Assembly: GCA_041671125.1 (NCBI GenBank)
Contig: JBAZCA010000001.1
Coordinates: 136,120 to 200,119 of the forward strand
Reading direction: 5' to 3'
DNA length: 64,000 bases
From: Patescibacteria group bacterium
Lineage (GTDB): Bacteria > Patescibacteriota > Patescibacteriia > Patescibacteriales > JBAZCA01
Part shown: in pieces, positions 1 to 64,000 of the stretch
Position numbering within the stretch: the first letter of the stretch is position 1
Layout: each line of letters opens with the position of its first letter
Notes under the pieces: generated by a model
Databases searched by the model: none
Seen by the model: only the letters and a program-made list of their open reading frames with translations
What the model was told of the DNA's origin: nothing
Translations under genes and position numbers: made by a program

Positions 1-399
1 CTCGTACATGTTCAGCTCTTCAATTATAACGCCTTTTTCCCGCTCAATTTCCCGGGCGTCAAATTTTGAATTCTTGATCATGTCGCTAATAATCTCTACG
101 CCTTTTTCAAGGTTTTTTGTCCCGACCTTAACCCAGAAACCCGTGTATTCTTTAGTGGTAAAGGCGTTATTTTCCGAACCGATAGAGTCAAAGGCGTTCG
201 CTATATCTTTGGCCGTCGGCCGTTTCCGGGTGCCTTTGAAAAACATGTGTTCAAGAAAATGCGAAACTCCGTTATTCTTCCGGTTTTCAAACTTTGAACC
301 GGTGGCAACCATAATTAAAACCGTCGCTGTTTCAGTTCCCTTTACCGGCGCAGTTATAAGCTGTAATCCGTTTTTCAGCGTGCTTAGTTTGTAATTCAT
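1..399 (-). CDS. M16 (pitrilysin/insulinase) family zinc peptidase, N-terminal part; runs off the window
   Basis: Own translation from ATG (revcomp) at 397-399: MNYKLSTLKNGLQLITAP...NNGVSHFLEHMFFKGT. It has the HxxEH (HFLEH) zinc motif. It is absent from the ORF track because there is no stop in the window. The listed 8..394 + ORF is its antisense shadow. Confidence 0.75.
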   Translation of the reverse strand, partial: MNYKLSTLKNGLQLITAPVKGTETATVLIMVATGSKFENRKNNGVSHFLEHMFFKGTRKRPTAKDIANAFDSIGSENNAFTTKEYTGFWVKVGTKNLEKGVEIISDMIKNSKFDAREIEREKGVIIEELNMYE

Positions 400-558
400 A
401 TTTAACTTACTTTAAATAATTAATTCCATCACCCGTATAATATACTGAAAAAATTAAGCCGGGGTTAACGGAAAAAACCGCGGCTATCGGACGTATCGGC
501 AACGGAGTTAACTTAACAAAATTCACGTAAAAATTCAATACCGCGCGAGAATAGCCTA

Positions 559-927
559 TTAGCCCTTTTTCATCTTCTCAATATCCCTTTTCACTCGCGA
601 AATAAGCTCTTCTTTGTTTTTAAATTTAATCGCTTCCCTGATTTTTTCGCCGATTTCCACCGTAATTTCTTTACCATATAAATCGCCGGAAAAATTAAAA
701 ATATGCGCTTCCAGCGCTTCCCCGCCAGGTAAAACGAACAAGGCCGCCCGGTATCCGGCGCCGTTAAACTTCACCCGACCCGAATATACTCCGCTGTCAA
801 TTTTTTTTTTCAAAGAAATATTGGCGGTCGGAAAACCAAACTCCGTCCCCTTCCCCTTGCCTTTAATTACCACTCCTTTTGCATTAATTCCCGTCATACA
901 AAGAAAAGGGCTTAATTGCCCCGTCAT
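559..927 (-). CDS. Riboflavin kinase domain protein
   Basis: GKGKGTEFGFPTANI matches the riboflavin kinase G-x-G-x-x-LGFPTAN motif. At about 120 aa it is a kinase domain only. The true start may be the internal M at 897. Confidence 0.6.
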   Translation of the reverse strand: MTGQLSPFLCMTGINAKGVVIKGKGKGTEFGFPTANISLKKKIDSGVYSGRVKFNGAGYRAALFVLPGGEALEAHIFNFSGDLYGKEITVEIGEKIREAIKFKNKEELISRVKRDIEKMKKG

Positions 928-959
928 AATTAAAAAATAAAATATCGCTCCTCTCCTCC

Positions 960-1120
960 GTAAGTTTAAGCGGAAAATATTTCATTTTTGAAGCGAGGCT
1001 TGTGTCTGACCGATCAGGCGAATTCCAGCCACCCAAAAAGCCATGCAATATCAACAAACTCACAATAATTATGCCTGGACTTCCGGAGCGAAAAAATGAA
1101 ATATTTTCCGCTTAAACGCA
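960..1120. repeat. Family A hairpin element, copy 1 (about 26 bp terminal inverted repeats)
   Basis: The arms gtttaagcggaaaatatttcattttt (964-989) and aaaaatgaaatattttccgcttaaac (1092-1117) are reverse complements. The sub-terminal motif catttttgaagcgagg / agcgaaaaaatgaa is shared with the copy at 6366-6515. Confidence 0.7.
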
Positions 1121-1122
1121 AA

Positions 1123-1719
1123 CTACTTCTCATACTCCAAAATCGCCTCTAGCACCTTTGAATCAACGCCTAACGGTTCCATATAAATAACCTGCGAGCG
1201 GACGACGTTCATACTGCCGGTCGGGCCGTGCGTCTCTTTTCCCCGTTTTACCAGTTTCAGGCTCGCCGTTTCGTCAACTTCTTTTTTATCGTCCCGGGTC
1301 TGCTCGTAATTATAATAAACATTTTCAATAACAACCGGATCAGCCTTAGTGTCTTTAACCTGGCCGTAAAATATTTCATCACTTACGAGCTTCACTGCGT
1401 ACCAGCCGGTAGCGTCCGCGGCCTTATTTTCCGGCATGCCGGCCGTCGGCGCCCCGCGAAAAAATACCCACCAGGCTCCGAAACCGGCCAAAGCGAAAAC
1501 CGCCAGGATGAATAGTATCCTCCAAACCGGCCCGCCTTCGTTCTTTTCCGCCGGCCGGGATATTTTCTGGAGATCTTTTTTATTTTCTTCTTTCTCCTGG
1601 CCGTAAATCTTTTCCATCGGGTCTTCTTTGGGCTTCTTAAAAAATTTATTCTTCCGTTCCATTTCTTTCCGTTCCATTTCTTCTTTTAAATTTACGGTTT
1701 GGGAAAAATTGTCAGCCAT
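1123..1719 (-). CDS. Hypothetical membrane-anchored protein
   Basis: 198 aa ORF with a charged N-terminus, one hydrophobic span (WRILFILAVFALAGFGAWWVFF) and then a soluble domain. No family recognised. Confidence 0.5.
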   Translation of the reverse strand: MADNFSQTVNLKEEMERKEMERKNKFFKKPKEDPMEKIYGQEKEENKKDLQKISRPAEKNEGGPVWRILFILAVFALAGFGAWWVFFRGAPTAGMPENKAADATGWYAVKLVSDEIFYGQVKDTKADPVVIENVYYNYEQTRDDKKEVDETASLKLVKRGKETHGPTGSMNVVRSQVIYMEPLGVDSKVLEAILEYEK

Positions 1720-1754
1720 ATTTTTTGATTACTTTGAATTACAAAATACCTATT

Positions 1755-1851
1755 CCTCCCCCTTACAAAGGGGGAGGCCAGGAGGGGGTGGGCAGTATAA
1801 TTTTAGGTAAAAACCCCTCCCCATCCCTCCCCTTCGTAAGGGGAGGGAACC
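1755..1851. repeat. Family D palindromic element (cccctt..aagggg arms), empty copy
   Basis: cctcccccttacaaagggggaggccaggagggggtgg and the inverted arm cccctccccatccctccccttcgtaaggggaggg. The same family occurs at 15989, 49381, 50363 and 50822. Confidence 0.75.
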
Positions 1852-1873
1852 CGTTTCGTAATTCAAATAGTTG

Positions 1874-2902
1874 TTAATCCGAGGGTAAATCCGCCGGAAC
1901 CAGAGCAGGTTCAGATTCAGCAACCGGCTCCGGATTAACCGGCAATTCAATAACCTGGACATCTTCCGGCTCGCTTTGCCCGGGTTGAGAATTTTCTCCG
2001 CCGCCAGGAACGGTAGCGTCAGAACCGGCAGTCTCGCCGCCGGCGGTTGGCGTTTCTCCAGCCGTGCCATCGCCCGTCGCGCCATTATCCGGTCCTGAAT
2101 TTTCCCCATTAGCGTTTCCGTCTTCCAAATCGCAGGCGTCGCCATTACCGTCTCCGTCAGCGTCTTCCTGTCCCGAATTGGCGACGTTCGGACAATTATC
2201 AAAGTTCCCAAAAATATTGTCGCTATCCGGGTCATTTTCCGTTATGTAATTATTATAAACCTGGGTAAGGTTATCCGGCCCGGAAGCGGTTTCAGCGCCG
2301 TCGCCGGACGAATTTTCAAATCCGGCGGTTAGCGCCCCGGCGGTCGCCGGAGTCGGCAATTCAATTTTTTTAACCGGTTCATAGCCCGGGAAAACATTGC
2401 CAGCCAGATTCATGGTTTTGCCGATTAATCCCGTATATTCTATCACTTCAATCCTTTTTTCTTCGCCGTTCTTTATCGCGCCCGCCTTCACTTCCATTAA
2501 TTCTTTTAACCGCTTATCTTTAATTTCCCCGAGCTCTCCGGCTAAAAATCCGCCAAGATCTTCTTTTAGGTTCTTCGTAACTTTTATCGTCCTTTCCCGC
2601 GTCCCGTACTGCCAGGCGCTGTTAATTACGGAGATATCAAGGTAAGTAAATGTCGCGTAATAATATTTTTCGTCACTCTCAATTTTTTCAATCTTAAAGC
2701 CAAAGTCATGATTTTCCAAATCAACCGCGAGAAGAAGCGTATTATCAATCCCCTCAACGCGGGTCTGTTTTTGGCCGATGGCGTCCGGTTCGGCCGCGAA
2801 AACCCCGGCCCCAAAAATAAAAACTACCGAGAAAATAATAATTGCCGCGTTATTATATTTAATGAAATCAATAATTTTGGAAGCAGATTTTTGCATATTC
2901 AA
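1874..2902 (-). CDS. Hypothetical surface protein with thrombospondin-type-3-like Ca-binding repeat
   Basis: N-terminal TM helix. DNCPNVANSGQEDADGDGNGDACD resembles a TSP type-3 repeat. The C-terminus is a low-complexity G/E/P/T tail. Confidence 0.55.
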   Translation of the reverse strand: MNMQKSASKIIDFIKYNNAAIIIFSVVFIFGAGVFAAEPDAIGQKQTRVEGIDNTLLLAVDLENHDFGFKIEKIESDEKYYYATFTYLDISVINSAWQYGTRERTIKVTKNLKEDLGGFLAGELGEIKDKRLKELMEVKAGAIKNGEEKRIEVIEYTGLIGKTMNLAGNVFPGYEPVKKIELPTPATAGALTAGFENSSGDGAETASGPDNLTQVYNNYITENDPDSDNIFGNFDNCPNVANSGQEDADGDGNGDACDLEDGNANGENSGPDNGATGDGTAGETPTAGGETAGSDATVPGGGENSQPGQSEPEDVQVIELPVNPEPVAESEPALVPADLPSD

Positions 2903-2984
2903 AGCGTTTCTTTTATCCTCTCCATTATACTATTTTTTACTCTCACTCGCAACACTCGCGAAAGGACAGGACACTGTCCTGTCC

Positions 2985-4358
2985 CTATACCATCCTTTCT
3001 TTACCAAATTTTACTTTTACCAGCCGGCCGGTAAACCCCCTATCGCGATCATCTTCCTTTTCCCGGTTTTTCCTGCCGGTCTTATCTTTAACGATCAACG
3101 ATTTATCAAAAGCAATATCAAAATAATATTCTGATTTGCCAATAAGCTTATCACCCGCCTTTTTCCCGCCAACAATAACGTAGAGTTCGCGGCCGATAAA
3201 TTTCTTTTCGTATTCACGGGAGAGCGCCTCACCGAGCATTTTGAGTTTTTTCACGCGCCTTTGTTTTATTTCATCACTAACAGCTCCGGGCATTTTCGCG
3301 GCCGGAGTTTTTTCATGGGCGGAAAAAGGAAAAACATGCAAACGGCTAAATTTTATTTCTTTAATGAAATTATAAGTGCCCATGAAGTCGGCTTCGGTTT
3401 CGCCGGGAAAACCGACAATAATGTCTGTCGTTATGGCGATATCAGGCATTAATTTCCTGATATTCTTAATTCTTAATTCGTAATTCTTAACCCCATACGG
3501 CCGGTTCATGAGCTTTAAAATTTTATCCGATCCTGATTGCAGAGGAATATGCAAATGCTTGCACATCTTATTATTCCCGCTAAGAAGCCTGATCAACCTG
3601 TCGTTCACTTCGGTAATTTCAATGGAGCTCAGCCTCACCCGCCCTAAATTTTCTATTCTTATAACCTTCCTTAATAAATTAACCAAATTTGATTGATCTT
3701 CCCCTTTTCTAATTTCCGGCTTCTCACTTCTAACTTCCAACTTCTTGCTTCCCGAATCTTTCCCATACAACCCCAAATGGATCCCGCATAAAATGATCTC
3801 GCGAAAACCGTTTTTTACTGCCTCGTTAATTTCCGCGATCACTTCGTCCTTATCGCGGCTTTTTAATTTTCCCCGGGCATAAGGAATAACGCAGTATGAG
3901 CAAAACTGTTCGCACCCGTCCTGGACTTTAATAAAATATCGGGATCGGTCACCGTTTCCCGGACTGCCGGTTTGATGGCATGCTAATAACTCTAAATTTT
4001 GATTTGTAACTTTTAACTCTGAATTTTTAATTTTTAATTTTGAAACAAAGCTTTCCAGCCGCTGTTCATCCGCAACAATTTCTGCATCCCGCAAGCCATC
4101 AATTTCATACACCTTAGGCCAGCAACCGGTCACGATTATGCGCGCTCCGGGGTTTTCCTTCCGCGCCCTATTTATCATTTGCCGGCCTTTTTGGATCGCG
4201 ATTTTTGTTACGGCGCAGGTATTAATAATTACTAGGTCAGCATCATTTTTTACCAGGCTGAAACCGGCCGCCTTAAGCTTTCCGGCCAAAGTCCGCGAAT
4301 CATACTGGTTGACTTTACACCCGAGAGTGTAAATTTTATATTTATTTTCCCGAACCAT
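2985..4358 (-). CDS. mtaB: MtaB-like radical-SAM methylthiotransferase (MiaB/RimO family)
   Basis: YTLGCKVNQYDS N-terminal UPF0004 motif, CxxxCxxC radical-SAM box (CEQFCSYCVIP) and a C-terminal TRAM-like region. Start placed at MVRENKYKIY; the ORF track extends to 4436. Confidence 0.8.
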   Translation of the reverse strand: MVRENKYKIYTLGCKVNQYDSRTLAGKLKAAGFSLVKNDADLVIINTCAVTKIAIQKGRQMINRARKENPGARIIVTGCWPKVYEIDGLRDAEIVADEQRLESFVSKLKIKNSELKVTNQNLELLACHQTGSPGNGDRSRYFIKVQDGCEQFCSYCVIPYARGKLKSRDKDEVIAEINEAVKNGFREIILCGIHLGLYGKDSGSKKLEVRSEKPEIRKGEDQSNLVNLLRKVIRIENLGRVRLSSIEITEVNDRLIRLLSGNNKMCKHLHIPLQSGSDKILKLMNRPYGVKNYELRIKNIRKLMPDIAITTDIIVGFPGETEADFMGTYNFIKEIKFSRLHVFPFSAHEKTPAAKMPGAVSDEIKQRRVKKLKMLGEALSREYEKKFIGRELYVIVGGKKAGDKLIGKSEYYFDIAFDKSLIVKDKTGRKNREKEDDRDRGFTGRLVKVKFGKERMV

Positions 4359-4449
4359 CTTATTTTTAAAATGCCCCTGCCAAAAAGCAAGAGCATTAAT
4401 GTATACCGGATAAAATTGGCAATCTGCAATTGACAATTAAAAATTCCTG

Positions 4450-4521
4450 AGCCGTCTGTCGGACTCGAACCGACAACCTACTGTTTACAAAACAGTTGCT
4501 CTACCATTGAGCTAAGACGGC
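4450..4521 (-). tRNA. tRNA-Thr (UGU)
   Basis: Hand-folded cloverleaf: acceptor gccgtct/agacggc, T-arm gtcgg-ttcgagt-ccgac, anticodon loop ttTGTaa. No encoded CCA. Confidence 0.9.
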
Positions 4522-4678
4522 ATACCGCCTGCAAGTCCGTCAACTAACAGATCTGCCATTAGACTAATGCAAAATAAAGAATAGCGAGTGTTGAATGATA
4601 ATTCTTAAATTACAAAATTTCATTTGGCATTCGTCAACCTGCCTGCCGGCAGGCAGGTCGTAAATCGTCAATCCTTTG

Positions 4679-4751
4679 TGGGTCGTATTGGATTCGAACC
4701 AATGACCTTCTCCTTAAAAGGGAGCTGCTCTACCAGCTGAGCTAACGACCC
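4679..4751 (-). tRNA. tRNA-Lys (UUU)
   Basis: Acceptor gggtcgt/acgaccc, D-arm gctc-agctggta-gagc, anticodon loop ctTTTaa, T-arm attgg-ttcgaat-ccaat. Confidence 0.9.
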
Positions 4752-4948
4752 GTCCCGCATCACTGCAACCTACGGGATATGCAAAACTAAAAATCTGCCC
4801 GTAGCAGATGCTGATATATTAACAAAATAATTAAAAAAATGCAAGGGTGAAACATATGATAAGACATGTGAAAAAAGTCCAGAAAATCAGGGCTTGTTAA
4901 AGAAAGAAAAACCCTGTAACATGGAGCTATAATTTTAACTCTTTTTTC

Positions 4949-6340
4949 ATGACCACCCCCAGCCTGACCGAAAAAATGCCGCCGCAGAATGTTGAAGCCG
5001 AAGAATCGCTTTTAGGCTGCCTTTTAATTGACAAAGATGCGATTATCCGGATCGCGGATATTGTTTTTGAAAAGGATTTCTATAAGGAAAGCCATGAGCT
5101 TATCTACCGGGCCATGAAAGAGCTCTATACCCGGCGCGAACCGATTGACATCCTGAGCCTTACAAACCGACTGGAGGAAAGAAACGAGCTTAGCCAGGTC
5201 GGCGGCCGGACTTACCTCGCCCATCTTTCCACCGCCGTCGCCACCTCTTCGCATATTGTCCATTACGCGCAGATCGTCCATAGAAAATCAACGCTAAGGC
5301 GGCTTATTGAAACCGCCGCCCAAATCGGCGAGATGGGTTACCGCGAAGACGAAGATTTAGAAAAAATTCTTGACGAAGCCGAGCAGAAAATTTTCGCGGT
5401 TTCCCAAAAATACGTAAAAAATATTTTTGTCCCGATTGACAGCCTCTTAACCGAGGCTTTTGACCGGATTGACGAACTCCATAAGCAGTCGGGAAAACTC
5501 CGGGGCATCCCGACCGGCTATTACGAACTGGACGACATGCTCGCCGGACTGCAGAAATCCGATCTGGTGATTTTAGCCGCCCGGCCGAGCGTCGGAAAAA
5601 CTTCCCTCGCCCTGGATATCGCCCGCCAGTCGGCGGTAAAATCCAAAGCTTCAGTCGGGCTTTTTTCCCTTGAAATGTCAAAAGAACAACTCGTTGACCG
5701 CATGCTCTGCGCCCAGGCCGGCGTCAGCCTCTGGAAAATGAGGACCGGAAAATTATCCGACCGCGAAGAAGACAATGATTTCGCCCGCATCGGCGAAGCT
5801 ATGGGTCGGCTTTCCGAAGCGCCGATTTACATTGACGACAGCGCCAATACCTCGGTCATGGAAATAAGAACTAAGGCCCGGCGCCTGCAGATGGAACGGG
5901 GCCTGGACATGATTATTATTGACTATCTCCAGCTCATGGAAGGCCGGGGAAAATACTCCGACAACCGGACCCAGGAAGTCTCCGAAATCACCCGAGGTTT
6001 AAAAGGCATTGCCCGCGAACTCGGCATCCCGGTCGTCGCCCTTTCCCAGCTCTCGCGCGTCGTTGAGCAGTCAAAGCCGGCCATCCCAAAACTCTCGCAC
6101 CTCCGCGAATCCGGTTCCATTGAGCAGGACGCCGACATTGTCATGTTCATTTACCGCAAAGCTTCAGACCGGAATTACCGCTTAGAAGACCTCTCAGACG
6201 AAGACCGCTATAAGGCCGAAATCCATATCGCTAAGCACAGAAACGGCCCGACCGGCCGGGTGGATTTATATTTTGACGAGCAGACCACGAGTTTTAAAAA
6301 TCTAGACTCAAAATCAAAAACCGACCTCCCGCAATTCTAA
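4949..6340 (+). CDS. dnaB: Replicative DNA helicase DnaB
   Basis: N-terminal PPQNVEAEESLLGCLL motif, Walker A ARPSVGKTS, and the IIIDYLQLM and RNGPTG motifs. Confidence 0.95.
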   Translation: MTTPSLTEKMPPQNVEAEESLLGCLLIDKDAIIRIADIVFEKDFYKESHELIYRAMKELYTRREPIDILSLTNRLEERNELSQVGGRTYLAHLSTAVATSSHIVHYAQIVHRKSTLRRLIETAAQIGEMGYREDEDLEKILDEAEQKIFAVSQKYVKNIFVPIDSLLTEAFDRIDELHKQSGKLRGIPTGYYELDDMLAGLQKSDLVILAARPSVGKTSLALDIARQSAVKSKASVGLFSLEMSKEQLVDRMLCAQAGVSLWKMRTGKLSDREEDNDFARIGEAMGRLSEAPIYIDDSANTSVMEIRTKARRLQMERGLDMIIIDYLQLMEGRGKYSDNRTQEVSEITRGLKGIARELGIPVVALSQLSRVVEQSKPAIPKLSHLRESGSIEQDADIVMFIYRKASDRNYRLEDLSDEDRYKAEIHIAKHRNGPTGRVDLYFDEQTTSFKNLDSKSKTDLPQF

Positions 6341-6365
6341 TAATTATTCATCTATAATATACTAA

Positions 6366-6515
6366 AAGCGAACGGATATTTTCATTTTTGAAGCGAGGAC
6401 ATGTACGCCGCTGAACATGCGTTGATTCCTGGCAAAGGACGTTTAAAAATATAATGCGTCCATGAGAAGAATGCGTGCGTTTCCACAGCGAAAAAATGAA
6501 AATATCCGTTCGCTT
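6366..6515. repeat. Family A hairpin element, copy 2
   Basis: The arms aagcgaacggatattttcattttt and aaaaatgaaaatatccgttcgctt are reverse complements. Same sub-terminal motifs as 960-1120, with a different centre. Confidence 0.7.
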
Positions 6516-6524
6516 AATCGCAAC

Positions 6525-6797
6525 ATGTTCAACAAACTAAAACAGCTGAAAGACTTAAGAAGTCAGGCCAAAAACATCCAGAACGTCCTCGCCGAAGAAA
6601 CCATTGAAGCGGAAAAAGGCGGCGTAAAAATCATCATGAACGGCAACATGGAAGTGAAATCTCTTACCATTAACAACGACATCGCTAAAGAGAGCCTGGA
6701 AGGAATCTTAAAAAACCTCATTAACGACGCCATAAAAAAGACCCAAAAAGTCATGGCCAAAAAAATGCAGGACATGGGCGGACTGCCGGGATTTTAA
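6525..6797 (+). CDS. ybaB: YbaB/EbfC nucleoid-associated protein
   Basis: MFNKLKQLKDLRSQAKNIQ...GGVKIIMNGNMEVKSLTIN is typical of the YbaB family, and it sits upstream of recR as usual. The ORF-track start at 6462 lies inside the family A repeat. Confidence 0.85.
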   Translation: MFNKLKQLKDLRSQAKNIQNVLAEETIEAEKGGVKIIMNGNMEVKSLTINNDIAKESLEGILKNLINDAIKKTQKVMAKKMQDMGGLPGF

Positions 6798-6850
6798 AAC
6801 GTAACACATAACATAAAACAGACTCTGTTACGTGTTCCATGTTATGAGTT

Positions 6851-7453
6851 ATGAAATATCCCAAAAGCATTGAAAACCTGATTAAATTTTTTTCCACCCT
6901 GCCAACCGTCGGACCGAAGACGGCCGAGCGGTATGTTTTTTATTTGCTCAGCCGGCCGGCCGAAGAATTAAAAAATTTCGGGGAGGCCGTCGCCAGCCTT
7001 AAAAACGGCGTTACTACCTGCCCGAGCTGCCTGACCGTTATTGAAAATGGCGGCTGTCCGATCTGCGCGGACGTTAAGCGCGACGCCAGGGAGCTTTGCA
7101 TCGTCGCTGATCCAAGAGATCTCACGGCCATAGAAAGCACAAAAAACTACAAGGGCTATTACCTGGTTTTGGGCGGGGAAATAAACGCCATTGAAGGCAT
7201 TGAACCGGACAGCCTGAATATTAAGGAACTGCTTAACAAACTAAAATCCGGGCCGGTCAAAGAGGCGATTCTCGGCCTCAACCCGACTCTTGAAGGCGAA
7301 ACTACGGCCATGTATTTATCCAGGCTGATTAAAAAAACTTTTCCGGACATAAAGGTTACCCGCCTCGCGCGCGGATTGCCGATGGGCGCGGACATTCTTT
7401 ACGCCGACGAGATGACTTTATCCAACTCATTAAAATACAGGAGCGAAATCTAG
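6851..7453 (+). CDS. recR: Recombination protein RecR
   Basis: LPTVGPKTAERY helix-hairpin-helix, C4 zinc finger (CPSC...CPIC) and a Toprim domain. Confidence 0.95.
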   Translation: MKYPKSIENLIKFFSTLPTVGPKTAERYVFYLLSRPAEELKNFGEAVASLKNGVTTCPSCLTVIENGGCPICADVKRDARELCIVADPRDLTAIESTKNYKGYYLVLGGEINAIEGIEPDSLNIKELLNKLKSGPVKEAILGLNPTLEGETTAMYLSRLIKKTFPDIKVTRLARGLPMGADILYADEMTLSNSLKYRSEI

Positions 7454-7473
7454 CCAATAATCCGGCAAAACAA

Positions 7474-7504
7474 AACAGCCTTTCTTAAATTAAGAAAGGC
7501 TGTT
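7474..7504. terminator. Hairpin between convergent recR and rplU
   Basis: aacagcctttctt-aaatt-aagaaaggctgtt, a 13 bp perfect stem. The U tract is weak on both strands. Confidence 0.5.
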
Positions 7505-7526
7505 AAAGAGTTTCACTGTTTATTTG

Positions 7527-7841
7527 TTAGGCCGCGATCTTCGTGATTTCCACTTTGGTATAAGCCTGGCGGTGGCCTTTGGTTCGGAGATAGCGGATCT
7601 TATTCTTATACTTCACCACGGTTATTTTCTTCCCTTTCGCGGTTTCAATGATTTTTCCGGTTACTTTTTCACCGAGGCTCGGCGCGCCTAAATCCAGTTT
7701 GGCGCCGTCGTCCGAAGCGATCATTAAGGTTTCAAACATAACACTGGCGTCTTTTTCGCCGTCCAATTTTTCAATCCTTAAAGACTGCCCTTCTTTGACT
7801 TTATATTGTTTTCCTCCGGTTTTTATTACTGCGATAGACAT
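7527..7841 (-). CDS. rplU: 50S ribosomal protein L21
   Basis: MSIAVIKTGGKQYKVKEGQ...KGHRQAYTKVEI is canonical L21. Confidence 0.95.
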   Translation of the reverse strand: MSIAVIKTGGKQYKVKEGQSLRIEKLDGEKDASVMFETLMIASDDGAKLDLGAPSLGEKVTGKIIETAKGKKITVVKYKNKIRYLRTKGHRQAYTKVEITKIAA

Positions 7842-7961
7842 ATCAAATCAATTTTTAATTTTTAATTTTTAATTTTTAATGAATCTTCAAATTCACTAAA
7901 AACTATTGCGAGCTGATTATTGTAAATCTTAAATAAAAATAAGCTCTGAAAGCTTCTCTAT

Positions 7962-7989
7962 ATTATACAGATTTTTTCCCGCTTGTCAA
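7962..7989 (-). promoter_or_regulatory. Sigma70-like promoter upstream of rplU
   Basis: Minus strand reads TTGACA (7984-7989), a 16 nt spacer, then TATAAT (7962-7967). Confidence 0.5.
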
Positions 7990-8015
7990 TTGTTGCGGAT
8001 GCCGGCGCCTCAGGG

Positions 8016-8315
8016 CTAATGGCCGCAACAGCAACAGCAACCCTCTTTTTTATCCCGGTGAGCCTCGGCCTCTTTTTCCATTTTTTCCAGCCGTTCATAG
8101 TAATCCGGGAATTCTTTCATGTGCGCCAAGGCAATTTTTCCGGTCATGATTTCGTCGTCATCGGTAACGTTGGTTTCGGAATCAATTGAGCCGTGTTCAA
8201 GCTCAACGTCCATGCCAAAACGGAATTGCTCCAAATCAAATTTACCAAAATCAACCCCGATCTTCTCACCCACTCTTTTAGCGTCTTCCAAGGTAAAATA
8301 TTTCTTCTCGCTCAT
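8016..8315 (-). CDS. Small DUF5661-like protein with C-terminal penta-cysteine tail
   Basis: GMDVELEHG...ALAHMKEFPDYYERLEKME resembles the DUF5661 motif (assigned from memory, not searched). It ends ...KKEGCCCCCGH. Confidence 0.55.
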   Translation of the reverse strand: MSEKKYFTLEDAKRVGEKIGVDFGKFDLEQFRFGMDVELEHGSIDSETNVTDDDEIMTGKIALAHMKEFPDYYERLEKMEKEAEAHRDKKEGCCCCCGH

Positions 8316-8331
8316 ATCGTAAAGTTAGTAA

Positions 8332-9438
8332 TTAATCACCGACGCAATTCTCCCCCGAAAGGGCGCTAGGAATAAAATCCGCCTTGTCCGACTCAAGATT
8401 GGCGCAAAGTAGATATTCGCTCCCGTCATCTTTTTTCAGCTCATAATAATAAACTTTGCTTCCGGCCTGCATATTAAATACGCCGTTATTGGGAGTTGGA
8501 TCGTCAAATTCTTTTTTCTCCTCATCCCAGCAGGTCTCGGCCTTAAAGCGCGCGTCACTGCAGGCTCCGATTTTATTGACCGGGTCGGACATAAGCGGCT
8601 TTAATCCCAGTTCCCCGGCGAAATTTTCCTGCCAGCTCGGCCAGACCGAAATCGTCCTGCCTTTAAGGTAAGTCCCTGATTCCAGTTTCGGATAATAGCC
8701 GCGCTCGTGATAATCTTTTAAAGCGATTTTCATTTCCGCGAGATCGGAAAGCCGAATCGTATCCCGAACTAAACGAGCTTTCTTGCTCAGACAGTATCCG
8801 CCCGCCGGACAATCTTTGTCAAAAAGGCATTTTATGACACATTTATTTCCTTCGCAGACATACCCGTCCAGACAAGTTTCGCCGGAGCAACTTTTTTCCT
8901 CGCCGATGTTTTCGCATTTGTTCGCCGCGCCGTTGTCATTCATCAGATTAACATTGAACTTCCAATGGTCAAGGATTTGACCGAGTATGTCCATGGTCGC
9001 CTGATCCGCGTCCTGGTTATAGGAAATGATATAAATGTTGGTAAAATAATTTTCATAAATTCCGTCTCCACCGTTATCAACGATATTGGCCGCGTTAACG
9101 TAAACCGTCCGGCCGTCGCGAACCGCCTGATAGCCGTCAACCGAGAGCGACTGGGGCGCGCCCTGCACATTTACGTTTTTGGAATACCATCTTAAGGGCG
9201 AAAAGTGGTCAGGATTAGGCATAACCCGGATGGCAATGGCATCAGAAGAACCAGTGTCGGCAGATGCAACCGGTCGGTTTACAGACGTTATAAAAATAAA
9301 AAATGCGCCGCAAAAAAAGAGCGCCGCGATAGAAAGCGTCTTTATTTTTTTCGTCCGGTCATAAAGACACGCCCTCCGTAACTTTTGGATTATGAATTCT
9401 TTAAGGCTTATACCCGTCATACCGGTATTATACCACAA
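8332..9438 (-). CDS. Hypothetical secreted/membrane-anchored Cys-rich protein
   Basis: N-terminal TM helix (SIAALFFCGAFFIFI), a Cys-rich middle (CSGETCLDGYVCEGNKCVIKCLFDKDCPAGGYC), and a C-terminal segment RLSDLAEMKIALKDY. No family assigned. Confidence 0.55.
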   Translation of the reverse strand: MWYNTGMTGISLKEFIIQKLRRACLYDRTKKIKTLSIAALFFCGAFFIFITSVNRPVASADTGSSDAIAIRVMPNPDHFSPLRWYSKNVNVQGAPQSLSVDGYQAVRDGRTVYVNAANIVDNGGDGIYENYFTNIYIISYNQDADQATMDILGQILDHWKFNVNLMNDNGAANKCENIGEEKSCSGETCLDGYVCEGNKCVIKCLFDKDCPAGGYCLSKKARLVRDTIRLSDLAEMKIALKDYHERGYYPKLESGTYLKGRTISVWPSWQENFAGELGLKPLMSDPVNKIGACSDARFKAETCWDEEKKEFDDPTPNNGVFNMQAGSKVYYYELKKDDGSEYLLCANLESDKADFIPSALSGENCVGD

Positions 9439-9532
9439 AACCGGGAAGGCGGTAAATGGGGTTATGTCCCATGAAACGCAAAACGCGGGGATGAATTTTT
9501 TTCCTGCAAATCGTCAATCGTAAATCTCAATG

Positions 9533-9603
9533 TCGGGGCATTGGGAATTGAACCCAAGCTACAAGACCCCCAGCCTTGCGTACTACCACTATACTATGCC
9601 CCG
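9533..9603 (-). tRNA. tRNA-Pro (GGG)
   Basis: Acceptor cggggca/tgccccg, T-arm ttggg-ttcaatt-cccaa, anticodon loop ctGGGgg with G37. Confidence 0.85.
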
Positions 9604-9695
9604 CCTAACAAACAACATATTATCACGATTTTTCTAAAAGTAAAGACGCGAAAAGAGTATTTTTTCCGCCGTAAAACAGCTACCCGGGTTCTAGT

Positions 9696-10379
9696 TCATT
9701 GCGCGCCGAGCTTTTCCCGCTCCAAATACCCGATCACTTCTTCAAAATTTTCCGCCGTGAAATCCGCCTTGTCTATCACGCTTTTCCGCCCCGCATTTTC
9801 GGTAAAAACGATGAATTTATCGGCCGCGCCGGATTCTTTCATTTCGTAATCAGTCCAGCCGTCGCCGATAGCGTATATCCCGCCTTTAAGGCCGAGCGCT
9901 TTAAGCTGTTTTATTTTTCCTCCGGTCTGGGAAAGAAAATTAGACTGGTCGTAGCCGGTGATATTCCCCTCCTTGTCAAAAATAAATGTATTAGCCCGGC
10001 AATTTTCCGGCCTGAGTCCGAGTTCGCGGGCGACGGGCATAACATAATCGTTAAAGCCGCCGGAGAAAACAAAAATATTTTCGGCGCGTTCTTTTAAATA
10101 TCCGCGGTTGCGCCAAAAAGATTCGGTAATATGGCCGCGAAGTATTGTAATGAATTCATCCAGTTCTTTTTTCCCAGCTTTCAGTATTGCCATGCGGCGT
10201 TTAAGCGATTCTCCGAAGTTTAACTTCCCTTCCATGCCGAGATTGGTGATTTCCGAAAACTCTCGCATAATTTTTTCCCGCTCCGGATTATTTTTCAGGG
10301 TCAGAAAAAATAACTCATCCAGACATTCAATCTGAACCAGGGTGCTGTCAAAATCAATAATGAGATATTTGTTCGGCAT
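9696..10379 (-). CDS. serB: Phosphoserine phosphatase (HAD superfamily)
   Basis: DFDSTL (DxDxT) nucleophile motif and a GDGWTD motif. It is the last gene of a serA-serC-serB arrangement. Confidence 0.75.
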   Translation of the reverse strand: MPNKYLIIDFDSTLVQIECLDELFFLTLKNNPEREKIMREFSEITNLGMEGKLNFGESLKRRMAILKAGKKELDEFITILRGHITESFWRNRGYLKERAENIFVFSGGFNDYVMPVARELGLRPENCRANTFIFDKEGNITGYDQSNFLSQTGGKIKQLKALGLKGGIYAIGDGWTDYEMKESGAADKFIVFTENAGRKSVIDKADFTAENFEEVIGYLEREKLGAQ

Positions 10380-10402
10380 GTTATCGCGTCCTTAATTACA
10401 GC

Positions 10403-11491
10403 CTACTGCCCGGCGATTTCATCAATCGCCTGCGTTAGTATTTTAAAATCTTCCAGAGTATGGGTCGGAAAATTCGCGAGACGAAAATGGGTTTCTTTCA
10501 TGTCTTTATAGCCTTTACCCGGAAAAATCCCTTTGGCGTTCAATTGCTTATGAAATTCTTCGCCCGTTACGCCATTCGGCAGTTTAATGCATAAAACCGA
10601 AAGCGCCCGGTATTTATCCTCTTTGGCATGGACTTCCATGCCGTTATTTTTCGCCCAGCCGTAAATGTAGTCAGCCTTTTCCCGGGTTTCTTTTTCAATC
10701 CGCTCCATGCCTTTATTTTTAAACCGCCCGGCCTGTTTCGCGAGAAGATAAATCCCTAAGACGTTCGGGGTTTCAAAAGTCTGGTCTTTCGCGCCGTACT
10801 GTTCAAGGTTAGCGATTGAGTGGACAACACCGACGTCCTTTCCCTCCTCCGCCATTTTCAGGGCTTTGGCTTTAGCCCGGTCATTAACGATTAACACCCC
10901 GAGCCCGGCCGGAAGTCCAAAACCTTTTTGCACGGAAAAAAACCAGGCGTCAGCCAGCGAAAAATTAATTTTATGGGCTCCGGCGGCGGATACGATATCT
11001 ATGGCGATCAACATCTCCGGATGTTTTTTTCTGAAAGCCTCCAGCTCATCCTCAACCAAACTAACGCCGGTAGGAGTTTCAGTATAAGTTAGGGCCGCCA
11101 GTTCAAAACCGTTGCCGTTTATTTCCTCGTTGGCGTAATTAAAACCCATGCCCGATTCCACCTCTTTCACAACCGCTTCTTTGCCGATTTTTTTTAAGGT
11201 GCTGGCGAAGCGCTTGGAAAACGAGCCAAAAACATAATGGCAGCTTTTATTTAGAACAAGATTGCGGCCGGTAATTTCCATGCATTCGCTAGCCGAAGAA
11301 ACAAAGTAAATCGTATAACCGTCCGGAATTTCTAAAAACGCTTTTAAATTTTCCCTGGCCGCCTGGAAAATCGCTAAAAAATCCTTATGGCGGTGCGAAA
11401 GCGACAAAAGGTTTTTGTCCAAAGCCTCGCGAACGTCATTTTTTACGTCTTCCGAAACGGCCGACGGACCGACATTGAAATTTAAGTACAT
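10403..11491 (-). CDS. serC: Phosphoserine aminotransferase
   Basis: NFNVGPSAVS and SHRHKDF match the SerC N-terminal motifs. Class-V aminotransferase fold. Sits between serA and serB. Confidence 0.75.
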   Translation of the reverse strand: MYLNFNVGPSAVSEDVKNDVREALDKNLLSLSHRHKDFLAIFQAARENLKAFLEIPDGYTIYFVSSASECMEITGRNLVLNKSCHYVFGSFSKRFASTLKKIGKEAVVKEVESGMGFNYANEEINGNGFELAALTYTETPTGVSLVEDELEAFRKKHPEMLIAIDIVSAAGAHKINFSLADAWFFSVQKGFGLPAGLGVLIVNDRAKAKALKMAEEGKDVGVVHSIANLEQYGAKDQTFETPNVLGIYLLAKQAGRFKNKGMERIEKETREKADYIYGWAKNNGMEVHAKEDKYRALSVLCIKLPNGVTGEEFHKQLNAKGIFPGKGYKDMKETHFRLANFPTHTLEDFKILTQAIDEIAGQ

Positions 11492-11528
11492 AACGGTTTA
11501 TGCTATTAGTAAATGATTTCTATAAAGA

Positions 11529-11715
11529 GATGCGAGCATTGAAAAATTTTGGAAAAATCATGAGCGTGGAAAGCGTGTAAAATTCCACTGTTTGAGCGAA
11601 CCCGCCGAATCGGCGGGGAGCGAGTTTGGAATTTTACTAGCTTTCATAGCGAATGATCCAAAATTTTTCCTGCTCGCGATTTTTGCGCCACTTTTTCTAA
11701 AAAAGTGGCAAAAAT
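11529..11715 (+). repeat. Family B structured element (about 185 bp), copy 1
   Basis: gatgcgagcattgaaaaatttt...cccgccgaatcggcgggg...aaaatttttcctgctcgc...gccactttttctaaaaaagtggc. Nested inverted repeats plus a 3' hairpin. Lies between serC and serA. Confidence 0.8.
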
Positions 11716-11736
11716 ATTTAAATACAAAATACATTA

Positions 11737-12678
11737 TCACATATTCACACTCCCAGCTTTTCTGCCTTCGGCCATAAACCGGCAGACTTTCTCGCTCGTT
11801 GACAGCGCGATATCAACCTGAGCTTCTTCGGTTGAAGCGCCGATATGCGGGGTTAAAATTACGTTCGGAAGACCCTGTAATTCACATTCCATTTTTTCAT
11901 CGTTAGTTTTCGGCTCATTAGCGTAAACGTCAATTGCCGCTCCGGCTAAATGCCCGGATTTTAAAGCTGAGGCCAAAGCGCTCATATCAACAACGTTTCC
12001 CCGGCTTAAATTAATTAAATAACTTCCCGGTTTCATTAAAGCGATTTTTTCCGCGTTTATTAAATTCGGGGCCGAGGCATGGAGCGATACAACGTCCGCC
12101 TCTGCTAAAAGCTCTTCCAGGGTTTTCATCTTTTTCGCCCTGCCCATTGCCAACTTATCAAAAACGTCAAAAAATATAACTTTCATGCCGAGCGCTTCGG
12201 CTAAAACCGAAAGTTGGGAGCCAATATTGCCATAACCTACTATGCCCAAAGTTTTTCCCCGGACTTCATAAGAACCTTTGGCGCTTTTTTTCCAGTCTCC
12301 GGCGTGCATCTCCCGGTTCCGGTCGCCGATTTTACGGAGCAAACTAATAATAAAACCAATAGCCAGTTCGGCCACGCTTCTCGTAGAAGAAAAAGGCGCG
12401 TTAAAAACGCAGACTCCGGCCGAAGTACAGGCGGCGAGATCCACCTTATTCAAGCCGATAACATATCCGCCGATGACTTTGAGGTTTTTTGCGGCCGCGA
12501 GAACTTCCGCGTCAATTTCAGTCTTAGAGCGGATGCCGAGCACTTCCACGTCTTTGATTTTTTCTTTAAGTTCATCTTTTGGCAGAGTGCCTTTAATTAA
12601 CTCTACCTGAAAATCGCGCTCTTCATAATACTTTTTCGCGAGCTCGCTTATACCCTCTAAAAGCAATACTTTTGGCAT
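11737..12678 (-). CDS. serA: D-3-phosphoglycerate dehydrogenase (short form, no ACT domain)
   Basis: 2-hydroxyacid dehydrogenase with GIVGYGNIGSQ NAD motif. Context is with serC and serB. Confidence 0.85.
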   Translation of the reverse strand: MPKVLLLEGISELAKKYYEERDFQVELIKGTLPKDELKEKIKDVEVLGIRSKTEIDAEVLAAAKNLKVIGGYVIGLNKVDLAACTSAGVCVFNAPFSSTRSVAELAIGFIISLLRKIGDRNREMHAGDWKKSAKGSYEVRGKTLGIVGYGNIGSQLSVLAEALGMKVIFFDVFDKLAMGRAKKMKTLEELLAEADVVSLHASAPNLINAEKIALMKPGSYLINLSRGNVVDMSALASALKSGHLAGAAIDVYANEPKTNDEKMECELQGLPNVILTPHIGASTEEAQVDIALSTSEKVCRFMAEGRKAGSVNM

Positions 12679-12722
12679 AAATTTTATGTTCGCTAATTAA
12701 TAAATGTTAAGTTTAAATTACG

Positions 12723-13054
12723 TTGTCATCTCAACCTTAGCGCAACAGAGAGTCATATTTCTTCTGTCATCCTGAGCGTAGCGAAGGATCTGCGGATGCG
12801 TTTCATATATTCACTTTTTATAACGCGCCACCGATTCTTTCTCATACTCTTCAACCTCTTTTTTATTTATCCCGTAATCCTTAAATAACCCCTCGCTTAA
12901 ATCCAGTAAATTTAAAAATGACTGCGGCAAACGACAACCATCTTTATTTAAACCCTTAGATACTTATTTACGTTCGCAGATCCTTCGTCCCGAATATTCG
13001 GGACTCAGGATGACAAAATAAAAAAGGATTTCTCTCTCGCGCTTAGAATGACAG
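12723..13054. repeat. Family C palindromic repeats (tgtcatcctgagcg...ggatgaca), composite copy
   Basis: Left arm tgtcatcctgagcgtagcgaaggatctgcg (12765-12794). Right arm cgcagatccttcg...actcaggatgaca (12974-13014). About 180 bp lies between the arms, with additional half-sites at both ends. Confidence 0.75.
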
Positions 13055-13171
13055 AAAAAGAGGATAATAAAAGACAGCCAAATTTGGAAACCGGGAGCGT
13101 TTCCATTGGTCAGAGGTAGTACAATTCACTCTGCCAATACTAGTAAGGAAACACTCCCGGAACGACGAGGA

Positions 13172-13285
13172 CTAGTCGTCTGGACATTCGTCCTCGTCAT
13201 CAGGGGGATCGTCAATAATATCCCCCTCATACTCATAACGACCCTCTTCCAGAGAGTCGCCTCTGTCATCTAGCCCGTAGCCCAT
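13172..13285 (-). CDS. Candidate 37-aa highly acidic small protein
   Basis: Own translation: MGYGLDDRGDSLEEGRYEYEGDIIDDPPDDEDECPDD. Preceded by GGAGAGGAGGTG and 7 nt, then ATG. Too short for the ORF track. Confidence 0.35.
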   Translation of the reverse strand: MGYGLDDRGDSLEEGRYEYEGDIIDDPPDDEDECPDD

Positions 13286-13422
13286 AATATCACCTCCTCT
13301 CCGCCGGAGCTACACGGCAAAAAATAAAACGAACACGAAACCAGGAACTAAACCATGATTCATATTTACTTCCCGCTTTCCTATCCACTGAACCTTTTTA
13401 AAGAACAAAATTATTAAAAATG

Positions 13423-13607
13423 GATGCGAGCATTGAAAAATTTCGGGCGTATCACGAGCGTAGAAAGTGTGCAAAATTCCACTGTTTGAGGACCCGCCGA
13501 ATCGGCGGGGACGAGTTTGGAATTTTGCTAGCTTTCATAGTGAGTGATCCGAAATTTTTCAATGCTCGCGATTTTTGCGCCACTTTTTCTAAAAAAGTGG
13601 CAAAAAT
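13423..13607 (+). repeat. Family B structured element, copy 2
   Basis: Near-identical by eye to 40121-40304. The listed ORF 13420..13713 is a translation of this repeat. Confidence 0.8.
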
Positions 13608-13630
13608 TTTAACGCAACCTTATACATCTT

Positions 13631-14524
13631 TCAACCAAATAGCGTCGTACTTAAATATTTTTCCCCTCTATCCGGAAAGATCGTTACTATGTTTCCTTTA
13701 TCAATCTTTTTAGCGATTTTTAAGGCCGCGAGCAGGGCGGCGCCGGACGACATGCCGACAAAAATTCCCTCTTCGCTAATAATCCGCCGGGACATGGCAA
13801 AGGCTTCTTCGGTGTCAATCATAATAACGTCATCCAGTTTTTCGCGATTATAAATTTCTGGGATAATCGCTTCTTCCATGTTTTTTAAACCCTGAATATA
13901 ATGGCCGCGCACCGGTTCAGCCGAGACTATTTTCACCGCCGGATTTTTCTTTTTTAAATACGCTCCGATGCCCATGAGCGTTCCCGAAGTGCCAAGGGCG
14001 GCGGTAAAATAATCAACCTTGCCATTAAGGTCGCGCCAGATTTCCCGGGCGGTAGTTTCGTAATGGGCGATCTTATTATACTCATTGGAAAACTGGTTCG
14101 GGTTAAAATACTTTTCCGGATTTTCCGCTAATAGCTCCCGGACTTTCATTATAGCCCCGTCCGTGCCTTTTGTCTTCTCCGTCAAAGTAACTTTGGCGCC
14201 AAAGGCCTTAATCATTTTAATCCGTTCAGGCGAGACCGCCGCGCTCATCACTATTTCCACGCCGTAGCCGCGCGCCGCGCCGATCATGGCGAGGGCGATT
14301 CCGGTATTGCCGGACGTCGCTTCAATAATGGTTTTACCTTTGGTTAATTTTCCCTCCTTTACGCCCTGCTCCACCATTTTCAGGGCAATCCGGTCTTTTA
14401 TGCTTCCACCCGGATTAACGCCTTCAATTTTCGCGTAAATATTCACGCCCTTTTTCGTATTCAGCTTGTTGATCTTTACCATCGGCGTCCGGCCGATTGT
14501 TTCCAGTATATTATTATAAATCAT
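13631..14524 (-). CDS. cysK: Cysteine synthase (O-acetylserine sulfhydrylase)
   Basis: IGRTPMVKINKL...NPGGSIKDRIA carries the PLP-lysine motif, plus the SGNTG loop. Confidence 0.85.
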   Translation of the reverse strand: MIYNNILETIGRTPMVKINKLNTKKGVNIYAKIEGVNPGGSIKDRIALKMVEQGVKEGKLTKGKTIIEATSGNTGIALAMIGAARGYGVEIVMSAAVSPERIKMIKAFGAKVTLTEKTKGTDGAIMKVRELLAENPEKYFNPNQFSNEYNKIAHYETTAREIWRDLNGKVDYFTAALGTSGTLMGIGAYLKKKNPAVKIVSAEPVRGHYIQGLKNMEEAIIPEIYNREKLDDVIMIDTEEAFAMSRRIISEEGIFVGMSSGAALLAALKIAKKIDKGNIVTIFPDRGEKYLSTTLFG

Positions 14525-14535
14525 ATAAATAAAAT

Positions 14536-14557
14536 CCGTCCCTTTTGAGGACGGTTT
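14536..14557 (-). terminator. Attenuator terminator 11 nt upstream of cysK ATG
   Basis: Minus strand reads CCGUCCU-CAAAA-GGGACGG followed by AUUUUAUUUAU, then ATG. Its 5' half AAACCGUCCUC can instead pair with GAGGAUGGUUU (14621-14631). Confidence 0.65.
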
Positions 14558-14600
14558 CTTTTTTACAGTCTGCTATTCATGGGATTTTTGACTTTCAGGC

Positions 14601-14699
14601 TTAGACTTTTGACTCGTGGGAAACCATCCTCAAAACCGGCTTGCTACCCGAGCCGCCGCACCCGCCTGAAAGAGACATTTTGAAGATGGATATGTTCAT
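14601..14699 (-). CDS. Candidate leader peptide, Ser/Gly/Cys-rich (32 aa)
   Basis: MNISIFKMSLSGGCGGSGSKPVLRMVSHESKV, verified codon by codon. The ATG lies 6 nt after the -10 box, so it looks leaderless. Confidence 0.55.
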   Translation of the reverse strand: MNISIFKMSLSGGCGGSGSKPVLRMVSHESKV

Positions 14700-14705
14700 A
14701 GTTAT

Positions 14706-14734
14706 ATGCTAAATAATTTTCGCCCGAGTGTCAA
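14706..14734 (-). promoter_or_regulatory. Sigma70-like promoter of the cysK leader
   Basis: Minus strand reads TTGACA (14729-14734), 17 nt spacer, TAGCAT (14706-14711), 6 nt, ATG. Confidence 0.6.
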
Positions 14735-14789
14735 TAGCGCCGAGCGTGTGAGCGAGGCGTCCCGCAGCCGTCAGGCGTGCGGGGCTGTC

Positions 14790-15410
14790 TTAAATAAGTG
14801 ATCCGAGTAAATCATCAACCGTATAACTCTTATCCATCTGCTCGTAATAATCAATCGTCGTATCCGCCAGTTTTTCGTAAAGCCCGGTCCGATAAGCTAA
14901 AAGCGCCGGATAGCATCTTTTTAGAGCCGCGACCTCTTTCTCGCCGGCCAAAGGCTTATACGCTTCACCCCAGATTATCGGCTTCGGGTTGTCAAAATAC
15001 TGTTTAATTTTTTTCTCAATTACTTCTTTCGGCGTATTAAAATAAACTACTTTGGTCAGTTTTTTCATTCTTAGGAGTAGTTCGCCGGACAGGTAAATAA
15101 CGCTCCCGGTCGTGTCAATAACAATATTTTCGCTTATTCCATTTTCCGCGGCATCCAGCGCTTCTTTTAGGTTTTTAGCTTCAAGTTCCAGATATTTCCC
15201 GCTGTTTTCCGGGCATCTCTCGTCATAAGGCTGTCCGAGCCAGCGGCTCATGTCTTTAATTCCCGAATATCCGAGTTCTTCCAGTTCCGGGCCGAGCGCT
15301 TTCTCAATCATGTCGTCAATGCCAAACCTTTTAAAGCCTTTTTCTTTTTTAAGCTTCTCCGACCAGTAAGATTTCCCTACTCCGGCCATGCCGATTAAAG
15401 AGATAAACAT
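14790..15410 (-). CDS. P-loop kinase, shikimate-kinase-like fold; function uncertain
   Basis: Walker A GMAGVGKS. DTTGSVIY aligns with the STGGGVI of shikimate kinases. It lies immediately downstream of thrC, and a separate aroK exists at 28534. Confidence 0.55.
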   Translation of the reverse strand: MFISLIGMAGVGKSYWSEKLKKEKGFKRFGIDDMIEKALGPELEELGYSGIKDMSRWLGQPYDERCPENSGKYLELEAKNLKEALDAAENGISENIVIDTTGSVIYLSGELLLRMKKLTKVVYFNTPKEVIEKKIKQYFDNPKPIIWGEAYKPLAGEKEVAALKRCYPALLAYRTGLYEKLADTTIDYYEQMDKSYTVDDLLGSLI

Positions 15411-15422
15411 AATTTTATGTAA

Positions 15423-16781
15423 TTACAAATTCCCAAGCGCTTTTTTCAACTCCTCATAATTATTTTTAATACTGATTTTCCGCTTCTCTTTCTGCTTTAG
15501 CTTTTTTATTTCTTCCGAATCATCAACGTAAATCCCGGTGTTTTCCTTAATCACGTCAGCGAACTTTAAAGGCGAGGCTGTGGAAAAAACAACTTTAGTA
15601 AGTCCGTTCTCGCCTTCCTTTTCCGCTCCGGCGAACGCCACGGCCGTGTGGGGATCAAGGAGATAATTATATTTTTCATAAACTTTTTTTATGGTTTCGG
15701 CCGTTTCCTTGTCATCCACTCTTTCCGCTTTTATCACTTTGCGGAATTCATCCGGGTTATCATGGAAAACTTTTTGGATGCGGATGAAGTTGCTCGGGTT
15801 GCCGATGTCCATGGCGTTAGAAAGGGTCGCCACCGTCGCCCGCGGCTTAAACTCTCCGGTTTCGTAATATTTTTTCGCCGCGTCATTGGCGTTGGTAACC
15901 GCTAAAAACCGGCTAAAAGGAAATCCCATTTCCCGGGCAAAAACTCCGGCGCAAAGGTTGCCGTAGTTGCCGCAAGGCACGACAAATTCCACCCCCTCTT
16001 GGTCTCCCCCTTTTAAAGGGGGAGATATTTTTTGTCCCGCCCGTTTCCTCCCTCTTTCTAAGGGGGAGGTTAGGAGGGGGTAGAGTTGCGAATAAACATA
16101 AGCGTAATAAACCATCTGCGGCAATAGCCGGCCGACGCTTATGGAATTAGCGGCCGTAAGGTTTAACGCGGCTAAATCCGGGTCATTAAACGCCTGCTTG
16201 GCGAACGCCTGGCAATCGTCAAAAACGCCTTCAACTTCAATAGTCGCAACATTCGGCTCCACCCTGGTCAACTGCTCTTCCTGCAGTTTGGAAACCATGC
16301 CCTTAGGATAAAGGATTACTACTTTCACGTTCGGAACCCCGCCAAGGCCGTGCGCCACGGCGCCGCCGGTATCACCGGAAGTGGCAACGAGAATCGTCGC
16401 GGTTTTTTTCTCTTTTTCAAGGATCCGGCTCATGAACCGCGCGAGAACCCGCGCCGCCACGTCTTTAAACGCGAGCGTCGGGCCATGAAACAATTCAAGA
16501 ACATAATAATCCCCGATCTTTATTAAAGGCAGGGGAAAATTTAAAGCCTCTTCCATCATCACCCGAAGTTCTCCCTCGCTAAAATCGTCGCCTACCCATT
16601 TTAAAAGCGTTTGCGTTGCGACCTCAGTCAAATCCTTTCCTTTTAAATTTTCCAGTTCTTCTTCGGAAAATTTCGGAAAAAATTCGGGAAAATAAAGCCC
16701 GCCGTCCGGCGCGAGGCTCTTTAACATGGCTTCTTTAAAATTAACGGCCGGTGATTTACCGTTTAAGCTAAAAAATTTCAT
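15423..16781 (-). CDS. thrC: Threonine synthase (long type) carrying an in-frame family D repeat insertion
   Basis: The N-terminus GGLYFPEFFP, HGPTLAFKD (PLP lysine) and SGDTGGA are ThrC motifs. The segment LLTSPLERGRKRAGQKISPPLKGGDQEG is encoded by the repeat at 15989-16084. Confidence 0.9.
   Translation of the reverse strand: MKFFSLNGKSPAVNFKEAMLKSLAPDGGLYFPEFFPKFSEEELENLKGKDLTEVATQTLLKWVGDDFSEGELRVMMEEALNFPLPLIKIGDYYVLELFHGPTLAFKDVAARVLARFMSRILEKEKKTATILVATSGDTGGAVAHGLGGVPNVKVVILYPKGMVSKLQEEQLTRVEPNVATIEVEGVFDDCQAFAKQAFNDPDLAALNLTAANSISVGRLLPQMVYYAYVYSQLYPLLTSPLERGRKRAGQKISPPLKGGDQEGVEFVVPCGNYGNLCAGVFAREMGFPFSRFLAVTNANDAAKKYYETGEFKPRATVATLSNAMDIGNPSNFIRIQKVFHDNPDEFRKVIKAERVDDKETAETIKKVYEKYNYLLDPHTAVAFAGAEKEGENGLTKVVFSTASPLKFADVIKENTGIYVDDSEEIKKLKQKEKRKISIKNNYEELKKALGNL
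15989..16084. repeat. Family D palindromic element inside the thrC coding sequence
   Basis: ccaccccctcttggtctcccccttttaaaggggga...tcctccctctttctaagggggaggttaggagggggtag. The reading frame is maintained. Confidence 0.8.
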
Positions 16782-16822
16782 TATTTTTAAGATGCGGTTT
16801 TAGACTGTAGAATAATCATTTT

Positions 16823-16923
16823 TGTCATCTCGACGACCGAAGGGAGGAGAGATCTAATTGCTATGAATGCTTTTTCACGGAGATTAGATTTCTCGCCCTC
16901 CTTGCGTCGGGCTCGAAATGACA
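16823..16923. repeat. Family C palindromic repeat
   Basis: tgtcatctcgacgaccgaagggaggagagatctaa...ttagatttctcgccctccttgcgtcgggctcgaaatgaca. Confidence 0.75.
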
Positions 16924-16974
16924 AAAGAGGGGTTTTTGTTGCGTTCTTCTATAGTCTAAATTTAGATAAAAAAA

Positions 16975-17391
16975 TTAACAGCTTCTTTCATCCTTCTTCA
17001 GCTTGTAATTAAAACTCTCAACAAGCGCTATCCAGCTCGCTTCTATAATATTCAATGACACGCCGATAGTCCCCCAGCGATCTTTGCCGTCGCTTGATTC
17101 AATAAAGACCCGGACTTTGGCCGCGGTCCCGTCTTTGGACGGCAGTACCCGGACTTTGTAATCAGTGAGCTTCATTTTTTTCAGCCGCGGATAGACTTTT
17201 TCAAGGGATTTCCTAAGCGCGTTGTTTAGAGCGTCAACCGGCCCGACGCCAGACGCCGTATTCCGCTCTTTATTAGCGCCAACTTTAATCCCGACTTCAG
17301 CTTCGGCCGCCGGCTCCCCCCAGTCCCTTTCTTTCTGGACTATTACCCGATAGTCCATAAGTTCAAAGAATTTTTTCTCTTTGTGAGGCAT
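16975..17391 (-). CDS. Stand-alone LeuA-type allosteric (LeuA_dimer-like) domain protein
   Basis: SGVGPVDALNNALRKSL...AAKVRVFIESSDGKDRWGTIGVSLNIIEASWIALVESF. It shares the GVGPxDA motif and following strands with the LeuA C-terminus (52332..) and the C-terminus of the 46074..47936 product. Confidence 0.65.
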   Translation of the reverse strand: MPHKEKKFFELMDYRVIVQKERDWGEPAAEAEVGIKVGANKERNTASGVGPVDALNNALRKSLEKVYPRLKKMKLTDYKVRVLPSKDGTAAKVRVFIESSDGKDRWGTIGVSLNIIEASWIALVESFNYKLKKDERSC

Positions 17392-17605
17392 ATTGTTTAG
17401 AGTTATTGAGACGGTGGCAAAACTAATTTTACAACCATCTCAATTATCCCCTTATAATATCAATCTAGCACATACTCCTAAAAATTCAATCCTCAGCTAC
17501 TTATAAATGATTTTTTCGGCATGCTTCGTCATAAAAACGGGATTCATGGAATGAAGCCTGATTTTTGGGAGAGGAGAAAAGACATTTTCTTCCGTCTTTC
17601 CTCCC

Positions 17606-17785
17606 CTAACGAAGCCCCAAATCTCTTTTGCATAGCTTACAAAACGGGGGCCTCATCTGCGGGATCAGGTCGTGGCAATCTTTAAAGATTACCACCTTAA
17701 CCTCTCTCCCGCAGCCTTTTTTCCTGCAAGTAAAAACAGCTGTTTCTCTCTCCCTTGCAGGTTGGAGAGATTTTTTTTGATCCAT
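17606..17785 (-). CDS. Small zinc-ribbon-like protein (59 aa)
   Basis: MDQKKSLQ...FTCRKKGCGREV...PPFCKLCKRD has CxxxC...CxxC. Preceded by CCGGAAAGGAGG and 6 nt, then ATG. Confidence 0.4.
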   Translation of the reverse strand: MDQKKSLQPARERETAVFTCRKKGCGREVKVVIFKDCHDLIPQMRPPFCKLCKRDLGLR

Positions 17786-17926
17786 CAGGAGCCTCCTTTC
17801 CGGCGTCTCATTAACGCCAATTTTTTTATTCCTCCTCAACCCTTAACTCATTTTCCGGTCAGTTTCCGGATAAGGTAAAAGTTGAGGAGAAGAGCGAAGT
17901 CCTCCGTGTTTCGCTCTTCTCTTTTT

Positions 17927-18130
17927 TCACATTCCGCGCGGGATTGGTCCCGGTTGGGATACGATTTGATGACGTTCCTGCTCGAGGCAATACATCGAGC
18001 AGGCCATCTGTCCCAGTAAAGGGGCGAGGTCAAATATCTTAATTCCTCGCCCCTTCACCGGGAACAGTCCCCGGCATACTCTGCAGGGGCAGACAATAAT
18101 CCTGCCCCTGAAAAGTTCAAAACCCTTCAT
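17927..18130 (-). CDS. Small Cys-rich protein (67 aa)
   Basis: MKGFELFRGRIIVCPCRVCRG...ACSMYCLEQ. Preceded by CCAAGGAGGG and 4 nt, then ATG. A hairpin follows at 17885-17925. Confidence 0.4.
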   Translation of the reverse strand: MKGFELFRGRIIVCPCRVCRGLFPVKGRGIKIFDLAPLLGQMACSMYCLEQERHQIVSQPGPIPRGM

Positions 18131-18361
18131 AGTCCCTCCTTGGCGGCGCAAGAACTGCCGCCTCTTTAAAATGAAAAACAATAAATCGCCTCTACAACTC
18201 CAGCCTCTAACAAAAACATCCACGTTATAAATATCAGCGTTCTTTCCGCGTATTTATCCGCGTCAAATCCACATTATAAATAAAGGCCAAAGTAATATCT
18301 GCGATTGTTTTAAAAGAACGGCTATACTTAAATTTTTATGTTTCAGCTAATCAAAAGCATT

Positions 18362-18481
18362 TGTCATTCCCGCGGAGGCGGGAATCCAGGGTAAAAAGGA
18401 ACATCCGGCTAATTACCTTAATATTGTAATCAGCGGTATTACGTTTAACTCCTGGATTCCGGCTCGGAGGCCGGAATGACA
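18362..18481. repeat. Family C palindromic repeat (cattcc/ggaatg variant)
   Basis: tgtcattcccgcggaggcgggaatccaggg...cctggattccggctcggaggccggaatgaca. Confidence 0.75.
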
Positions 18482-18485
18482 TAAA

Positions 18486-18517
18486 GATAAAAAAATACCG
18501 CCCCAATTGCGGGCGGC
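18486..18517 (-). terminator. Attenuator terminator of the Thr/Ile/Met leader
   Basis: Minus strand reads CCGCCC-GCAAUUG-GGGCGG followed by UAUUUUUUUAU. Its 5' half lies within a 12 nt sequence that is perfectly complementary to 18575-18586. Confidence 0.65.
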
Positions 18518-18596
18518 TGGCTGATTATTCTTTGACTTTCTTACTTCTAACTTCTTACTTCTAACTTATTTTCGCCGCCCGCAATTAAAACCCCGG

Positions 18597-18656
18597 TCAT
18601 AATAATTCCGGTCATCATCATAATGGTCTTAATTGTGGTGGCGTTTATTCTCGTCA
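18597..18656 (-). CDS. Candidate leader peptide, Thr/Ile/Met-rich (19 aa)
   Basis: MTRINATTIKTIMMMTGII, verified codon by codon. Similar in style to E. coli ThrL ([21 protein letters not shown]). The ATG lies 6-7 nt after the -10 box. Confidence 0.6.
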
Positions 18657-18662
18657 TGTTTA

Positions 18663-18692
18663 TATTTAATCAAACACCAACGAAACTGTCAA
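18663..18692 (-). promoter_or_regulatory. Sigma70-like promoter of the Thr/Ile/Met leader
   Basis: Minus strand reads TTGACA (18687-18692), 18 nt spacer, TAAATA (18663-18668), 6 nt, ATG. Alternatively a 17 nt spacer, TTAAAT and 7 nt. Confidence 0.55.
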
Positions 18693-18721
18693 TAACATGC
18701 ACCTGACACGGCATCCAAAAT

Positions 18722-18794
18722 AAAAAAAAAGCCCTCCGCGCGAAGATTAAGGGATTTGTGGTTCTGCGAAATACACAGAACGCGCGCGAAGGGC
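18722..18794 (-). terminator. Long-stem terminator ending the GC-rich locus
   Basis: Minus strand GCCCUUCGCGCG ... CGCGCGGAGGGC forms a 12 bp stem enclosing a smaller hairpin, followed by U9. Confidence 0.6.
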
Positions 18795-18799
18795 CTGGT

Positions 18800-19060
18800 T
18801 TACCGGCGGTCAGGACACAAGGGTGCCCTTTCTTTCGTCGCCGGAGGGGGGGCGGTGAGGGGCGAGTTGCCCCTCAAAGTAGCCAACTCTTGTGGAGACC
18901 CTAACCAGGCCTCCATGCTAACACGAAAATCCGCTCCCACCGGCGGTTCCCCAACCGCCGAAATAATCCCGCGGTGCCTAAGGCATTCCGGTCTCTGGCA
19001 CCCGGGCCCGCATGTCAACGTCTCCTCCCCGGGGGTGGGCGGAGTCTTTTGTTCGGACAT
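18800..19060 (-). other. GC-rich locus: either an 86-aa ORF or a structured RNA (unresolved)
   Basis: GGCGGAAAGGAGG, 6 nt, then ATG, opening an ORF MSEQKTPPTPGEETLTCGPGCQRPECL... The region also contains many GC helices: ggcctggtt/aaccaggcc, gaggggc/gcccctc, cggcggtt/aaccgccg and ggtgcc/ggcacc. Confidence 0.35.
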
Positions 19061-19190
19061 TTCTGTCCTCCTTTCCGCCCGGCGATGCCGGGCTGCTGTT
19101 AATAACGATCAACACCTCTCTGATTTTCATTGTCTTTCGTGTTTAAATCAAAAACAGAAAGCTATTGACGATTTATTATTTTTTAATGAA

Positions 19191-19410
19191 CTTAGGACTT
19201 ACGCGTTTGGAAAATAAACTCATTTTGTCATTCCGGTCGGAGCGTAGCGGAGAGCCGGAATCCAGCCTGCCTGCCGGCAGGCAGGGATTTAAAGGTAATA
19301 ATGTGTATATTTTTAAGATGCAGTTAGAGCTTTTAACCCTGGATTCCGGATAGCCTTACGGCTTCCGGAATGACAAAAGGGGTATTTGCGCGCAAACGCG
19401 TAAGTCCTAG
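19191..19410. repeat. Nested composite palindrome (outer acgcgtaagtcc arms around a family C core)
   Basis: cttaggacttacgcg...tgtcattccgg...cctgcctgccggcaggcagg...ccggaatgaca...cgcgtaagtcctag. Confidence 0.75.
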
Positions 19411-19635
19411 AACTAATATCCCGCAAATAAGTAAATTCTCTTTATTCGCGTCATTAGCGCGCATTCGCGTATTAGCATTACGAAATATTTGTAAATTTGT
19501 AACAGATTTGCCTGCCTGCCGGCGAGGCAGGTTGATTTGTGGGTATAAAGAAAATCTTCCCGCGCGGAAATGGGAAGACGAGATGGAAAAGTGCAGGCAC
19601 AATCCATTCACGCGCGGGTTTTTGCCTTGCCAGGG

Positions 19636-19884
19636 CTACTTTTTAGCTTTTTCCTCCTTAATAATTCCGAGCTCTAAATGGCGAAGCCGGTACATCTCAT
19701 TTACCGGATTCGCTTTCTGCTCCCGGGCAGCCTTCGCCCGGTCGCAATCCCTCTCCGAGTGCGCCCTCTTGAAGCGACGCACATACTCTTCTTTTTCGGC
19801 CTTACTCAGCATATTACCGAATCGGCCGATTTCCAGCCCGCAACGCCGACAACAGACTGGAACAAAAAAACTTATTGAAACCAT
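19636..19884 (-). CDS. Small basic Cys-containing protein (82 aa)
   Basis: MVSISFFVPVCCRRCGLEIGRFGNMLSKAEKEEY... Preceded by CCAGAAGGAGGA and 4 nt, then ATG. Confidence 0.4.
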   Translation of the reverse strand: MVSISFFVPVCCRRCGLEIGRFGNMLSKAEKEEYVRRFKRAHSERDCDRAKAAREQKANPVNEMYRLRHLELGIIKEEKAKK

Positions 19885-20133
19885 CACTTCCTCCTTCTGG
19901 CGCCCCTCTCTTAATGTAGGGTCGCCTGTCAAATATTAAAACACGTCCTCTGCCAACTTTCTGCTTTCCATCCATAACTATCTATACCCTTATTAGATCC
20001 TTCAGCCTAATCGGCCTCAGGATGACAAAAAACAAAATAAAAAACAAAAGGCTGGCGAGGACTTGGCTTAATTTATAAAGAGCAAAATCTAATATTTGTA
20101 AATTTGTAACGGATTTGTTGATTCGTAGGTTAT

Positions 20134-20162
20134 AAAAAACCGTCCCCTTTTTCTTGAGACGG
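20134..20162 (-). terminator. Rho-independent terminator downstream of tyrA
   Basis: Minus strand reads CCGUCUC-AAGAAAAAG-GGGACGG followed by UUUUUU. Confidence 0.65.
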
Positions 20163-20185
20163 CTTTTGTTGTAATCTTGGATTAT

Positions 20186-20215
20186 ATTATAAACAAAAAC
20201 TCTAACTTTTGTCAA
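20186..20215 (-). promoter_or_regulatory. Consensus promoter located between the tyrA stop and its terminator
   Basis: Minus strand reads TTGACA (20210-20215), 18 nt spacer, TATAAT (20186-20191). Confidence 0.45.
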
Positions 20216-20241
20216 TAGCGCTATGTTTTAGGAAAAATTGA

Positions 20242-21327
20242 TTAATTGGCTTGTTTTTTGTATGACTCTTCCATAATCGCCTTATAAATTCCCCTGACCA
20301 GCCGCTCGTTCATCCTGAATTTTTTAACCTTGTCTTTAATAATTTCCTCTTCCCTTTTCTTATCAATAACCGCGAGGCCTTTTTTCTTTTTAATCCGGCC
20401 AATGGCTTTGACTTCGGCGAAACGACCGGCTAAAAGTTTAAAAATCCGGTTGTCAATTTTATTAATTGTCTCCCGCCTAAAATCCAGTTCGTCTTCTCTC
20501 TTAGCTTTCCTGATCCGGCCGTCAAGCGCTTCGCAGGCGGCCATGAATTTTTCCCGCACTGACCCGGCGTAAGGGTTAAAATTATGCATGTCATAAAATA
20601 ACTGCCAGTTGTCCGAAGTCGTATGCGGAAGGATGGAAAGTAAATCAGTATAGCCGGGAGTAAAAATTTCCTGCTCCCGCGCTCCGGCGCCGAGTAGCGC
20701 CCGGCCGACAAAATGGACGAGCCCTAAAGTATAGGCGTTCTGGCGGTCATGATTTTCAGGAGAGGTGATTATGATTTTTAAACCGAGACCAGTCAAAAAT
20801 CCCCTGATCTTTTTTAATTCTTCCGGACTAATCCGGATCGGGCAAAGGACAATCTGCAAATCTTTTAAATTCCACGACTGCTTTTCAAAACTGAATTTAG
20901 TCGTAACCGGCCCGAACTGGGGATGGGTGCCCATAATCATTACATTTTCAGGCAAATATTTTTTAAGCCATTGGCAGGGATAAACTTTAACCGAGCAGGT
21001 ATCAACGATTAACGCCCCGGGCTTAACATAATTGGCAATCTTTTTAATCACCTCTTCCGTAACCGAAATCGGAACCGTTAAAATTATTAGATCGCATCCG
21101 GCCGCTTCTTTCAGGCTGACAATTTTCGCGCCGATTTTTTTAGCTTTTAAAGTATCTCCCTGGCTGATTTTATGATCATAAACGCGAACATCTCCCCGTT
21201 TAGAAAAAACGCTCGCGGCCAGTTCGCCGAAACGCCCGAACCCGATTATAGCCACCGTTCTTCGGATGGATCTAATTTTATTTTTCTCATTCATAGCCAT
21301 TATTTCCGCGTAAAATCTGCGTCTCAT
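20242..21327 (-). CDS. tyrA: Prephenate dehydrogenase fused to a C-terminal AroQ chorismate mutase
   Basis: VAIIGFGRFG Rossmann motif and a PDH domain. The C-terminus FRRETINKIDNRIFKLLAGRFAEVKAIGRIKK...REEEII is a CM type 2 helix pattern. Confidence 0.85.
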   Translation of the reverse strand: MRRRFYAEIMAMNEKNKIRSIRRTVAIIGFGRFGELAASVFSKRGDVRVYDHKISQGDTLKAKKIGAKIVSLKEAAGCDLIILTVPISVTEEVIKKIANYVKPGALIVDTCSVKVYPCQWLKKYLPENVMIMGTHPQFGPVTTKFSFEKQSWNLKDLQIVLCPIRISPEELKKIRGFLTGLGLKIIITSPENHDRQNAYTLGLVHFVGRALLGAGAREQEIFTPGYTDLLSILPHTTSDNWQLFYDMHNFNPYAGSVREKFMAACEALDGRIRKAKREDELDFRRETINKIDNRIFKLLAGRFAEVKAIGRIKKKKGLAVIDKKREEEIIKDKVKKFRMNERLVRGIYKAIMEESYKKQAN

Positions 21328-21348
21328 GCTCCGCGGTATATCCGCGTC

Positions 21349-21930
21349 CTATCGGTCATAATTATTAACCGCCGCGATAAAGGTGGTAAAATTGAATTTT
21401 AAATCCTGAATTCCCTCTTCCGCGAGATCCAAGTCATATAATTCGGCGCAAACTTTCGGCGCGATAACCGCCGTGGTCTTAGGGATTACTTCGTCGGCTA
21501 AATCTTTGGCAGCCGTCGCCGTATCCGGATACTCGTTTAATTCAGCCTGGGGCCATTTTCTTTTTAAATACATCCGGCATTGGCGGAGCGCCTGCTGGTG
21601 CGAGGTGATGGCGTCAATTTTTTTCAGGTCCGCGCCTTTCTTCATTAAAAGGTTCATCTTAATATCAATTTCAAACATTTTTTCAATCTGGAAAATATGG
21701 CGAGCCATGGCTTCAACCGCTTCTACTACGATTCCGCCATTAGAATTCTCAATCGGAAAAATGCCGATATTTATTTTTCCCTTCCCGAGCGACCGCAAAA
21801 CATTCTCAACCGAAGTGAGATATTCCAACTCGTAATGCTCCAGCTTTTCCTCCCGGGCGTAATGTTTGGCGGCTTCTTCGGTAAAACTTCCCCGGTTTCC
21901 CGAAACGCCAATGATGATTTTAGCGGACAT
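21349..21930 (-). CDS. pheA: Prephenate dehydratase, catalytic domain only (no ACT domain)
   Basis: GVSGNRGSFTEEAA...IFPIENSNGGIV...ITSHQQALRQC are PDT motifs. 193 aa. Confidence 0.85.
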   Translation of the reverse strand: MSAKIIIGVSGNRGSFTEEAAKHYAREEKLEHYELEYLTSVENVLRSLGKGKINIGIFPIENSNGGIVVEAVEAMARHIFQIEKMFEIDIKMNLLMKKGADLKKIDAITSHQQALRQCRMYLKRKWPQAELNEYPDTATAAKDLADEVIPKTTAVIAPKVCAELYDLDLAEEGIQDLKFNFTTFIAAVNNYDR

Positions 21931-22070
21931 AAAATTAAATTTTTAATTCCTAATTTTTAATTTTTAAACAATTTCCAATGAATTAATTTCTAAATTTTTA
22001 AATTGAAAAATTCAAAATTGTTTGAAAATTAAAAATTGAAAATTGAAAATTAATAATGAATCATTAAACA
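21931..22070. repeat. Family E AT-rich long hairpin (aattttcaa/ttgaaaatt units)
   Basis: Arms aatttttaatttttaaacaatttccaatgaattaatttctaaattt and aaattgtttgaaaattaaaaattgaaaattgaaaatt. The same family occurs at 7845, 27016, 45897, 56651 and 57035. Confidence 0.7.
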
Positions 22071-22135
22071 CTCTGCTAATAATACCCGGAATGTTGAATT
22101 CAGTATATCAATTTTCCGTTAATTATCAATCCCCC

Positions 22136-22164
22136 TTGACACCAAATCGGAAAAAATGTATTAT
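22136..22164 (+). promoter_or_regulatory. Sigma70-like promoter of the aro operon leader
   Basis: TTGACA (22136-22141), 17 nt spacer, TATTAT (22159-22164). Confidence 0.55.
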
Positions 22165-22195
22165 TAAAAAAGTGAACAAAAATAATAAATAAAAT

Positions 22196-22279
22196 ATGAA
22201 ATTCGGCCAAATCTGGTTTAGCTACTTTTATTTTTACTTTACCCTTAAAACAAGGCCGGTTTTTTGCATTAATCAATAG
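22196..22279 (+). CDS. Candidate leader peptide, Trp/Phe/Tyr-rich (27 aa)
   Basis: MKFGQIWFSYFYFYFTLKTRPVFCINQ, verified codon by codon. 10 of 27 residues are aromatic, covering all three aromatic amino acids. Confidence 0.6.
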   Translation: MKFGQIWFSYFYFYFTLKTRPVFCINQ

Positions 22280-22299
22280 ATAAATAAAATAAGCAAATA

Positions 22300-22328
22300 G
22301 AACCCGGCCCAAAAGAGCCGGTTTTTTT
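22300..22328 (+). terminator. Attenuator terminator 6 nt upstream of the first aro gene
   Basis: CCGGC (22304-22308), 8 nt, GCCGG (22317-22321), then T7. CCGGCC can alternatively pair with GGCCGG at 22254-22259 inside the leader ORF. Confidence 0.5.
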
Positions 22329-22334
22329 AATTTT

Positions 22335-23126
22335 ATGGCTTCAAAAAAAGAACTCTTATCAAAAATTATCAATCCCGTTTCCGGACGGACGGTTATTGTT
22401 CCCATGGATCACGGCGTTACCGACGGACCGATTTCGGGCCTTGAAAAAATGGATGAAATCATCCGCAAAGTAAAAGAAGGCGGCGCCGACGCTATTATCA
22501 TCCACAAAGGCATTTTTAAATTATGCCGGGAAGCCATCGGCGATCTTCCGGTTCTAATCCATATCTCGGCTTCAACCGGCATGGGCGTTTCTTTAAAAAA
22601 AGTTTTAGTCGCTACAGCCCGCGAAGTTAAAAACCTCGGCGCGGCCGGAGTTTCTGTCCATTTGAATATCGGGAACGAATACGAACCGGAAATGCTCCGC
22701 GATCTCGGCATTATTTCCCGCGAATGCGAAGAGGAAGGATTGCCGCTTTTAGCCATGATGTATCCGCGCGGCATTATTGACGGCCGGATAGTCCATTACA
22801 ACGACCCCGCCCGGGTGGCGCACGCCGCCCGCCTCGCGGCCGAACTCGGAGCCGACATAGTTAAAGTCCCATACACCGGCGACGCGAAAAGTTTCGGCGA
22901 AGTGGTCAAAAGCTGTCCCGTACCGGTCGTTATCGCCGGCGGAGCCAAAGGCTCGGAAGAAGCCATGCTTTCTTCCATCCGGGATTGCGTCCGGGCCGGA
23001 GCGACCGGAGTTTCGGTCGGCCGGAACGTCTTCCAGTCCGAAGACGTCCCGGGTATGGTAAAAAAAGTCCGGGACACTGTCTATAACGCGACCCTTAATT
23101 TGTCATCTATACAGACTGTCCGATAA
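22335..23126 (+). CDS. 2-amino-3,7-dideoxy-D-threo-hept-6-ulosonate (ADH) synthase, class I aldolase family (archaeal AroA')
   Basis: DhnA/FbaB-type aldolase with IVPMDHG and the Schiff-base region ADIVKVPY. The adjacent DHQ synthase II supports the specific call. Confidence 0.8.
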   Translation: MASKKELLSKIINPVSGRTVIVPMDHGVTDGPISGLEKMDEIIRKVKEGGADAIIIHKGIFKLCREAIGDLPVLIHISASTGMGVSLKKVLVATAREVKNLGAAGVSVHLNIGNEYEPEMLRDLGIISRECEEEGLPLLAMMYPRGIIDGRIVHYNDPARVAHAARLAAELGADIVKVPYTGDAKSFGEVVKSCPVPVVIAGGAKGSEEAMLSSIRDCVRAGATGVSVGRNVFQSEDVPGMVKKVRDTVYNATLNLSSIQTVR

Positions 23127-23127
23127 T

Positions 23128-23335
23128 TGTCATTCCGACCCCGCCTTTTGCGGGGGAGGAATCCCTTAAAGGTGAAAGTGGCTAGTTTAAGGGATTTCTC
23201 CCCGCCGATTCGGCGGGTCGAAATGACAAAAAAAGGAGTTGTCGGGTAGCTTGGAGAGATATAATTGAGTTGAACATATTATAAAAAAAATCTCATACGT
23301 AGCGATTAGATCTCTCGCTACGCTCGAGATGACAA
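23128..23335. repeat. Family C palindromic repeats (one full copy plus a half copy)
   Basis: tgtcattccgaccccgccttttgcggggg...ccccgccgattcggcgggtcgaaatgaca, then ...gattagatctctcgctacgctcgagatgacaaaag. The half copy supplies the ATG at 23329. Confidence 0.75.
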
Positions 23336-24351
23336 AAGATATGCAAAAAATATTCTGGTACCAGCCCCCGGTCTGGGATAAAAAATTAGTTACCGCGGCC
23401 ATTGAATCGGGCTTTTCCGCGATCTACGTCCGGCCAGAAGACATCTTAAGGACAAAAGAACTTTCCCTGGCCAAAGTCGTTTCAACCGCCGCGCCGGCTG
23501 ATTTCATCATCGGCGAAAACGTTGACGAAGTGGAAATCAAAAACAAAGAGGCTGAAGAACTGGTCGTCCGGCACCAGGGAAGAATTCCGGTTATTATAAG
23601 GAACCTTGACTGGACAATAATCCCTTTGGAAAATCTTATTTCAAAAACAACAAACTTAATCCAGCATGTCCGCGGTTATGACGAGGCTAAGCTGGCCTTT
23701 GAAACTTTGGAAAGCGGCTGTGACGGGATATTACTGGAAAGCGGCGATTTGAATGAAATAAAAAAAACAGCCACCCTGATTAAAGACGCCCAAAACGAAA
23801 AACTGAAACTCGCCCACGCTGAAATATCTTCAGTAGAACAGCTCGGTCTAGGCGACCGGGTGGTTGTTGATACTTCCTCCATATTATTTCCCGGCCAGGG
23901 CATGCTCGTCGGAGACTCTTCCAAAAGTATGTTTTTAGTATATAATGAAAACGTGGAGACTCCTTACTGCGATCCGCGTCCCTTCCGGGTTAACGCCGGC
24001 GGCGCCCACGCCTACATCCGCCTGCCCGGCGACAAAACTAAATATCTCGGAGAACTAAAAAGCGGCATGAAAGCTTTGGCCGTTGATCCGGCCGGCAACA
24101 CCGAAGAAGCTATCATCGGCCGGATAAAAATAGAAAAGCGGCCAATGCTTATTGTTCGGGCCAAAGTCGGTGAGCGAGACATGAGCCTGGTCATGCAAAA
24201 CGCCGAAACCATCCGGCTTACCGGAACTGACGGACAGCCGATTTCAGTTACAAAATTAAAACCCGGCGACAAGGTGCTGGCTTTCCTGCAGGAAGAAGGG
24301 GTTGGGAGGCATTTCGGCCAGAAAATAAAAGAAACCATAACCGAAAAATAA
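23329..24351 (+). CDS. 3-dehydroquinate synthase II (archaeal type, AroB')
   Basis: About 340 aa. The N-terminus FWYQPPVWDKKLVTAAIESGFSAIYV is typical of the DHQS-II family as I recall it. The true start may be the ATG at 23341. Confidence 0.8.
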   Translation: MTKDMQKIFWYQPPVWDKKLVTAAIESGFSAIYVRPEDILRTKELSLAKVVSTAAPADFIIGENVDEVEIKNKEAEELVVRHQGRIPVIIRNLDWTIIPLENLISKTTNLIQHVRGYDEAKLAFETLESGCDGILLESGDLNEIKKTATLIKDAQNEKLKLAHAEISSVEQLGLGDRVVVDTSSILFPGQGMLVGDSSKSMFLVYNENVETPYCDPRPFRVNAGGAHAYIRLPGDKTKYLGELKSGMKALAVDPAGNTEEAIIGRIKIEKRPMLIVRAKVGERDMSLVMQNAETIRLTGTDGQPISVTKLKPGDKVLAFLQEEGVGRHFGQKIKETITEK

Positions 24352-24446
24352 ATAAATCCATACCAATAATATATCGGACCGTTTACTTGCTAAATAGCGG
24401 CGAAAGTGATACTTTAGGGAAATAATAGCTTTTAATTCCGTAATTT

Positions 24447-25835
24447 ATGATAAAAAACGGAAAGATCATCGTTAATAAATTCGGCGGCGGGATCATGATT
24501 GAAAAACATATCCCCTTTACCGATGAAAGGTTAAGAGAGCAGATTAAAGCCGGCTTCCGACCGGTGGTTGTCGTTTCGGCTTTAAAAGGCGTTACTGACC
24601 GGATCATCCATTTTCTCGCCGGACTAAAACATGAAGTCTGCCGCAACCAGCAGATTGGCGGCAACACCGAAAAATTTTCCATCCGCCTGGTAAGCCCTTT
24701 TGTCGCCGAGTTAAAGGAAGACCATCTAAAGCTCCTTGAGCAAGTCGGAGTATTAAGGGAGGAACGGAAAAAAGCGATGGCTGACATGGATAAAATTTTT
24801 TTCGGGCTGGAAAACGATTTAAACGCCCTCCTCCGTTTTGGATTCTTAAATGTTTTTGATGATAAGATCTCGGCCTACGGCGAAAAGCTAGCCGGGGTTT
24901 TTTTTACCGCCTACCTTAATTCCAAAGGCTTTACCGCCCGGACAATAATGGCTGAAGACATTCCGATAATGACCGATGACTCTTTCCGCGACGCCAATAT
25001 TGATTACAAAGTTTCGGAAAAAAACGCGAGAAAAAAAATCCTGAAATCCGCCGGCATCCCGGTTATCCCGGGCTTTACCGGAAAAACCGCCAACGGCAAC
25101 GTGACTACCCTTGGCCGCGGAGGAACTGATACAACCGCTTGCTTTTTAGGAGCCGCTCTCAGGGCCGACAAAATAATTTTATGGAAAGACGTGGACGGAG
25201 TATTGTCGGCCGACCCAAAAATCGTCCCTTCCGCGAAAACCGTCCCTTTTATAAGCTACGCCGAAGCCGAAGAATCCGGCAAAATAATCCACGACAAAGC
25301 CATCCAGTACGTAAAAATGTTTAAGACTCCGGCCGAAGTGGCGGCCATTTCCGATCCGGCGAAAAAAACCTTAGTCGGCCCGTCCAAAGATAAAAAAGAG
25401 GGTCCGAAGATTGTCAGCTTTAAAAAAGATCTCTCGCTTCTAATCATCACCGACGAAAAAATGAACCAACGCGGCTATCTCGCCCATGTTACCGGGCTAT
25501 TGGCCTCCCGCAAAGTAAACCTGGACACTATAAGAAATACCCGTGATAAACTGCATATTGTCGCTGAAAGCTATAACGGCCCGATTGAAGAGGCGGTTCG
25601 CGACCTAAAGGAAGAAGTGGCAAAATTAAAAATCATTCCGGTAAACATGGTTGTTTTGATTGGTAGCCTGAGCTGGGAGATGGTCAGCCGATTTAACGAT
25701 GTTCTTATAAAGCTCTGCCCCGACGCGGAACTGGGCGCTTTTCCTTACCGGAATTGCGTCCGGCTGGAAGCCGTAGTCCGAGCCGAAGACACGGAAAAAA
25801 TGATCCGGGCTTTGCATGAAGAATTTATTAAATAG
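24447..25835 (+). CDS. Aspartate kinase
   Basis: IVNKFGGG, VVVVSALKGVTD and LGRGGTDTTA amino-acid-kinase motifs, plus a C-terminal ACT-like region. Confidence 0.85.
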   Translation: MIKNGKIIVNKFGGGIMIEKHIPFTDERLREQIKAGFRPVVVVSALKGVTDRIIHFLAGLKHEVCRNQQIGGNTEKFSIRLVSPFVAELKEDHLKLLEQVGVLREERKKAMADMDKIFFGLENDLNALLRFGFLNVFDDKISAYGEKLAGVFFTAYLNSKGFTARTIMAEDIPIMTDDSFRDANIDYKVSEKNARKKILKSAGIPVIPGFTGKTANGNVTTLGRGGTDTTACFLGAALRADKIILWKDVDGVLSADPKIVPSAKTVPFISYAEAEESGKIIHDKAIQYVKMFKTPAEVAAISDPAKKTLVGPSKDKKEGPKIVSFKKDLSLLIITDEKMNQRGYLAHVTGLLASRKVNLDTIRNTRDKLHIVAESYNGPIEEAVRDLKEEVAKLKIIPVNMVVLIGSLSWEMVSRFNDVLIKLCPDAELGAFPYRNCVRLEAVVRAEDTEKMIRALHEEFIK

Positions 25836-25837
25836 CC

Positions 25838-25915
25838 TGTCATCCTGAGCGAAGCGAAGGATCTCGTAAATAGAGTCTTACCACGGGATTCTTCGGCCTT
25901 CGGCCTCAGAATGAC
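25838..25915. repeat. Family C palindromic repeat
   Basis: tgtcatcctgagcgaagcgaaggatctcg...gattcttcggccttcggcctcagaatgac. Very similar to 53989-54066. Confidence 0.8.
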
Positions 25916-25926
25916 CTTTTTAATTT

Positions 25927-27015
25927 ATGAAAAAATTTAGAGTCGGCATCCTCGGCGCGACCGGCATGGTTGGCCAAAACTACATAAGATTGCTTAATAA
26001 CCACCCCTGGTTCAAAGTTACCTACGTCGCGGCTTCGGCCAATTCGGCCGGAGTAACGTATTTTGATTCCATAATCGGCCGCTGGCAGATGGCCACCGCC
26101 GTCCCCAAAGACACAAAGTCTTTAATCGTTGAAAATGTCGCCAACATCAATAAAGCCAGGAAGCATTGTGATTTTGTTTTTTCGGCCTTTGAAATGCCGG
26201 ACAAAAACCTGGTTAAAGAAATGGAGGAAAAATACGCCGCCGCCGGAATCCCGGTCGTCTCAAACGCCTCGGCCAACCGGTTTACCGATGACGTGCCCAT
26301 GCTTATCCCGGAAATAAATCCGCACCATATTGACATCATTCCGATCCAGAAAAAAAAACGTGGCTGGAAAAAAGGTTTTATCGTCGTCAAACCCAATTGC
26401 AGTCTTCAAAGTTATATCACCCCGATTTTTTCCCTTACTAAAGCGGGCTATCCGGTTGAAAAAATATTTATCACCACCCTTCAGGCCGTATCCGGCGCCG
26501 GTTATCCGGGCGTGCCAAGCCTGGATATGATTGGCAATGTCGTGCCATTTATCCCGGGCGAAGAAGAAAAAACCGAGGAAGAACCTTTAAAAATCCTCGG
26601 GGAAATAAAGGACGGAAAATTCCAAAAGGCGGTTTATCCGACAATTTCCGCCCATTGCAACCGGGTGCCGGTGATTGACGGCCATCTCGCCTGCGTCAGC
26701 CTGAAATTCGCCGGGAAAAAACCCAGCCGGGAAAAAATCCTGAAAATCTGGAAAGAATTCAGGGCTCTTCCCCAAACCTTAAAACTGCCGATGGCGCCGG
26801 AACAGCCGATCCTTTACCGTAACGAGCATAACCGCCCCCAGCCGAGAAAAGACCGGGATCGGGAAAAAGGCATGGCCGTTACCGTCGGACGCTTAAGGGA
26901 ATGCAAAATCTTTGACTATAAATTCGCGGCTTTAAGCCATAACACGGTGCGCGGCGCGGCCGGCGGCGGAATATTAAACGCCGAATTGCTTGTGAAGAAA
27001 GGATATATAAAATAA
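25927..27015 (+). CDS. asd: Aspartate-semialdehyde dehydrogenase
   Basis: VGILGATGMVGQ, KPNCS (active-site Cys) and SAHCNRVPV motifs. Confidence 0.9.
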   Translation: MKKFRVGILGATGMVGQNYIRLLNNHPWFKVTYVAASANSAGVTYFDSIIGRWQMATAVPKDTKSLIVENVANINKARKHCDFVFSAFEMPDKNLVKEMEEKYAAAGIPVVSNASANRFTDDVPMLIPEINPHHIDIIPIQKKKRGWKKGFIVVKPNCSLQSYITPIFSLTKAGYPVEKIFITTLQAVSGAGYPGVPSLDMIGNVVPFIPGEEEKTEEEPLKILGEIKDGKFQKAVYPTISAHCNRVPVIDGHLACVSLKFAGKKPSREKILKIWKEFRALPQTLKLPMAPEQPILYRNEHNRPQPRKDRDREKGMAVTVGRLRECKIFDYKFAALSHNTVRGAAGGGILNAELLVKKGYIK

Positions 27016-27120
27016 ATCTTCAATTATCAATGATCAATTTTCAATCAATTTTCAATTAAGCAATTTTAAAATTTAGAAATTAATTCATTTAAAATTGTTT
27101 AAAAATTTAAAATTTTCCGA
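27016..27120. repeat. Family E AT-rich hairpin repeat
   Basis: caattatcaatgatcaattttcaatcaattttcaattaagcaattttaaaatttagaaattaattcatttaaaattgtttaaaaatttaaaatt. Confidence 0.65.
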
Positions 27121-27131
27121 TTTACATTTCA

Positions 27132-28430
27132 ATGTCTTCAAAATCATATAAAATTCTTCCTCTCAAACATCCAATCAGTAAAACCATCACCATGCCCGGT
27201 TCTAAGAGCCTCTCTAACCGCTGCTTAGTAATGGCGGCGTTTTCGCGCGGGCAATCCGTAATCACGGGCGCGTCCGAATCGGACGACTGCCGGATTATGG
27301 TTTCCGCGCTAAAAAAATTGGGAGTTAAAATTAAAAAAAACCGAAACCGGTTGATTGTTTTTGGTAATAACGGCGAATTCCAGCCTTTCAAAGGAAAAAT
27401 AGATGTTGGCGCGGCCGGAACCGCCGCCCGTTTTCTTCTCGCTATCTGCGCTCTGGCGCCCGGAGAAATAATCCTTGACGGGACGTATCGTATGCGGCAA
27501 AGGCCAATCGGCGAACTGGTTAACGCTTTACGAAAACTCGGAGCCGGAATCCAATACCAAAGAAAAGCTAATTGCCTGCCGGTTAAAATCAGGGGTGGAA
27601 ATCTAACCGGCCGGAAAGTCAGCCTGCCCGGAAGAATCTCAAGCCAATTTTTTACTTCCCTTCTCCTGATCGCCCCGGTTTTAAAACAAGGGATTGAAAT
27701 AAGCGTTATTGGCGGACAAATTTCTAAATCTTATATAGACATGACTTTGGACGGTTTAAAAAAACACGGGGTTAGGATAAAAAACCAGGATTATAAAAAA
27801 TACATAGTCCGGCCAGATGCTCGCTACAAACCGGGTCATTACCAAGTTGAAGGCGACGCTTCAGGCGCGAGTTATTTTTTCGCCCTGGCCGCGTTAACCA
27901 AAAACCGGATCCGGATAAAAAATATTCTGCCTGATTCTTCGCAAGGCGACGCTAAATTTCCGGATCTACTAAAACGGATGGGCGCGAAAGTAATAAAAAA
28001 CCAAAAAGAAAACTGGATTGAAGTATCCGGAACCGGCCGCTTAAAAGGCATTTCCGTTAATATGGAAAACATGCCGGATACGGCTCAGACTTTAGCGATA
28101 GTGGCCGCCTTTGCCAAAGACAAAACTAAAATCACCGGGCTTTCCACTCTAAGACATAAAGAAACCGACCGCCTTTCAGCGCTAAAGAATGAACTGAAAA
28201 AAATGGGCGTCAGGTCTGAAATTACCGCTAATTCCATAACGATTCACGGCGGGCGACCGGGCAGCGCGATAATTGATACTTATGGTGATCACCGCATGGC
28301 CATGGCTTTCGCGATCGCTGGCTCGCGGATTCCGGACTTAGCGATTAAAGACCCGGCCGTAGTGTCAAAATCATTTCCGGAATTCTGGTCACTATTAAAA
28401 AGTATTGGTGTTAAAACAACGTCATCCTGA
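27132..28430 (+). CDS. aroA: 3-phosphoshikimate 1-carboxyvinyltransferase (EPSP synthase)
   Basis: PGSKSLSNR, GAAGTAARFL and HRMAMAFAIAG motifs. The last codons ACG TCA TCC TGA lie in the family C repeat. Confidence 0.9.
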   Translation: MSSKSYKILPLKHPISKTITMPGSKSLSNRCLVMAAFSRGQSVITGASESDDCRIMVSALKKLGVKIKKNRNRLIVFGNNGEFQPFKGKIDVGAAGTAARFLLAICALAPGEIILDGTYRMRQRPIGELVNALRKLGAGIQYQRKANCLPVKIRGGNLTGRKVSLPGRISSQFFTSLLLIAPVLKQGIEISVIGGQISKSYIDMTLDGLKKHGVRIKNQDYKKYIVRPDARYKPGHYQVEGDASGASYFFALAALTKNRIRIKNILPDSSQGDAKFPDLLKRMGAKVIKNQKENWIEVSGTGRLKGISVNMENMPDTAQTLAIVAAFAKDKTKITGLSTLRHKETDRLSALKNELKKMGVRSEITANSITIHGGRPGSAIIDTYGDHRMAMAFAIAGSRIPDLAIKDPAVVSKSFPEFWSLLKSIGVKTTSS

Positions 28431-28520
28431 GCGAAGTGGAACGTAGTGAAGGATCTCGTTAAAAACAGTAAGCGTCGCGAAGACGGGATTCTTCCCCCGC
28501 AAATGCGGGGTCAGAATGAC
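28421..28520. repeat. Family C palindromic repeat overlapping the aroA stop
   Basis: gtcatcctgagcgaagtggaacgtagtgaaggatctcg...gggattcttcccccgcaaatgcggggtcagaatgac. Confidence 0.8.
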
Positions 28521-28533
28521 GAAAAGAGAATAT

Positions 28534-29856
28534 ATGAATATAATCCTTATCGGTTTCATGGGTTCGGGAAAAACTACGCTAGCCAAAATACTCACAGACG
28601 CTTTGGGCTGGAAGGCAATTGAAATGGATGATTTGATTTTAAAAAAAAGCGGTCGAAGGACCATTGGTGAAATTTTTGAAAAAAACGGCGAATCGGTCTT
28701 TCGAAAATTGGAAGCGCAAATCGCCAGAGAATTATCCAATACTAATAATAAAATCATCTCTACCGGCGGGGGCGTTATCATGAACGCTAAAAATATCGCT
28801 AACCTGAAAAAAACCGGAAAAATTGTTTATTTAAAAGACAGCTTTGAAAATATCCGGGAAAGATTAAAAAAAGATAAAACCCGGCCGCTCTTTCAGGATT
28901 TAAAGAAAGCAAGAAAACTGTTTAAGCTTCGCCAGTCCTTATACGAGAAATACGCCGATGAAATTATTAATTGCGCGGCTAACCCGGACTTAAACCGCGT
29001 CAGCCGGGAAATTACTAAACGGCTGGAAAAAGACTTAAAAAAAATCTGCCTGATTATCGGCGATCCCGTAGCCCACAGCCTCTCGCCCGCCATGCATAAC
29101 GCCGGCTATCGGGCTTTAAAAATTGATAACCAATTTATTTTTCTTTCAGCCAAAGTTAAGCCGCGGGAATTAAAAAACAGCGTCCGGGCGGCGAGAACTT
29201 TAGGAATCCGCGGACTTACCTCTACCATGCCGCACAAACAAGCGATAATGAAATACCTTGACCGGATTGACCCAATCGCGAAAAAAATCGGCGCGGTTAA
29301 TACGGTGGTTAATGAGAGCGGCCGACTGACCGGCTATAATACTGACTGGCTGGGCGCCGTAATCCCTTTGGAAAATTCTGCCGGTAAAAATGGCTTAAAA
29401 AATAAAAGAGTGGCTCTACTCGGTTCGGGCGGCGCGGCCCGGGCGATTGCCTACGGGTTAGCGAAAAAAGGCGCCCGCTTAAAAATCTTTGACCGCGACA
29501 TTAATAACGCGCGAAAACTGGCTAAGGAATTCGGGGCAGAATCCGGCGGTTATTCGCAAATCCATGAAGTTAAAAGCTCTGACATCATTATCAACGCCAC
29601 GCCGATCGGCATGAAACCGCGTGAAAATGAATCACTGGTACCAGCGGAATTTTTACGTAAAGACCAGGTTGTTTTTGACGCCGTCTATTTTCCCCGAAAA
29701 ACCAAACTTTTAAAACAGGCGGAAAAAAAAGGCGCGAAAATTATTCCCGGCTTGGAAATGCTTTTATATCAGGGAGCGGCCCAGTTTGAATTATATACCG
29801 GCAGAAAAGCGCCGGTTGAAGCAATGAGAAAAGCCTTGAAAAGATGCGAGCATTGA
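28534..29856 (+). CDS. aroK-aroE: Shikimate kinase / shikimate 5-dehydrogenase fusion
   Basis: N-terminus has GFMGSGKTT and STGGGVI (shikimate kinase). C-terminus has GDPVAHSLSPAMHN, MPHK, NTDW and GSGGAARA (shikimate dehydrogenase). Start placed at MNIILIGF. The stop lies in family B repeat copy 3. Confidence 0.85.
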   Translation: MNIILIGFMGSGKTTLAKILTDALGWKAIEMDDLILKKSGRRTIGEIFEKNGESVFRKLEAQIARELSNTNNKIISTGGGVIMNAKNIANLKKTGKIVYLKDSFENIRERLKKDKTRPLFQDLKKARKLFKLRQSLYEKYADEIINCAANPDLNRVSREITKRLEKDLKKICLIIGDPVAHSLSPAMHNAGYRALKIDNQFIFLSAKVKPRELKNSVRAARTLGIRGLTSTMPHKQAIMKYLDRIDPIAKKIGAVNTVVNESGRLTGYNTDWLGAVIPLENSAGKNGLKNKRVALLGSGGAARAIAYGLAKKGARLKIFDRDINNARKLAKEFGAESGGYSQIHEVKSSDIIINATPIGMKPRENESLVPAEFLRKDQVVFDAVYFPRKTKLLKQAEKKGAKIIPGLEMLLYQGAAQFELYTGRKAPVEAMRKALKRCEH

Positions 29857-30038
29857 AAAATTTCGGATAAGACAAACGGACATTTTCCTCTACAAAATTT
29901 TTCTGTCCGAGCGAACCCGCCGAATCGGCGGGGAGCGAGTTAAAAATTTTGTTAGGAAAATAGAGGTTTGACCCGAAATTTTTCACCTGCTCGCGATTTT
30001 TACGCCACTTTTTCTAAAAAAGTGGCAAATAAAATACA
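29853..30038 (+). repeat. Family B structured element, copy 3 (variant inner stem)
   Basis: Same outer arms (gatgcgagcattgaaaaatttcgg / ccgaaatttttcacctgctcgc), same central cccgccgaatcggcgggg and same 3' hairpin. The inner arms differ from the other copies but remain mutually complementary. Confidence 0.8.
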
Positions 30039-30048
30039 TCTTATAAAT

Positions 30049-30717
30049 ATGAACATCCGTATCTGCGCCGTTATTACGGGAAAAAACTTAAAAGAATTTA
30101 TAACTAACCTGAAAAAAGCCCAGAAACAAACTGACTGGGTTGAGCTAAGGGTGGATTATATTCGTGATTTCAAAATTGAAGATATAGCAAAAATCAAAAA
30201 GGGGGTTAAAAAAAATTCCATATTCACCTGCAGAAAACCAAACGAAGGCGGAGAGTTTAAAGGCGCGGAAAAAGAACGGCTGGCCATATTAAACGCCGCG
30301 CTTAAAGAAGGCTTTGATCTAATTGACATTGAGCTCTCCTCTTTTGACAAAGTAAGAATTCCCGCCGGCAATCCGAGGATGATTTGTTCCTATCACGATT
30401 TTAAAAAGACTCCGAGTTTAGAACAGCTTAAAAAAATCGCCGCCAAGATGGAAAAAACCGGAGCGCCGATAATTAAACTTGTAACCATGATTAACGAACT
30501 AGATGACAACCAAAAACTTTTTGAACTTTTGGCCGCTAAGAAAAATGAATCAAAGATGATAGTTTTGGGCATGGGAGAAAAAGGAAAAATCACCCGCCTT
30601 TTATCCCCGCTCTGGGGCGGCTTTATGACTTTCGCGTCAATCGGACAGGCGACAGCGCCGGGGCAAATGACGGTTAAAGAATTGAAGGATGTTTATAAAA
30701 AAATGGGTGCCCGGTAA
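30049..30717 (+). CDS. aroD: 3-dehydroquinate dehydratase, type I
   Basis: MNIRICAVITG...VELRVDY...ICSYHDF...KLVTM (Schiff-base Lys region). The ORF-track start at 29968 lies in the repeat. Confidence 0.85.
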   Translation: MNIRICAVITGKNLKEFITNLKKAQKQTDWVELRVDYIRDFKIEDIAKIKKGVKKNSIFTCRKPNEGGEFKGAEKERLAILNAALKEGFDLIDIELSSFDKVRIPAGNPRMICSYHDFKKTPSLEQLKKIAAKMEKTGAPIIKLVTMINELDDNQKLFELLAAKKNESKMIVLGMGEKGKITRLLSPLWGGFMTFASIGQATAPGQMTVKELKDVYKKMGAR

Positions 30718-30758
30718 GGATAAAAGGCACGCCTCTAATCCTTACCGGGGTTGGGGGT

Positions 30759-30869
30759 TTATTCCTCTTTCTTTTTTCCCTTCACTATTTTATAAATGGC
30801 AACATGCTCATTTATGGCGAAGGCGACAAAAAGAAAGATCATCACCCACTTGACGATTTCAATCAACAA
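30759..30869 (-). CDS. Candidate 36-aa single-TM peptide antisense to the aro operon
   Basis: AGGAGGTG, 6 nt, then a TTG start: (M)LIEIVKWVMIFLFVAFAINEHVAIYKIVKGKKKEE. Followed by the hairpin ccggtaaggat/atccttaccgg (30709-30748). Confidence 0.3.
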   Translation of the reverse strand: MLIEIVKWVMIFLFVAFAINEHVAIYKIVKGKKKEE

Positions 30870-30934
30870 TTTTTTCACCTCCTTTCATAAAGAACAGTTG
30901 TATTAACATAACATAATTATTAATTTTTGTCAAT

Positions 30935-32011
30935 ATGTCAAACACATTTGGAAAATTATTCACTATTACTACTTTCGGCGAATCGCACGGTCCGGCGTTG
31001 GGCGTTATTATTGACGGCTATCCGGCCGGTTTAAAAATTACCGAGGCGGACATCCAGAAAGAACTAGACCGGAGAAAACCCGGGCAAAGCGCGATTACGA
31101 CGTCACGCGAAGAGGATGATAAAATCCGGATTATGTCCGGCATTACCGAAGGAAAAACCACCGGCGCGCCAATTATGCTGATCGTGGAAAACCGCGACGC
31201 CCGTTCAAAGGATTATGGCAGTCTTAAAGAGGTTTACCGGCCCGGACACGCGGATTTTACTTATGAAGTTAAATACGGGCATAGAGAATGGCGCGGCGGC
31301 GGACGAGCGTCGGCGAGAACTACCTTAGCCCAGGTGGCGGCCGGCGCAATCGCTAAAAAATATTTAAAGGAAAAACTCGGCGTTGAAATCCTCGGCTTTG
31401 TTGACCAGGTAGGCGATATTAAGGCCGATATTGAATGCGCTAAAGTGAGTTTAAAAAAAGTTGAAGCCAATCCTATCCGCTGTCCTGACGAAAAAACCGC
31501 GAAAGAAATGATTAAACTTATTATTGCCGCGAAAGCCGATGGCGATTCAGTCGGCGGCGCGGTGGCGGCCGTTATCAGGAATGTTCCGGCCGGCCTTGGC
31601 AGTCCGGTTTTTGATAAACTACCGGCTGATTTAGCTAAGGCCATGATGGGAATTAACGCGGCCAAAGGCTTTGAAATCGGCTCGGGATTCGGGGCGGCGA
31701 AAATGCGCGGGAGCGAACATAATGATTCTTTTTACAGCGCCAACGGCCAGGTTAAAACCAAAACCAACTTTGCCGGCGGAACGCTGGGCGGAATTTCTAC
31801 CGGCGAAGATATTTATTTCCGCGTCGCTTTTAAGCCGACTTCCACTATCTCAAAAGCTCAGGATACGATTGACCGCCGCGGCAAAAAGGTCATTTTAAAA
31901 GCCGCCGGACGCCACGACCCCTGCATCGTCCCCCGCGCCGTCCCAATAGTAGAAGCCATGGCGGCGTTGGTGGTTATGGATCATTATCTAAGGTGGAAGG
32001 CGTATAAATAG
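30935..32011 (+). CDS. aroC: Chorismate synthase
   Basis: FGESHGPALGVIIDG, RPGHAD, GGGRASARTT and GRHDPC motifs. Confidence 0.95.
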   Translation: MSNTFGKLFTITTFGESHGPALGVIIDGYPAGLKITEADIQKELDRRKPGQSAITTSREEDDKIRIMSGITEGKTTGAPIMLIVENRDARSKDYGSLKEVYRPGHADFTYEVKYGHREWRGGGRASARTTLAQVAAGAIAKKYLKEKLGVEILGFVDQVGDIKADIECAKVSLKKVEANPIRCPDEKTAKEMIKLIIAAKADGDSVGGAVAAVIRNVPAGLGSPVFDKLPADLAKAMMGINAAKGFEIGSGFGAAKMRGSEHNDSFYSANGQVKTKTNFAGGTLGGISTGEDIYFRVAFKPTSTISKAQDTIDRRGKKVILKAAGRHDPCIVPRAVPIVEAMAALVVMDHYLRWKAYK

Positions 32012-32020
32012 TGAACCGCG

Positions 32021-32050
32021 CTTGACACCAATTCCCCTTTTTGCTATAAA
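32021..32050 (+). promoter_or_regulatory. Sigma70-like promoter of the trp T-box leader
   Basis: TTGACA (32021-32026), 18 nt spacer, TATAAA (32045-32050). Confidence 0.55.
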
Positions 32051-32059
32051 TAAAATAGA

Positions 32060-32330
32060 TCATTTACAGAAATAAAGTCTAGCCGGATCCCTTGGAATTC
32101 CCGAGGGACTGGGTCCGGTAGTCATGCCTGATACAGTATAGGCATGAAAGGCGGCTTTTGCGTTAGTGAAAGCCCGGCTTCCTCCGTAACCACAGGATAA
32201 CCAGTTTCCAGGCATGGAGCTGGTGAAAGCGATCCGCTTCTTCGGCGGGTAAAAAAGGTGGCACCGCGGGATAACCTCTCGTCCTTTTATCTAAATTTTA
32301 TGTTTGGATAAAAAGATGAGAGGTTTTTTT
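32060..32330 (+). promoter_or_regulatory. T-box riboswitch leader (predicted tRNA-Trp responsive)
   Basis: aaaaaaGGTGGCACCGCGGGataaCCTCTCGTCC (32251-32284) matches the conserved T-box sequence. Terminator: cctctcgtcc...gatgagagg followed by T7, ending at 32330. Candidate UGG specifier at 32093-32095 (UGGA) or 32110-32112. Confidence 0.8.
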
Positions 32331-32630
32331 AATATCTACAAATCAACGAATTTACAACAAATCTACGAATATAGAACTTACGCGTTTATGCGTAAATACC
32401 CCCTTTGTCATTCCGGAAGCCGTTTGGCTATCCGGAATCCAGGATTAGAAGCTTTAACTAAATTTTCAGGATTAAAGGCATTATTACCTTTAAACCCTGG
32501 ATTCCGGCTCTCCGTCTCGATGATTCGGGACTCCGGCCGGAATGACAAAGTGAATTTGTTGGTTAAACGCACAAGTCTTGGAATAAATAAAATTTACATA
32601 TTTGTAAATTCGTCGTTGATTTGTGGGCGC
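32331..32630. repeat. Triple-nested palindromic composite between the T-box and trpE
   Basis: Outer arms caaatcaacgaatttacaa / ttgtaaattcgtcgttgatttg. Middle arms acttacgcgttt / aaacgcacaagt. Inner family C core tgtcattccgg...ccggaatgaca. Confidence 0.75.
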
Positions 32631-32640
32631 CCAAATAACT

Positions 32641-34053
32641 ATGCTTCCTAAAATATTATTAAATAACAAAAAACCGACTTACGTTAAATTCGCCGAGGAC
32701 TTAGACTTCTTTAAGCTGTTTAAAATTATTGAACGGGTTTTTGACAACTGTTTTATCCTTGAATCCCTCGGTGAAGAGGGCGACCGTTCGCGTTATCACG
32801 TCATTGGTTTTGACCCGGAAATGATCTTGTCGGCGCGCGGTAATGAATTAAAATGCCATCGCGTAGAGACGAGGCATGCCTCGTCTCTAACCGGCGCGCC
32901 TAAACCGCGGGTATCTGTCCATCAAACCAAAAATCCCTATTACGCCCTGCGCCAAATCGTTCCTAAAGACATAATCTCGCGCCAATATTCCGGCGGTCTT
33001 ATCGGCTATATCGCTTATGAGGCTATGAATTATTTTGAACCGGCGATAAATTTAAAACCTCATCCTGATTTTGACCAGTTTAAATTCGGCGTTTATACCG
33101 ACGGCCTGGTTTACGATAAAATGACCGGCGAGGCGTTTTATTTTTACTACGATAACGACCGCTCGGCGCTATTAAAAGAAATCGCCTTGGCCGGAAAAAA
33201 TATCGGTTTAAAATCCAAACCCCGGGTTAAATTCATCCGCGACACAAAAACAGAAAAAGAGCATGAAAAAATGGTAAAAAGGATAAAAAAAGATATCGTG
33301 GACGGCAAAATCTTCCAGTGCGTCGCCGGTTTTAAAAGCGAATTTAAGCTCAGCGGTCCGGACATCTTGATTTACGAAAGGCTCCGGACGATAAATCCCT
33401 CGCCGCACATGTTTTATTTAAAATTCGGCGCTGAAAAAATCATCGGCGCGAGTCCCGAGCTCCTTTTTCGCCTGCGCGAGGGCGAGATGGAAACTTTTCC
33501 TTTGGCCGGAACCGCGGCCCGGGGAAAAAACGCCGATGAAGACCAGAAGCTCGGACGCCGGCTTTTATCCGACCCGAAAGAAATTGCCGAGCATTCCATG
33601 TTAATTGACCTCCATCGGAATGACATCGGCCGGGTCGCCAAATTCGGGACGGTTAAAGTCCGAAACGCGATGACCCTGAAAAAATTCAGCCACGTCCAGC
33701 ATATCTCTTCCGAAGTGGCTGGCGCGATTAAAAAAAGCGAAGACATGTTCTCCACTTTAGCCGCTAATTTTCCGGCCGGCACTTTAAGCGGCGCGCCTAA
33801 AATTGAAGCTATAAAAATAATCGCCCGTGAAGAAAGGCGGGCGCGGGGTCCTTACGGCGGCGCCGTCGGCCATTTCGGCTTTAATGGCGAATGCGCTTTT
33901 GCCATCCCCATCCGCTCGCTTTTTATTTCGGGAAAAAAAGCCTTTACCCAGACCGGCGGCGGGATTGTTTATGATTCTACACCCGCCAAAGAATACAGTG
34001 AAATTATAAATAAGTTAGCGGCCATGAAAAAAGTACTAGAAAAATTTGAATAA
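32641..34053 (+). CDS. trpE: Anthranilate synthase component I
   Basis: SPELLFR, LAGTAARG, DPKEIAEHSMLIDL and GTLSGAPK motifs. Contains a perfect 26 bp palindrome at 32864-32889. Confidence 0.9.
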   Translation: MLPKILLNNKKPTYVKFAEDLDFFKLFKIIERVFDNCFILESLGEEGDRSRYHVIGFDPEMILSARGNELKCHRVETRHASSLTGAPKPRVSVHQTKNPYYALRQIVPKDIISRQYSGGLIGYIAYEAMNYFEPAINLKPHPDFDQFKFGVYTDGLVYDKMTGEAFYFYYDNDRSALLKEIALAGKNIGLKSKPRVKFIRDTKTEKEHEKMVKRIKKDIVDGKIFQCVAGFKSEFKLSGPDILIYERLRTINPSPHMFYLKFGAEKIIGASPELLFRLREGEMETFPLAGTAARGKNADEDQKLGRRLLSDPKEIAEHSMLIDLHRNDIGRVAKFGTVKVRNAMTLKKFSHVQHISSEVAGAIKKSEDMFSTLAANFPAGTLSGAPKIEAIKIIAREERRARGPYGGAVGHFGFNGECAFAIPIRSLFISGKKAFTQTGGGIVYDSTPAKEYSEIINKLAAMKKVLEKFE

Positions 34054-34157
34054 CCCGCGAATCAACAAATCAACAACAAATCAACAAATTCTAAATATTA
34101 AAGTTTATCGATATTCGTAGATTCGTGAATATATTCGTTGATTTGTGGGTTAATTTT

Positions 34158-34769
34158 ATGAAAATTCTAATTATAGATAACTACGACTCCTTCACCTATA
34201 ACCTCTACCAGTATATCGGGGAAATTTTATCGTCCGACGGGCGGCCGTTTGAGCTTATCGTCAAACGAAACAACGAGATAACGGCCAAAGAAATTATTAA
34301 AGCCGGTTTTGATAAAATAGTCATCTCTCCCGGGCCGGGCGAACCCGCTGATCCGGCCTATTTTGGGGTATGCGCCCGCGTTATAACCGACATCGGAAAA
34401 AAGATCCCTGTCTTAGGCGTTTGTCTCGGCATGCAGGGCATCGCCCATTACTGCGGCGGAAAAGTCGTCAAAGCTAAACTGCCTATGCATGGAAAAACCA
34501 GCCGGATAACCCATAACGCCAAAGGGTTATTTAAAGGCCTGCCCCAAAATCTTGAAGTCATGCGCTACCATTCTTTAGTCGCTGATCCGGATTCCCTTCC
34601 CGATTGCCTTGAAGTTATCGCCCGGGCGGCTGACACGGGAGAAATTATGGGGCTTAAGCATAAAAAATATCCAATCTCGGGAGTGCAATTCCATCCGGAA
34701 TCATTCGCCACCGAAGGCGGGAAAATCCTTTTAAAGAATTTTTTACGTAATAAACCATCCGCAAACTGA
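34158..34769 (+). CDS. trpG: Anthranilate synthase component II (glutamine amidotransferase)
   Basis: ILIIDNYDSFTYNLYQY, GVCLGMQ (catalytic Cys) and GVQFHPES. Confidence 0.9.
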   Translation: MKILIIDNYDSFTYNLYQYIGEILSSDGRPFELIVKRNNEITAKEIIKAGFDKIVISPGPGEPADPAYFGVCARVITDIGKKIPVLGVCLGMQGIAHYCGGKVVKAKLPMHGKTSRITHNAKGLFKGLPQNLEVMRYHSLVADPDSLPDCLEVIARAADTGEIMGLKHKKYPISGVQFHPESFATEGGKILLKNFLRNKPSAN

Positions 34770-34886
34770 AAGCAAATTTTTCCATTCCATCAAAATTTTT
34801 GAATTATGATTTATGAATTAAGAATAATTTCTTATCACTAAATATTCATAAATCATAATTCATCATTCATTTTTTATAGCATCATT

Positions 34887-35921
34887 ATGCAAATTTCAAA
34901 AATTATCGCCAAACTGAAAAATCTTAAAAATCTCTCTACCGAAGAATCTTACGCTCTGCAAAACGAGATTATCAACGGCAAAGCGAGTAAAGAAGCGATA
35001 ATGGAGATTTTTCGGCTGTTTGAAAAAAAAGAAATGACTGACGAAGAATTAACCGGAATTTTAAAAGCCACCCGGGAAAAAATGGTGAGGGTGGCGGTTT
35101 CCTTTCCCTGCCTGGATAATTGCGGAACCGGCGGAGACGGCTTTAATACTTTTAATATTTCCACTGTTTCGGCCGTAGTCTGCGCCGCCGCCGGTATTCC
35201 GGTCGCGAAACACGGCAACCGGGCCGCCTCCAGTAAGTGCGGATCGGCGGACGTGCTTGAAAAACTGGGGGTAAAAATTAACCTGGACGCCGGACAGGCG
35301 AAAAATTGCTTTCTGTCAGCCGGCATAGTATTTATGTTCGCTCCGAATTTCCACCCGGCCTTAAAGTTCGTTAAAGAAGCCCGCTTTGAATACGGAAAAA
35401 AAACTTATTTTAATATCTTAGGGCCGATGTTAAACCCGGCTGGCGCCGCTTATCAGCTGATCGGGTTATCCGATGCTTCTAAAACCAGCCTGATCGGAAA
35501 AACCCTGATCGCGTCCGGCTCAAAAAGAGTGATGATTATCCGGGGAGACGAAGGACTGGACGAAATAAGCGTTGAGAATGACACCCTGATTAATGACTTT
35601 AAAACCAATGATGATGGCGCCGATTTTTCGCTAAAACAGTTTAAAATCAATCCCCGCGATTTCGGCTTAAACACGCATCCTTTAAATGAAATCAGAGGCG
35701 GAGATCCGACCGAAAGCGCGAAAATATTTCTGGACATTTTAAAAAATGAGGCGGGCGCCGCCCGGATTGACGCGGTTCTCCTTAACTCAGCCGCCGGAGC
35801 GCTTACTTTCGGTCGGGTCAATAGCTTTGAAGAAGGAATAGAGCTCGCTAGAGAGATGATCGCCTCCGGAAAAGCCCTGAGAAAACTGAAAGAATTCATA
35901 AAAATATCAAACAGCTTATGA
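34887..35921 (+). CDS. trpD: Anthranilate phosphoribosyltransferase
   Basis: DNCGTGGDGFNTFNIST, AKHGNRAASSKCGSADVLE and NILGPMLNP motifs. Confidence 0.9.
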   Translation: MQISKIIAKLKNLKNLSTEESYALQNEIINGKASKEAIMEIFRLFEKKEMTDEELTGILKATREKMVRVAVSFPCLDNCGTGGDGFNTFNISTVSAVVCAAAGIPVAKHGNRAASSKCGSADVLEKLGVKINLDAGQAKNCFLSAGIVFMFAPNFHPALKFVKEARFEYGKKTYFNILGPMLNPAGAAYQLIGLSDASKTSLIGKTLIASGSKRVMIIRGDEGLDEISVENDTLINDFKTNDDGADFSLKQFKINPRDFGLNTHPLNEIRGGDPTESAKIFLDILKNEAGAARIDAVLLNSAAGALTFGRVNSFEEGIELAREMIASGKALRKLKEFIKISNSL

Positions 35922-36736
35922 ACATGCTTTACCGAAAAACCGGTACAATTCTAGATAAAATCTGCGACAATAAAATTTTAGAAGTGAAAGAAAGGATGAA
36001 AAAAACCGGCCTGGAAGATCTAAAAAAAATAATCAGCGCCGAAAATTTCATAAAAAGGGATTTTAGCGGGGCGCTGAAAAAATCCGGGCTGACGCTAATC
36101 GCGGAAATAAAAAATTCATCACCATCCTTGAGCGGTCGGCTTTTTCGGGACGATTTTAACCCGGCCGAAATAGCTAAAATTTACGAGAAGCGCGGCGCCA
36201 GCGCGATTTCCGTAATTACGGATGAAAAATTTTTCAAAGGAAAACTGGAGTTTATCCCGGCAGTCCGTTCGGTTTCCAGCCTGCCAATTTTAAGGAAAGA
36301 CTTTATCCTTTCCGCCTACCAGCTTTACGAAGCCAAAGCTTACGGCGCTGACGCGGTGCTTTTGATGGCTTCCATCCTGAACAAAACCCGGTTAATGGAA
36401 TTACATAGTCTGGCTAATCAATTAAACTTGGACGTTTTACTGGAAGTCCACGATGAAGATGAACTTAAAACGGCTCTGGAATGCTCTCCGAAAATAATCG
36501 GCGTCAATAACCGCGACCTAAAAACCATGAAGATAGATTTGGATAATTTCGTCCATCTGTCTCCTCTGATTCCCGGCGGTATAATTAAGGTGGCTGAATC
36601 AGGAATCAGCTCAAAGAAGGCTGTTCAAAAAATTAGAACAGCCGGGGCTGACGCGATCTTAGTCGGCACTTCGCTCATGAAAGCCAAAGACATCGGGCAG
36701 GCGATTGATGAACTAATGGCTGGCGATAAATATTAA
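35918..36736 (+). CDS. trpC: Indole-3-glycerol phosphate synthase
   Basis: LIAEIKNSSPS, RKDFI, LEVH and GVNNRDL motifs. The start overlaps the trpD stop (ATGA). Confidence 0.9.
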   Translation: MNMLYRKTGTILDKICDNKILEVKERMKKTGLEDLKKIISAENFIKRDFSGALKKSGLTLIAEIKNSSPSLSGRLFRDDFNPAEIAKIYEKRGASAISVITDEKFFKGKLEFIPAVRSVSSLPILRKDFILSAYQLYEAKAYGADAVLLMASILNKTRLMELHSLANQLNLDVLLEVHDEDELKTALECSPKIIGVNNRDLKTMKIDLDNFVHLSPLIPGGIIKVAESGISSKKAVQKIRTAGADAILVGTSLMKAKDIGQAIDELMAGDKY

Positions 36737-36755
36737 GCCGCCAAATTTATCCGAT

Positions 36756-37523
36756 ATGAAAATAAAAATTTGCGGAATTACAAATCTGGAAGACGCGAAA
36801 AACGCCATTAAACTCGGTGCTGATTACCTTGGTTTTATTGTTGATTTTCCCAAAAGCCCAAGGAGTGTTTCCATGGAAAAATTTATTCAACTGGCATCAG
36901 CAATAAAAAAATGTCAATCGTCAATCCGCCCGGACGAACATCCCCACCAGAATGACCTTGTCGGGCTGGCGTTCGGACGGGTCGTCAATCCGCCCGGACG
37001 AACATCCGTTCGGACGGGTCGTCAATCGTCAATCTCTATCGTCGCCGTAACCGTGGATATGGCTGAAGACAAGTTAAGAGAATTATTGGCGGAAAATCTA
37101 ATTGATGTCTTACAATTCCATGGCCATGAAACCCCGGAATTTTGCGACCAATTCAGAAACAAAGTTGAAGTTTGGAGGTCGTTTAAGATACAGACGACAG
37201 ACGACAGACGACAGACAATAGAAATTCTGGAAAAATTCAAAGGAAAAATTGACCGCTCTTTACTGGACGCCGCGAGCGCCGAAGACAAGGCTAATAACAG
37301 AAACAACCAATTCAAAGATTTTAAGCTGTTTAAAGATTTACAGGCCAGAGGTTATCCGCTCGTCCTCGCTGGCGGGATTAACCCGGATAATGTAGAATTA
37401 TATATAAATAAGCTAAATCCAGAAATAATTGATGTCGCGAGCGGTATAGAAGAGCGTCCAGGAAAAAAGAGTCCGGAGAAGATGAAAAAATTTATGGAAA
37501 AAATAAAACATACAACCCTATGA
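36756..37523 (+). CDS. trpF: Phosphoribosylanthranilate isomerase with in-frame repeat insertions
   Basis: KICGITNLEDA, GADYLGFI and LAGGINPDNV motifs. At 255 aa it is longer than the roughly 205 aa I expect. The excess maps to repeat DNA at 36911-37040 and the cagacga tandem at about 37190-37220. Confidence 0.85.
   Translation: MKIKICGITNLEDAKNAIKLGADYLGFIVDFPKSPRSVSMEKFIQLASAIKKCQSSIRPDEHPHQNDLVGLAFGRVVNPPGRTSVRTGRQSSISIVAVTVDMAEDKLRELLAENLIDVLQFHGHETPEFCDQFRNKVEVWRSFKIQTTDDRRQTIEILEKFKGKIDRSLLDAASAEDKANNRNNQFKDFKLFKDLQARGYPLVLAGGINPDNVELYINKLNPEIIDVASGIEERPGKKSPEKMKKFMEKIKHTTL
36911..37040. repeat. gtcaatcgtcaatcc / ccgcccggacgaacatcc repeat block inside trpF
   Basis: Direct copies of (gtc)gtcaatccgcccggacgaacatcc at 36913 and 36981, plus the hairpin ccggacgaacatccgttcggacgg. 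The cgtcaatcgtaaatc motif also flanks the tRNAs (4660, 9510) and occurs at 54985. Confidence 0.75.
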
Positions 37524-38767
37524 ACATCTTTATTAAAACCAAATACGACGCAGACAGTCGCGGGCATTTTGGAAAACTCGGCGGAAGGTATGTTCCGGAA
37601 ATGCTAATTCCGGCTCTGGAAGAGTTAGAAACTGCTTACGAAGACGCTAAGCGCGACCCGCGTTTTTTAGCCGATCTCATGGATCTTTATAAAAATTACG
37701 ACGGCCGTCCCACCCCGCTTTATTACGCGGAAAACCTTACTAAAAGACTGGGCGGCGCGAAAATTTTTATTAAAAACGAAGGGCAGAATTTAACCGGCGC
37801 TCATAAAATTAACCATTCCCTCGGTCAGGCATTGCTCGCGAGGCGCATGGGTAAAAAGCGCTTAATCGCCGAAACCGGGGCCGGCCAGCACGGCCTTGCC
37901 ACCGCCACGGTCGCCGCTAAGTTCGGATTTAAATGCGCGGTTTATATGGGCAAGGTGGATTATCACCGCCAGCGGCCGAATGTTTTTTGGATGGAGCAGC
38001 TGGGCGCCGAAGTCATCCCGGTTCTGCACGGAACTCAGCGCTTAAAAGACGCCGTAACCGCCACGCTCCAGGATTGGATAGAAAACGTGGATGATACCTA
38101 TTATCTTTTAGGCTCGGCTTTAGGGCCCCATCCCTATCCTTCCATGGTCCGGGATTTCCAGACCATTGTCGGACTGGAAGTAAAAAAACAGCTAAAAGAA
38201 AATTACGGCGTTAACAGACCGGACTGCGTCATCGCCTGCGTCGGCGGCGGTTCAAACGCCATCGGAATTTTTAATCCTTATTTGGATGACCGGAAGGTTA
38301 AGCTCATCGGCGTTGAAGCCGGCGGCCGGGGAATAAAAAAAATCGGCGACCACGCCACCCGGCTCCAGAAAAACCAAAAGCTCGGAGTGGTTGAAGGCTA
38401 TAAATCATACTTTATTCAGGACGGGGACGGCCAGATCCAAAACACCCATAGCATTTCCGCCGGGCTGGATTATTCGGGAATCGGACCCGAACACGGACTT
38501 TTGTATTTAAAAGGCCGGGTGGAATATAAATACGCGACAGACAAGGAAGTTTTAGCCGCCTTTAAACTGCTCGCCCGGACCGAAGGCATAATTCCGGCTC
38601 TGGAATCAGCCCACGCCGTTGCTTACGCCATAAAACTCGCCCCCAAGCTCAGTAAAAATAAAACCATTGTCATAAATCTCTCCGGCCGCGGCGACAAAGA
38701 TATCTTTATTGTGGCCGAAGCGCTGAAAGATGAAAGATGGAAGGAGTATTTAAAAAGTAAAATATGA
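37520..38767 (+). CDS. trpB: Tryptophan synthase beta chain
   Basis: GKLGGRYVPE, GAHKINH (PLP lysine), ETGAGQHG and GGGSNAIG. Confidence 0.95.
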   Translation: MNIFIKTKYDADSRGHFGKLGGRYVPEMLIPALEELETAYEDAKRDPRFLADLMDLYKNYDGRPTPLYYAENLTKRLGGAKIFIKNEGQNLTGAHKINHSLGQALLARRMGKKRLIAETGAGQHGLATATVAAKFGFKCAVYMGKVDYHRQRPNVFWMEQLGAEVIPVLHGTQRLKDAVTATLQDWIENVDDTYYLLGSALGPHPYPSMVRDFQTIVGLEVKKQLKENYGVNRPDCVIACVGGGSNAIGIFNPYLDDRKVKLIGVEAGGRGIKKIGDHATRLQKNQKLGVVEGYKSYFIQDGDGQIQNTHSISAGLDYSGIGPEHGLLYLKGRVEYKYATDKEVLAAFKLLARTEGIIPALESAHAVAYAIKLAPKLSKNKTIVINLSGRGDKDIFIVAEALKDERWKEYLKSKI

Positions 38768-39564
38768 ACAAAATCAATTCACAACTCAATAAAATCAAAC
38801 AGCAAAATCGCTTGGGAATCATGACCCATATCGTTATCGGCTATCCGAACCTTAAAGAAAGTCTCTCGCTCGCTAAACTCATGGCCGGCTTGGGCGTTGA
38901 CTTTATTGAATTACAGCTTCCCTTTTCCGACCCCATGGCTGACGGCCCGACTATCATGGCCGCGAATAAAGCCGCGCTGGATAATGGGACGCGGGTAAGG
39001 GATTGTTTTAAAGCCATGAAAGAATTATCCGAACAGGTTAATATTCCCCTGATTTTCATGGGTTATTTTAATACGGTTCACAGCTACGGCGCGGAAAAAT
39101 TCTGTTGCGACGCGCAAAAGGCCGGAGCGAGCGGCCTCATTTTTCCCGATATTCCTTTGGATGAAGAAAAAGAAGAGGGCTATATAGCGGCGGCGAAAAA
39201 AAATAACCTCATTCCCATCCGCCTCCTTTCTCCGGCTTCCACTCCGGAAAGGATGAAAAAAAATTCCAAAGTCGCCGACGGCTTTCTCTATTATGTCGGC
39301 CGCAAAGGCACGACCGGAGTTAAAGCCGAACTGGACAGCAAATTAAATATACATTTAAAAGAGCTGAAAAAATATTTTAAGATCCCAATTGCTGTCGGCT
39401 TCGGCATTTCTAAACCCGAACACATCAAATCTCTAAAAGGCAAAGCTGCTATAGCCGTTATCGGTTCGGCCTGCTTAAACGCCTATGACAAAGCGCCCAA
39501 AGGCGAAGGGCTTAAAGCGGTAGAAAACTTCCTCGCTCCGCTTATTAAAGAAGCTGGAAAATAA
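38764..39564 (+). CDS. trpA: Tryptophan synthase alpha chain
   Basis: DFIELQLPFSDPMADGPTI and VGFGIS motifs. The start overlaps the trpB stop. Confidence 0.95.
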   Translation: MNKINSQLNKIKQQNRLGIMTHIVIGYPNLKESLSLAKLMAGLGVDFIELQLPFSDPMADGPTIMAANKAALDNGTRVRDCFKAMKELSEQVNIPLIFMGYFNTVHSYGAEKFCCDAQKAGASGLIFPDIPLDEEKEEGYIAAAKKNNLIPIRLLSPASTPERMKKNSKVADGFLYYVGRKGTTGVKAELDSKLNIHLKELKKYFKIPIAVGFGISKPEHIKSLKGKAAIAVIGSACLNAYDKAPKGEGLKAVENFLAPLIKEAGK

Positions 39565-39706
39565 ACTTACTTATTTAAACTCTCCTCTACCGCGATCTCT
39601 TACCCCGGTAGAGACCGGGGCGAGGGGAGCGAGACCCGCTTCGACTCGCCGAAGACGAGGCGAGGAAGGGTTGGGGGGTGAGGGAAAAATAAGGTTAGGT
39701 GAGAGG

Positions 39707-40081
39707 CTAAACTTCGGCGATCGTTTCAATTTCTACGAGCGCGCCTTTGGGGAGCGCGGCGACCTGGATCGTAACTCTGGCCGGATAAGGTTCGGGAAAA
39801 TACTCGCCATAAATCTCGTTCGCCCTGGAAAAATCATTCAGGTCGCTTAAGTACATGGTGGAGCGAACCACGGCGCTAAAATTAAGGCCGGCTTCAGCTA
39901 AAATGGCTTTGATATTTTCTAAAACCTGCCTGGCTTCGGCTTCTATGCCGCCGGTAACCATATTCCCTTCCGTATCCAAAGGAATCTGGCCGGAGATGAA
40001 TAATAAGTTTCCCGATCTAATAGCCTGCGAGTAAGGGCCAATGGCCTTTGGAGCGTTGGATGCGGTTATTGCTTGCTTCAT
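39707..40081 (-). CDS. ridA: RidA (YjgF/TdcF) reactive enamine/imine deaminase
   Basis: APKAIGPYSQA...GQIPL...ARVTIQVAALPKGALVEIE is canonical RidA. It is the last gene of the ilv transcription unit. Confidence 0.85.
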   Translation of the reverse strand: MKQAITASNAPKAIGPYSQAIRSGNLLFISGQIPLDTEGNMVTGGIEAEARQVLENIKAILAEAGLNFSAVVRSTMYLSDLNDFSRANEIYGEYFPEPYPARVTIQVAALPKGALVEIETIAEV

Positions 40082-40120
40082 AAATTTGCATAATTACTAT
40101 TGGCTACAATTAAATAAAAT

Positions 40121-40304
40121 GATGCGAGCATTGAAAAATTTCGGGCGTATCACAAGCGTAGAAAGCGTGCAAAATTCCACTGTTTGAGGACCCGCCGAAT
40201 CGGCGGGGACGAGTTTGGAATTTTGCTAGCTTTCATAACGAGTGATCCGAAATTTTTCACTAGCGAGCGCTTTTTGCGCCACTTTTTCTAAAAAAGTGGC
40301 AAAA
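40121..40304 (+). repeat. Family B structured element, copy 4
   Basis: Lies between the ilvC stop and the ridA start. Near-identical by eye to copy 2. Confidence 0.8.
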
Positions 40305-40307
40305 TAA

Positions 40308-41357
40308 TTATTTCTGTCTTTCCGGCCTTAACGCCCTTACCGCCGCTCCGGCCTGCCACATCTCGGATTCGCGCATTTCTTTCAGCTCCTCATTCAGCTT
40401 AGACCGGTAATCCGGATCGCTGTTGGCTTTTAAAACCACGTCGGTTTCGTCCCCGTTTTTCACCCGGGCGTAAAGTTTTTCAAAAACCGGTTCTACTGCC
40501 TTGCGGAATTCATGGCGCCAGTCCAAAGCGCCGCGCTGGGCGGTTGTTGAACAGTTAGCGTACATCCAGTCCATACCGTTTTCAGCCACCAGCGGGACTA
40601 AACTCTGGGTCGCTTCTTCAACCGTCTCGTTAAAAGCCTCGGAAGGCGAGTGCCCCATCCTCCGCAAGAGATTATATTGGGCTTCCATAATTCCGGCCAA
40701 AGCGCCCATTAATACTCCGCGCTCTCCGGTTAAGTCGCTATAAACTTCCTTTTGGAAAGTCGTCGGGAATAAAAATCCGGAACCAACGGCAATGCCTAAG
40801 GCTTTTGCCCGGTCTTCGGCTCGGCCGGTCGCGTCCTGGAAAATCGCGAAACTGGAATTAAGTCCTTTGCCGGCGACAAAAAGCCGGCGGAGCGAAGTCC
40901 CCGAACCTTTGGGGGCGACTAAAATTACGTCCACGTCTTCGGGCGGGATAATTCCGGTCTTTTCTTTATAGGTGATGCCAAAACCGTGGGAAAAATACAA
41001 AGCCTTGCCTTTGGTCAGGTATTTCTTAACGGTCGGCCAGAGGGTAATCTGCCCCGCGTCGGAAAGCAGGTAGCAGATTATAGTTCCCTTTTCCAAAGCC
41101 TCTTCAATCTCAAATAAATCTTTTCCCGGCTGAAAACCGTCCGCCACGGCTTTGTCCCATGACGCCGAAGGTTTTCTCTGGCCGACAATCACGTTGATGC
41201 CGTTGTCTTTAAGGTTCAGTGACTGTCCGGGACCCTGCACTCCGTAGCCGATCACGGCCACGACTTCGTCCTTTAATACTTCGCGGGCTTTTTCCAAAGG
41301 AAACTCCCCGCGCGTTGTTACTTCCTCTGTAACTCCTCCAAAATTAATCTGTGCCAT
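40308..41357 (-). CDS. ilvC: Ketol-acid reductoisomerase
   Basis: VAVIGYGVQGPGQSLNLKDNG and the class I KARI C-terminal knot domain. Start placed at MAQINFGG. Confidence 0.9.
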   Translation of the reverse strand: MAQINFGGVTEEVTTRGEFPLEKAREVLKDEVVAVIGYGVQGPGQSLNLKDNGINVIVGQRKPSASWDKAVADGFQPGKDLFEIEEALEKGTIICYLLSDAGQITLWPTVKKYLTKGKALYFSHGFGITYKEKTGIIPPEDVDVILVAPKGSGTSLRRLFVAGKGLNSSFAIFQDATGRAEDRAKALGIAVGSGFLFPTTFQKEVYSDLTGERGVLMGALAGIMEAQYNLLRRMGHSPSEAFNETVEEATQSLVPLVAENGMDWMYANCSTTAQRGALDWRHEFRKAVEPVFEKLYARVKNGDETDVVLKANSDPDYRSKLNEELKEMRESEMWQAGAAVRALRPERQK

Positions 41358-41441
41358 AAATATTCGCGCGTAACATATAACATGGAACATATTCTTTCGC
41401 TCATGTTACGTGTTATGTGTTACGTGTTATGTTTTTTTAAT

Positions 41442-43181
41442 TTATTTGCAAATTAACGTATCTTTTAACGCCTGACCCGGCGGCACCATGGGAAAAACAT
41501 TCGCCTCCGGCTCAACGATAAACTCTAAAAATATTGAATTTTCACTCTCCGCCGCCTTTTTAATCATCGGCTCTATGTCGCTTAATTTTGTCACTCGGTA
41601 AGCCTCAATCCCGTAGCTTTTGGCAATTCCGACAAAATCCGGATTTTCAAGCGGCGTGCACATATAATTTTTCTTAAAAAACAGTTCCTGCCATTGCCGC
41701 ACCATTCCCAGGAAACCATTATTAACCATGATTATTTTAACCGGCAGTTTATACTCCATTATCGCTCCGAGCTCCTGCATGTTCATCTGAAACCCGCCGT
41801 CGCCCATGATTGACCAGACTTCCCTTTCCGGCCTGGCGATTTGCGCCCCGACCGCCGCCGGCAGGCTGTAGCCCATGCACCCGAGTCCGCCGGAAGAAAG
41901 AAACTGCCCCGGATAATTAAAATTAAAATAATGGGCGGTCCACATCTGGTTTTGGCCGACGTCGGAAACAATGATTGAATCTTTTTTAGCCTGCCGGGAA
42001 ATCTCTTCAATCACTTCAAAAACAAATATGTGTTTGGTTCTTTTTAATTTAGCTTCGGTTTTTATTTTATCCAGACAGGTTTTTTCCTCCATTTCGCAAA
42101 TCTTATCAATCCAGCCTCTCCTTCGCAGACTGGCGGATTCTCCGCCCGTAATGCCTGCCGTTTTCAAATTTAACACTTTAATAATATCTTTGCAATCGCC
42201 TAAAAGGGCGGCGTCGGCCGGAACGTTTTTCCCGATCTCCCGCGGGTCAATTTCAATATGGATGACTTTAGCCCGCTTAGCGTAGTGTTCAAGGTTGCCG
42301 GTTATCCGGTCGGAAAATCTCGTTCCGATGGCGATGATCAGGTCGGCGTTATGGATCGCTAAATTAGCGTACGCCATGCCGTGCATCCCCACCATGCCAA
42401 AATTTAACGGATGATTATCCGGCAAAACGGAAAGCCCGAGCAAAGTCGTAACAAAAGGCAAATCGTTTAATTCAACAAATTGCTTAAACTCCTCCGAAGC
42501 GCCGGAAAGAATTATGCCGTGGCCGGCGATTACTACCGGCTTTTTTGACCCGCTAATAAGCGCCAGGGCTTTTTCCATTTCGCTTTCCAGGTCTTTTGAA
42601 ATCTTTTTATCAATGCTAGCGCGCGAGACCGCTTCATCGCCCTTTGGATAGACAAATTCTTTTACTTCGGCCTTAATTACGTCCACCGGCAAATCAATAT
42701 GCACCGGCCGTGGCCTTCCGGATCTCGCGAGATGAAAAGCTTCCTTAACGATCCGGGGCAGGTCTTTAACGTCTTTAACAAAATAATTTTTCTTAGTGAT
42801 CGGCCGGGTAACTTCGGTCATTTTTATTTCCTGAAAAGCGTCGGTGCCGTAAATCTTCGTGGACACCTGAGCCGTAATCGCCACCATGCCGATTGAGTCC
42901 ATGTAGGCGTTGGCTATGCCGGAAATAAGGTTTGTCGCGCCGGGTCCGGAAGTACTTAAGCAGACTCCCGGTTTTCCGGTAACGCGAAAATAAGCGTCAG
43001 CCGCCATGGCCGCGCCCTGTTCGTTTCGCGGCATGACATGCTTAATCTCGGGATAAGAGGTAAGCCGGTCATGCAGAGGGATAGTAACTCCGCCCGGATA
43101 ACCAAAAATCACCTCCACCCCTTCCTCCAGTAATGATTTTATTAATATATCAGCGCCAATCATATATTTCTCATAACTCAT
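41442..43181 (-). CDS. ilvB: Acetolactate synthase large subunit
   Basis: GADILIKSLLEEGVEVIFGYPGG and the ThDP motif GDGGFQMNMQEL...NN. Start placed at MSYEKYM. No small-subunit (ilvN/H) gene is adjacent. Confidence 0.9.
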   Translation of the reverse strand: MSYEKYMIGADILIKSLLEEGVEVIFGYPGGVTIPLHDRLTSYPEIKHVMPRNEQGAAMAADAYFRVTGKPGVCLSTSGPGATNLISGIANAYMDSIGMVAITAQVSTKIYGTDAFQEIKMTEVTRPITKKNYFVKDVKDLPRIVKEAFHLARSGRPRPVHIDLPVDVIKAEVKEFVYPKGDEAVSRASIDKKISKDLESEMEKALALISGSKKPVVIAGHGIILSGASEEFKQFVELNDLPFVTTLLGLSVLPDNHPLNFGMVGMHGMAYANLAIHNADLIIAIGTRFSDRITGNLEHYAKRAKVIHIEIDPREIGKNVPADAALLGDCKDIIKVLNLKTAGITGGESASLRRRGWIDKICEMEEKTCLDKIKTEAKLKRTKHIFVFEVIEEISRQAKKDSIIVSDVGQNQMWTAHYFNFNYPGQFLSSGGLGCMGYSLPAAVGAQIARPEREVWSIMGDGGFQMNMQELGAIMEYKLPVKIIMVNNGFLGMVRQWQELFFKKNYMCTPLENPDFVGIAKSYGIEAYRVTKLSDIEPMIKKAAESENSIFLEFIVEPEANVFPMVPPGQALKDTLICK

Positions 43182-43251
43182 AACAAAATTAATTTTTTTC
43201 AATGTTGCGGCAGAATCTCCCGAAGGGGATTCTGCCGGTATAACACAATTG

Positions 43252-44871
43252 TCATGCATTATGTGTTACGTTATATCTATATTTTTCCATCAGTTTTGTC
43301 ATTCTTCTTTCGGGTATTTTTACCTTTTTCAGCCTAAATTTTATTTCCTTCGTGCTCAGTTTAACATTTAACTTCCGTTTCGGAATGTCAATCTCAATAA
43401 TATCTCCATCTCGTACAACTCCAATCACCCCGCCTAAGTACGCTTCAGGCTCAACATGCCCGATCGCCGCTCCCCGGGTTCCGCCGGAAAATCTTCCGTC
43501 AGTTATCAGGGCGCATTTTAAGCCGGCGCCGGAAATCGCCGCGGTCGGAGTTAGCATCTCCGGCATGCCCGGCGCCCCGGCCGGTCCCATGAAATTAATA
43601 ACGATGACATCGCCGTCCTTTATCTTCTTATCACGCACCGCTCTTAACACGGCTTCTTCAGAATGGAACACGCGCGCCGGTCCGGTAATTTTCATCATCT
43701 CCGGTTCCACGGCAGTCTGTTTAACTACAGACGCGCGAGCCAGGTTGCCTTTTAATACCGCGATGCCGCCTTCTTTATAAAACGGATCATTAAGCGGCCG
43801 AATCACTTCATCATCTTTCACCTTGGCCGCTTTGGCAATTTGTTTTATGCTTTTTCCGTTAATAGTATCAGCTTCCAGTAAATATTTTTCAAGCCGCTTT
43901 AGCACAGCTGGCATTCCTCCGGCCCGATCCAGCTCTTCCATGACAAAAGGCCCGGCCGGCCGGATATGGCAGATATTCGGCGTTACCCGCGCCAGGTCGT
44001 CAAACACATGTAGAGGCAGATCAATTCCGCATTCTTTAGCTATGGCCGGGAGATGCAAAGCCGTATTGGTTGACCCGCCGATGGCCATATCCACCCGGAC
44101 GGCGTTTAAAAACGCGTTCCTGGTCATTATATCTCTCGGCTTAATATTCTTTTTTACTAATTCCACGATCCGTTTTCCGGTCGCGTAAGCCTGTTTTTTC
44201 TTTTTTGGATCAACAGCCAAAGTTGTCGCGCAACCGGTTATTGACATGCCCAAAACCTCGGTCATGGCCGCCATGGAGTTAGCGGTAAAAAGTCCGGCGC
44301 AAGATCCGGCTCCCGGGCAGGAAGCGCACTCTATTTCCAGCGCTTCTTTTTTCGTTAATTTTCCGGCCTCGTATTTACCGACCGCCTCAAAATCGGAAAT
44401 TACATCCATCTTCTTGCCGTTCACTTTCCCGGCTTTCATCGGCCCGCCGGTTAAAATCGCCGTTGGCAGGTTCAGCCGTCCGGCCGCCATAAGCATGCCG
44501 GGCGTAATTTTATCGCAGTTCGTTACTCCGACCCAGCCGTCTAAAGAATGGGAGAGCGCCATGATTTCAATATTATCGGCAATATGTTCCCGGCTCGGTA
44601 AAGACAGGCGCATTTCCACGTACATGGCTATGCCGTCGCAAACTCCGGGAACGCCCCATTCAAAAGGCACGCCGCCGGCTGCCCGGATTCCTTTTTTCAC
44701 TTCTTCGGCCAGTTCGCGCAAATGAATATGTCCGGGGATAATATCGTTATACGAGTTGGCCACGCCGATGAAAGGTTTTTTAAAATCATTATCTTTTAAA
44801 CCGGTAGCCCGAAGAAGCGCCCGGTGCGGCATGGTAGCGATTCCTGTTTTTAGCTTTTGTGATGGAAGCAT
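43252..44871 (-). CDS. ilvD: Dihydroxy-acid dehydratase
   Basis: [29 protein letters not shown] and GRFSGGTRG motifs. Confidence 0.95.
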
Positions 44872-44879
44872 AAATAATC

Positions 44880-44985
44880 GTCATTCTGAGCTGAGTGAAA
44901 CGAAGCGAAGAATCTCGTGTTAATTCCGAAAACGACGAGATCCTTCATTCCGTCCCGATGACTCGGGACTTCATTCAGGATGACA
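44880..44985. repeat. Family C palindromic repeat
   Basis: gtcattctgagctgagtgaaacgaagcgaagaatctcg...gagatccttcattccgtcccgatgactcgggacttcattcaggatgaca. Confidence 0.75.
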
Positions 44986-44996
44986 TACTAAAAATT

Positions 44997-45896
44997 TTAT
45001 ACATACGTCAGCCACTTACTGTATTTCTCGTTCTCGCCCGCCACAATTCGCATAAACTCCTCGTTCAGCTTCCCGGTAATCGCTCCGATTTTTCCGTTGG
45101 CAATTAACTGGCCGTTAATTGATCCAATCGGCGTTACCTCGGCCGCCGTGCCGGTGAAAAAGCATTCATCCGCGGCCAAAGCCTCCTCTAATAAAACTAT
45201 CCTTTCTTCTGTTTCATATCCTAAATCGCGCGCCAGTTCAATTATGGATTGTCTGGTAATCCCCGCTAAAATATTTCCCAAAAGAGGCGTAACCAGTTTG
45301 CCTTCTTTTGCCAGGAAAAAATTTTCTCCCGGCCCTTCGGCAATGTTCCCGTTAAAATCCAAAAGAAGCGCCTCGTCATAACCTTCGCTGTTAACTTGCA
45401 AAAAGGACAAAATGGAATTTACGTAATGGCCGCAGATTTTCGCGTCGGTAACTGATGACTTTGGATGGATTCGAATATAATCCGCCACTTTCACTTTTAT
45501 CGGGTCAGCGCTTAGATATTTTCCCCAGGGCCAGGCGGCGATTATAGCTTCCACCGGACAGCCTAACGGACTGATCCTTAACTCGCCGTAGCCGTAATAA
45601 ATAAGCGGCCGGATGTAGCCCTGTTTCAGTTCGTTTATCCTAACGGTCTCAATCACCGCGTTTTTAAATTCTTCTTTGGTCCAGGGCATTTTCATTTTTA
45701 TGGCTCCGGCCGAATAATAAAGCCGGTCAATATGCTCTCCCAGCCGGAAGATGACCGGCCCTTTCTCGGTTTCATACGCGCGGATGCCTTCAAAAACCCC
45801 GGAGCCGTAATGGATCGAATGGCTAAGGACATGGACTTTAACCTCTTCCCATAATTTCATCTCCCCGTTTTGCCAGATGTATTTAGTGGATTGCAT
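44997..45896 (-). CDS. ilvE: Branched-chain amino acid aminotransferase
   Basis: HYGSGVFEGIRAY, PLGCPVEAIIAAWPWG and FFTGTAAEVTPI are fold-type IV motifs. Confidence 0.9.
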   Translation of the reverse strand: MQSTKYIWQNGEMKLWEEVKVHVLSHSIHYGSGVFEGIRAYETEKGPVIFRLGEHIDRLYYSAGAIKMKMPWTKEEFKNAVIETVRINELKQGYIRPLIYYGYGELRISPLGCPVEAIIAAWPWGKYLSADPIKVKVADYIRIHPKSSVTDAKICGHYVNSILSFLQVNSEGYDEALLLDFNGNIAEGPGENFFLAKEGKLVTPLLGNILAGITRQSIIELARDLGYETEERIVLLEEALAADECFFTGTAAEVTPIGSINGQLIANGKIGAITGKLNEEFMRIVAGENEKYSKWLTYV

Positions 45897-46050
45897 AGAT
45901 AATTTTCAATTTCAAATTTTCAATTTCTAAACAATTTTCAATGAATTAATTTCTAAATTTTATTCCGAATCACCGGATTAATTAAAAATTTAAAAATTGG
46001 AAATTGTTTGAAAATTAGAAATTGAAAATTGAAAATTTTACTTGTTACTG
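45897..46050. repeat. Family E AT-rich long hairpin
   Basis: Arms ttttcaatttcaaattttcaatttctaaacaattttcaatgaattaatttctaaatttt and aaaaatttaaaaattggaaattgtttgaaaattagaaattgaaaattgaaaat. Confidence 0.7.
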
Positions 46051-46073
46051 AGTAGTAAACTTTTAATAACGAT

Positions 46074-47936
46074 TCACTTTTTTTTGTCCTCTTTTTTATT
46101 ACATAAAATATTATACGCGCGTTCAAACGCCTCTATGCTCGCCACAATTATATCCGGCGAGGTGGCGGTTGAAATAACTTTGTTTTCAGCCTCGTCTTTT
46201 AAGCCCATAGTCACTTCAACCGACGCGTCAGTTCCTTTGCGGTCAATTTTTACGTCAAAATCAATGAGCCAGTAATTCGGCAGTTTTTCGTTCTTTATGA
46301 CTTCGCGCACGGCTTTCATTATCGCGTCCACCGGACCGACGCCGAAAGATTTTCCCCGGCAAACCCGCTTTCCCGCTACCCGGACGCAAACCTCGGCTTC
46401 GGCCCGGGCGGTTTTTGACGTTGATACGTTGAAATCTTCCACGCTGATGATTTTTTTCGCTCCCGGATCGGTTTTTAAGATGGACTCAATAATATGCTGT
46501 AAGTCCGATTTCCTCATCTTATCTTCTTTTTTAAAAAAATTTTCCACTTCAGCCTGGATGGCGACGAGATATTTTTTATCAAGGCTCACCCCGAATTTAC
46601 CCTTAACGGTTTTTTCCGTCTTCTTTAAAACCGGACATTTGGTAAAAAGCACTTCCACTTTATCTTTTTCCACGGTTGACTGGATATTGTAAAGTTTCAT
46701 TTTAAGGTAATGGTCTACCTCGGAGAGGTTAGGTTCAATTGACGGCGGCGAAGGCAGAATTTTTAACATAGTCACCGGATCCTTAAGCCCGTTGCCGGTC
46801 AAAACGCAAACAACGGTTTCTTCTTTTTTTATTACGCCTTTTAAAGCGAGCATTTTTACGGCCGCGAGCGGCAGGGCGGCTGACGGCTCAACAAAAATTG
46901 ATTCTTCGCTGGCGAGCTCTTTTTCCGCTTTAAGAATTTCCTCGTCCGAGACTTCTAAAGCCATGCCTTTGGATTCTTTTATATCCCTCAAAACTTTCAG
47001 GCCGTCCACCGGGTAACCGACCGCCACGGCCGAAGCGATTGTCCGGGGTTTGGGGATTGGTTTTATTTTCGTGGTTTTTTCGCGGTAAGCCAGGGCAATA
47101 GTGTTGGACCCTTCGGGCTGGACGCCGATTACTTTCGGCAGTTTGTTAATAAAACCAAGCTCGTAAAACTCGCGCATGCCTTTATAGATGGCCGCAATGT
47201 TGGTTCCGCAACCGACCGGCACGATTAAGTAGTCTGGCGCGTTCCAGCCGAGCTGTTCCACTATTTCATAGCCTTGGGATTTCTGACCTTCACCGCGGAA
47301 TACATAGTCTCCGGCCAGATAAAATTTATATTTTTTCGCGATTTCTTCGGCCAGTTTCGCGCACTCCGAATAAGTCGCCCGAACCTGGATTACCCGGGCG
47401 CCGTAAGCGAGGGTCTGCGCCAGCTTTCCGATCGGCGTGCCTTCGGGCACGACGATATAAGCCGGAATTCCGGCTTGAGAGGCGTAGGCCGAAACCGAAG
47501 CGGCCATATTGCCGGTTGAAGCGACGACGACCGCCTTAGCGCCCATTTCCAGGGCTTTGGTTATTTCCACCATAGTCCCCCGGTCCTTAAAGCCGCCAGT
47601 CGGATTAGAAGTCTCATCCTTAAAATACAAATTTTCCAGTCCGAGCCGCTTGGCGATTTTCCGCGATTTCCGAAGCGGCGTCCCGCCTTCGTTTAACGTT
47701 ACCAATTTTTTAAGATCAAGAATCGGGTAAAAATTAAGATACTTGGTCGCGGAAATCGGCGCGTACTTTAAATTAAACTGGTTTAACCGGCATTTGATAA
47801 AATCCCAGTCATATTCGGCTTCCAAAGCGTCGCCGCATTTTAAACAGGACGAAGATGTTTCTTTTTCATCCCAAACCGTCCCGCATTTAACGCATCGCAA
47901 CCGGTAAAACTTAACTGTGCCTTTTGAAGAAACCAT
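46074..47936 (-). CDS. Threonine-synthase-like PLP enzyme fused to a C-terminal LeuA-type allosteric domain
   Basis: N-terminal zinc ribbon (CVKCG...CLKCG). FKDETSNPTGGFKDRG (PLP lysine) and TGNGLKD are ThrC-family motifs. A linker of about 100 aa follows. The C-terminus GVGPVDAIMKAVREV...DASVEVTM...SPDIIVASIEAFERAYN parallels the LeuA C-terminus. Confidence 0.7.
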   Translation of the reverse strand: MVSSKGTVKFYRLRCVKCGTVWDEKETSSSCLKCGDALEAEYDWDFIKCRLNQFNLKYAPISATKYLNFYPILDLKKLVTLNEGGTPLRKSRKIAKRLGLENLYFKDETSNPTGGFKDRGTMVEITKALEMGAKAVVVASTGNMAASVSAYASQAGIPAYIVVPEGTPIGKLAQTLAYGARVIQVRATYSECAKLAEEIAKKYKFYLAGDYVFRGEGQKSQGYEIVEQLGWNAPDYLIVPVGCGTNIAAIYKGMREFYELGFINKLPKVIGVQPEGSNTIALAYREKTTKIKPIPKPRTIASAVAVGYPVDGLKVLRDIKESKGMALEVSDEEILKAEKELASEESIFVEPSAALPLAAVKMLALKGVIKKEETVVCVLTGNGLKDPVTMLKILPSPPSIEPNLSEVDHYLKMKLYNIQSTVEKDKVEVLFTKCPVLKKTEKTVKGKFGVSLDKKYLVAIQAEVENFFKKEDKMRKSDLQHIIESILKTDPGAKKIISVEDFNVSTSKTARAEAEVCVRVAGKRVCRGKSFGVGPVDAIMKAVREVIKNEKLPNYWLIDFDVKIDRKGTDASVEVTMGLKDEAENKVISTATSPDIIVASIEAFERAYNILCNKKEDKKK

Positions 47937-48090
47937 ATATTTTTACAAAACCACTTTATGGAGCTTGCGCGTTTGGATGCGATTCCCTGCCTGCCGGCAG
48001 GCAGGAAGGCGGCGCCGAGAAACGGAACGAGTCGTACTTAAGGTACGGCGAGTGAGTATCGCAGACGCCAACGCAGAAGCTCTAGATATT

Positions 48091-48152
48091 TAAAAAACCA
48101 CCTATGTTGGTGGCAGTTTTCTTTTCCTTTTAGTCCAATTATGAAACTGCCA
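48091..48152 (-). terminator. ilv attenuator: terminator and antiterminator segments
   Basis: Minus strand: GUGGCAGUUU (48142-48151) is perfectly complementary to AAACUGCCAC (48112-48121). The terminator is CCACC-AACAUA-GGUGG followed by UUUUUU (48094-48115). Confidence 0.65.
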
Positions 48153-48218
48153 CTAGGTGGGAATAATCAAGCTTACTACTACTACAATATCCAGGTTTTT
48201 TGGCAGTTTTTTTATCAT
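48153..48218 (-). CDS. Candidate leader peptide, Ile/Val/Leu-rich (21 aa)
   Basis: MIKKLPKNLDIVVVVSLIIPT, verified codon by codon. 11 of 21 residues are branched-chain. The ATG lies 6 nt after the -10 box. Confidence 0.7.
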   Translation of the reverse strand: MIKKLPKNLDIVVVVSLIIPT

Positions 48219-48224
48219 GTTATA

Positions 48225-48253
48225 ATTCTAAAGCTTTTCCTTATGCGTGTCAA
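48225..48253 (-). promoter_or_regulatory. Sigma70-like promoter of the ilv leader
   Basis: Minus strand reads TTGACA (48248-48253), 17 nt spacer, TAGAAT (48225-48230), 6 nt, ATG. Confidence 0.6.
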
Positions 48254-48280
48254 GGGCTTTTTACAGGCTTTTTTCAGTAT

Positions 48281-48309
48281 TTGACTGCAAAGGTTTTCTT
48301 AAGTAATAT
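48281..48309 (+). promoter_or_regulatory. Divergent sigma70-like promoter for leuCD-leuB
   Basis: TTGACT (48281-48286), 17 nt spacer, TAATAT (48304-48309). Followed by the hairpin cctcatatctcataa / ttatgagatatgag. Confidence 0.5.
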
Positions 48310-48399
48310 TAAATAAACAAACCTCATATCTCATAACTTTGTTTCAGAATAAAAGTTACGATTTATGAGATATGAGTTATGAGATATGAGTTACGAGTT

Positions 48400-50394
48400 A
48401 TGAGTAATAAAACCGCTTTTGAAAAAATTATAGAAGATCATCTTAAAAAAACTCTTCCAGACGGGAGACTGATATTAAGGCTGGACTGGGTTTGGGGCCA
48501 TGAAATTACGACCCCGAACGCCATTTTAGACATGAAAGCCCGGGGCATTAATTCGGTTTTTAATCCTAACCGGATTAAGCTCATGATTGACCATGTCAAT
48601 CCCCCGAAAGACACAGCTTCGGCCATCCAGGCAAAAATTATAAGGGACTTCGCGCGCGAAATGGATATTGAATTCCTTGAAGTCGGACGGAACGGGGTCT
48701 GCCACGCGGTCATTCCGGAAAAAGGCTGGATCGCGCCGGGCCAGATCGGCATCATGGGCGACTCGCACACTTCCACCCACGGCGCGTTCGGCGCTTTTAC
48801 CGCCGGGGTCGGCACGACTGACCTTGAAAACGCGCTAATCACCGGTTTATGGATTTGTCCGCCCCAGAAAGTTATTCGCGTTAATTTTATTGGTGAGCTT
48901 CCGAAAAACGTTTTCGCCAAAGACTTAGCCTTAACGCTTATAAAAAAAATCGGGGTTAAGGGCGCTACTAACGCGGTCCTTGAATTCGGCGGTCCGATAA
49001 TTTCCGGTTTAAGCATGGAAGGTCGGATGACAATTTCCAATATGGCGATTGAAGCCGGAGCGAGCTCGGGATTAATGCCGATTGACGAGAAAACCATTGA
49101 TTATCTCTGGCTCTCGCTTAAAAAAAAGTATGGCTCAAAAAAAGCGGCGCTGGATGAATTATCAAAATGGAACAGCGACGAAGGCGCCGAATACGAAAAA
49201 ACCGTTGAAATTAGCGCGAGCGAATTAACGCCGGTCATTACTGATAATTACTCACCCGAAGACGTCCATCCGGTTAAAAAATTGGCGGGCAAAAAGATTG
49301 ACCAGGTCTATATCGGCTCCTGCACCAACGGCCGGATTTCCGACTTACGAATCGCGGCCGGAGTATTTAAAACATTCGGCTCCTCCCCCTTACTAAGGGG
49401 GAGGCTGGGAGGGGGTAGCGTCCATAAAAACGCAAGATGCATTGTCGTTCCGGCCAGCCAGCATATTTACAGCCGAGCCATGAGGGAAGGCTTAATAGAC
49501 ATATTTTTAAAAGCCGGCTGTCTCGTCAGCGCGCCGACTTGCGGCGCCTGTCTCGGGATGAGTAACGGAGTGATTGCTCCGGGTGAAACCTGCGTTTCTA
49601 CGACCAACCGGAACTTTCCCGGCCGGATGGGCAAAGGCGGCATGGTGCACTTGGCCTCGCCCCTGACCGCCGCGCTCACGGCCATAGAGGGAAAAATTTC
49701 CGAACCGGGTATTGAGCTCGGAAAAAAAACCGAAGCGTTTATTTTGGCTCTGCCAGAATCCAAAGAACCGCCCCAAGCTTTAACCGGCTGGAAAGAGAAG
49801 ACTGTTCCTCTTCCTGATTTTAAGAACCTGCTAAAAACCATAAGCGCCGGCAAAGAAAAAAACTTCTCCGGAGAAGTTTTTTACCTGCCGATAAAAAATG
49901 TTGACACTGACCAGATAATCCCGGCTCGCTACTTAACCGAAACTGATAAAACCGAACTCGGGAAGCATTGCCTTGAAGACGCGGGACTCACGGATGAAGA
50001 CAGAAAAAAAATTTATCAGTCGCGGATTTTGGTGGCCGATGAAAATTTCGGTTGCGGTTCGTCCCGCGAGCACGCCCCCTGGGCTCTTGAAGCCGCCGGG
50101 ATAAGATGTATCATTGCTCCATCTTTCGCGAGAATTTTTTACAATAACATGTGGAATAACGGCCTTTTATGCGTTGAACTAAAACCTGAGGAAATTAAAG
50201 AACTATTCCATAACAAACCCGCCAGACTTGATATTGACTGGAATGACGACCGGATCAGGACTGAAGCTAAAAAAGAATATAAATTTAAACTATCAGAGTA
50301 TCAAAAAGAATTAATTCAAAATAACGGTAGTGTCGGCGCCATGCTAAAACTGGCGGTAAAGATTTTTCCTCCCCCTTACCAAGGGGGAGGCTAG
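48400..50394 (+). CDS. leuCD: 3-isopropylmalate dehydratase, fused large and small subunits (LeuC-LeuD)
   Basis: Aconitase-family large subunit (GDSHT, IGSCTNGR, CGACLGM, TNRNFPGRMG). A linker follows, then the small subunit (VDTDQIIPARYL, ENFGCGSSREHA). A family D repeat sits in frame at 49381, and the stop lies in the family D repeat at 50392. Confidence 0.85.
   Translation: MSNKTAFEKIIEDHLKKTLPDGRLILRLDWVWGHEITTPNAILDMKARGINSVFNPNRIKLMIDHVNPPKDTASAIQAKIIRDFAREMDIEFLEVGRNGVCHAVIPEKGWIAPGQIGIMGDSHTSTHGAFGAFTAGVGTTDLENALITGLWICPPQKVIRVNFIGELPKNVFAKDLALTLIKKIGVKGATNAVLEFGGPIISGLSMEGRMTISNMAIEAGASSGLMPIDEKTIDYLWLSLKKKYGSKKAALDELSKWNSDEGAEYEKTVEISASELTPVITDNYSPEDVHPVKKLAGKKIDQVYIGSCTNGRISDLRIAAGVFKTFGSSPLLRGRLGGGSVHKNARCIVVPASQHIYSRAMREGLIDIFLKAGCLVSAPTCGACLGMSNGVIAPGETCVSTTNRNFPGRMGKGGMVHLASPLTAALTAIEGKISEPGIELGKKTEAFILALPESKEPPQALTGWKEKTVPLPDFKNLLKTISAGKEKNFSGEVFYLPIKNVDTDQIIPARYLTETDKTELGKHCLEDAGLTDEDRKKIYQSRILVADENFGCGSSREHAPWALEAAGIRCIIAPSFARIFYNNMWNNGLLCVELKPEEIKELFHNKPARLDIDWNDDRIRTEAKKEYKFKLSEYQKELIQNNGSVGAMLKLAVKIFPPPYQGGG
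49381..49420. repeat. Family D half-element in frame within leuC
   Basis: tcctcccccttactaagggggaggctgggagggggtag encodes ...SSPLLRGRLGGGS... Confidence 0.75.
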
Positions 50395-50446
50395 GAGGGG
50401 GTTGTTTTTCCTCCCCCTTACCAAGGGGGAGGCTAGGAGGGGGTTG
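50363..50446. repeat. Perfect tandem duplication of a 42 bp family D unit
   Basis: tttttcctcccccttaccaagggggaggctaggagggggttg occurs at 50363-50404 and again at 50405-50446. It contains the leuCD stop codon (TAG at 50392-50394). Confidence 0.85.
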
Positions 50447-50448
50447 TG

Positions 50449-50868
50449 ATGACCAGAATCTTTAATCTAAAAGCTAAAAAAGAAATCAGGAAAAAGCTTA
50501 GAGCGCAGACTCATGTTGTCAGCTGTGAAAAACTACTTTGGTATAAATTAAGAAAATCTCAGTTAAATTATAAATTCAGAAGGCAACACGGAATCGGAAA
50601 TTACGTAGTTGATTTCTACTGCCCCCGACTAAAGATAGTAATTGAAGTTGATGGCGCCACCCATTCAAGTGACAGGGAAATTCAGTATGATAATTTAAGA
50701 GAAAATTATTTAAAGAGTTTAGGATTAGTCGTGAAGAGATATTTTAATCACGATATTAAATATAGCTTGGGCGCTGTGTTAAGCGATATAAATGAAACTT
50801 GCTTAAAACGAGTTAATCAGCACAAACCCCTCCCTAACCCTCCCCTTCTTAAGGGGAGGGGAAAATTT
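50449..50868 (+). CDS. DUF559 (Vsr-like endonuclease fold) domain ORF with no stop codon before leuB
   Basis: EKLLWYKLRKSQLNYKFRRQHGIGNYVVDFYCPRLKIVIEVDGATH is the DUF559 signature. It is flanked by inverted family D arms and runs in frame into the leuB ATG at 50869. Confidence 0.7.
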
Positions 50869-52056
50869 ATGCTTAAAAAAACAATCGCTCTCGTCCCTGG
50901 CGACGGCTCGGGTCCGGAGATGATGCGGGAAGCTTGCGCGATAGTAGCCGAGGCGGCTAAAAAAGATAATATTAAAATTGAATTCGTAAATACCCCCATG
51001 GGCTGGAATGCTTACCATGAGTTTGGCGATACCCTGCCCGGGGAGTCTTTTAAAAAGGCCGTTAAAATCGGGACGATTTTTTTCGGCGGCGTCGGCGACC
51101 CGGAATTTGACCTGACTATTGGCAAAGAAAAACCGGAGATGATGCCTGAAGCCCGGGCGCTTTTAGCGCTCCGTAAAACCATGGGCCTATTATTGAACTT
51201 CCGGCCAATGGTCTTTTATAAAACCCTGGACCATTTAGCTAATGTTAAGCCGGAAAACATCCCCGAAGAAGGCGTTAAGCAATACTGGATCCGGTTTCTT
51301 CTTGAAGACAGCTATTTCGGCAATATTGACTTTCAGCCCGAGGCTGATCCGCCTTTGGCGAAAAATATCAGCTTCCGCGAAGAAATAAGAAAGAAAATCG
51401 GACTTAAATTAAAACAAGATGTAACGATTGATGATGAAATTATTACTGATCTGGCTTATTATAAAAAATCCACGCTGGAAAAATATTTCCGCGCCTGCTT
51501 TTCTTACGCCCGCGAATTAAACCTCCCGCTCATCTCCGTTGACAAAGCCAATGTCATGGCTCGCCACGATTTTTGGCGGAAAATCGCGACGAAAATCGGC
51601 GCCGAAGAATTTCCGGACGTGAAATTAATCCATCAGCTCGTTGACTCGGCCAATTCAATGCTTTTCACGCCGGCGAAATTAAACGCTGTTATTGCCTGCG
51701 GAAATGAGCACGGCGACATTCTTTCCGACGGCGCGGCCGCGGCTTTAGGTAGTATGGGGCTTATGTGCTCTTCATCAATTAACCCGGAAACGAACGCCGG
51801 ACTTTTTGAATCCGGCGCCGGAACCGCTCCGACTTTAAAAGGCGCGGACAAGGCTAATCCGCTCGGCCGGATTTTAACCGGAGCGCTTATGCTAAGACAT
51901 ATTGGCGCGAAAGTCGGCGCCGAAGCCATAGAAAAAGCCGTCAACCAGGTTTTGCGCGACGGCTACCGCACAGGAGACCTCTTTACCAAAAACGATGACG
52001 CCTCTAAACTGCTCGGCACGTCGGGAATGGGAGAGAAAGTTTTTAGCTGCTTGTAA
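50869..52056 (+). CDS. leuB: 3-isopropylmalate dehydrogenase
   Basis: IALVPGDGSGPEMM, LNFRP and GDILSDGAAALGSMGL are isocitrate/isopropylmalate dehydrogenase motifs. Context is with leuCD and leuA. Confidence 0.85.
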   Translation: MLKKTIALVPGDGSGPEMMREACAIVAEAAKKDNIKIEFVNTPMGWNAYHEFGDTLPGESFKKAVKIGTIFFGGVGDPEFDLTIGKEKPEMMPEARALLALRKTMGLLLNFRPMVFYKTLDHLANVKPENIPEEGVKQYWIRFLLEDSYFGNIDFQPEADPPLAKNISFREEIRKKIGLKLKQDVTIDDEIITDLAYYKKSTLEKYFRACFSYARELNLPLISVDKANVMARHDFWRKIATKIGAEEFPDVKLIHQLVDSANSMLFTPAKLNAVIACGNEHGDILSDGAAAALGSMGLMCSSSINPETNAGLFESGAGTAPTLKGADKANPLGRILTGALMLRHIGAKVGAEAIEKAVNQVLRDGYRTGDLFTKNDDASKLLGTSGMGEKVFSCL

Positions 52057-52060
52057 GTTA

Positions 52061-52081
52061 CCCCCCCCCCCCTTTTTTTTT
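52061..52081. repeat. C12 T9 homopolymer tract
   Basis: cccccccccccc (52061-52072) followed directly by ttttttttt (52073-52081), just after the leuB stop. Confidence 0.9.
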
Positions 52082-52322
52082 GTCATTCCGGAAGCTGTCC
52101 CTATTTGTCATCCTGAGCGGAGTGAAACGTAGCGAAGGATCTGCGAACGCGAATTTCGTAAGTTAAGCCATTTGGGGATTATAGAGTAAATAAAAAAGAT
52201 TAAGGAATGATGATGAAAACCAGTAATATATTATAATAAGTGAACGCAAAAAATACATACGCAGATCCTTCGCTGCGCTCAGGATGACAATTGAGACAAA
52301 TCCGCCTTCGCGGGAATGACAA
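52081..52322. repeat. Family C nested composite between convergent leuB and leuA
   Basis: Outer arms tgtcattccgg / cgggaatgaca. Inner arms tgtcatcctgagcggagtgaaacgtagcgaaggatctgcg / gcagatccttcgctgcgctcaggatgaca. Centre is about 100 bp. Confidence 0.8.
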
Positions 52323-52331
52323 AATAAAAAA

Positions 52332-53942
52332 TCACAAGCTCGCCAGATACCAGCTTAAGCAATTGGCGAACGCCTGGGCCGAGGCCTGGTTAGTATCAAT
52401 ATGGACCGCCCGGCCGGAAAAAGTATGGTTTTCGTCATTATTAATTCTTATCCGGCCGTAAACGTCGGCCAAAGCGTCTGATCCGGATGAAACCGCTACC
52501 GGCCGCCAGTCATTAAGGCTGATCTTCACTTTTTTTAACTCGGGATAAAATTCTTCCGCCGCCCGGATTACCGAGTGCATGATCGCGTCATACGGCCCGA
52601 CGCCGACTGAGGCGCTAATGCTTTCTTTGCCGTCAATTTCAACGACCACGGTCGCGGTCGGGAGACTGCCTTCTCCGCCGATAGCCTGACAGCGCTTTAC
52701 TTTAATCGGGAAAGGGATAATATCAATAGTCTCGTGCACAATCGCCGCCAGCTCCCGGTCGGATAAAGGCTTGCCGGCCATGGCCTCGGAAATTTTTACG
52801 GACTCGCTATAAATTTTTTGCAGTTCTTCTTTCCCGAGCGCGTATCCAAGCTCTTCCAGCCTGATGCGAAGCCCTTCCCGGCCGGAGGATTGGTTGATCA
52901 CGGTCGTAACTTTGGCATGACCGTAAGTTTCCGGGTGCCAGCTGTAATAAGCGCTCTCCATTCCCTGCTCCCGAGCTCGGGCTTCTATGGCCTGATGGGT
53001 GCCGGAAGAGCAGATTGAATTTTGCGCGCCGACGACGACCCAATGCCGCGGCACGTTCATGCCTAAGGCGTTCGCTATAAAGCTAACGATTTTTACGCAA
53101 AGCTCCGGTTTAAAATCAATCTTAAAATCACCGAACATGTCCTGCCGGGTATGCATGTTCATAATTATTGCCTCAAGTTTAGTCATGCCCGAGCGTTCGC
53201 CTAAACCGAAAAATGTTCCTTCAATAATGTCCGCGCCGTTTAACACGGCTTGCAGGGCGTTATGGGTTCCATGATCAGAGTCATTATGGCAGTGGATGGA
53301 AATAAGGGCGTTTTTCCGGTTAGGGACGTTTTCTTCAATTAGAGCGATTAAATCCCCGAATTCATTACCAACCCGAAGTCCGGTCGTATCCGGAATGTTG
53401 ACAACATCCGCTCCGGCGGAAATCACCGCGCCGACCATCCGGTACAAAAATTCCCGGCTGGTCCGAGCCGCGTCCTCCGGAGAATATTCTATACTTTTAA
53501 AACCAAGGCTCTTCGCGTAAGCCACCATAGCCCCTGCCTGGTCAATGGTCCAGTTTTGCTTTCCTTCCACAGTATCGCCGTATTTATCGGCGGCGAACAT
53601 GGCTTTGACAAAATCAGGCGAGGCCGGAATATAGATGTGGCATAAATCGCACCCCGCCTCCTTAATCGCGTCAATGTCTTCTTTTTTCGCCCGGGCCAGT
53701 CCGCCTAAAAGCGGCCTTTTTCCTTTGGCATTATTATTCACGAAATCCACAATCCGCCCGCAGTTTTCAAGCTGGACTTTAGAACTCCCGGGAAAACCGA
53801 TCTCAATCCGGTCAATGCCGCCTTCTAAAAGATAGCGGACATAAGTGAGCTGATCCCCGGGACTCATAGCCCCGCCCGAAACCTGGGCTGATTCCCGTAA
53901 GCAGACGTCGTTTAGCTGAATTTGTTTTTTGGCTTCGGTCAT
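52332..53942 (-). CDS. leuA: 2-isopropylmalate synthase family enzyme (a citramalate synthase cannot be excluded)
   Basis: LRESAQ, IEIGFPGSS and HCHNDSDHG are DRE-TIM HMGL-like motifs. C-terminal LeuA allosteric domain (GVGPYDAIMHSV...). Preceded by a Leu-rich leader. Confidence 0.85.
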   Translation of the reverse strand: MTEAKKQIQLNDVCLRESAQVSGGAMSPGDQLTYVRYLLEGGIDRIEIGFPGSSKVQLENCGRIVDFVNNNAKGKRPLLGGLARAKKEDIDAIKEAGCDLCHIYIPASPDFVKAMFAADKYGDTVEGKQNWTIDQAGAMVAYAKSLGFKSIEYSPEDAARTSREFLYRMVGAVISAGADVVNIPDTTGLRVGNEFGDLIALIEENVPNRKNALISIHCHNDSDHGTHNALQAVLNGADIIEGTFFGLGERSGMTKLEAIIMNMHTRQDMFGDFKIDFKPELCVKIVSFIANALGMNVPRHWVVVGAQNSICSSGTHQAIEARAREQGMESAYYSWHPETYGHAKVTTVINQSSGREGLRIRLEELGYALGKEELQKIYSESVKISEAMAGKPLSDRELAAIVHETIDIIPFPIKVKRCQAIGGEGSLPTATVVVEIDGKESISASVGVGPYDAIMHSVIRAAEEFYPELKKVKISLNDWRPVAVSSGSDALADVYGRIRINNDENHTFSGRAVHIDTNQASAQAFANCLSWYLASL

Positions 53943-53954
53943 AATTTAGATATC

Positions 53955-54100
53955 AAAATGACAATGCAAAAATTTAAAATATTGCATCGTCATCCTGAGC
54001 GTAGCGAAGGATCCCGTGAATAGAGCTATTACCACGAGATTCTTCGGCCTTCGGCCTCAGAATGACGAATTATTTTTTCATTTTACATTGTCATTTTGAT
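53955..54100. repeat. Family C repeat nested in an AT-rich outer palindrome
   Basis: Outer arms caaaatgacaatg / cattgtcattttg. Inner gtcatcctgagcgtagcgaaggatcccg...cggcctcagaatgac (53989-54066). Confidence 0.75.
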
Positions 54101-54123
54101 TTTTTGATTTTTACATTTTACAT

Positions 54124-54154
54124 TAATATAAAACGCCACCCTTTTTTAGGTGGC
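54124..54154 (-). terminator. leu attenuator terminator
   Basis: Minus strand reads GCCACC-UAAAAAA-GGGUGGC followed by GUUUUAUAUU. GCCACC can alternatively pair with GGGUGGC at 54191-54199 inside the leader ORF. Confidence 0.65.
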
Positions 54155-54179
54155 TTTCTTTCAATCTTCATCTAGTAAA

Positions 54180-54269
54180 CTACGTAAAAACCGCCACCCG
54201 TCTTAAAGGCAACAAGAGCAACAAGTTTAAAAACGGTTTAATATTTAATTTTTGATTTATTTTAAACAT
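54180..54269 (-). CDS. Candidate leader peptide, Leu-rich (29 aa)
   Basis: MFKINQKLNIKPFLNLLLLLPLRRVAVFT, verified codon by codon. 8 Leu, 5 of them consecutive (TTG TTG CTC TTG TTG). Confidence 0.65.
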   Translation of the reverse strand: MFKINQKLNIKPFLNLLLLLPLRRVAVFT

Positions 54270-54283
54270 ATAAAACCGCGCGG

Positions 54284-54412
54284 CTAAGCGACTTTCAAGA
54301 TTGATTTTATTTTTCTAACGTCCTCTTCCAGCGTCTTTACCATACCCAAAACAATCTCATTTTTCTCATCAAACTTATTTAATATTTCAAGTTTTTTATT
54401 ATCCTTGTCCAT
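54284..54412 (-). CDS. Candidate 42-aa helical small ORF preceding the Leu leader
   Basis: MDKDNKKLEILNKFDEKNEIVLGMVKTLEEDVRKIKSILKVA. The ATG lies 9 nt after a consensus -10 box. Its stop is 14 nt before the Leu-leader ATG. Confidence 0.4.
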   Translation of the reverse strand: MDKDNKKLEILNKFDEKNEIVLGMVKTLEEDVRKIKSILKVA

Positions 54413-54421
54413 ATTAACTCT

Positions 54422-54450
54422 ATTATATAAGCGGAGTCAGAAGTTGTCAA
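54422..54450 (-). promoter_or_regulatory. Consensus sigma70 promoter
   Basis: Minus strand reads TTGACA (54445-54450), 17 nt spacer, TATAAT (54422-54427). Confidence 0.65.
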
Positions 54451-54470
54451 ACGATTTATTAAGAAGAGAA

Positions 54471-54495
54471 GGCTGCCTGGAAAAACAAGGCAGCC
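54471..54495 (-). terminator. Hairpin terminator after the Cys-rich ORF
   Basis: Minus strand reads GGCUGCCUUG-UUUUU-CCAGGCAGCC followed by UUCUCUUCUU. Confidence 0.5.
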
Positions 54496-54504
54496 ATGAA
54501 CTGT

Positions 54505-54837
54505 TCATATTATCTCCTTTCTCCCCGGTATACATACCCGGGGCAATAAATCTCCTTTGACGTGCCCTTCAGCGAAGGGCACGTCAACGCCGCCGGAGGA
54601 AGGAGCCTCAGGCTCCTTCTTTTTTGTTAAGACCCTTAGCCGATACTCCGGCAAAGGTTCGCACTCAACACAAACCCCGTCATAAGTGACCGGAGCCTGC
54701 GCCGACGGGCACTTCACTCCCCGGAAATCGCAACCAGCGCATATCCGGAAAATTTCATGACCGTCTTCCCTGATAAAAAGGCACCCGTGCGGTTCATCGC
54801 GGTCGCACTCTTCGCACTTCCTCCAAAAATGAAACAT
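54505..54837 (-). CDS. Small Cys-rich (zinc-ribbon-like) protein; the 3' third is built of hairpin repeats
   Basis: MFHFWRKCEECDRDEPHGC...RICAGCDFRGVKC...CVEC. Preceded by CCGGAAAGGAGGAAGGA then ATG. The last 40 or so codons overlap three consecutive perfect hairpins, so the real C-terminus is uncertain. Confidence 0.4.
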   Translation of the reverse strand: MFHFWRKCEECDRDEPHGCLFIREDGHEIFRICAGCDFRGVKCPSAQAPVTYDGVCVECEPLPEYRLRVLTKKKEPEAPSSGGVDVPFAEGHVKGDLLPRVCIPGRKEII

Positions 54838-54881
54838 TCCTTCCTCCTTTCCGGGTCATGCCGCCTTCCGGCGCGACCCTT

Positions 54882-54983
54882 TTGTCTGAACCACTGATTT
54901 TCACAGAGAACACTGATTTCACTGATATATTAAATTAATCAGTGTAATCTGAGAAATCACGTGAAAATTAGTGGTTCAGACAA
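54882..54983. repeat. 102 bp nested inverted repeat upstream of the Cys-rich ORF
   Basis: Arms ttgtctgaaccactgattttcac (54882-54904) and gtgaaaattagtggttcagacaa (54961-54983), with one mismatch. Inner palindrome cactgat-atattaaatta-atcagtg. Confidence 0.8.
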
Positions 54984-55215
54984 AAATCAATCGTAAATTG
55001 ACAATCGTCAATTCCCAGGGGTGGGAAGAGGGCTAAGAAGTCTCAACCGGTCAGATGTGAATTGACCAGGAAATTTCTTAGCCCTCAGATGTTACGCGGC
55101 TTAGGTCCGGACATTCGTCCCGTAGTGGATACGGGACTACTCAAGCGTCAAAGACCGACGCTTATTGCGGCAAAGAACTGCCGCAAATTCCGGAACCCGG
55201 GAGGGCTCGGCGTGG

Positions 55216-55392
55216 TTACATCAGAGTTTTGGGCCTCCTTTTCGCGGGCATAGCATAATACCCGTAAGTCATGGGGCCCTCGTCGGCCTCAGATTCCTCA
55301 GCATCTTCCTTAAGCCAAGGTCCCAAAAGGCACGCTACTCCTCCATCCTCTGTCATAACCACTTCTTGTTGCATCTCTCCGAGCTCTCTCAT
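55216..55392 (-). CDS. Candidate 58-aa acidic small protein
   Basis: MRELGEMQQEVVMTEDGGVACLLGPWLKEDAEESEADEGPMTYGYYAMPAKRRPKTLM. Preceded by CAAGGAGGG and 7 nt, then ATG. Confidence 0.35.
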   Translation of the reverse strand: MRELGEMQQEVVMTEDGGVACLLGPWLKEDAEESEADEGPMTYGYYAMPAKRRPKTLM

Positions 55393-55673
55393 TTTAAACC
55401 CTCCTTGAAAATCTGCGCCCCTCGCCTCCGTCGAAAAAAATTTGAGGCTTAGGGCAAAATCAAAAAACAAAAACCGTATACTGGCCGCGTGCGGCCGTCC
55501 GGATCCTTTTTGGGACACGGTCAGAACTTTAAGCGTTAATAACTGGCAAAATTCACCAGTTGCTTAAAATCCAGCCAAACGGACCGCCCTGCCCGCCTTA
55601 ACTTTTTAAGAAAGGCGGGGCGATCCGCTACCAGCCAAATTTTCAAAGAACTTTTTCCGCTTCTGTCATCCTG

Positions 55674-55739
55674 AACGGAGTGAAGGATCTCGCGGTTAAC
55701 ACGAGATTCTTCGTTCCGCTCCGCTTCACTCAGAATGAC
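55674..55739. repeat. Family C palindromic repeat
   Basis: tgtcatcctgaacggagtgaaggatctcg...gagattcttcgttccgctccgcttcactcagaatgac. Confidence 0.75.
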
Positions 55740-56038
55740 GATATCGCGCCTTACAAAAAACCCGCACTCCTTTTTGGGTCCGGGCCTATTTTCTGTTATC
55801 TGTCGTCTGTTATCTGTTATCTAATTCCCGGCCCGGGCGCTTGCACGTGAAACCAAACCATGTAAATGGTCGCCAAATTGCCCTTAAAGCCGTAGTTAGT
55901 TTTTAACGCTGAATATTTCATAAAACAATTCTGCAATATTTCAATTATAATAGCACAAACCCCTAAACCTCGTCAATAGCTAAAATTTTCCTGTAAAGTT
56001 AAATAAAAATTAAAAATTGATCATTGGTAATTGATAAT

Positions 56039-56650
56039 TTACTCAAGTATTCCGTCAATATTGACGTCATACAAAATCTTCTCCTGAATATGGGTGTATT
56101 TAACGATTTCTTCCGGTTTAAACCAGTTGGGAATTTCCTTTTCCGCTTCCTCAACCGCTCCCGAAGCGTGGATAAGGTTCCGCACCGAGCGGCTGTCCAT
56201 GTCGGCCATGGCGTAAGAATCCAAAGTGAAATCGCCGCGAACGGTTCCGACGTCGGATGATAACGGTTCGGTCGCGCCGGTAATTTTCCGGACTAATCCG
56301 ACCGCGTGCGCTCCCTGCCAGACCATAGCGATAACCGGTCCCGAGGCTAAATATTTAGCGTTTGATTTTAAGACCGCCATGCCGTTTTCGCGGTTAGTCT
56401 TATAGGGCGAAGTAAGGCCTTTTTTCTCATAAGCCGCTCTCGCCTTTCTTCCCACTTCTTCCAGCCATGCTTCTCCGCCGACGTCGTAATAATGCTTCTC
56501 CGCCATTTCCAAGCCAGCTACGGTAATTTTTAAGCCGATTAACTTCAGCCCCACCCGCTCGTAGCGGCGAATAATTTCGCCGATTAAAGACCTCTGCACG
56601 CCGTCAGGCTTTATAATGACAAGTGTTCGTTCGTTTTTTGGATGAGACAT
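56039..56650 (-). CDS. ndk: Nucleoside diphosphate kinase (long form with an internal insertion)
   Basis: TLVIIKPDGVQR and NLIHASG (catalytic His region). There is an extra segment of about 50 aa relative to 140-150 aa Ndk proteins. Confidence 0.85.
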   Translation of the reverse strand: MSHPKNERTLVIIKPDGVQRSLIGEIIRRYERVGLKLIGLKITVAGLEMAEKHYYDVGGEAWLEEVGRKARAAYEKKGLTSPYKTNRENGMAVLKSNAKYLASGPVIAMVWQGAHAVGLVRKITGATEPLSSDVGTVRGDFTLDSYAMADMDSRSVRNLIHASGAVEEAEKEIPNWFKPEEIVKYTHIQEKILYDVNIDGILE

Positions 56651-56689
56651 AAATAGAATTTTTAATTTTTATAATTTTTAATTTTTAAA
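56651..56689. repeat. Family E arm flanking the four-helix-bundle gene (left)
   Basis: aatagaatttttaatttttataatttttaatttttaaatt is an approximate reverse complement of 57035-57073. Confidence 0.7.
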
Positions 56690-57034
56690 TTATGCATCAC
56701 AACTTTTAGATATTTTGGCAAAAATCAATGTTAATTCATGAGATTCTTTCCATAATTTTCTGCATCGGTCTTTTTCTTCGGGAATAGCAATAGCTATCAT
56801 TCTCAGCCAATGTTTAGTTTCATTGGCTTCTTTTTGGCAAATTTTTATTTTATTTCGGAAATCTTTCTTCGAGCTTGCCTGATTTGCCTCCATATAATTC
56901 GCCCCGATACTAGTCGCCGATCTTATGAATTGATTTATGAGTGACCGGTTTACTTCATTTTTCTTAACTTTCAAACAAAAATAAACAGCATCTTCTCCAT
57001 ATTTTGCGGTCCTTTCCTCTAAATCGTACCGCAT
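56690..57034 (-). CDS. Four-helix-bundle protein (23S rRNA intervening-sequence protein family)
   Basis: LINQFIRSATSIGANYMEANQASSKKDFRNKIKICQKEANETKHWL matches the family signature QLxRSxxSIxANIxEG...KDF...E. Confidence 0.8.
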   Translation of the reverse strand: MRYDLEERTAKYGEDAVYFCLKVKKNEVNRSLINQFIRSATSIGANYMEANQASSKKDFRNKIKICQKEANETKHWLRMIAIAIPEEKDRCRKLWKESHELTLIFAKISKSCDA

Positions 57035-57073
57035 ACAATCATTAAAAATTTAAAAATTATAAAATTAAAAATT
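57035..57073. repeat. Family E arm flanking the four-helix-bundle gene (right)
   Basis: caatcattaaaaatttaaaaattataaaattaaaaattc. Confidence 0.7.
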
Positions 57074-57535
57074 CTATCTGATGTATTTCTCCACTTTTTC
57101 AACGATTTGCGCCGGAGTAAGGTCGGCTTTAACGACGTAATCCGAAGCGCCCATTTTTTTTCCTTTTTCTATGTCTTCGGTCGTGCCGAGGTTGGTCATG
57201 ATAATAACCGGCGTGTCTTTCATCCCGGGAGCGGCCTTAATTTCGGCTAAAACCGAAAAACCGTCAACCATCGGCATCATGATATCCAATAAAATCAAAT
57301 CCGGCTTTTCTTTTTTCGCGAGCAAAAGGCCCTCGTTGCCGTCGCTCGCCGTAAGGGCGATAAATCCATGATCTTCAAGCTTCATCTTATACATGCCCGA
57401 GATCATCGTATCGTCTTCAATTATCAGCACCTTTTTTTTACTACTCCCTTTCTTGCTTTCCCCGCTTTTTTCTTTTATTTCGTCTTTTTTGTTTTTAGGC
57501 ATAAACTTAGTAAACAGTAAATAGTAAACAGACAA
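57074..57535 (-). CDS. Stand-alone response regulator receiver (CheY-like) protein
   Basis: VLIIEDD, DLILLDIMMPMVDG (phospho-acceptor Asp) and IIMTN...K motifs. No output domain. Confidence 0.85.
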   Translation of the reverse strand: MSVYYLLFTKFMPKNKKDEIKEKSGESKKGSSKKKVLIIEDDTMISGMYKMKLEDHGFIALTASDGNEGLLLAKKEKPDLILLDIMMPMVDGFSVLAEIKAAPGMKDTPVIIMTNLGTTEDIEKGKKMGASDYVVKADLTPAQIVEKVEKYIR

Positions 57536-57603
57536 CAGTAAGCAGTAAAAATAAAATCTATTTACTGTTTACTATTGTCTATTTACTTCTTATCATATCA
57601 GCC

Positions 57604-58146
57604 TTATCTTAAAATTTCAACCCTTGCCCCGTCGCTTACAATCTTTATCGTTCCCGCCTCGTCGGTCCGGAAAACTTTTGCTCCGGCGCGCTCCAGCTTT
57701 TTTATCGTCCTTAAACTCGGATGCCCGAATTGGTTATCCTTTCCCACCTCAATTACCGCAATCTCCGGCTTAACTGCTTTTAAAAAATCCTCGCTGGTAG
57801 CCGTGTCCGATCCGTGGTGTCCAATTTTCAATACATCGGCGGATAAGTCAACCCCGCTTTCTAGTATTTCCTTTTCTTCTTCTCTCTCAGCGTCGCCGGT
57901 AAATGAAAAACTGGTATTGCCATATACCAGCCTCGCGACGATTGAAGTATTATTTAAGTTTTCAACTTCTTTATTCAAAAAACTTTCAAGGGGATAAAGT
58001 ATTTCAAGCCGGCAGTTGTCGCCGAGCTTAATCGTCTGCGGCCGGTCAATGATTACCATTGGAATTTTTTTGTCCCGGACAACTTCCAGCCAGGCAATAT
58101 AGTTCGGGCTGTCATGGTTAACGCCGGTGTAAAGAATTTTCTCCAC
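57604..58146 (-). pseudogene. Displaced 3' portion of the ComEC-like MBL-fold gene (attachment-site remnant)
   Basis: The 180 aa product aligns by eye with residues about 108-285 of the 63045..63902 product, with most positions identical. It lacks the N-terminal TM segment and the HxHxDH motif. Confidence 0.7.
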
Positions 58147-58147
58147 C

Positions 58148-59779
58148 TTAAATCTTTCTAAAACGTTTATCAGACCGGTAACATGTATGATATGAACAAT
58201 GTTTTATATCCTCGTCAGTTTTATCTGATATCTCTACTATCGGAAAATAACCAATTATCGTTATTCTATCCTTTAAAAATACGATTTTCTTAATAATCTG
58301 CTGAAGAAAAAATCTTTTTTGTTTTTGGTCTAATGTCCTGGCCTTTTTCTTAGCCGTCTGGCAATACCTACCGATATTTTCGTTTATTTCTTTCCTCTTG
58401 TCCAGTAGCTCAATCTTTGTCTTTGCTTCTCCCAGTCTATTATTAAGCCCCTCGGCTTGATCATCCAGTTCTTCAATTTTCATTTGGTAATTATCCCGGT
58501 CAACCAGTCCGTCGGAATATAAATCCAATAATTTCATTTTTCTTTTGTTGATGTTTTCAATTTGAGCATTTAATGAGTTAATCGCGACTTCTAACTTCCG
58601 TCGGCTTTCGCTTTTTTTATCCCGCAGTATATCAATATACTTTTTTATTATGCTTGGCTGTAAAACCTTTTTAATAACTACATCCCAAACCGCATTTTCC
58701 AAATCTTCTCCAAAAACATAATAATTATCGCATTTTTGCTTTATTACTTCCGGAATATGACTAGAATTTTTTTCCCGATAATTGCATTTATAAACACGTT
58801 TCTTAGTATTCCAGACCGCTCCGGTATAAGTATGGTCGCAAATACCGCATTTTATCAAGCCGCTCAAAAGGTATTTCTCATCAGTTCCCCGATTCATTCT
58901 TTGATTTCTCTTTATTTTTTCCTGGACTCTATTAAAAAGCTCCTCGCTAATTATAGCCGGTATAGGGACGGGTATCCATTCGCTTTCATCTCTCGGCCGG
59001 GTTTTAGTCTTCCTGTTTCTGGCATATCTCGTATTTTTATTATCGCTTTCAATTCTTTCAGCCCGGTTGAAGTAATGCAAGCCGAAATAACTGGTATTTT
59101 TCAATATCCGGCTAATTGAACTTCTGCCCCAAAAATAATTGCCTTGAGCGGTTTTGATTTTTCTTTTTTCAAGGAATTTTATCAGCCCGGTAATGCTAGT
59201 GTCTGTGTTGGCGTAAGTTTCATAAATTAGCCGGACTACTTCGGCGTGTTCCTCATTTATTTTATAATAGCCGTCTGTCTTATCCGTCCTCTTGATATAT
59301 GAATAGCCGAACAACTGACCGCCATCCACGATCTTGCCCCGCCGGGCTTTCTCTTTCCGCCCCCTCATCAGCCTTTCAACTATTTTTGCCTTTTCTAATT
59401 CATTAACCGCTCCCATTACCGTCAAGGTAAATTTATTTTCCGGGTTGTCAATGTAGTTTTTGCCCCTGATTATAATTTTCTTTCCGTATTTCAACAGTTC
59501 GGAGATAATAATATTTTGATAGGTAGAGTCTCTCGCAATCCGGTCAGAGTCTAAAAAATATACCACATCAAAAAGATTGGTTTTTACATCATTTCTTAAC
59601 TCGTCAAGCGCCGGGCGATCCAGCCTTGTTCCAGACCAGCCGTTGTCCGAATACTCCCGGATGAGAATATTGCCGTCTTTTTTGATTTGTTGGATGAGTT
59701 CGCTTTTTTGGCTTTCTATCGTTCCCCGCTCTTCTTGCAAGGACGTGCTCACCCGGGCATAATACACAGCTTTTTCCAT
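58148..59779 (-). CDS. Large serine recombinase (integrase)
   Basis: AVYYARVSTSLQ (catalytic Ser), a resolvase domain, a recombinase domain, a zinc ribbon (CGICDH...YKC) and a coiled coil. Start placed at MEKAVYY. Confidence 0.9.
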   Translation of the reverse strand: MEKAVYYARVSTSLQEERGTIESQKSELIQQIKKDGNILIREYSDNGWSGTRLDRPALDELRNDVKTNLFDVVYFLDSDRIARDSTYQNIIISELLKYGKKIIIRGKNYIDNPENKFTLTVMGAVNELEKAKIVERLMRGRKEKARRGKIVDGGQLFGYSYIKRTDKTDGYYKINEEHAEVVRLIYETYANTDTSITGLIKFLEKRKIKTAQGNYFWGRSSISRILKNTSYFGLHYFNRAERIESDNKNTRYARNRKTKTRPRDESEWIPVPIPAIISEELFNRVQEKIKRNQRMNRGTDEKYLLSGLIKCGICDHTYTGAVWNTKKRVYKCNYREKNSSHIPEVIKQKCDNYYVFGEDLENAVWDVVIKKVLQPSIIKKYIDILRDKKSESRRKLEVAINSLNAQIENINKRKMKLLDLYSDGLVDRDNYQMKIEELDDQAEGLNNRLGEAKTKIELLDKRKEINENIGRYCQTAKKKARTLDQKQKRFFLQQIIKKIVFLKDRITIIGYFPIVEISDKTDEDIKHCSYHTCYRSDKRFRKI

Positions 59780-59849
59780 ACATTTTTTACCACTTATAAA
59801 CATTCCTAAATCGGCAGTTTTTACCAAAGAGAATTAATCAATTTTTATT

Positions 59850-60029
59850 TTAAAGCTTAAAAAATATTTTACTTTTTTCAGCGCTAAAATTTTCCCAAAA
59901 ATCAAGAACCCGCCAATTATGCCCAACCTTGACCGCTTTAAGCCGACCGGAAGCAATCAGCCGATAAACAGATTTCGGCGATATCCTTAGCAACTCGGCT
60001 ACCTCTTTGATAGTAAGAATTTTTTCCAT
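59850..60029 (-). CDS. Excisionase/MerR-type helix-turn-helix protein (59 aa)
   Basis: Own translation: MEKILTIKEVAELLRISPKSVYRLIASGRLKAVKVGHNWRVLDFWENF... This is the typical excisionase-family HTH pattern. One residue below the ORF-track cut-off. Confidence 0.6.
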   Translation of the reverse strand: MEKILTIKEVAELLRISPKSVYRLIASGRLKAVKVGHNWRVLDFWENFSAEKSKIFFKL

Positions 60030-60285
60030 AAGTTTGCTAACTTTAGCTAAATTATGGTTTTATTATATTCCACCAGTCTAGCTTGTAAATAGCTTCCTAT
60101 CTTGTCCCTTTCTGGCCATATCCATTTACTAGCTAAACTTAACCCTGAAAACGTCCCGGTTGGCGAACTATGCCATTAAGGTAATTTCCATTAAAAACCA
60201 AACCGGAACGCTCTCAGGGAAAAAACAGGGTCAATCCGAGCCATTATTGAACACCTCAAGGATCTACTTTTTAAAAACCGAGGTC

Positions 60286-60624
60286 TTAGAAGCCCCCTCT
60301 ATTAATCCGTTCAATAACTCCCGCTTTTCTTCGGAGGCGTAATCCTTCAGGGTCAACCCGCTTGAAGGCGGAAAAGACCTCTTTTCTGGAAAAAGGCAGG
60401 TTATTGCCCTTGACGACATTTAAGATGAACGTCAAGAGGGCTATATCTCGCCAATCCGAACAGCGGTCTTGTTTCCTTAATCGGCGAAAGATAGTTCTAA
60501 CTCGCCTACCTTGCCTCCGGGAATTTAGAATAAATTTAACAATCTCGCCAAAATAACCGTTATCAAGGCTAATACCAAATTTACGTTTTTTCTTTTTGAT
60601 AATCATAATATTGCTGGCCTTCAA
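60286..60624 (-). CDS. Hypothetical basic protein (element-encoded)
   Basis: 112 aa ORF, Arg/Lys-rich. No family recognised. Confidence 0.35.
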   Translation of the reverse strand: MKASNIMIIKKKKRKFGISLDNGYFGEIVKFILNSRRQGRRVRTIFRRLRKQDRCSDWRDIALLTFILNVVKGNNLPFSRKEVFSAFKRVDPEGLRLRRKAGVIERINRGGF

Positions 60625-60658
60625 AAAAACGGAGCTCTCGTTTTTCTAAATCACCAAA

Positions 60659-61492
60659 TTATTTATTAAATGACTTTAAAATATCCTCTAAACTCTGTTC
60701 TTTATAAACTACCCCCTCCAAAAATGACGGCGTGGGATGTATCTTGGAAAGTGGCGGGGGCTTGATTCCTTTTTTGTAGTTCTGATAGACTGTCCAGACG
60801 TAAGCCGCCATGTTCTTAATTTTTTCATGCTTGGGATGAGCGACTTGGCATAACTTGCTTTTTGAAAACCAGCCATAATCACTATCCTCCGAGATAACTT
60901 TTGCCTGCCGCTCATTTAAACCGTAATATTTGACCAAAAATTCATAAAAGCTTTGGTAATTTTTAATCTTTGAAAATCTATCAATATGTTTATTGATATT
61001 GTTTTTATTATCAGCATTATTAGTATTATTAGAGAGCGGAATATCAACCGATTTCTTAATGTTTTTGCCACTTTTCCCTTCCTCGTTGTTCCCTTCATGT
61101 TCCCTCGTAATTTTGTCCGAGTCCTTTCCTTTTCTCGGCTTCCGAGTATTTTTTTGATATGCCGACCAATTCTTAATCGTAATCAGCCTCTCTTTATTGG
61201 TAGTCTTTTGAATAATCATCCCGACCTTTTCAAATAACCTCAGGTTCCGGTGAATATTGCTTTCCGGAATATCGCATAACTCGGATAAAAATTTTCTGGT
61301 CGTTACCACCTGACCGGAGCCGACTGTGCACTCACCACCGCCAAAATAGGTCTTATATCCCCTATGAGCTACTATGAGCAGGAGCTTTGTCCATAAACAC
61401 CAAGAGTCTTTATTCCGATTAATTATCGGGTTGGCAAGGGATTTCCGGTAATACGAAATCCATCCGATGTATTTAGTGTTTATGTCTTTCAT
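60659..61492 (-). CDS. Putative replication/DNA-binding protein (N-terminal winged-helix-like)
   Basis: 277 aa. The N-terminal region ...VVTTRKFLSELCDIPESNIHRNLRLFEKVGMI resembles the wHTH of phage/plasmid replication organisers. This assignment is tentative. Confidence 0.4.
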   Translation of the reverse strand: MKDINTKYIGWISYYRKSLANPIINRNKDSWCLWTKLLLIVAHRGYKTYFGGGECTVGSGQVVTTRKFLSELCDIPESNIHRNLRLFEKVGMIIQKTTNKERLITIKNWSAYQKNTRKPRKGKDSDKITREHEGNNEEGKSGKNIKKSVDIPLSNNTNNADNKNNINKHIDRFSKIKNYQSFYEFLVKYYGLNERQAKVISEDSDYGWFSKSKLCQVAHPKHEKIKNMAAYVWTVYQNYKKGIKPPPLSKIHPTPSFLEGVVYKEQSLEDILKSFNK

Positions 61493-61512
61493 AAAATTTT
61501 ATTTATTATTAG

Positions 61513-61716
61513 CTACTTTTTTTCAAATTGGTCGTCCTCGCCCGACTCTAATAAAAATCTGACCGCTTCAAACAGCCTCCGCTCCGCATCGGTGGCTTCA
61601 TCCGCGCGGACAGGCCGTATTTTAATATTGAATTTTTTTCGCTTATTTTTTTCATACATAAAAGGCCCGGAACTTTTCAGTTGGGCCTTTGATATAAAAC
61701 GAGTAGGCTCAACCAA
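61513..61716 (-). CDS. Hypothetical small protein (element-encoded)
   Basis: 67 aa ORF, co-oriented with the other element genes. Confidence 0.3.
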   Translation of the reverse strand: MVEPTRFISKAQLKSSGPFMYEKNKRKKFNIKIRPVRADEATDAERRLFEAVRFLLESGEDDQFEKK

Positions 61717-61997
61717 AAAAATGAAGATATGAATCCCCTACTACATCGTTCAATACTTCACTTTTTGGCTGAAAGCCTTCTATAATTCTGGATTACGAAC
61801 CGATCTTAACGTCAGTCCGTGGCTTTTCAGTTTAATACATTTTTCAATTATTTAATTGTCCTTACATTTTACACCCGATAGCAATAAATGTCAAGGATTT
61901 TTTGGCTAATATTAGTTATAAACTCTTACAAACAATACCGTTTTATTCGTTATGTTAGCTTAAAAAAATTTCCAAAAATACAACTTTATCACAACCT

Positions 61998-62180
61998 TTA
62001 ATCCTTCAGCCCGTCTAACTCAAGTTCACTTTCTTCTGCCGCTGGAATTTTTGTCTCAAGAATAAAACCGGTTATAATTTCACCGTAAAGTCGTTGCTTC
62101 TCGTCATTGGTTAATTTCCTGTTCAACCGCATTTCCATTTTCCATTTTTTTTCTTTAAAAATTATTTCGTCCTGCTTCAT
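61998..62180 (-). CDS. Hypothetical small protein (element-encoded)
   Basis: 60 aa ORF, 6 nt downstream of the preceding gene. Confidence 0.3.
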   Translation of the reverse strand: MKQDEIIFKEKKWKMEMRLNRKLTNDEKQRLYGEIITGFILETKIPAAEESELELDGLKD

Positions 62181-62186
62181 ACTTTC

Positions 62187-62783
62187 TTAAAATGATAAGT
62201 CTTCATATTTATCGGTTATCCTGCCTGCCCCGGTCTGAACTACCCGTCCGCTCTGAATAACTTCATAAGTAAATCTGTTTATCCCGGCACTACCATGGAC
62301 TGAAGTCGGCCCGGTGCTTAGTTCCGAATATACGATAGTCCCCAAACCCGGGGCAATGGCCTTGCTCGTATCAAAGGTGTCATCCCAAATATCCCTATTC
62401 TCCATACTTATCAGTTTTATTTTTACTGATCCGGTAAAATCTTCTTTTCCCTTATTCCGAATGTCAAAGAAAAACCTGTGCTTACCGGCAACCTTTTTGA
62501 CGATTTGATTAGTCACCTCAATATTAGTTGAATTGGCCTCTATTGCCGCAGGTGCGTTTGAACCAGTATCAACAACCGGAGTAACGCTCGGAGCCTGACT
62601 GCCATTATCCATTTCTTCACTCATAACTGAGATAAAAACGGGAACAAACATAACTACCAATAAAAGTGCTAAAATCGGGTGCTTGCCAAAAAATCCCCTA
62701 ATATCCGAATGACAATGGGGGCACTTGGTCGCTTTTTTATCCACCTGCTCCCTACACTTGGGACAAATTTTTCCGTCTGACAT
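62187..62783 (-). CDS. Zinc-ribbon membrane protein (element-encoded)
   Basis: CPKCREQVDKKATKCPHCHSD zinc ribbon, a TM helix (HPILALLLVVMFVPVFISV), then an extracytoplasmic domain of about 130 aa. Confidence 0.5.
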   Translation of the reverse strand: MSDGKICPKCREQVDKKATKCPHCHSDIRGFFGKHPILALLLVVMFVPVFISVMSEEMDNGSQAPSVTPVVDTGSNAPAAIEANSTNIEVTNQIVKKVAGKHRFFFDIRNKGKEDFTGSVKIKLISMENRDIWDDTFDTSKAIAPGLGTIVYSELSTGPTSVHGSAGINRFTYEVIQSGRVVQTGAGRITDKYEDLSF

Positions 62784-63044
62784 AGCGTTGCGTCATTTTA
62801 GGCAAATTAGATTCGCTTAAAATGATATTAATTTTTACCTGGCCGGAAAACAAAAAGCTCCCCGCCAGCGATAACCATTTCTGGTCATCCATATCCCTTT
62901 CGGAATATGGCCAACCAAGGCATTCTGACGAGGAGTCATTTACCTTGGTTGGACTTTGTGCCATGCCTCAAGCATTAAAATGATTGAAGTTTAGGCTTAA
63001 ATTGTTATTCTAATATTAAAACTTTTTTAAACATTTGTAAACAT

Positions 63045-63902
63045 TCATCTCTGGCTAATAACTGACCCGTTACTAATAAACCTTATAGTGCCCTTTTCAT
63101 CCGTTCTGAAAATATCAGCTTTAATCCGTTCCAACTTTTTTATCGTCCTTAAAGAAGGATGGCCGAAATCATTATCTTTCCCAACTTCAATTACTGCAAT
63201 TTCCGGACTCACCGCTTTTAAAAATTCTTCCCCGGTTGCAGTATCCGAACCGTGGTGTCCAATTTTCAATACATCGGCGGATAAGTCAACCCCGCTTTCT
63301 AGTATTTCCTTTTCTTCCGGCTCTTCAGCGTCGCCCGTAAATAAAAAACTGGTATTGCCATATACCAGCTTCGCGACGATTGAAGTATTATTCAAATTCT
63401 CAACCTCTTTATTTAAAAAACTTTCAAGGGGATAAAGTATTTCCAGCCGGCAGTAGTCCCCGAGCTTAATCGTCTGAGGCCGATCAATGATTATCATGGG
63501 TATTTTTTTCTCTTTAACCGCCTCGAGCCAGGCAATATAATTCGGGCTGTCATGGTTAACTCCGGTATATAAAATTTTTTTTACATCAAACCTGTTTATT
63601 ACTTGGACCAAACCGCTAACGTGGTCATCGTGAGGATGGCTTAATATCATCAAATCAATCTGCTTGTCCCAAGGCGGCAAGACTTCCGACAACCGTTCAA
63701 CCACCCGGGAATTCGGCCCACCATCAATGAGAATATTTTGACCGTCCGGTGCTTCTATTAGTATAGAGTCCCCTTGACCTACATCCAAGAAATCAACTTC
63801 TAACTTTCTTTCAGGGTTATAAAATACCTTGAAAGAAAATACCAAAATAGCAAAAAGAAAAATGCCAATAAGTAAAAACAATTTAAAAAACTTTTTTTGC
63901 AT
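63045..63902 (-). CDS. MBL-fold metallo-hydrolase, ComEC/Rec2 C-terminal-domain-like
   Basis: N-terminal TM helix, DVGQGDS and HPHDDHVSG (HxHxDH) motifs. The 3' ~540 bp appears to be supplied by the integrated element. Confidence 0.85.
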   Translation of the reverse strand: MQKKFFKLFLLIGIFLFAILVFSFKVFYNPERKLEVDFLDVGQGDSILIEAPDGQNILIDGGPNSRVVERLSEVLPPWDKQIDLMILSHPHDDHVSGLVQVINRFDVKKILYTGVNHDSPNYIAWLEAVKEKKIPMIIIDRPQTIKLGDYCRLEILYPLESFLNKEVENLNNTSIVAKLVYGNTSFLFTGDAEEPEEKEILESGVDLSADVLKIGHHGSDTATGEEFLKAVSPEIAVIEVGKDNDFGHPSLRTIKKLERIKADIFRTDEKGTIRFISNGSVISQR

Positions 63903-64000
63903 TTAAGAATTGAATATATCGATTGTTGCTTGCATATCCAACTGATATTTATTTCTAAATAATTTATACCACCAATCAGGAATTAACGGGCTATTTTCTC

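Follow-up and report, generated by a model that had tools for sequence, protein, structure and literature searches.

We found a conserved leader element ahead of a threonine operon in Patescibacteria DNA and consider it fairly likely to be a ribosome-mediated (leader-peptide) transcription attenuator of the LeuA_dimer-thrC-kinase operon. The analyzed DNA, a stretch of 64,000 nucleotides, is called the window below. The anatomy of the element, its conservation, a constraint at the RNA level, the alternative pairings, the presence of a sole terminator, and the use of the same design before an ilv operon were established here. Most likely, the element is a working Thr/Ile-sensing attenuator of the thr operon, which perhaps senses Met too. 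The earlier note on this DNA had proposed a ThrL-style attenuator of this operon, separated from it by insertions. This proposal is upheld by an element that is conserved, constrained as RNA, and equipped with the full set of 1:2, 2:3, and 3:4 pairings. The coordinates are listed in Table 1.

Table 1. Features of the leader element, of the region downstream, and of the presumed target operon (positions in the window)
Feature	Position	Strand	Basis
-35 hexamer TTGACA of leader promoter	18687..18692	-	present in window, L002, L038/L053, L041
-10 region of thr leader promoter, TTAAAT or TAAATA	18663..18669	-	
Leader ORF MTRINATTIKTIMMMTGIIMTGVLIAGGENKLEVRS, 36 codons + TAG	18547..18657	-	orthologues; gene calls in L041, L053
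Segment 1 GCCACCACAAUUAAGACC, codons 6-11 (A-T-T-I-K-T), 5' arm of predicted 1:2 protector hairpin	18625..18642	-	truncated-transcript fold, pair counts
Inner hairpin UUAUGAUGAU / AUUAUUAUGA, codons 12-20 (I-M-M-M-T-G-I-I-M), tip of 1:2	18597..18623	-	folding
Segment 2 GGUUUUAAUUGCGGGCGGC, codons 22-28; pairs with segment 1, or via 18586-18574 with segment 3	18574..18592	-	
Spacer, 56 nt, purine-rich, unstructured; last 8 codons + stop	18518..18573	-	folds
Segment 3 GCCGCCCGCAAUU, terminator 5' arm + loop = antiterminator 3' arm	18505..18517	-	
Segment 4 GGGCGGU + A + seven U, 3' arm + U-tract of intrinsic terminator	18489..18503	-	
MITE-like inverted-repeat element directly 3' of terminator, window-specific	18360..18482	.	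inverted repeats
Remainder of long 5' leader: four conserved backbone blocks + strain-specific cassettes	17452..18299	-	
Backbone blocks	18299-18282; 18200-18174; hairpin 17894-17832; 17495-17452	-	block map
GC-rich SD-bearing sORF cassettes, 67 aa and 59 aa	18130-17927 (67 aa); 17785-17606 (59 aa)	-	
Presumed regulated operon LeuA_dimer-thrC-kinase	14790..17391	-	Pfam, NCBIfam
Standalone LeuA_dimer regulatory-domain protein	17391-16975	-	
Threonine synthase (thrC)	16781-15423	-	
P-loop kinase, candidate homoserine kinase	15410-14790	-	

Leader promoter and reading frame

The promoter of the leader has its TTGACA at 18692-18687 on the minus strand, where the earlier note had read it. That note had combined a -10 hexamer TAAATA and an 18-nt spacer with 6 nt to the ATG. 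The hexamer and the spacer go together as an alternative reading that leaves 5 nt to the ATG; the 6 nt belong to TTAAAT, the preferred reading, with a 17-nt spacer. The leader ATG is located at 18657-18655 and not at 18656, as had been given. Moreover, the ORF had been ended after 19 residues (...GII, 18597); no stop codon was found there, and the frame runs for 36 codons to a TAG at 18549-18547. Those first 19 residues, MTRINATTIKTIMMMTGII, contain 5 Thr, 5 Ile, and 4 Met, as counted before. Codons 2-21 hold 6 Thr, 5 Ile, and 4 Met, that is 15 of 20 positions against a background of 0.152 in the window's proteins (P = 3.8e-9). Met codons are not an obvious choice for the control of a thrC-kinase operon. 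The arm AAUUGCGGGCGG, formerly placed 11 nt after the stop, proved to be codons 24-28 of the ORF. The corrected anatomy therefore indicates that a ribosome would translate through the antiterminator arm.

No Shine-Dalgarno (SD) sequence precedes the thr leader ORF, which is normal here because only 6 of the 58 long ORFs of the window have an SD-like site. Taken by itself, the promoter geometry makes a leaderless thr leader mRNA probable. Leader ORFs of this kind escape gene callers or receive wrong labels; the copies in L041 and L053 were called.

Predicted alternative structures of the leader RNA

The leader RNA is predicted to have a four-segment attenuator architecture, in which 1:2 would be the protector, 2:3 the antiterminator, and 3:4 the terminator. 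The terminator hairpin CCGCCC-GCAATTG-GGGCGG of the earlier note was found at 18517-18489, reading GCCGCCC-GCAATTG-GGGCGGT plus seven T, with a 7-bp G+C-rich stem. The perfect complement to its 5' side is also present, although its length is 13 nt rather than the 12 bp reported; it forms a perfect inverted repeat between 18586-18574 and 18517-18505. The 138 nt upstream were shuffled 20000 times without once giving a complement of at least 11 nt to the terminator 5' arm, and 6353 stretches of 138 nt drawn at random from the window gave none either, with a maximum of 10. Neither the 13-nt complement nor the enrichment in Thr, Ile, and Met can reasonably be put down to chance. The leader RNA (180 nt) gave a folding z-score of -4.06.

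When truncated after segment 2, the transcript folds as 1:2 at -21 to -25 kcal/mol. The 2:3 antiterminator duplex was calculated at -21 to -25 kcal/mol and the 3:4 terminator hairpin at -14.4 to -15 kcal/mol (-14.4 in the window), and the global antiterminated and terminated folds are no more than a few kcal/mol apart. Blocking of nt 22-58, which mimics a stalled ribosome, resulted in 2:3 in five of five variants. Because the minimum-energy folds of the free RNA favor the antiterminator in four of the five variants, read-through may be the default without translation, unlike in the classical trp model.

The 56-nt spacer contains a 14-nt tandem duplication (18565-18538), and its sequence differs among strains yet remains A/G-rich. 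Leader peptides are usually shorter than the 36 codons found here. Because the stop codon is located 25 nt past segment 2, a ribosome waiting on it would leave segment 2 uncovered.

Conservation in related contigs

The comparison with relatives that the earlier note had suggested showed that the insertions are strain-specific and that the leader is conserved in all five variants compared. The small ORF, whose conservation that note had wanted checked, has orthologues of 35-36 codons in the related Patescibacteria contigs L002/L039, L038/L053, L040, and L041. Every variant retains promoter and terminator, as well as a frame of 35-36 codons that stops at the same position, whereas the flanks are rich in indels. 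The 2:3 helix has 13 bp in the window, and 10-11 bp of it are kept in the other variants. The element is found upstream of the thr operon wherever a contig reaches that far, with synteny in L002, L041, and L053.

Synonymous sites were compared in the ORF core. Between the window and L002, 22 of the 23 codons for unchanged residues are identical, compared to 64.8% in four neighboring genes (P about 6e-4 for the difference). These frozen synonymous sites therefore indicate an RNA-level constraint beyond coding. All ten pairs of the inner hairpin are invariant in the five variants, and the 1:2 pair cells are 93% paired, compared to 26-53% with the partners slid. In segment 3, GCCGCCCGCA is invariant and the remaining loop varies (AAUU, AAAC, AACC, ACC). 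Since the 3:4 stem shows no variation in alignment A4, it was left out of the pair counts.

Substitutions at paired positions keep or improve the pairing in all cases except one. In L041, ACC to ACU yields a U-G pair. In L040, GCG to GUG gives U-G in 2:3 and converts an A-C mismatch to A-U in 1:2, and ACC to GUC converts an A-C mismatch to G-C. In L038/L053, ACA to AAA (T8K) breaks one 1:2 pair and removes one Thr codon. T7 and T11 are missing in L040, and the invariant Thr codons are T16 and T21 only. No double-sided covariation in 1:2 or 2:3 was observed among the five sequences, which are too similar for it; therefore, the predicted structures rest on energetics and one-sided changes. In the distant CPR thrC loci L049-L052 (57-60% identity), no leader or terminator was found upstream, and these loci therefore add nothing to the alignment.

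A second attenuator and other candidate leaders

A second attenuator, of the canonical type, was found in the window at 48253-48091, before ilvA-like-ilvE-ilvD-ilvB-ilvC-ridA, with the leader peptide MIKKLPKNLDIVVVVSLIIPT. Its promoter, TTGACA-17-TAGAAT-6-ATG, has the same hexamer and geometry as that of the thr leader, and its RNA likewise folds as 1:2, 2:3, and 3:4. At the ilv leader site, relatives carry MTEKLPKILDIVVVVSLIIPT, MITRPQNILLVNLILPT, and MRPTITNIIIIIIIIATQVVG, which are Ile-, Val-, and Leu-rich versions, also with 6 nt from -10 to ATG. The ilv stop codon is directly before segment 2, as is classical, whereas that of the thr leader is beyond segment 2. The ilv attenuators of the window and the relatives therefore indicate that this lineage uses the classical attenuation mechanism. 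An sORF upstream of cysK (14699), with the same promoter geometry, one Cys codon, and a weak terminator, is a further candidate attenuator. Before the trp, pheA/tyrA, aro, and ser genes, no convincing Trp, Phe/Tyr, or Ser leader was found.

From the terminator to the operon

As in the earlier note, a repeat, here seen to be MITE-like, and two sORFs with SD sites separate the terminator from the LeuA_dimer gene, which starts at 17391. The MITE-like element is missing from L002 and L038/L053, and L041 has another insert at this position. The sORF cassettes, with strong GGAGG sites, are likewise strain-specific, and the distance from terminator to operon is 0.5-1.1 kb. Because the cassettes differ among strains while the backbone is conserved, the constant downstream feature is the thr operon. 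On the sense strand from the leader promoter to thrC, the attenuator's terminator was the only intrinsic one in four strains.

The 1.1-kb gap was also considered as the decayed catalytic half of a citramalate synthase. This was rejected on account of the short conserved blocks and strain-specific GC-rich cassettes, and it is countered as well by the purifying selection on the 138-aa LeuA_dimer protein (87% aa identity vs 55% third-position identity). The close homologs of this protein are P0001 and P0106 only; the other homologs come from other phyla, where they form the C-terminal ends of citramalate synthases. Conservation of the thrC-kinase pair extends to more distant CPR genomes.

The best-surviving alternative to thr operon control, although we judge it rather improbable, is that the attenuator works without meaningful effect on this operon. 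All strains share a conserved proximal block, GGATTGAATTTTTAGGAGTATGTGCTAGATT, that can be read as TTGAAT-16-TAGATT near 17490-17462; it would drive LeuA_dimer-thrC-kinase, and read-through from the attenuator would only express the adjacent sORF cassettes or die in the long leader, for example via Rho. The 0.5-1.1 kb of inserted DNA and the strong GGAGG sites of the cassette sORFs just downstream are in line with such uncoupling. However, strong purifying selection acts on the leader whereas the cassettes vary, indicating that the cassettes are not the conserved target, and no intrinsic terminator in the four strains would stop a transcript before the operon. The proximal block scores 8 of 12 against the consensus, compared to a perfect TTGACA in the three leader promoters of the window. 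Furthermore, two promoters can coexist; as a candidate promoter, the block may add expression that is independent of the attenuator. Three options had been left by the earlier note, and the long composite transcript is favored among them. An uncoupled relic and the sORFs as the selected target are both disfavored because the cassettes are strain-specific while the leader is under selection.

Other readings of the leader ORF

We also weighed whether the 36-codon ORF is a gene for a small hydrophobic membrane protein, in which case the complement would merely stabilize or structure the mRNA and Thr/Ile/Met would reflect a membrane helix. Its hydropathy reaches a maximum of 1.72 over 19 residues (Kyte-Doolittle) between charged ends; the ilv leader peptide is likewise hydrophobic, so hydropathy cannot tell a leader peptide from a microprotein. 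The ORF is conserved in length and in the place of its stop, nucleotide changes (among them a synonymous GUA/GUU change) leave the C-terminal K-L/F-x-V-x-S intact, and gene callers annotated the ORF in two contigs. Moreover, a leader peptide that acts in trans has a precedent in peTrpL (PMC7298713). Nevertheless, the synonymous sites are frozen, and T8K and V23N bring Lys and Asn into the supposed helix. An exact-protein look-up gave no entry for the 36-aa peptide, Pfam gave no match, and phmmer gave a single relative among 1.84 billion representative proteins, which sets the peptide outside any widespread small-protein family. The constant position upstream of the thr operon also speaks against a mere membrane protein, which would leave the exclusive 2:3 versus 3:4 pairing and the sister ilv attenuators unexplained. 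We therefore regard this reading as unlikely on its own, although it is compatible with attenuation and both may hold.

Very improbable is a further reading, in which a toxin-antitoxin module of type I or an independent sRNA of ~170 nt lies beside the thr operon by coincidence. It would fit the small size and hydrophobicity of the ORF, its strong promoter and its terminator, a weak hairpin resembling a terminator that overlies the ORF start (18638-18657) on the other strand, and the precedent of the attenuator-derived sRNA rnTrpL (PMC7968998). However, this hairpin has just 3 G-C pairs, scans showed no antisense promoter, no further copies of the element were found within the window and no relatives in a viral contig scan, the peptide is rich in exactly the products of the adjacent pathway, and the design is that of the ilv attenuators.

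Discussion

For the thr attenuator, we infer the start site, the translation of the ORF, the sensed codons, the order of folding, and the reach of read-through into the operon, and we propose the following course. Transcription would begin at the AUG or a few nt away, and the nascent RNA would first form the 1:2 hairpin between the Thr/Ile codons 6-11 and codons 22-28. With ample charged tRNAs, the ribosome would pass segment 2 and reach the stop in the purine-rich spacer. Segment 2 would then be covered, or recaptured by segment 1 behind the ribosome, and 3:4 would form, so that RNA polymerase would terminate at the U-tract (18495-18489). When Thr-tRNA or Ile-tRNA, possibly also Met-tRNA, is scarce, the ribosome would stall on codons 7-21, so that neither segment 1 nor the inner hairpin could pair and segment 2 would be free. 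The free segment 2 would pair with segment 3 into an antiterminator of 11-13 bp and block the terminator. Transcription would thereby continue through the cassette-laden leader into the operon.

Leader-peptide attenuation itself is textbook, and the mechanism is not new. The literature searched documents it in Proteobacteria, Actinobacteria, Firmicutes, and Deinococcus, and this search gave no paper tying it to Patescibacteria/CPR. Reduced genomes are typical of CPR bacteria, and the genome studied here has hardly any SD sites. At least two switches in one amino-acid biosynthesis island would mean that the lineage produces the amino acids concerned and controls their synthesis by sensing tRNA charging. 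They would also imply that translation runs close behind transcription in these CPR cells. The thr leader suggests, in addition, that a regulatory leader can withstand repeated insertion of mobile cassettes with the switch retained. Recognizing such leader ORFs would improve the annotation of CPR metabolism.

A bolder reading, which we hold to be possible but doubtful, is that leaderless leader-peptide attenuators form a regulon in this clade, which makes little use of SD sequences; thr, ilv, and perhaps cysK would belong to it. The thr leader would be a distinct variant, with an ORF through the antiterminator arm, a readout of Thr, Ile, and Met as three members of the aspartate family, and cassette expression only in starvation, and its peptide might be a membrane microprotein. 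If true, the leaderless regulon would be the first evidence of ribosome-RNA polymerase kinetic coupling controlling biosynthesis in CPR, and mobile SD-bearing Cys-rich sORF cassettes would be expressed only under amino-acid starvation.

Comparison with known systems

In Sinorhizobium meliloti, both the terminated trpL RNA, rnTrpL, and its peptide, peTrpL, are reported to have functions of their own (PMC7298713, PMC7968998). This is a mere lead for our system; by analogy, a function in trans could explain the long conserved thr peptide. In Deinococcus deserti, leader ORFs that start at or 1 nt from the transcript 5' end were mapped by dRNA-seq (de Groot et al. 2014, PMC4007540). They precede amino-acid biosynthesis or tRNA-synthetase genes and were missed by gene callers (PMC4007540). 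The present leaders belong to another phylum, and their probable leaderless status comes solely from the 5-6 nt between -10 and ATG.

For the ilv genes, leader-peptide attenuators occur at ilvGMEDA and ilvBN of E. coli. Others are those of Corynebacterium ilvBNC (PMC10272879, PMC11857589) and of S. aureus (PMC5794164). The ilv attenuators of the window and its relatives match the known ones in their runs of Val/Ile/Leu codons and in 1:2, 2:3, and 3:4. In contrast to the known systems, the CPR ilv operon opens with a gene for a ThrC-family enzyme fused to a LeuA_dimer domain.

In Rfam searches of the whole window (gathering threshold) and of 17300-19400 (E up to 10), neither Thr_leader (RF00506) nor any other relevant family was matched. 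ThrL of E. coli has 21 codons, and its peptide is similar in style to MTRINATTIKTIMMMTGII...AGG. Compared to it, the present ORF has 36 codons and a Met triplet, lacks an SD sequence, is probably leaderless, and crosses the antiterminator arm, ending 25 nt past it. The operon also differs from the E. coli thr operon, as it is without thrA and thrB, has a LeuA_dimer regulatory protein first, and starts 0.5-1.1 kb from the terminator. As in E. coli thrL (RF00506), however, a short Thr/Ile-rich ORF is located ahead of threonine-synthesis genes, the terminator 5' arm is able to pair upstream, and the protector hairpin includes the regulatory codons. The logic would thus be the same as in thrL, with stalling leading to read-through.

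Leader ORF, terminator and complementary arms

The thr leader is a Thr/Ile/Met-rich minus-strand ORF with a terminator, upstream of the LeuA_dimer-thrC-kinase operon. The earlier note described its promoter, inverted repeat, terminator and first 19 residues correctly, but not the ORF length and the position of one arm. The promoter parse TTGACA-18 nt-TAAATA leaves 5 rather than 6 nt to the ATG. The frame does not stop after residue 19 and is open for 36 residues; the "TAA" that was probably read as a stop is out of frame. Because the ORF is longer than had been thought, the upstream arm does not follow the stop and instead corresponds to codons 24-28 (L-I-A-G-G). The repeat is real, perfect and in fact 13 nt long (18586-18574 and 18517-18505). 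The terminator was also recovered, as GCCGCCC-GCAATTG-GGGCGGT followed by seven T.

A complement of at least 11 nt to the terminator arm occurred in 0 of 20000 shuffles and in none of 6353 138-nt pieces drawn at random from the window. Among codons 2-21, 15 encode Thr, Ile or Met (P = 3.8e-9), and the fold of the leader RNA is better than that of shuffles by 4 standard deviations. Chance does not explain the complement, the codon enrichment or the fold.

Features of the thr and ilv leaders and their surroundings (window coordinates unless a relative is named)
Feature	Position	Strand	Remarks
thr leader promoter	TTGACA 18692-18687; ATG 18657	minus	TTGACA, 17 nt, TTAAAT, 6 nt, ATG
thr leader ORF	ATG 18657 to TAG 18549-18547	minus	36 residues, MTRINATTIKTIMMMTGIIMTGVLIAGGENKLEVRS
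Segment 1	18642-18625	minus	codons 6-11; pairs with segment 2
Inner hairpin of 1:2	18623-18597	minus	from I-M-M-M...I-I-M codons
Segment 2	18592-18574	minus	codons 22-28; pairs with segment 1 or 3
1:2 protector	segments 1 and 2		around inner hairpin; -21 to -25 kcal/mol
2:3 antiterminator	segments 2 and 3 (18517-18505)		duplex, -21 to -25 kcal/mol
3:4 terminator	segments 3 and 4 (18503-18497)		-14.4 to -15 kcal/mol
MITE-like element	18482-18360		directly 3' of thr leader terminator; inverted repeats of GTCATTCC...GGAATGAC type
sORF cassettes, window	17606-18130; 18800-19060; 54505-54852
sORF cassettes, relatives	L002 5615-5806; L040 1989-2153; L041 946-1146, 1345-1540; L053 2244-2431, 2666-2857
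Conserved block	17495-17452		TTGAAT-16-TAGATT
LeuA_dimer protein	16975-17391	minus	138 aa, standalone
P-loop kinase	14790-15410	minus	206 aa, directly after thrC
aroK-aroE fusion	28516-29856
ThrC-LeuA_dimer fusion	46074-47936	minus	first gene of ilv operon
ilv leader attenuator	48253-48091	minus	TTGACA 48253-48248, 17 nt, TAGAAT, 6 nt, ATG 48218
ilv leader segments			AAACUGCCA / UGGCAGUUU / AAACUGCCACC / GGUGGU, then six U; 1:2 / 2:3 / 3:4 design
ilv leader terminator	48114-48097	minus
Leader-like site	14536-14735	minus	TTGACA-17-TAGCAT-6-ATG at 14699

Conservation in relatives

Relatives were gathered by a degenerate metagenome scan and by look-ups via neighbouring proteins, which gave four further distinct versions: MMKFIATTIKTIMMMTGIIMTGVLIAGGRTKLKVQS in L002 (identical in L039), MTRINATKIKTIMMMTGIIMTGVLIAGGKNKLEVRS in L038 (identical in L053), MTRISATTIKTIMMMTGIIMTGVLIAGGKNKLEVRS in L041 and MRTINAVTIKIMMMTGIIMTGNLIVGGKRKFKVQS in L040. 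Frame, stop position and terminator are kept in all five versions, and the TTGACA promoter in every one except L040, where the upstream region is different. The leader lies upstream of LeuA_dimer-thrC-kinase in every contig long enough to show it. Within the species collection, L002, a Patescibacteria MAG, is the genome closest to the window (88% identity for the adjacent LeuA_dimer protein). Between it and the window, unchanged residues have the identical codon in 22 of 23 cases within the leader, compared with 64.8% in the neighbouring genes (P about 6e-4), indicating that constraint on the ORF extends beyond its protein to its RNA. No Pfam family matched the peptide, and a search of 1.84 billion representative proteins gave one relative. 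The leader was absent from more distant CPR genomes sharing the thrC-kinase pair and, as judged from these genomes, is specific to a small clade.

Alternative pairings and proposed mechanism

Segments were defined by folding transcripts of increasing length. The 2:3 duplex has 13 bp in the window, 11 bp in L002, L038 and L041, and 10 bp in L040, and the two global folding states differ by a few kcal/mol. When nt 22-58 were blocked in folding, mimicking a stalled ribosome, the antiterminator formed in all five variants. Pair counting over the five versions gave no double-sided covariation, the versions being too similar to one another. Paired positions have mostly changed in ways that fit the structures. 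The ACC-to-ACU change of L041 retains pairing as U-G; in L040, GCG to GUG gives U-G in 2:3 and a new A-U in 1:2, an A-C mismatch becomes G-C through ACC to GUC, and the pairs lost through a 3-nt deletion had partners that also changed. T8K in L038/L053 breaks one 1:2 pair. Within the terminator loop, invariance is confined to GCA, which pairs with segment 2; the rest reads AAUU, AAAC, AACC or ACC.

With ample charged tRNA, the ribosome would cross segment 2 and stop in the purine-rich spacer, so that segment 2 would be covered, or would pair again with segment 1 once the ribosome had passed. Its presence within the 56-nt loop should also sterically hinder 2:3. As a result, 3:4 would form and transcription would end at 18495-18489. 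When Thr- or Ile-tRNA is scarce, the ribosome would stall on codons 7-21 and keep 1:2 open, whereupon 2:3 would form and transcription continue. Of the Thr codons, just T16 and T21 are invariant. The Met triplet, likewise invariant, may serve the structure instead of being sensed, since AUGAUGAUG forms the inner stem.

What the leader controls

Comparison of four strains over the stretch from the terminator to the LeuA_dimer ATG revealed four conserved blocks that together make up about 250 nt and are interrupted by strain-specific inserts. Where the window has the MITE-like element, L041 carries a different insert, and related repeat arms recur at window 19220-19265; the position immediately 3' of the terminator seems to be a hot spot for insertion. 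GC-rich intergenic sORF cassettes (50-63% GC, in a genome of ~40% GC otherwise without SD sites) carry strong ribosome-binding sites (GGAGG; GGAAAGGAGG), and their products are often Cys-rich and zinc-ribbon-like. Their combinations differ among the window, L002, L040, L041 and L053, giving mosaic variation between conserved flanks, and a TGAGGA direct repeat flanks one insertion, as if the cassettes were mobile or exchanged by recombination.

In four strains, the only sense-strand intrinsic terminator from the leader promoter to thrC is the leader's own. Variable cassettes beside a conserved leader mean that its constant target under selection must be the thr operon. On sequence grounds, the likeliest arrangement is a long composite transcript that reads through into the operon, and the putative promoter in block 17495-17452 could add attenuator-independent transcription. 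The conserved leader, the alternative pairings and the constant downstream operon support the earlier interpretation as a ThrL-style attenuator; we consider it probable that the thr leader functions as a thr-type leader-peptide attenuator of this operon.

A sister ilv attenuator and other leader candidates

The ilv leader is a textbook leader-peptide attenuator: the end of its ORF, MIKKLPKNLDIVVVVSLIIPT, directly abuts segment 2. Six genes follow, namely the ThrC-family PLP enzyme-LeuA_dimer fusion (ilvA-like), ilvE, ilvD, ilvB, ilvC and ridA. In relatives, the same fusion gene is preceded by the leader peptides MTEKLPKILDIVVVVSLIIPT, MITRPQNILLVNLILPT and MRPTITNIIIIIIIIATQVVG, each with a terminator and an unchanged promoter-to-ATG distance. 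These are Val-, Leu- or Ile-run versions, with eight consecutive Ile codons in L047 (ATG at 979). By its sequence, this lineage clearly makes use of leader-peptide attenuation. The shared geometry (about 6 nt from -10 to ATG, no SD) suggests leaderless leader mRNAs, as documented in Deinococcus deserti (PMC4007540).

The same geometry occurs at 14536-14735, where ATG 14699 opens a 32-aa sORF, MNISIFKMSLSGGCGGSGSKPVLRMVSHESKV, with only one Cys codon. The hairpin CCGTCC..GGACGG with AUUUUAUUU immediately precedes a cysK/M-type gene (ATG 14524); this may be a weak attenuator. In L043/L044, a leader-like ORF at 471-569, MLNLARKIVLIVVEVVVMVMTPFRVCRVRVRA (TTGACA-17-TATAAT-6-ATG), is flanked by a leuB-type gene and the ilv leader, making tandem attenuators possible in that relative.

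Genomic setting and associated enzymes

The whole window is a single long amino-acid biosynthesis island. It holds serB/serC/serA-type genes, a cysK/M-type synthase, the kinase, thrC and standalone LeuA_dimer genes, prephenate dehydratase and dehydrogenase, archaeal-type early shikimate genes, aspartate kinase and asd, the remaining aro genes, and the trp and ilv operons. An SD-like site precedes just 6 of 58 long ORFs; most starts follow A/T-rich sequence, and several strong promoters lie 5-6 nt from the ATG. This suggests SD-independent, partly leaderless translation initiation. A LOOT RNA (Rfam RF03000) matched at 62870-62997 on the minus strand (79.5 bits; gathering score 46.4). A repeated intergenic element (11560-11650 and 13450-13540, minus strand), upstream of serC-type and serA-type genes, yields near-identical spurious sORFs (MKASKIPNS...LKQWNF...).

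The P-loop kinase is weakly shikimate-kinase-like, and a true aroK-aroE fusion lies elsewhere in the window. Its match to NCBIfam hom_kin_desulfo was sub-threshold (49.6 bits; cut-off 197), and the thrC-kinase pair recurs, conserved, in CPR genomes (L049-L051). We regard the kinase as a candidate non-orthologous homoserine kinase, comparable to DvMF_0971 of Desulfovibrio (PMC5764234). The ThrC-LeuA_dimer fusion, whose second domain is the citramalate/isopropylmalate synthase regulatory domain, is widespread in CPR and annotated as "threonine synthase"; it may supply 2-oxobutanoate for isoleucine synthesis. The domain also stands alone beside the genuine thrC, and this fused-versus-split pattern suggests that it regulates ThrC-type enzymes.

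Comparison with known attenuators

The thr leader departs from the classical model in that its ORF is long and extends across the antiterminator arm; in folding, the free RNA has a slight preference for the antiterminator in four of the five variants. The hydropathy of the peptide (1.72) is high enough for a function of its own, as S. meliloti trpL products have (PMC7298713). Our literature search returned no paper tying leader-peptide attenuators to Patescibacteria/CPR, and in Actinobacteria, the other non-proteobacterial group surveyed, no threonine attenuators of this kind were reported (PMC1262725). The leader gave no match to Rfam Thr_leader; it is not a member of that family, to which it is similar in function.

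Follow-up and report, generated by a model that had tools for sequence, protein, structure and literature searches.

A GC-rich locus in a patescibacterial contig as a probable small-ORF unit with a structured 3' tail and a strain-specific orphan body

The GC-rich locus at 18722-19110 of the window, by which we mean the whole 64,000-nucleotide (64-kb) stretch of DNA analysed here, is probably a monocistronic small-ORF unit on the minus strand with a structured 3' tail, occupying a conserved slot in which the body of the unit has been exchanged for an orphan sequence. The original prediction had wavered between a small protein and a novel structured RNA. A discrete unit of Shine-Dalgarno sequence (SD), ORF and terminator that matches no known RNA is indeed present, and the answer to the question itself turns out to be a mixture of both. 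As far as comparison of aligned sequences goes, the architecture of the slot, the replacement of its body, the purifying selection acting on the protein of the relatives and the conservation, at the level of RNA, of the 3' module with the terminator are demonstrated.

That this segment is richer in GC than its surroundings was readily reproduced: GC in 200-nt windows is 0.57-0.635 across 18700-19099 versus about 0.40-0.45 on either side, and 18791-19090 is the GC-richest 300 nt of the 64 kb (0.637 versus a mean of 0.449). The unit had been predicted to carry its own minus-strand terminator, a GC stem with U9, and this is found with an outer stem of 14 pairs, G-U included; the predicted ORF of 86 codons behind an SD is likewise in place (ORF 19060..18800, SD 19067-19075). 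The locus had further been placed immediately upstream of a Thr/Ile/Met leader promoter, and directly downstream of it lie, as anticipated, a promoter-like TTGACA-17-TTAAAT and a Thr/Ile/Met-rich ORF of 36 codons (18657..18547). The features of the unit, in the order in which they would be transcribed, are the following.

19105..19177, minus strand: conserved upstream block with a putative promoter (TTGATT-17-GAAAAT) and transcript start, the promoter being suggested by conservation
19078..19092, minus strand: window-specific 5'-UTR hairpin CCCGGC-AUC-GCCGGG, from the sequence and the minimum free energy (MFE) folds
18884..19097, minus strand: strain-specific GC-rich body, comprising the 5'-UTR hairpin and the first 59 codons, from alignment
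19067..19075, minus strand: extended Shine-Dalgarno sequence GAAAGGAGG, with a spacer of six nt to the ATG at 19060
18800..19060, minus strand: orphan ORF of 86 codons, MSEQKTPPTPGEETLTCGPGCQRPEC...LRGNSPLTAPPPATKERAPLCPDRR, with a TAA stop at 18800-18802, from the ORF listing
18857..18875, minus strand: hairpin H1, GAGGGGC-AACUC-GCCCCUC, conserved in 4 of 4 loci, with 8 pairs and 100% paired
18803..18844, minus strand: H3, an outer helix CCGGCG/CGCCGG with an inner hairpin GGGCAC-CCUU-GUGUCC at 18813-18828; 5 pairs changed on both sides
18722..18796, minus strand: intrinsic terminator with a 14-bp outer stem, an inner hairpin and U9, from the stem, the U tract and conservation

We propose that transcription would begin in the conserved block 19177-19105 and run to the U9, giving a transcript of ~395 nt with a short 5' UTR, the extended SD, the ATG, the 86-codon ORF and then the H1/H3 module. 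With so strong an SD the orphan ORF would be translated, and the resulting Pro/Gly/Arg-rich polypeptide may be a young or neutral product and not a selected, folded protein. The 3' hairpins would act as stabiliser of the transcript end and as terminator, and the stem with its U9 would insulate the unit from the downstream thr-type leader unit. The body of ~215 nt, including the first 59 codons, would have been exchanged by recombination for an unrelated sequence that is rich in GC and in hairpins.

The signals for translation are clear. The ATG is preceded by GAAAGGAGG-N6, and this 9-mer is enriched in the window, with five copies versus 0.73 expected, three of which (17792, 19067 and 54843) precede small ORFs in hairpin-dense units. 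Besides the ORF studied here, the same SD fronts two other small Cys-containing ORFs, 17785..17606 and 54837..54505, and it is stronger than the AAGGAGG found in the relatives.

The route to the relatives that share the slot went through the neighbouring LeuA_dimer protein: a copy 97% identical to it led to the contig L093, and the small ORF of L093 led in turn to L095 (50 kb, fully syntenic) and to L096 (an NCBI MAG contig). In nucleotide identity of the flanking genes L093 is ~95% identical to the window (four-fold sites 0.72-0.86), L095 75-86% (four-fold sites 0.55-0.68) and L096 ~78% (four-fold sites 0.51). The upstream block, the position of SD and ATG, H1, H3 and the two-level terminator are common to all four sequences, and so is the promoter-like block of the next unit; alignments together with synteny place the slot at the orthologous position, with the same flanks, SD-ATG and terminator. 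L096 has the same slot, but a different ORF lies downstream of it. In the upstream block (19105..19177) identity reaches 89% with L095 and 84% with L096, and the four-fold degenerate sites of the flanking genes are less conserved than either this block or the terminator. A consensus promoter scan returned no site within the block. Other routes to relatives were less productive. A ThrC search of genome contigs gave, among the matches listed, relatives of at most 44% identity, of no use for synteny, and the metagenome contigs scanned with PDH/CM held only relatives of 39-58% identity, none with the element. The LeuA_dimer homologues P0006, P0063 and P0056 were dropped, since each is a piece of a full-length citramalate synthase gene and the surroundings of these genes are unrelated. 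The leader peptide was not on record in an exact look-up, and viral contigs scanned for the H1 motif gave no match.

In L093, L095 and L096 the body of the slot encodes a zinc-ribbon-type protein of 81-92 aa with a CxxC...CxCxxC pattern (P0123, P0124 and P0125), in whose N-terminal domain the order CxxC, WCY, CxCxxC and then GASQASHLNFLG is conserved. Over the first 54 codons dN/dS is 0.12, 0.18 and 0.09, the substitutions are distributed 12/9/22 over the three codon positions, and in codon score the coding frame stands clearly ahead of the others. AlphaFold models the N-terminal part as a beta-hairpin (pLDDT 62-72) followed by a disordered tail, and the similarity to Pfam DUF2769 and to TIGR04272 is weak and sub-threshold. 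Judged by these substitution patterns, the ORF in the slot of the relatives is a real gene under purifying selection. The small-protein side of the original prediction holds to this extent, namely that the relatives carry a real gene (dN/dS 0.09-0.18), but the body in the window is an orphan that lacks a coding signature.

The ORF of the window resembles P0123-P0125 in its slot, upstream block, SD-ATG position, N-terminal length of 59 codons and terminator, as well as in the LRGNSPLT stretch encoded by H1. It differs from them in having no zinc-ribbon domain and no detectable similarity over codons 1-59. BLASTP aligns it with the three proteins at residues 60-85 only, their conserved Cys columns are not common to it, and by similarity of the N-terminal domain it does not belong to the zinc-ribbon family of this slot.

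Over codons 1-59 the ungapped nucleotide identity of the window to L093, L095 and L096 is 28-29%, which is the random level, and the MAFFT identity of the body to the three is 35-37%. As the adjacent genes differ from L093 by only ~5%, the body of the window is a replacement and not the outcome of divergence. The replaced segment is exactly 59 codons long, the same as the segment whose place it took, and this equality of length is unexplained by random replacement. Between H1 and the stop codon the window matches L096, a distant relative, at 77% and L093, a close one, at 69%. The slot thus has mosaic alleles, and such mosaics, as read from pairwise identities, point to recombination among diverged alleles. 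The body itself (18884-19097) has no relative in the fetched loci, in the rest of the window or in the plasmid and phage collections. An inversion of the ancestral segment, considered given the equal length, was rejected, as searches on both strands found no similarity. An assembly chimera is judged unlikely from the native flanks on both sides of the 215-nt segment, and in the k=141 assembly it would require bridging reads. By eye, the boundaries of the replacement carry no GTTRRRY/RYYYAAC (attC-type) pair.

Is the orphan ORF a gene? In dinucleotide shuffles a frame remains open by chance with P = 0.10 for 85 codons and P = 0.17 for 58 codons, and two of the six frames at the locus are open. 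GC at codon positions 1/2/3 is flat (0.60/0.63/0.67) in the 86-codon ORF, compared with 0.52/0.38/0.51 in native genes, with a dip at the second position that other small ORFs retain. Among the six frames, frame 0 does not score best and is beaten by an antisense frame, which was the case for none of the other small ORFs of the window that were tested, and none of 500 chunks of real genes of the same length scored as poorly. Codon periodicity and frame preference are absent from the first 59 codons. As periodicity is lacking, the frame is not the best one and an open frame of this length can arise by chance, the 86-codon ORF may not encode a functional protein. The antisense ORF of 153 aa (18756..19217, plus strand) was rejected despite having the best codon score of the six frames: its TTG start lies inside the terminator stem, it has no SD and it runs antisense across the conserved upstream block, and the substitutions in the relatives cluster at third positions of the sense frame.

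Searches with the 86-aa product, which is rich in Pro, Gly and Arg and has four Cys, gave a similar picture. Among ~5.8 billion protein clusters it matched itself alone (P0001, from one contig, ENA ERZ27249449 k141_224736), phmmer over 1.84 billion representatives found no genuine homologue besides itself, and Pfam, NCBIfam and the PDB gave no match. The phmmer match to P0122 (E = 1e-14) was rejected as an artefact; P0122 is a tandem-repeat product of 752 aa, encoded on an ICE-like contig, in which one weak match of 25 aa recurs ten times and so adds up to the score. AlphaFold gives the 86-aa product a mean pLDDT of 55 and no fold. With neither homologues nor the native codon signature, the ORF does not behave as a gene under selection, and, reading its signals and composition together, we consider that it is probably translated and shows no sign of a selected, folded protein.

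These observations bear most directly on the possibility that the 86-aa ORF encodes a real small protein under selection, as an alternative allele (idiomorph) acquired by recombination from an unsampled variant of the population. We think this unlikely, though well worth bearing in mind. The ORF has a GAAAGGAGG-N6-ATG of its own, as is characteristic of the other units of the window with small Cys-containing ORFs; its N-terminal part counts exactly as many codons as the allele of the relatives and keeps the frame, and the ORF ends in TAA as in L093. The mosaic alleles would suggest exchange among alleles that already existed, and the four Cys of the product are in keeping with such a protein. 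Against this reading stand the want of a homologue in either of the large protein collections, the flat codon-position GC together with the higher-scoring antisense frame, which set the ORF apart from the other small ORFs tested, and the low pLDDT of a product whose open frame is not improbable by chance.

Alternatively, the locus may be a decayed remnant, in which the zinc-ribbon gene was lost by illegitimate recombination or insertion and a functionless body is kept for the sake of the flanking promoter and terminator, a scenario we regard as rather improbable. It would fit an orphan that bears no coding signature, and the region has the look of a hot spot of change: relative to L095 a MITE-like sequence of 368 nt is inserted at 19178-19545, and a second small-ORF slot downstream (17606-17839) is likewise replaced in L093 and L095. 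Yet an open frame with its ATG and a strong SD is still in place, the codon length is identical to that of the relatives' allele, and the body is rich in hairpins as are the alleles of the relatives, which argues for a similar origin rather than for random DNA.

Our preferred reading of a small-ORF unit with an exchanged body rests in its other half on the 3' end, which is conserved as RNA. The outer stem of the terminator pairs 18783-18796 with 18729-18742, the inner hairpin lies at 18762-18780 and the U9 at 18722-18730; the loop of 38 nt holds the inner hairpin, and for this reason a simple terminator scan (loop of at most 8) missed it. Identity of the terminator is 96% to L093, 93% to L095 and 63% to L096. 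The outer stem is 100% paired in the four sequences, with two compensatory pairs, and in L096 the inner hairpin is kept by different bases, so that both a GC stem with a U tract and compensatory changes in the relatives are found, as expected of an intrinsic terminator. Upstream of it, H3 encloses the last codons of the ORF, with the TAA stop directly 3'. H1 has only two substitutions, A to G, which gives a G-U pair, and A to U, which falls in the loop; both are non-synonymous (R to G and N to Y) and neutral to the structure.

A consensus structure was drawn from an alignment of the 3' 160-190 nt of the four sequences and contains H1, H2 (which is absent in the window), the outer and inner parts of H3 and the outer and inner parts of the terminator. 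In this module 94.7% of the aligned cells are paired, compared with 38-50% when the partners are slid by 1-3 columns. Eight pairs are changed on both sides, whereas slid controls show 0-1 and shuffles 1 of 500; the count comes from only four sequences, of which two lie close together, and from a structure derived from the same alignment. The ends of the ORF vary among the loci, with an early TAG in L095, TGA in L096 and TAA in the window and L093, and an identical stretch of 20 nt, TGTGTCCTGACCGCCGGTAA, is read in another frame in L096. The aligned ends show that the 3' nucleotides are conserved regardless of frame; conservation of the 3' 160 nt acts at the level of RNA.

This conservation does not extend to the whole transcript. 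A free-standing conserved ncRNA of 350-390 nt, as the original prediction had envisaged on one side of its question, is not supported, since the body has no homologue and covarying helices occur in the 3' third only (H1, H3 and the terminator); covariation across the molecule in several genomes, as a new ncRNA family would display, was not found. The prediction had also described the locus as packed with helices. All six helices that it listed exist, but the density of pairing is largely an effect of GC: when MFE is regressed on GC, the locus falls outside the top 15 structured 300-nt windows of the 64 kb, so the heavily base-paired look is real and yet derives largely from GC content. Four of the six listed helices fall in the strain-specific body, for which there is no homologous sequence for comparison. 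The long-range pair of 9 bp (18792/18903) draws on the terminator stem for its bases, and the MFE fold does not contain it.

The wider neighbourhood puts this folding in perspective. The slot transcripts of the relatives fold with z = -9.5, -7.7 and -8.9, and two other units of the window do so with z = -8.8 (17560-17960, minus strand) and z = -6.4 (54480-54880, minus strand). As all of these have lower z values, no member of this local class of hairpin-dense units is less structured than the locus. In L093 the sense strand reaches -191 kcal/mol versus -166 for the antisense. Most substitutions in the coding hairpins of the relatives switch between G-C or A-U and G-U with the pair retained, and at codons 51-61, where the protein is divergent, L093 and L096 each form a hairpin of 10 bp from a different sequence.

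It is from such features that one may argue for the whole transcript as a structured non-coding or dual-function RNA made of a chain of hairpins, with the helices under selection and the ORF incidental, which we consider very doubtful. On the terminator-containing transcript folding is stronger for the minus strand than for the plus (-179.7 versus -166.5 kcal/mol; z = -4.5 versus -3.3 against dinucleotide shuffles), the strongly folded transcripts of the relatives have synonymous stem changes that mostly keep pairing, the 10-bp hairpins persist at divergent codons, and the substitutions in H1 alter the protein while sparing the structure. Without the terminator, however, z of the minus strand is -2.8, and after correction for GC the locus is unremarkable in the window. 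No covariation is demonstrable for a body that is not conserved, no Rfam family is found at E values up to 10, and the body of the relatives is clearly under selection at the level of the protein.

As a long shot, we suggest that this lineage may carry units in the form of hairpin chains, whose helices are under a selection of their own and whose bodies are exchanged as cassettes between close strains. There may be at least three such units in the window (17560-17960, 18722-19177 and 54480-54880), all on the minus strand, and each would consist of the extended SD, a small Cys-containing ORF and several stable helices in a row. Pairs that change between Watson-Crick and G-U, the compensatory changes, the hairpins kept despite divergence of the protein and the 3' module read in varied frames may all be taken in this sense. 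If true, the GC-rich body would be a functional alternative cassette of a dual-function RNA and protein element lying among amino-acid biosynthesis operons.

Known RNA families offer no place for the locus. The original prediction had recognised in it neither RNase P RNA, tmRNA, SRP RNA, 6S RNA nor a cobalamin riboswitch, and rightly so: the Rfam scan by which it was to be checked, run with Rfam 15 and permissive filters on 18722-19110, gave no match at the gathering threshold nor at E up to 10, and ARAGORN found no tmRNA or tRNA at the locus. Sub-threshold Rfam matches to cyano-S1 and Flavo-1 were set aside, as they lie in the neighbouring MITE-like repeats, outside the locus. MITE/REP-like repeats, GTCATTCCGG...CCGGAATCCAG, adjoin the locus as separate sequences.

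That the locus is a repeat of the dispersed REP or MITE type, or else a riboswitch or cis-regulatory leader that controls the thr-type operon downstream, is very unlikely: the locus does lie upstream of the Thr/Ile/Met leader ORF and of the LeuA_dimer and thrC genes, and REP-like palindromes abound nearby, but it has its own conserved terminator, the leader ORF has a separate conserved promoter-like block, the slot in L096 precedes a different ORF, and the locus is single-copy in the 64-kb window and in every fetched locus compared and has no terminal inverted repeats.

Taken as a small-ORF mRNA with a structured tail, present here as a strain-specific orphan allele, the locus is an ordinary kind of object, and in annotation it should be filed neither as a new ncRNA family nor as a conserved protein. 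The non-coding scaffolds of the slot, i.e., the upstream block, the 3' hairpins and the terminator, are better conserved than the synonymous sites of the neighbouring biosynthetic genes, and the body between them is exchangeable. The mildly odd side of the case concerns the lineage at large, whose small-ORF units form chains of hairpins (fold z of -6 to -9.5) with bodies exchanged among close strains. If the pattern is general, it would provide a tractable case of dual selection, on mRNA structure and on protein, in small genes, as well as of small proteins turning over between close strains in the manner of cassettes.

Compared with known systems, the locus shares with RNase P RNA, tmRNA, SRP RNA, 6S RNA and the cobalamin riboswitch its size and a GC richness relative to an AT-rich genome, and it differs from them in that no Rfam 15 model matches it. 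REP/BIME and MITE elements likewise form clusters of GC-rich hairpins in intergenic regions that vary between strains; unlike them, the locus is present in a single copy, lacks terminal inverted repeats and carries an ORF with SD and ATG. Structured RNAs with a dual function that includes coding are known in SgrS/SgrT, RNAIII/hld and SR1/SR1P. As in these, a small ORF is embedded here in a structured, self-terminated transcript of a few hundred nt, whereas the structured body of the window is not conserved and the locus has no known regulatory target, seed or function in base pairing. The 3' end resembles Rho-independent terminators and structured 3' UTRs, including those that give rise to 3'-UTR-derived sRNAs, in having a GC stem directly before the U9, compensatory changes in this stem and upstream hairpins maintained independently of the reading frame, and it departs from the usual Rho-independent terminator in that its 38-nt loop holds a conserved hairpin of its own.

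The GC-rich small-ORF unit (18722-19110, minus strand) has companions in the window that encode further small cysteine-containing products or fold strongly, and related metagenomic loci carrying the same small-ORF slot (L093, L095 and L096) supply counterparts to some of them:

17606-17839, minus strand: second small Cys-rich ORF slot, with an extended SD at 17792-17800 identical to that of the GC-rich unit; counterparts at L093 1352-1621 and at L095 10739-10927 and 11168-11470
17927-18130, minus strand: small CxxC protein (MKGFELFRGRIIVCPCRVCRG...GPIPRGM); L093 about 945-1146
53942-56039: hairpin-dense, gene-poor region of 2.1 kb, especially 54480-54880 on the minus strand, z = -6.4
54837..54505, minus strand: multi-CxxC ORF of 110 aa inside that region, preceded by a GGAAAGGAGGA SD as in the GC-rich unit

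The second slot, whose region folds with a z-score of -8.8, has a body wholly different in the window and in L093, despite 95% identity elsewhere. The small CxxC protein is conserved between the two at ~74% nucleotide identity and carries a proper codon signature; no family match was found for it. Directly downstream of the 110-aa multi-CxxC ORF lies a 536-aa LeuA/CimA-like gene, and further strongly structured stretches of the window occupy 13000-13700 and 11400-11800. A 752-aa 'protein' of 13 tandem 57-aa repeats (L094 752-3010), neighboured by ICE-type genes (DUF3262, DUF3487, DUF2895), matched the 86-aa ORF of the GC-rich unit only spuriously and was rejected as its relative.

Downstream of the GC-rich unit we find a thrL-like leader and, further on, a stand-alone regulatory-domain gene:

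18687-18692, minus strand: promoter-like TTGACA of the leader
18547-18657, minus strand: thrL-like leader ORF (MTRINATTIKTIMMMTGIIMTGVLIAGG...)
18497-18517, minus strand: attenuator-like terminator following the leader ORF
16975-17391, minus strand: stand-alone LeuA_dimer (allosteric) domain gene, 138 aa, just upstream of thrC

As the leader ORF is without an SD and the -10-like TTAAAT ends 7 nt upstream of its ATG, the sequence suggests that the leader peptide may be encoded on a leaderless mRNA. The 3' end of this ORF is overlapped by a tandem 14-nt repeat (two copies of TTCTTACTTCTAAC, 18538-18565), and in L096 the leader's promoter block precedes another, Cys-containing ORF.

On the other side of the GC-rich unit, the conserved block upstream of it includes the motif GTCAATAGC-N4-TGTTTT (19151-19169, minus strand), a second copy of which, inverted, adjoins the start of the PDH/CM gene (20211-20229, plus strand); the two copies could be instances of one operator or promoter element that both sites share. 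Compared with L095 and L096, the window has a 368-nt insertion at 19178-19545; its terminal inverted repeats, 17 bp long and perfect, lie at 19193-19209 and 19393-19409, and by its sequence the insertion looks like a MITE. Nested within it are REP-like palindromes (GTCATTCCGG...CCGGAATCCAG) that recur at 18360-18480. In L095 the PDH/CM gene is separated from the small-ORF slot by a toxin-antitoxin pair (8261-9084), a Polbeta nucleotidyltransferase with a HepT-like partner, which is absent from the window.

Besides tRNAs, the sole Rfam match across the window is LOOT RNA (RF03000), full-length at 62870-62997 on the minus strand and scoring 79.5 bits where the gathering score is 46.4; the literature collection searched contained nothing on LOOT RNA.

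The 138-aa LeuA_dimer gene is without a catalytic domain and is kept in both L093 and L095. The database relatives of its product are mostly the C-termini of full-length citramalate/isopropylmalate synthases.

Follow-up and report, generated by a model that had tools for sequence, protein, structure and literature searches.

The entry into aromatic amino acid biosynthesis first shown in Methanocaldococcus relies on L-aspartate semialdehyde (ASA), an amino-acid-derived precursor, and on two enzymes, MJ0400 and MJ1249 in M. jannaschii (White 2004). We follow the pathway chemistry as far as it is described in PMC4162585, from which the role of Asp33 in ADH synthase was also taken. In Halobacterium, ASA and DKFP gave no detectable activity, and fructose-1,6-bisphosphate remained a possible substrate (PMC4162585). 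A bacterial aro-trp supraoperon with aroA’ and aroB’ behind an attenuator was published for Desulfovibrio in 2005 (PMC1173090). It opens with the genes for ADH synthase and 3-dehydroquinate synthase II (DHQS-II), and a seven-gene trp operon is joined to it. This precedent is absent from the preliminary description of the DNA analyzed here.

Bacteria of the Candidate Phyla Radiation (CPR) are normally biosynthesis-poor. We analyzed a stretch of 64 kb (the window) from a member of this group. The aromatic locus in it probably combines an archaeal-type entry, an embedded ASA supply and control by an attenuator and a T-box.

Gene organization and the entry enzymes

The ORF list, Pfam and NCBIfam recovered every gene of the preliminary description at the same position and in the same order. 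Two genes are located on the minus strand. One, tyrA (20242-21327), encodes prephenate dehydrogenase (Pfam PDH_N, residues 42-186, 68 bits) with a type II chorismate mutase (CM_2, residues 285-359, 56 bits) fused to its C-terminus. The same fusion is found in L001, a related locus with a DHQS-II 80% identical to that of the window. The other, pheA (21349-21930), encodes 193 residues with a prephenate dehydratase domain (PDT, residues 7-186, 148.7 bits), and the Pfam scan found no ACT or any second domain in this product.

The remaining genes are on the plus strand. The run begins with aroA’, encoding a DeoC-type class I aldolase of the ADH-synthase type (22335-23126), and aroB’, encoding DHQS-II (23329-24351). 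These are followed by ask, a monofunctional aspartate kinase that matches an ACT domain weakly (24447-25835; TIGR00657, 224.5 bits, cutoff 208.7), and asd, an aspartate-semialdehyde dehydrogenase of the archaeal/eukaryal type (25927-27015; TIGR00978 asd_EA, 382.8 bits, cutoff 301.2). Next are aroA (EPSP synthase, 27132-28430; TIGR01356, 443.8 bits), an aroK-aroE fusion of shikimate kinase and shikimate dehydrogenase (28516-29856; Pfam SKI 15-169, Shikimate_dh_N 180-264, SDH_C 412-442), aroD for a type I 3-dehydroquinate dehydratase (29968-30717; DHquinase_I, 201 bits) and aroC for chorismate synthase (30935-32011; Pfam, 474.8 bits). The trp genes, assigned by Pfam, are trpE (32623-34053), trpG (34125-34769), trpD (34887-35921), trpC (35918-36736), trpF (36756-37523), trpB (37520-38767) and trpA (38764-39564). 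Pfam domains confirm what had been said of the aroK-aroE fusion, the tyrA-chorismate mutase fusion and the ACT-less pheA.

Two parts of the earlier picture changed. The plus-strand genes had been described as one run; they form at least two regulated units, from the attenuator to aroC and from the T-box to trpA. The cluster had also been called self-sufficient. This goes too far: it contains neither a DKFP source nor an aromatic aminotransferase. No DAHP synthase or DHQ_synthase (AroB) domain was found in a domain scan of nearly all window ORFs of at least 150 residues, as the preliminary description had stated. Since the window is only 64 kb of the genome, both enzymes could be encoded elsewhere, beyond it.

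The aroA’ product matches Pfam PF01791 (DhnA/DeoC class I aldolase fold) over its full length, with 187.8 bits. It scores 291.7 bits against the NCBIfam subfamily model NF005556, above the cutoff of 241, and 290.7 bits against the ADH synthase equivalog TIGR01949, slightly below the cutoff of 299.45. The superfamily membership and the narrowly missed equivalog cutoff could also fit a class I FBP aldolase of glycolysis or gluconeogenesis, with the true pathway entry elsewhere in the genome. However, the archaeal class I FBA model gives 147.9 bits (cutoff 430), compared to about 291 for the ADH-synthase models. Among solved structures, MJ0400 (PDB 2qjg) scores 241.9 bits, twice the score of any FBA; FBP aldolase 1ojx scores 126 and LsrF 116. 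In addition, the aldolase gene is located immediately upstream of the DHQS-II gene in most of the 84 loci first fetched. An FBP aldolase at this position is therefore very improbable. Alignment to MJ0400 indicated that D33, Y153 and K184 are conserved. We take Lys184 to be the Schiff-base lysine and assume catalytic roles for Lys184 and Tyr153. The profiles and these residues agree with the preliminary call, and the product is assigned by sequence as an ADH-synthase-type aldolase.

The gene directly 3’ of it encodes a protein that matches PF01959 with 370.9 bits over residues 15-340. Its score against NCBIfam NF002627 is 391.5 bits, marginally below the cutoff of 392. These profile searches bear out the predicted DHQS-II type. 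No solved structure related to this protein was detectable by sequence.

Both proteins also match the NCBIfam models BagB and BagC for enzymes of the GriI/GriH type, which are ASA-using homologues. The pair could in principle form a 3-amino-4-hydroxybenzoate module of secondary metabolism that consumes ASA and DHAP and draws its precursor from ask and asd. The scores argue against this: 185.1 bits compared to 292 for the primary-pathway model of the aldolase (BagB_FevI cutoff 500), and 152.2 bits compared to 391 for that of DHQS-II (BagC_FevH cutoff 750). Furthermore, the operon continues with aroA, aroK-aroE, aroD and aroC, all of which need dehydroquinate, the cluster has no other source of it, and regulation appears to act through Phe, Tyr and Trp codons. 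A secondary-metabolite module is extremely unlikely.

The more probable primary route would lead to 3-dehydroquinate as in Methanocaldococcus. By homology, the aldolase is predicted to couple ASA with part of a keto-hexose phosphate, yielding ADH. This partner is DKFP in M. jannaschii, and that of the host may differ. DHQS-II is predicted to convert ADH to dehydroquinate by oxidative deamination and cyclization. The products of aroD, aroE, aroK, aroA and aroC would then carry dehydroquinate to chorismate. The chorismate mutase domain of TyrA, together with PheA and TyrA, would provide the keto-acids of Phe and Tyr, and TrpEGDCFBA would make Trp.

The four-gene block and its host

Each of the 10 lineages examined within one CPR clade keeps the order aldolase, DHQS-II, ask, asd (the window, L001, L003, L004, L005, L006/L085, L008, L128, L129 and L130). 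None of the 76 other loci fetched, from Desulfobacterota, Nitrospirota, Aquificota, archaea and others, contains the block. In the archaeal loci fetched, unlike the window, ask and asd do not adjoin the aldolase/DHQS-II pair. The closest solved relatives of the two window enzymes are both from M. jannaschii, its aspartokinase for ask (107 bits) and 1ys4 for asd (301.7 bits). The window, L006 and L008 have an archaeal-type gene in the asd slot, L004 and L005 a bacterial-type one, suggesting that the gene was replaced while its function was retained in the slot.

Located right after DHQS-II, ask and asd would be able to supply ASA to the aldolase. A functional tie between them and the entry enzymes is supported because the block is kept in 10 of 10 lineages, either type of asd occupies the same slot, and a predicted aromatic-codon attenuator is located upstream. 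The same observations back the earlier proposal that an ASA-dependent entry explains ask and asd in an aro operon.

Alternatively, ask and asd may lie beside the aro genes only because amino-acid genes are packed together, their true role being in the aspartate family (Thr, Lys/DAP, Met). An amino-acid super-cluster of about 45 kb, with serA, serC, serB, cysK, thrC, ilv and leu, does surround the aro-trp genes, and thrC (15423-16781) is located 3.5 kb upstream of the 20242-39564 region. Packing is hard to reconcile with the ask-asd slot between DHQS-II and the next gene, which is fixed in the 10 lineages whatever the neighbors. In L004, the four genes stand alone, without other aro genes, behind a Phe/Tyr-rich leader. 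The block is predicted to be transcribed from the aromatic-codon attenuator, and no hom, thrB or dap genes were found among the scanned window ORFs. An aspartate-family role in place of the aromatic one is unlikely. The two roles are compatible, and ask and asd could also feed threonine, lysine or DAP in addition to aromatic synthesis.

The preliminary description hinted at a reduced-genome host, and the host is indeed of this type. Its DnaB shares 98-99% identity with proteins from Patescibacteria MAGs, and the relatives of DHQS-II carry CPR labels. The host is thus assigned to the Patescibacteria/CPR (Parcubacteria-like) bacteria.

The cluster had also been said to look transferable, and a recently acquired mobile island would fit its compact organization, the MITE-like repeats, the archaeal type of asd, and the large serine recombinase (58148-59827) and low-GC stretch at 56-64 kb. 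Nothing in the composition points to recent transfer. In GC, GC3 and codon usage, the entry and aro-trp genes match the housekeeping genes of the window, with correlations of 0.86-0.93, and the outlier is the 56-64 kb end. More than 18 kb, including the ilv and leu genes, separate the recombinase from the cluster. Synteny is kept in L001 at about 80% protein identity, and in a rough NJ tree the DHQS-II copies of the block-bearing CPR lineages form one clade. These data do not support the earlier impression, and recent acquisition is quite improbable.

Candidate regulatory elements

Our analysis also revealed a candidate ribosome-mediated attenuator upstream of the aldolase gene, which is absent from the preliminary description. 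A promoter-like site, TTGACA-17-TATTAT, is located at 22136-22164 on the plus strand and matches the consensus at 11 of 12 positions. The L001 leader is likewise preceded by TTGACA and TATTAT, as judged by eye. The site is followed on the same strand by a leader-peptide ORF, MKFGQIWFSYFYFYFTLKTRPVFCINQ (22196-22279), whose product starts with MKFGQIWFSYFYFYF. Phe, Tyr and Trp make up nine of its first 15 residues. Competing hairpins and a U7 run are found downstream. The terminator (22304-22328, plus strand) is composed of a CCGGC/GCCGG hairpin (22304-22321) and the U7 run, and ends 6 nt before the aldolase ATG. GGCCGG at 22254-22259 is an alternative partner of the terminator 5’ arm. This 5’ segment of the antiterminator is located inside the leader ORF, 18-25 nt ahead of the stop codon.

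An aromatic-rich leader ORF and a terminator are found at the equivalent position in all 10 block-bearing lineages. These leaders are analogous in position and have no mutual sequence similarity. A strict scan for leader plus terminator yielded 18 hits in 2.67 Mb. The aldolase gene, or the first gene of the aro operon to which it belongs, lies directly downstream of 14 of these. Antiterminator pairing is seen in most lineages and is analogous in L001, L005, L008, L026, L060, L082, L083 and L084; in L004, the minimum-energy fold contains none. The fold of the whole leader is no more stable than that of shuffled sequence (z = -0.15), so the case for the attenuator is built on local hairpins and cross-lineage conservation, not on folding of the whole leader.

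We infer that ribosome-mediated attenuation controls the whole aro operon, including the block. A ribosome stalled at the Phe/Tyr/Trp run would leave GGCCGG free to pair with the terminator 5’ arm, and transcription would go on. With ample charged aromatic tRNAs, the terminator would form just upstream of the aldolase gene. The supply of aromatic amino acids thus appears to switch the operon.

The trp genes are predicted to have a promoter of their own and a Trp (UGG) T-box in which Stem I is reduced and a terminator is retained. The promoter-like site, TTGACA-17-TATAAA (32022-32050, plus strand), was read from the sequence, and its -10 element is conserved in L001. The T-box leader (32082-32330, plus strand) matches Rfam RF00230 with 48.7 bits (E = 9e-8, 47 kb searched), short of the gathering score of 93, and its fold has a z of -6.2. 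Stem I is a hairpin of only about 38 nt (32082-32119); 88 of its positions are deleted in the Rfam alignment, and the long form with a distal tRNA-elbow platform is absent. The 3’ bulge of the hairpin, CUGGG (32109-32113), contains the Trp codon UGG (32110-32112) followed by G. The codon is invariant between the window and L001, and the stem shows compensatory changes. Stem II, a IIA/B element and Stem III are also found in the leader. The conserved T-box sequence is GGUGGCACCGCG at 32257-32268, within AGGUGGCACCGCG (32256-32268), and has a UGGN bulge. A terminator with a U-run (32275-32330) competes with the antiterminator.

The same T-box in L001 scores 36.9 bits against RF00230, and the family includes 41 metagenomic loci. 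Its helices covary across 36 leaders, and UGGG is found in 39 of 42 (the 41 loci and the window), at least 17 of which stand before trp genes. One exception stands before tyrS. The T-box of the preliminary description is therefore real, as indicated by its T-box sequence, terminator and family, but it is atypical in its short Stem I and sub-threshold Rfam score.

Between the T-box terminator and trpE, outside the regulatory element, a MITE-like palindromic insertion with nested inverted repeats is found at 32372-32577, with no strand assigned. L103 carries it; L001 lacks it. A second copy with 76% identity is located at 19196-19409.

Comparison with known systems

The predicted aldolase and DHQS-II belong to the same two enzyme families as MJ0400 and MJ1249, with a bacterium as the host. 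DKFP formation in M. jannaschii, which involves MJ1585 and methylglyoxal, has no identified counterpart in the window. The pair is also homologous to the ASA-consuming aldolase and cyclase of 3,4-AHBA synthesis (GriI/GriH, BagB/BagC), but profile scores are much lower, and context and regulation are those of primary aromatic biosynthesis.

The attenuator resembles those of enterobacterial pheA (pheL) and trp in its short ORF with a run of regulated-amino-acid codons, competing hairpins and a terminator with a U-run. Unlike them, it has a mixed Phe/Tyr/Trp run, an antiterminator 5’ segment within the ORF, a CPR host and controlled genes that include ask and asd.

T-box riboswitches (RF00230), especially the short Stem I forms described for actinobacterial ileS, share with the window leader the T-box sequence and UGGN bulge, the antiterminator/terminator switch, the IIA/B element, an S-turn-like loop in Stem II and, adjoining the basal helix, a specifier codon with a purine after it. 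In contrast, Stem I in the window is a short two-tier hairpin without the distal platform, the score reaches about half of the Rfam cutoff, and the output would be transcription termination.

Desulfovibrio remains the closest bacterial system. This sulfate reducer is free-living and has full biosynthesis, its operon lacks ask and asd, and no T-box is listed between its aro and trp parts. Gene order differs as well, with pheA and tyrA inside the operon rather than divergent from it. Compared to this precedent, the novelty lies in the CPR host and in ask and asd within the operon: a lineage of a biosynthesis-poor group carries a full gene set for Phe, Tyr and Trp via the predicted ‘archaeal’ entry, with the genes for ASA supply in the operon.

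Entry enzymes and the position of ask and asd

The genes and coordinates listed in the preliminary description were all confirmed by an ORF map and by Pfam and NCBIfam profile searches, as were the proposed fusions and domain structures. On the minus strand, tyrA (20242-21327) carries a type II chorismate mutase at its C-terminal end, and pheA (21349-21930) encodes a bare prephenate dehydratase domain of 193 amino acids. The plus strand carries genes for a DeoC-type aldolase (22335-23126), 3-dehydroquinate synthase II (DHQS-II, 23329-24351), aspartate kinase (ask, 24447-25835) and L-aspartate semialdehyde (ASA) dehydrogenase (asd, 25927-27015). They are followed by aroA, an aroK-aroE fusion, a type I aroD, aroC and trpE, G, D, C, F, B and A, ending at 39564. 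Among the ORFs scanned in the 64-kb window, which is part of the genome, none showed a DAHP-synthase or AroB domain.

The aldolase and DHQS-II had been read as the archaeal-type entry route, and profile scores uphold both identities. The aldolase scores 291.7 bits with the NCBI ADH-synthase subfamily model (cutoff 241) and 290.7 bits with the ADH-synthase equivalog model (cutoff 299.45). The archaeal class I FBP-aldolase model gives just 147.9 bits (cutoff 430), which argues against a glycolytic enzyme. Among solved structures, M. jannaschii MJ0400 scores 241.9 bits with it, against 126 for the highest-scoring FBP aldolase and 116 for LsrF. Counted along the structure alignment, Asp33, Tyr153 and Lys184 of MJ0400 are all kept. 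Structural work gives catalytic roles to Tyr153 and Lys184. Asp33 has been named as the proton acceptor (PMC4162585). DHQS-II scores 370.9 bits with PF01959 and 391.5 bits with NF002627 (cutoff 392), and no solved relative of it is detectable by sequence. The homologous GriI/GriH (BagB/BagC) models for 3-amino-4-hydroxybenzoate synthesis were also considered and are very unlikely to apply. Their scores of 185 and 152 bits (cutoffs 500 and 750) are far below those of the primary-pathway models.

We fetched 84 loci around DHQS-II homologues and mapped the window proteins onto them; later look-ups added L085, L128, L129 and L130. Of the 84, only the CPR loci nearest to the window have ask and asd after DHQS-II. 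The order aldolase, DHQS-II, ask, asd is found in 10 lineages including the window, with DHQS-II proteins 57-80% identical to the window's, and in none of the 76 other fetched loci. In Desulfobacterota, Nitrospirota, Aquificota, archaea and the other groups, the next gene after the aldolase/DHQS-II pair is pheA, aroD, aroE or aroA. The DHQS-II proteins then in hand from the module-bearing lineages form one clade in a rough NJ tree. The asd slot is filled by the archaeal/eukaryal type (TIGR00978) in the window, L006 and L008, and by the bacterial type (TIGR01296) in L004 and L005. The closest solved relative of the window's enzyme is M. jannaschii 1ys4. At this position, the gene was swapped and the function retained. 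In L004, a Gracilibacteria locus, the four genes stand on their own, apart from any other aro gene.

Some module-bearing loci have additional features. In L003, and in this lineage only, an ORF of 798 amino acids (12691-15087) with only a weak HrpA-helicase-like match lies between ask and asd. Further aro fusions are present in L085 (4480-9183) and L006, an aroD-aroE-aroK triple (631 amino acids) and an aroA-aroC fusion (788 amino acids). Here, too, a second Phe-rich leader-like ORF with a terminator comes after asd, with no obvious gene downstream on the same strand.

DHQS-II also occurs without an adjoining aldolase, ask or asd, in L009-L014, L016-L018, L020 and L086. Searches by tblastn with an alternative genetic code found no hidden ask, asd or aldolase beside the Gracilibacteria-type copies (L009-L020), and these copies are true orphans. 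The recurring neighbors in the Gracilibacteria-type subset L009-L014 and L086 are a metallophosphoesterase, a Lactamase_B_3 protein, an ATP-grasp protein, a PALP enzyme and a Mur ligase; L086 has in addition a LysW-like zinc ribbon. The DHQS-II proteins of L009-L014 are sister to the module-bearing clade in the rough NJ tree.

Leaders and units of the aro and trp genes

The region upstream of the aldolase gene has the anatomy of a classical leader-peptide attenuator, which was absent from the preliminary description. All of its elements are on the plus strand. A promoter-like site, TTGACA-17-TATTAT (22136-22164), precedes a leader ORF of 27 codons (22196-22279) that encodes MKFGQIWFSYFYFYFTLKTRPVFCINQ. 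Four GC-rich segments are mutually complementary: CGGCC (22204-08), GGCCGG (22254-59), CCGGCC (22304-09) and GCCGG (22317-21). The third pairs with the fourth, and a U7 run (22322-28) follows, ending 6 nt short of the aldolase ATG.

The leader peptide core of L001, a relative's locus, is the same as the window's. The remaining eight lineages carry aromatic-rich mini-ORFs that do not resemble it in sequence, and in every case a hairpin and a U-run come next, positioned as in the window. Among their peptides are KKYFWFYFF, VNFYFYFF, LFFSFFVFYYFFNF, NNQFFFYSFF, SISFYFYFY, VNFFSFYFF, NYFNYFGF and IWFSLYYF. In most lineages, the 5' arm of the terminator could form an alternative pairing with the last part of the leader ORF. 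A strict scan for at least six aromatic residues in 10 followed by a terminator, over both strands of 2.67 Mb, gave 18 matches. Fourteen are immediately 5' of the gene for the aldolase or of the gene that opens its aro operon, positions that make up less than 1% of the sequence scanned; Desulfobacterota and Deferribacteres loci are among them. The leader has no Rfam match, and as a whole it folds no better than shuffled sequences (z = -0.15), so the case for an attenuator rests on the ORF, the hairpins and their conservation across lineages. Between pheA and the aro leader, the divergent promoter region (21960-22060) is highly AT-rich and contains three overlapping TTGAAAAT-type repeats with 7-nt spacing, which may be a regulator binding site.

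A T-box had been proposed before trpE. We conclude that this leader probably acts like a T-box of Trp specificity whose Stem I is reduced; two formal features are lacking, an Rfam gathering score and a long Stem I. The Rfam model aligns to 32136-32289 with 48.7 bits (E = 9e-8 in 47 kb), below the gathering score, and to the equivalent gap in L001 with 36.9 bits. A promoter-like TTGACA-17-TATAAA (32022-32050), the T-box sequence GGUGGCACCGCG (32257-32268) and a terminator with a U-run (32275-32330) are on the plus strand, and the leader folds much better than shuffled sequences (z = -6.2). In the model alignment, 88 Stem I positions are deleted. They are replaced by a 38-nt two-tier hairpin (32082-32119) with the 3' bulge CUGGG. 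L001 has an identical bulge, and its stems differ from the window's through compensatory changes.

An exact-pattern metagenome scan for the leader core yielded 41 loci. Counting the window's leader, 39 of 42 have N-UGG-G at the corresponding place, and the three before trpE read CUGGG, CUGGG and AUGGG. The gene downstream is trpE, trpB, trpB2, trpD-like or trpG for at least 17 leaders, tyrS for one (L102) and a gene of unknown function for several. Many compensatory changes are found in Stem II, a further stem, the antiterminator and the terminator. The 41 leaders share the core CGGCUUCCUCCGUAA ... GGUGGYACCGCG, the UGGG bulge and a short Stem I. Most are before trp genes, stand-alone TrpB2 and TrpD-like genes included; others are before small Cys-rich CxxC ORFs upstream of nusA or before a polyprenyl synthase gene.

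Three other candidate features of the trp leader were set aside. The bulge base that pairs with the discriminator was uninformative as a second specificity marker, being UGGC in the three trpE leaders and UGGU in most trpB2 leaders. Pairing of the Stem I UGGGCC with the T-box GGUGGC, suggested by RNAalifold, was treated as an artefact. The approximately 300 nt between the T-box terminator and trpE were rejected as a second regulatory element, as they represent a repeated MITE-like insertion. This palindromic repeat of about 215 nt is present in two copies with 76% identity, at 32372-32577 in this gap and at 19196-19409. It is also found in L103 and is missing from L001.

The genes form at least three units: the divergent pheA and tyrA-chorismate mutase; promoter, attenuator and aldolase to aroC; and promoter, T-box and trpEGDCFBA. 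The search for a terminator between aroC and the trp promoter was negative, and transcription may therefore run on from the aro into the trp unit. The cluster had been described as transferable and self-sufficient. Recent transfer is unsupported, since composition is like the rest and a relative whose proteins are about 80% identical keeps the synteny. For the entry and aro-trp genes, GC, GC3 and codon usage correlate 0.86-0.93 with housekeeping genes of the window and 0.91-0.95 with its other amino-acid genes. Self-sufficiency is incomplete: the cluster has neither a source of the sugar partner nor an aromatic aminotransferase. In L129, an aminotransferase gene comes after asd.

The sole compositional outlier is the 56-64 kb end, with a GC content of about 0.38-0.43. 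This low-GC stretch (56000-64000, with GC values of 0.38-0.41) has distinct codon usage and may be an integrated element. Its genes encode a response regulator, metallo-beta-lactamase-fold proteins and a large serine recombinase (58148-59827), and it also carries ndk and a weak phage replisome-organiser-like ORF. The LOOT RNA (Rfam RF03000) at 62870-62997 on the minus strand is full-length (79.5 bits, cutoff 46.4).

Host and amino-acid super-cluster

The nearest relatives of DHQS-II, from 94% to about 50% identity, are labeled Patescibacteria, Parcubacteria, Moranbacteria, Pacebacteria, Roizmanbacteria and Gracilibacteria. The window's DnaB (4949-6340) shares 98-99% identity with proteins from 'Patescibacteria group bacterium' MAGs and 73-79% with those of Falkowbacteria and Parcubacteria. 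Because this replicative helicase is also of Patescibacteria, the CPR signal is more than cluster ancestry, and the reduced-genome host that had been hinted at can be placed in this group. TGA serves as a stop codon, and the organism therefore uses the standard genetic code.

The aro-trp genes lie within an amino-acid biosynthesis super-cluster of about 45 kb (9696-53942). Upstream of them are serB-like, serC, serA, cysK and thrC genes. Downstream are ilvC, ilvB, ilvD, ilvE, an ilvA-like gene, a leuCD fusion, leuB and a leuA/cimA-like gene. Two more candidate leader-peptide attenuators are found on the minus strand, each with a terminator-like hairpin. One (MIKKLPKNLDIVVVVSLIIPT, 48153-48218) is upstream of the ilvA-like gene, and the other (MTRINATTIKTIMMMTGIIMTG..., 18547-18657) is upstream of the leuA-like remnant and thrC region. 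Several proteins have unusual architectures. A LeuA allosteric domain forms the C-terminal part of a PALP (threonine-dehydratase-like) enzyme (46074-47936), LeuC is fused to LeuD (48379-50394), and LeuB has an N-terminal DUF559 endonuclease-like domain (50446-52056). A lone LeuA_dimer domain (16975-17391) is what is left of a leuA-like gene, of which L001 has an intact copy.

Most amino-acid pathways, and often a full pentose-phosphate pathway, are reported to be missing from CPR/Patescibacteria (PMC8672522). A CPR lineage with regulated aromatic, branched-chain, serine and cysteine pathways would qualify this picture, and such lineages are candidates for less host-dependent growth or cultivation.

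Comparison with known systems

The biochemistry of the aroA'/aroB' route comes chiefly from one methanogen, and its substrates are disputed for haloarchaea. Our comparative evidence supports the core interpretation of the preliminary description, which tied ask and asd to the archaeal-type entry: the four-gene block recurs in 10 lineages and an attenuator stands before it. The strongest in silico evidence that ask and asd serve aromatic synthesis is that both are inside a unit that would be governed by Phe, Tyr and Trp codons. The conservation of this operon, with ask and asd behind the aromatic-codon attenuator, speaks independently for ASA as the substrate of the route. A wider scenario is tentative, and we regard it as rather unlikely to hold as a whole. 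One CPR clade would have captured ask and asd into an aromatic-specific entry module, and ASA supply would be set by the charging of Phe-, Tyr- and Trp-tRNA. With its ser, cys, ilv, leu and trp genes, this Parcubacteria-like lineage would make at least nine amino acids, and the aldolase may use a common glycolytic sugar phosphate directly. The last point is suggested by the absence of any linked DKFP-forming enzyme, the source of the sugar partner in M. jannaschii, from the module in all 10 lineages. If true, the chemistry would be unlike that of M. jannaschii, and the lineage would depend on hosts far less than is assumed for CPR bacteria. The capture would likewise be independent genomic evidence that ASA is the physiological substrate in the bacterial route.

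The ADH-synthase/DHQS-II chemistry was established in M. jannaschii by White (2004), as summarised in PMC4162585. With the Halobacterium enzyme, activity on ASA and DKFP was undetected and fructose-1,6-bisphosphate remained possible (PMC4162585), and the sugar partner is therefore uncertain outside methanogens. The four-gene operon is a compact set for reconstitution, and such small operons make the sugar partner testable. As far as our searches show, with incomplete coverage, the literature does not describe the embedded ask-asd pair, the confinement of this pair to a single CPR clade, or the CPR host. The general kind of cluster is already known, because an aro/trp supraoperon that starts with aroA' and aroB' and has an attenuator in front was published for Desulfovibrio vulgaris in 2005 (PMC1173090).
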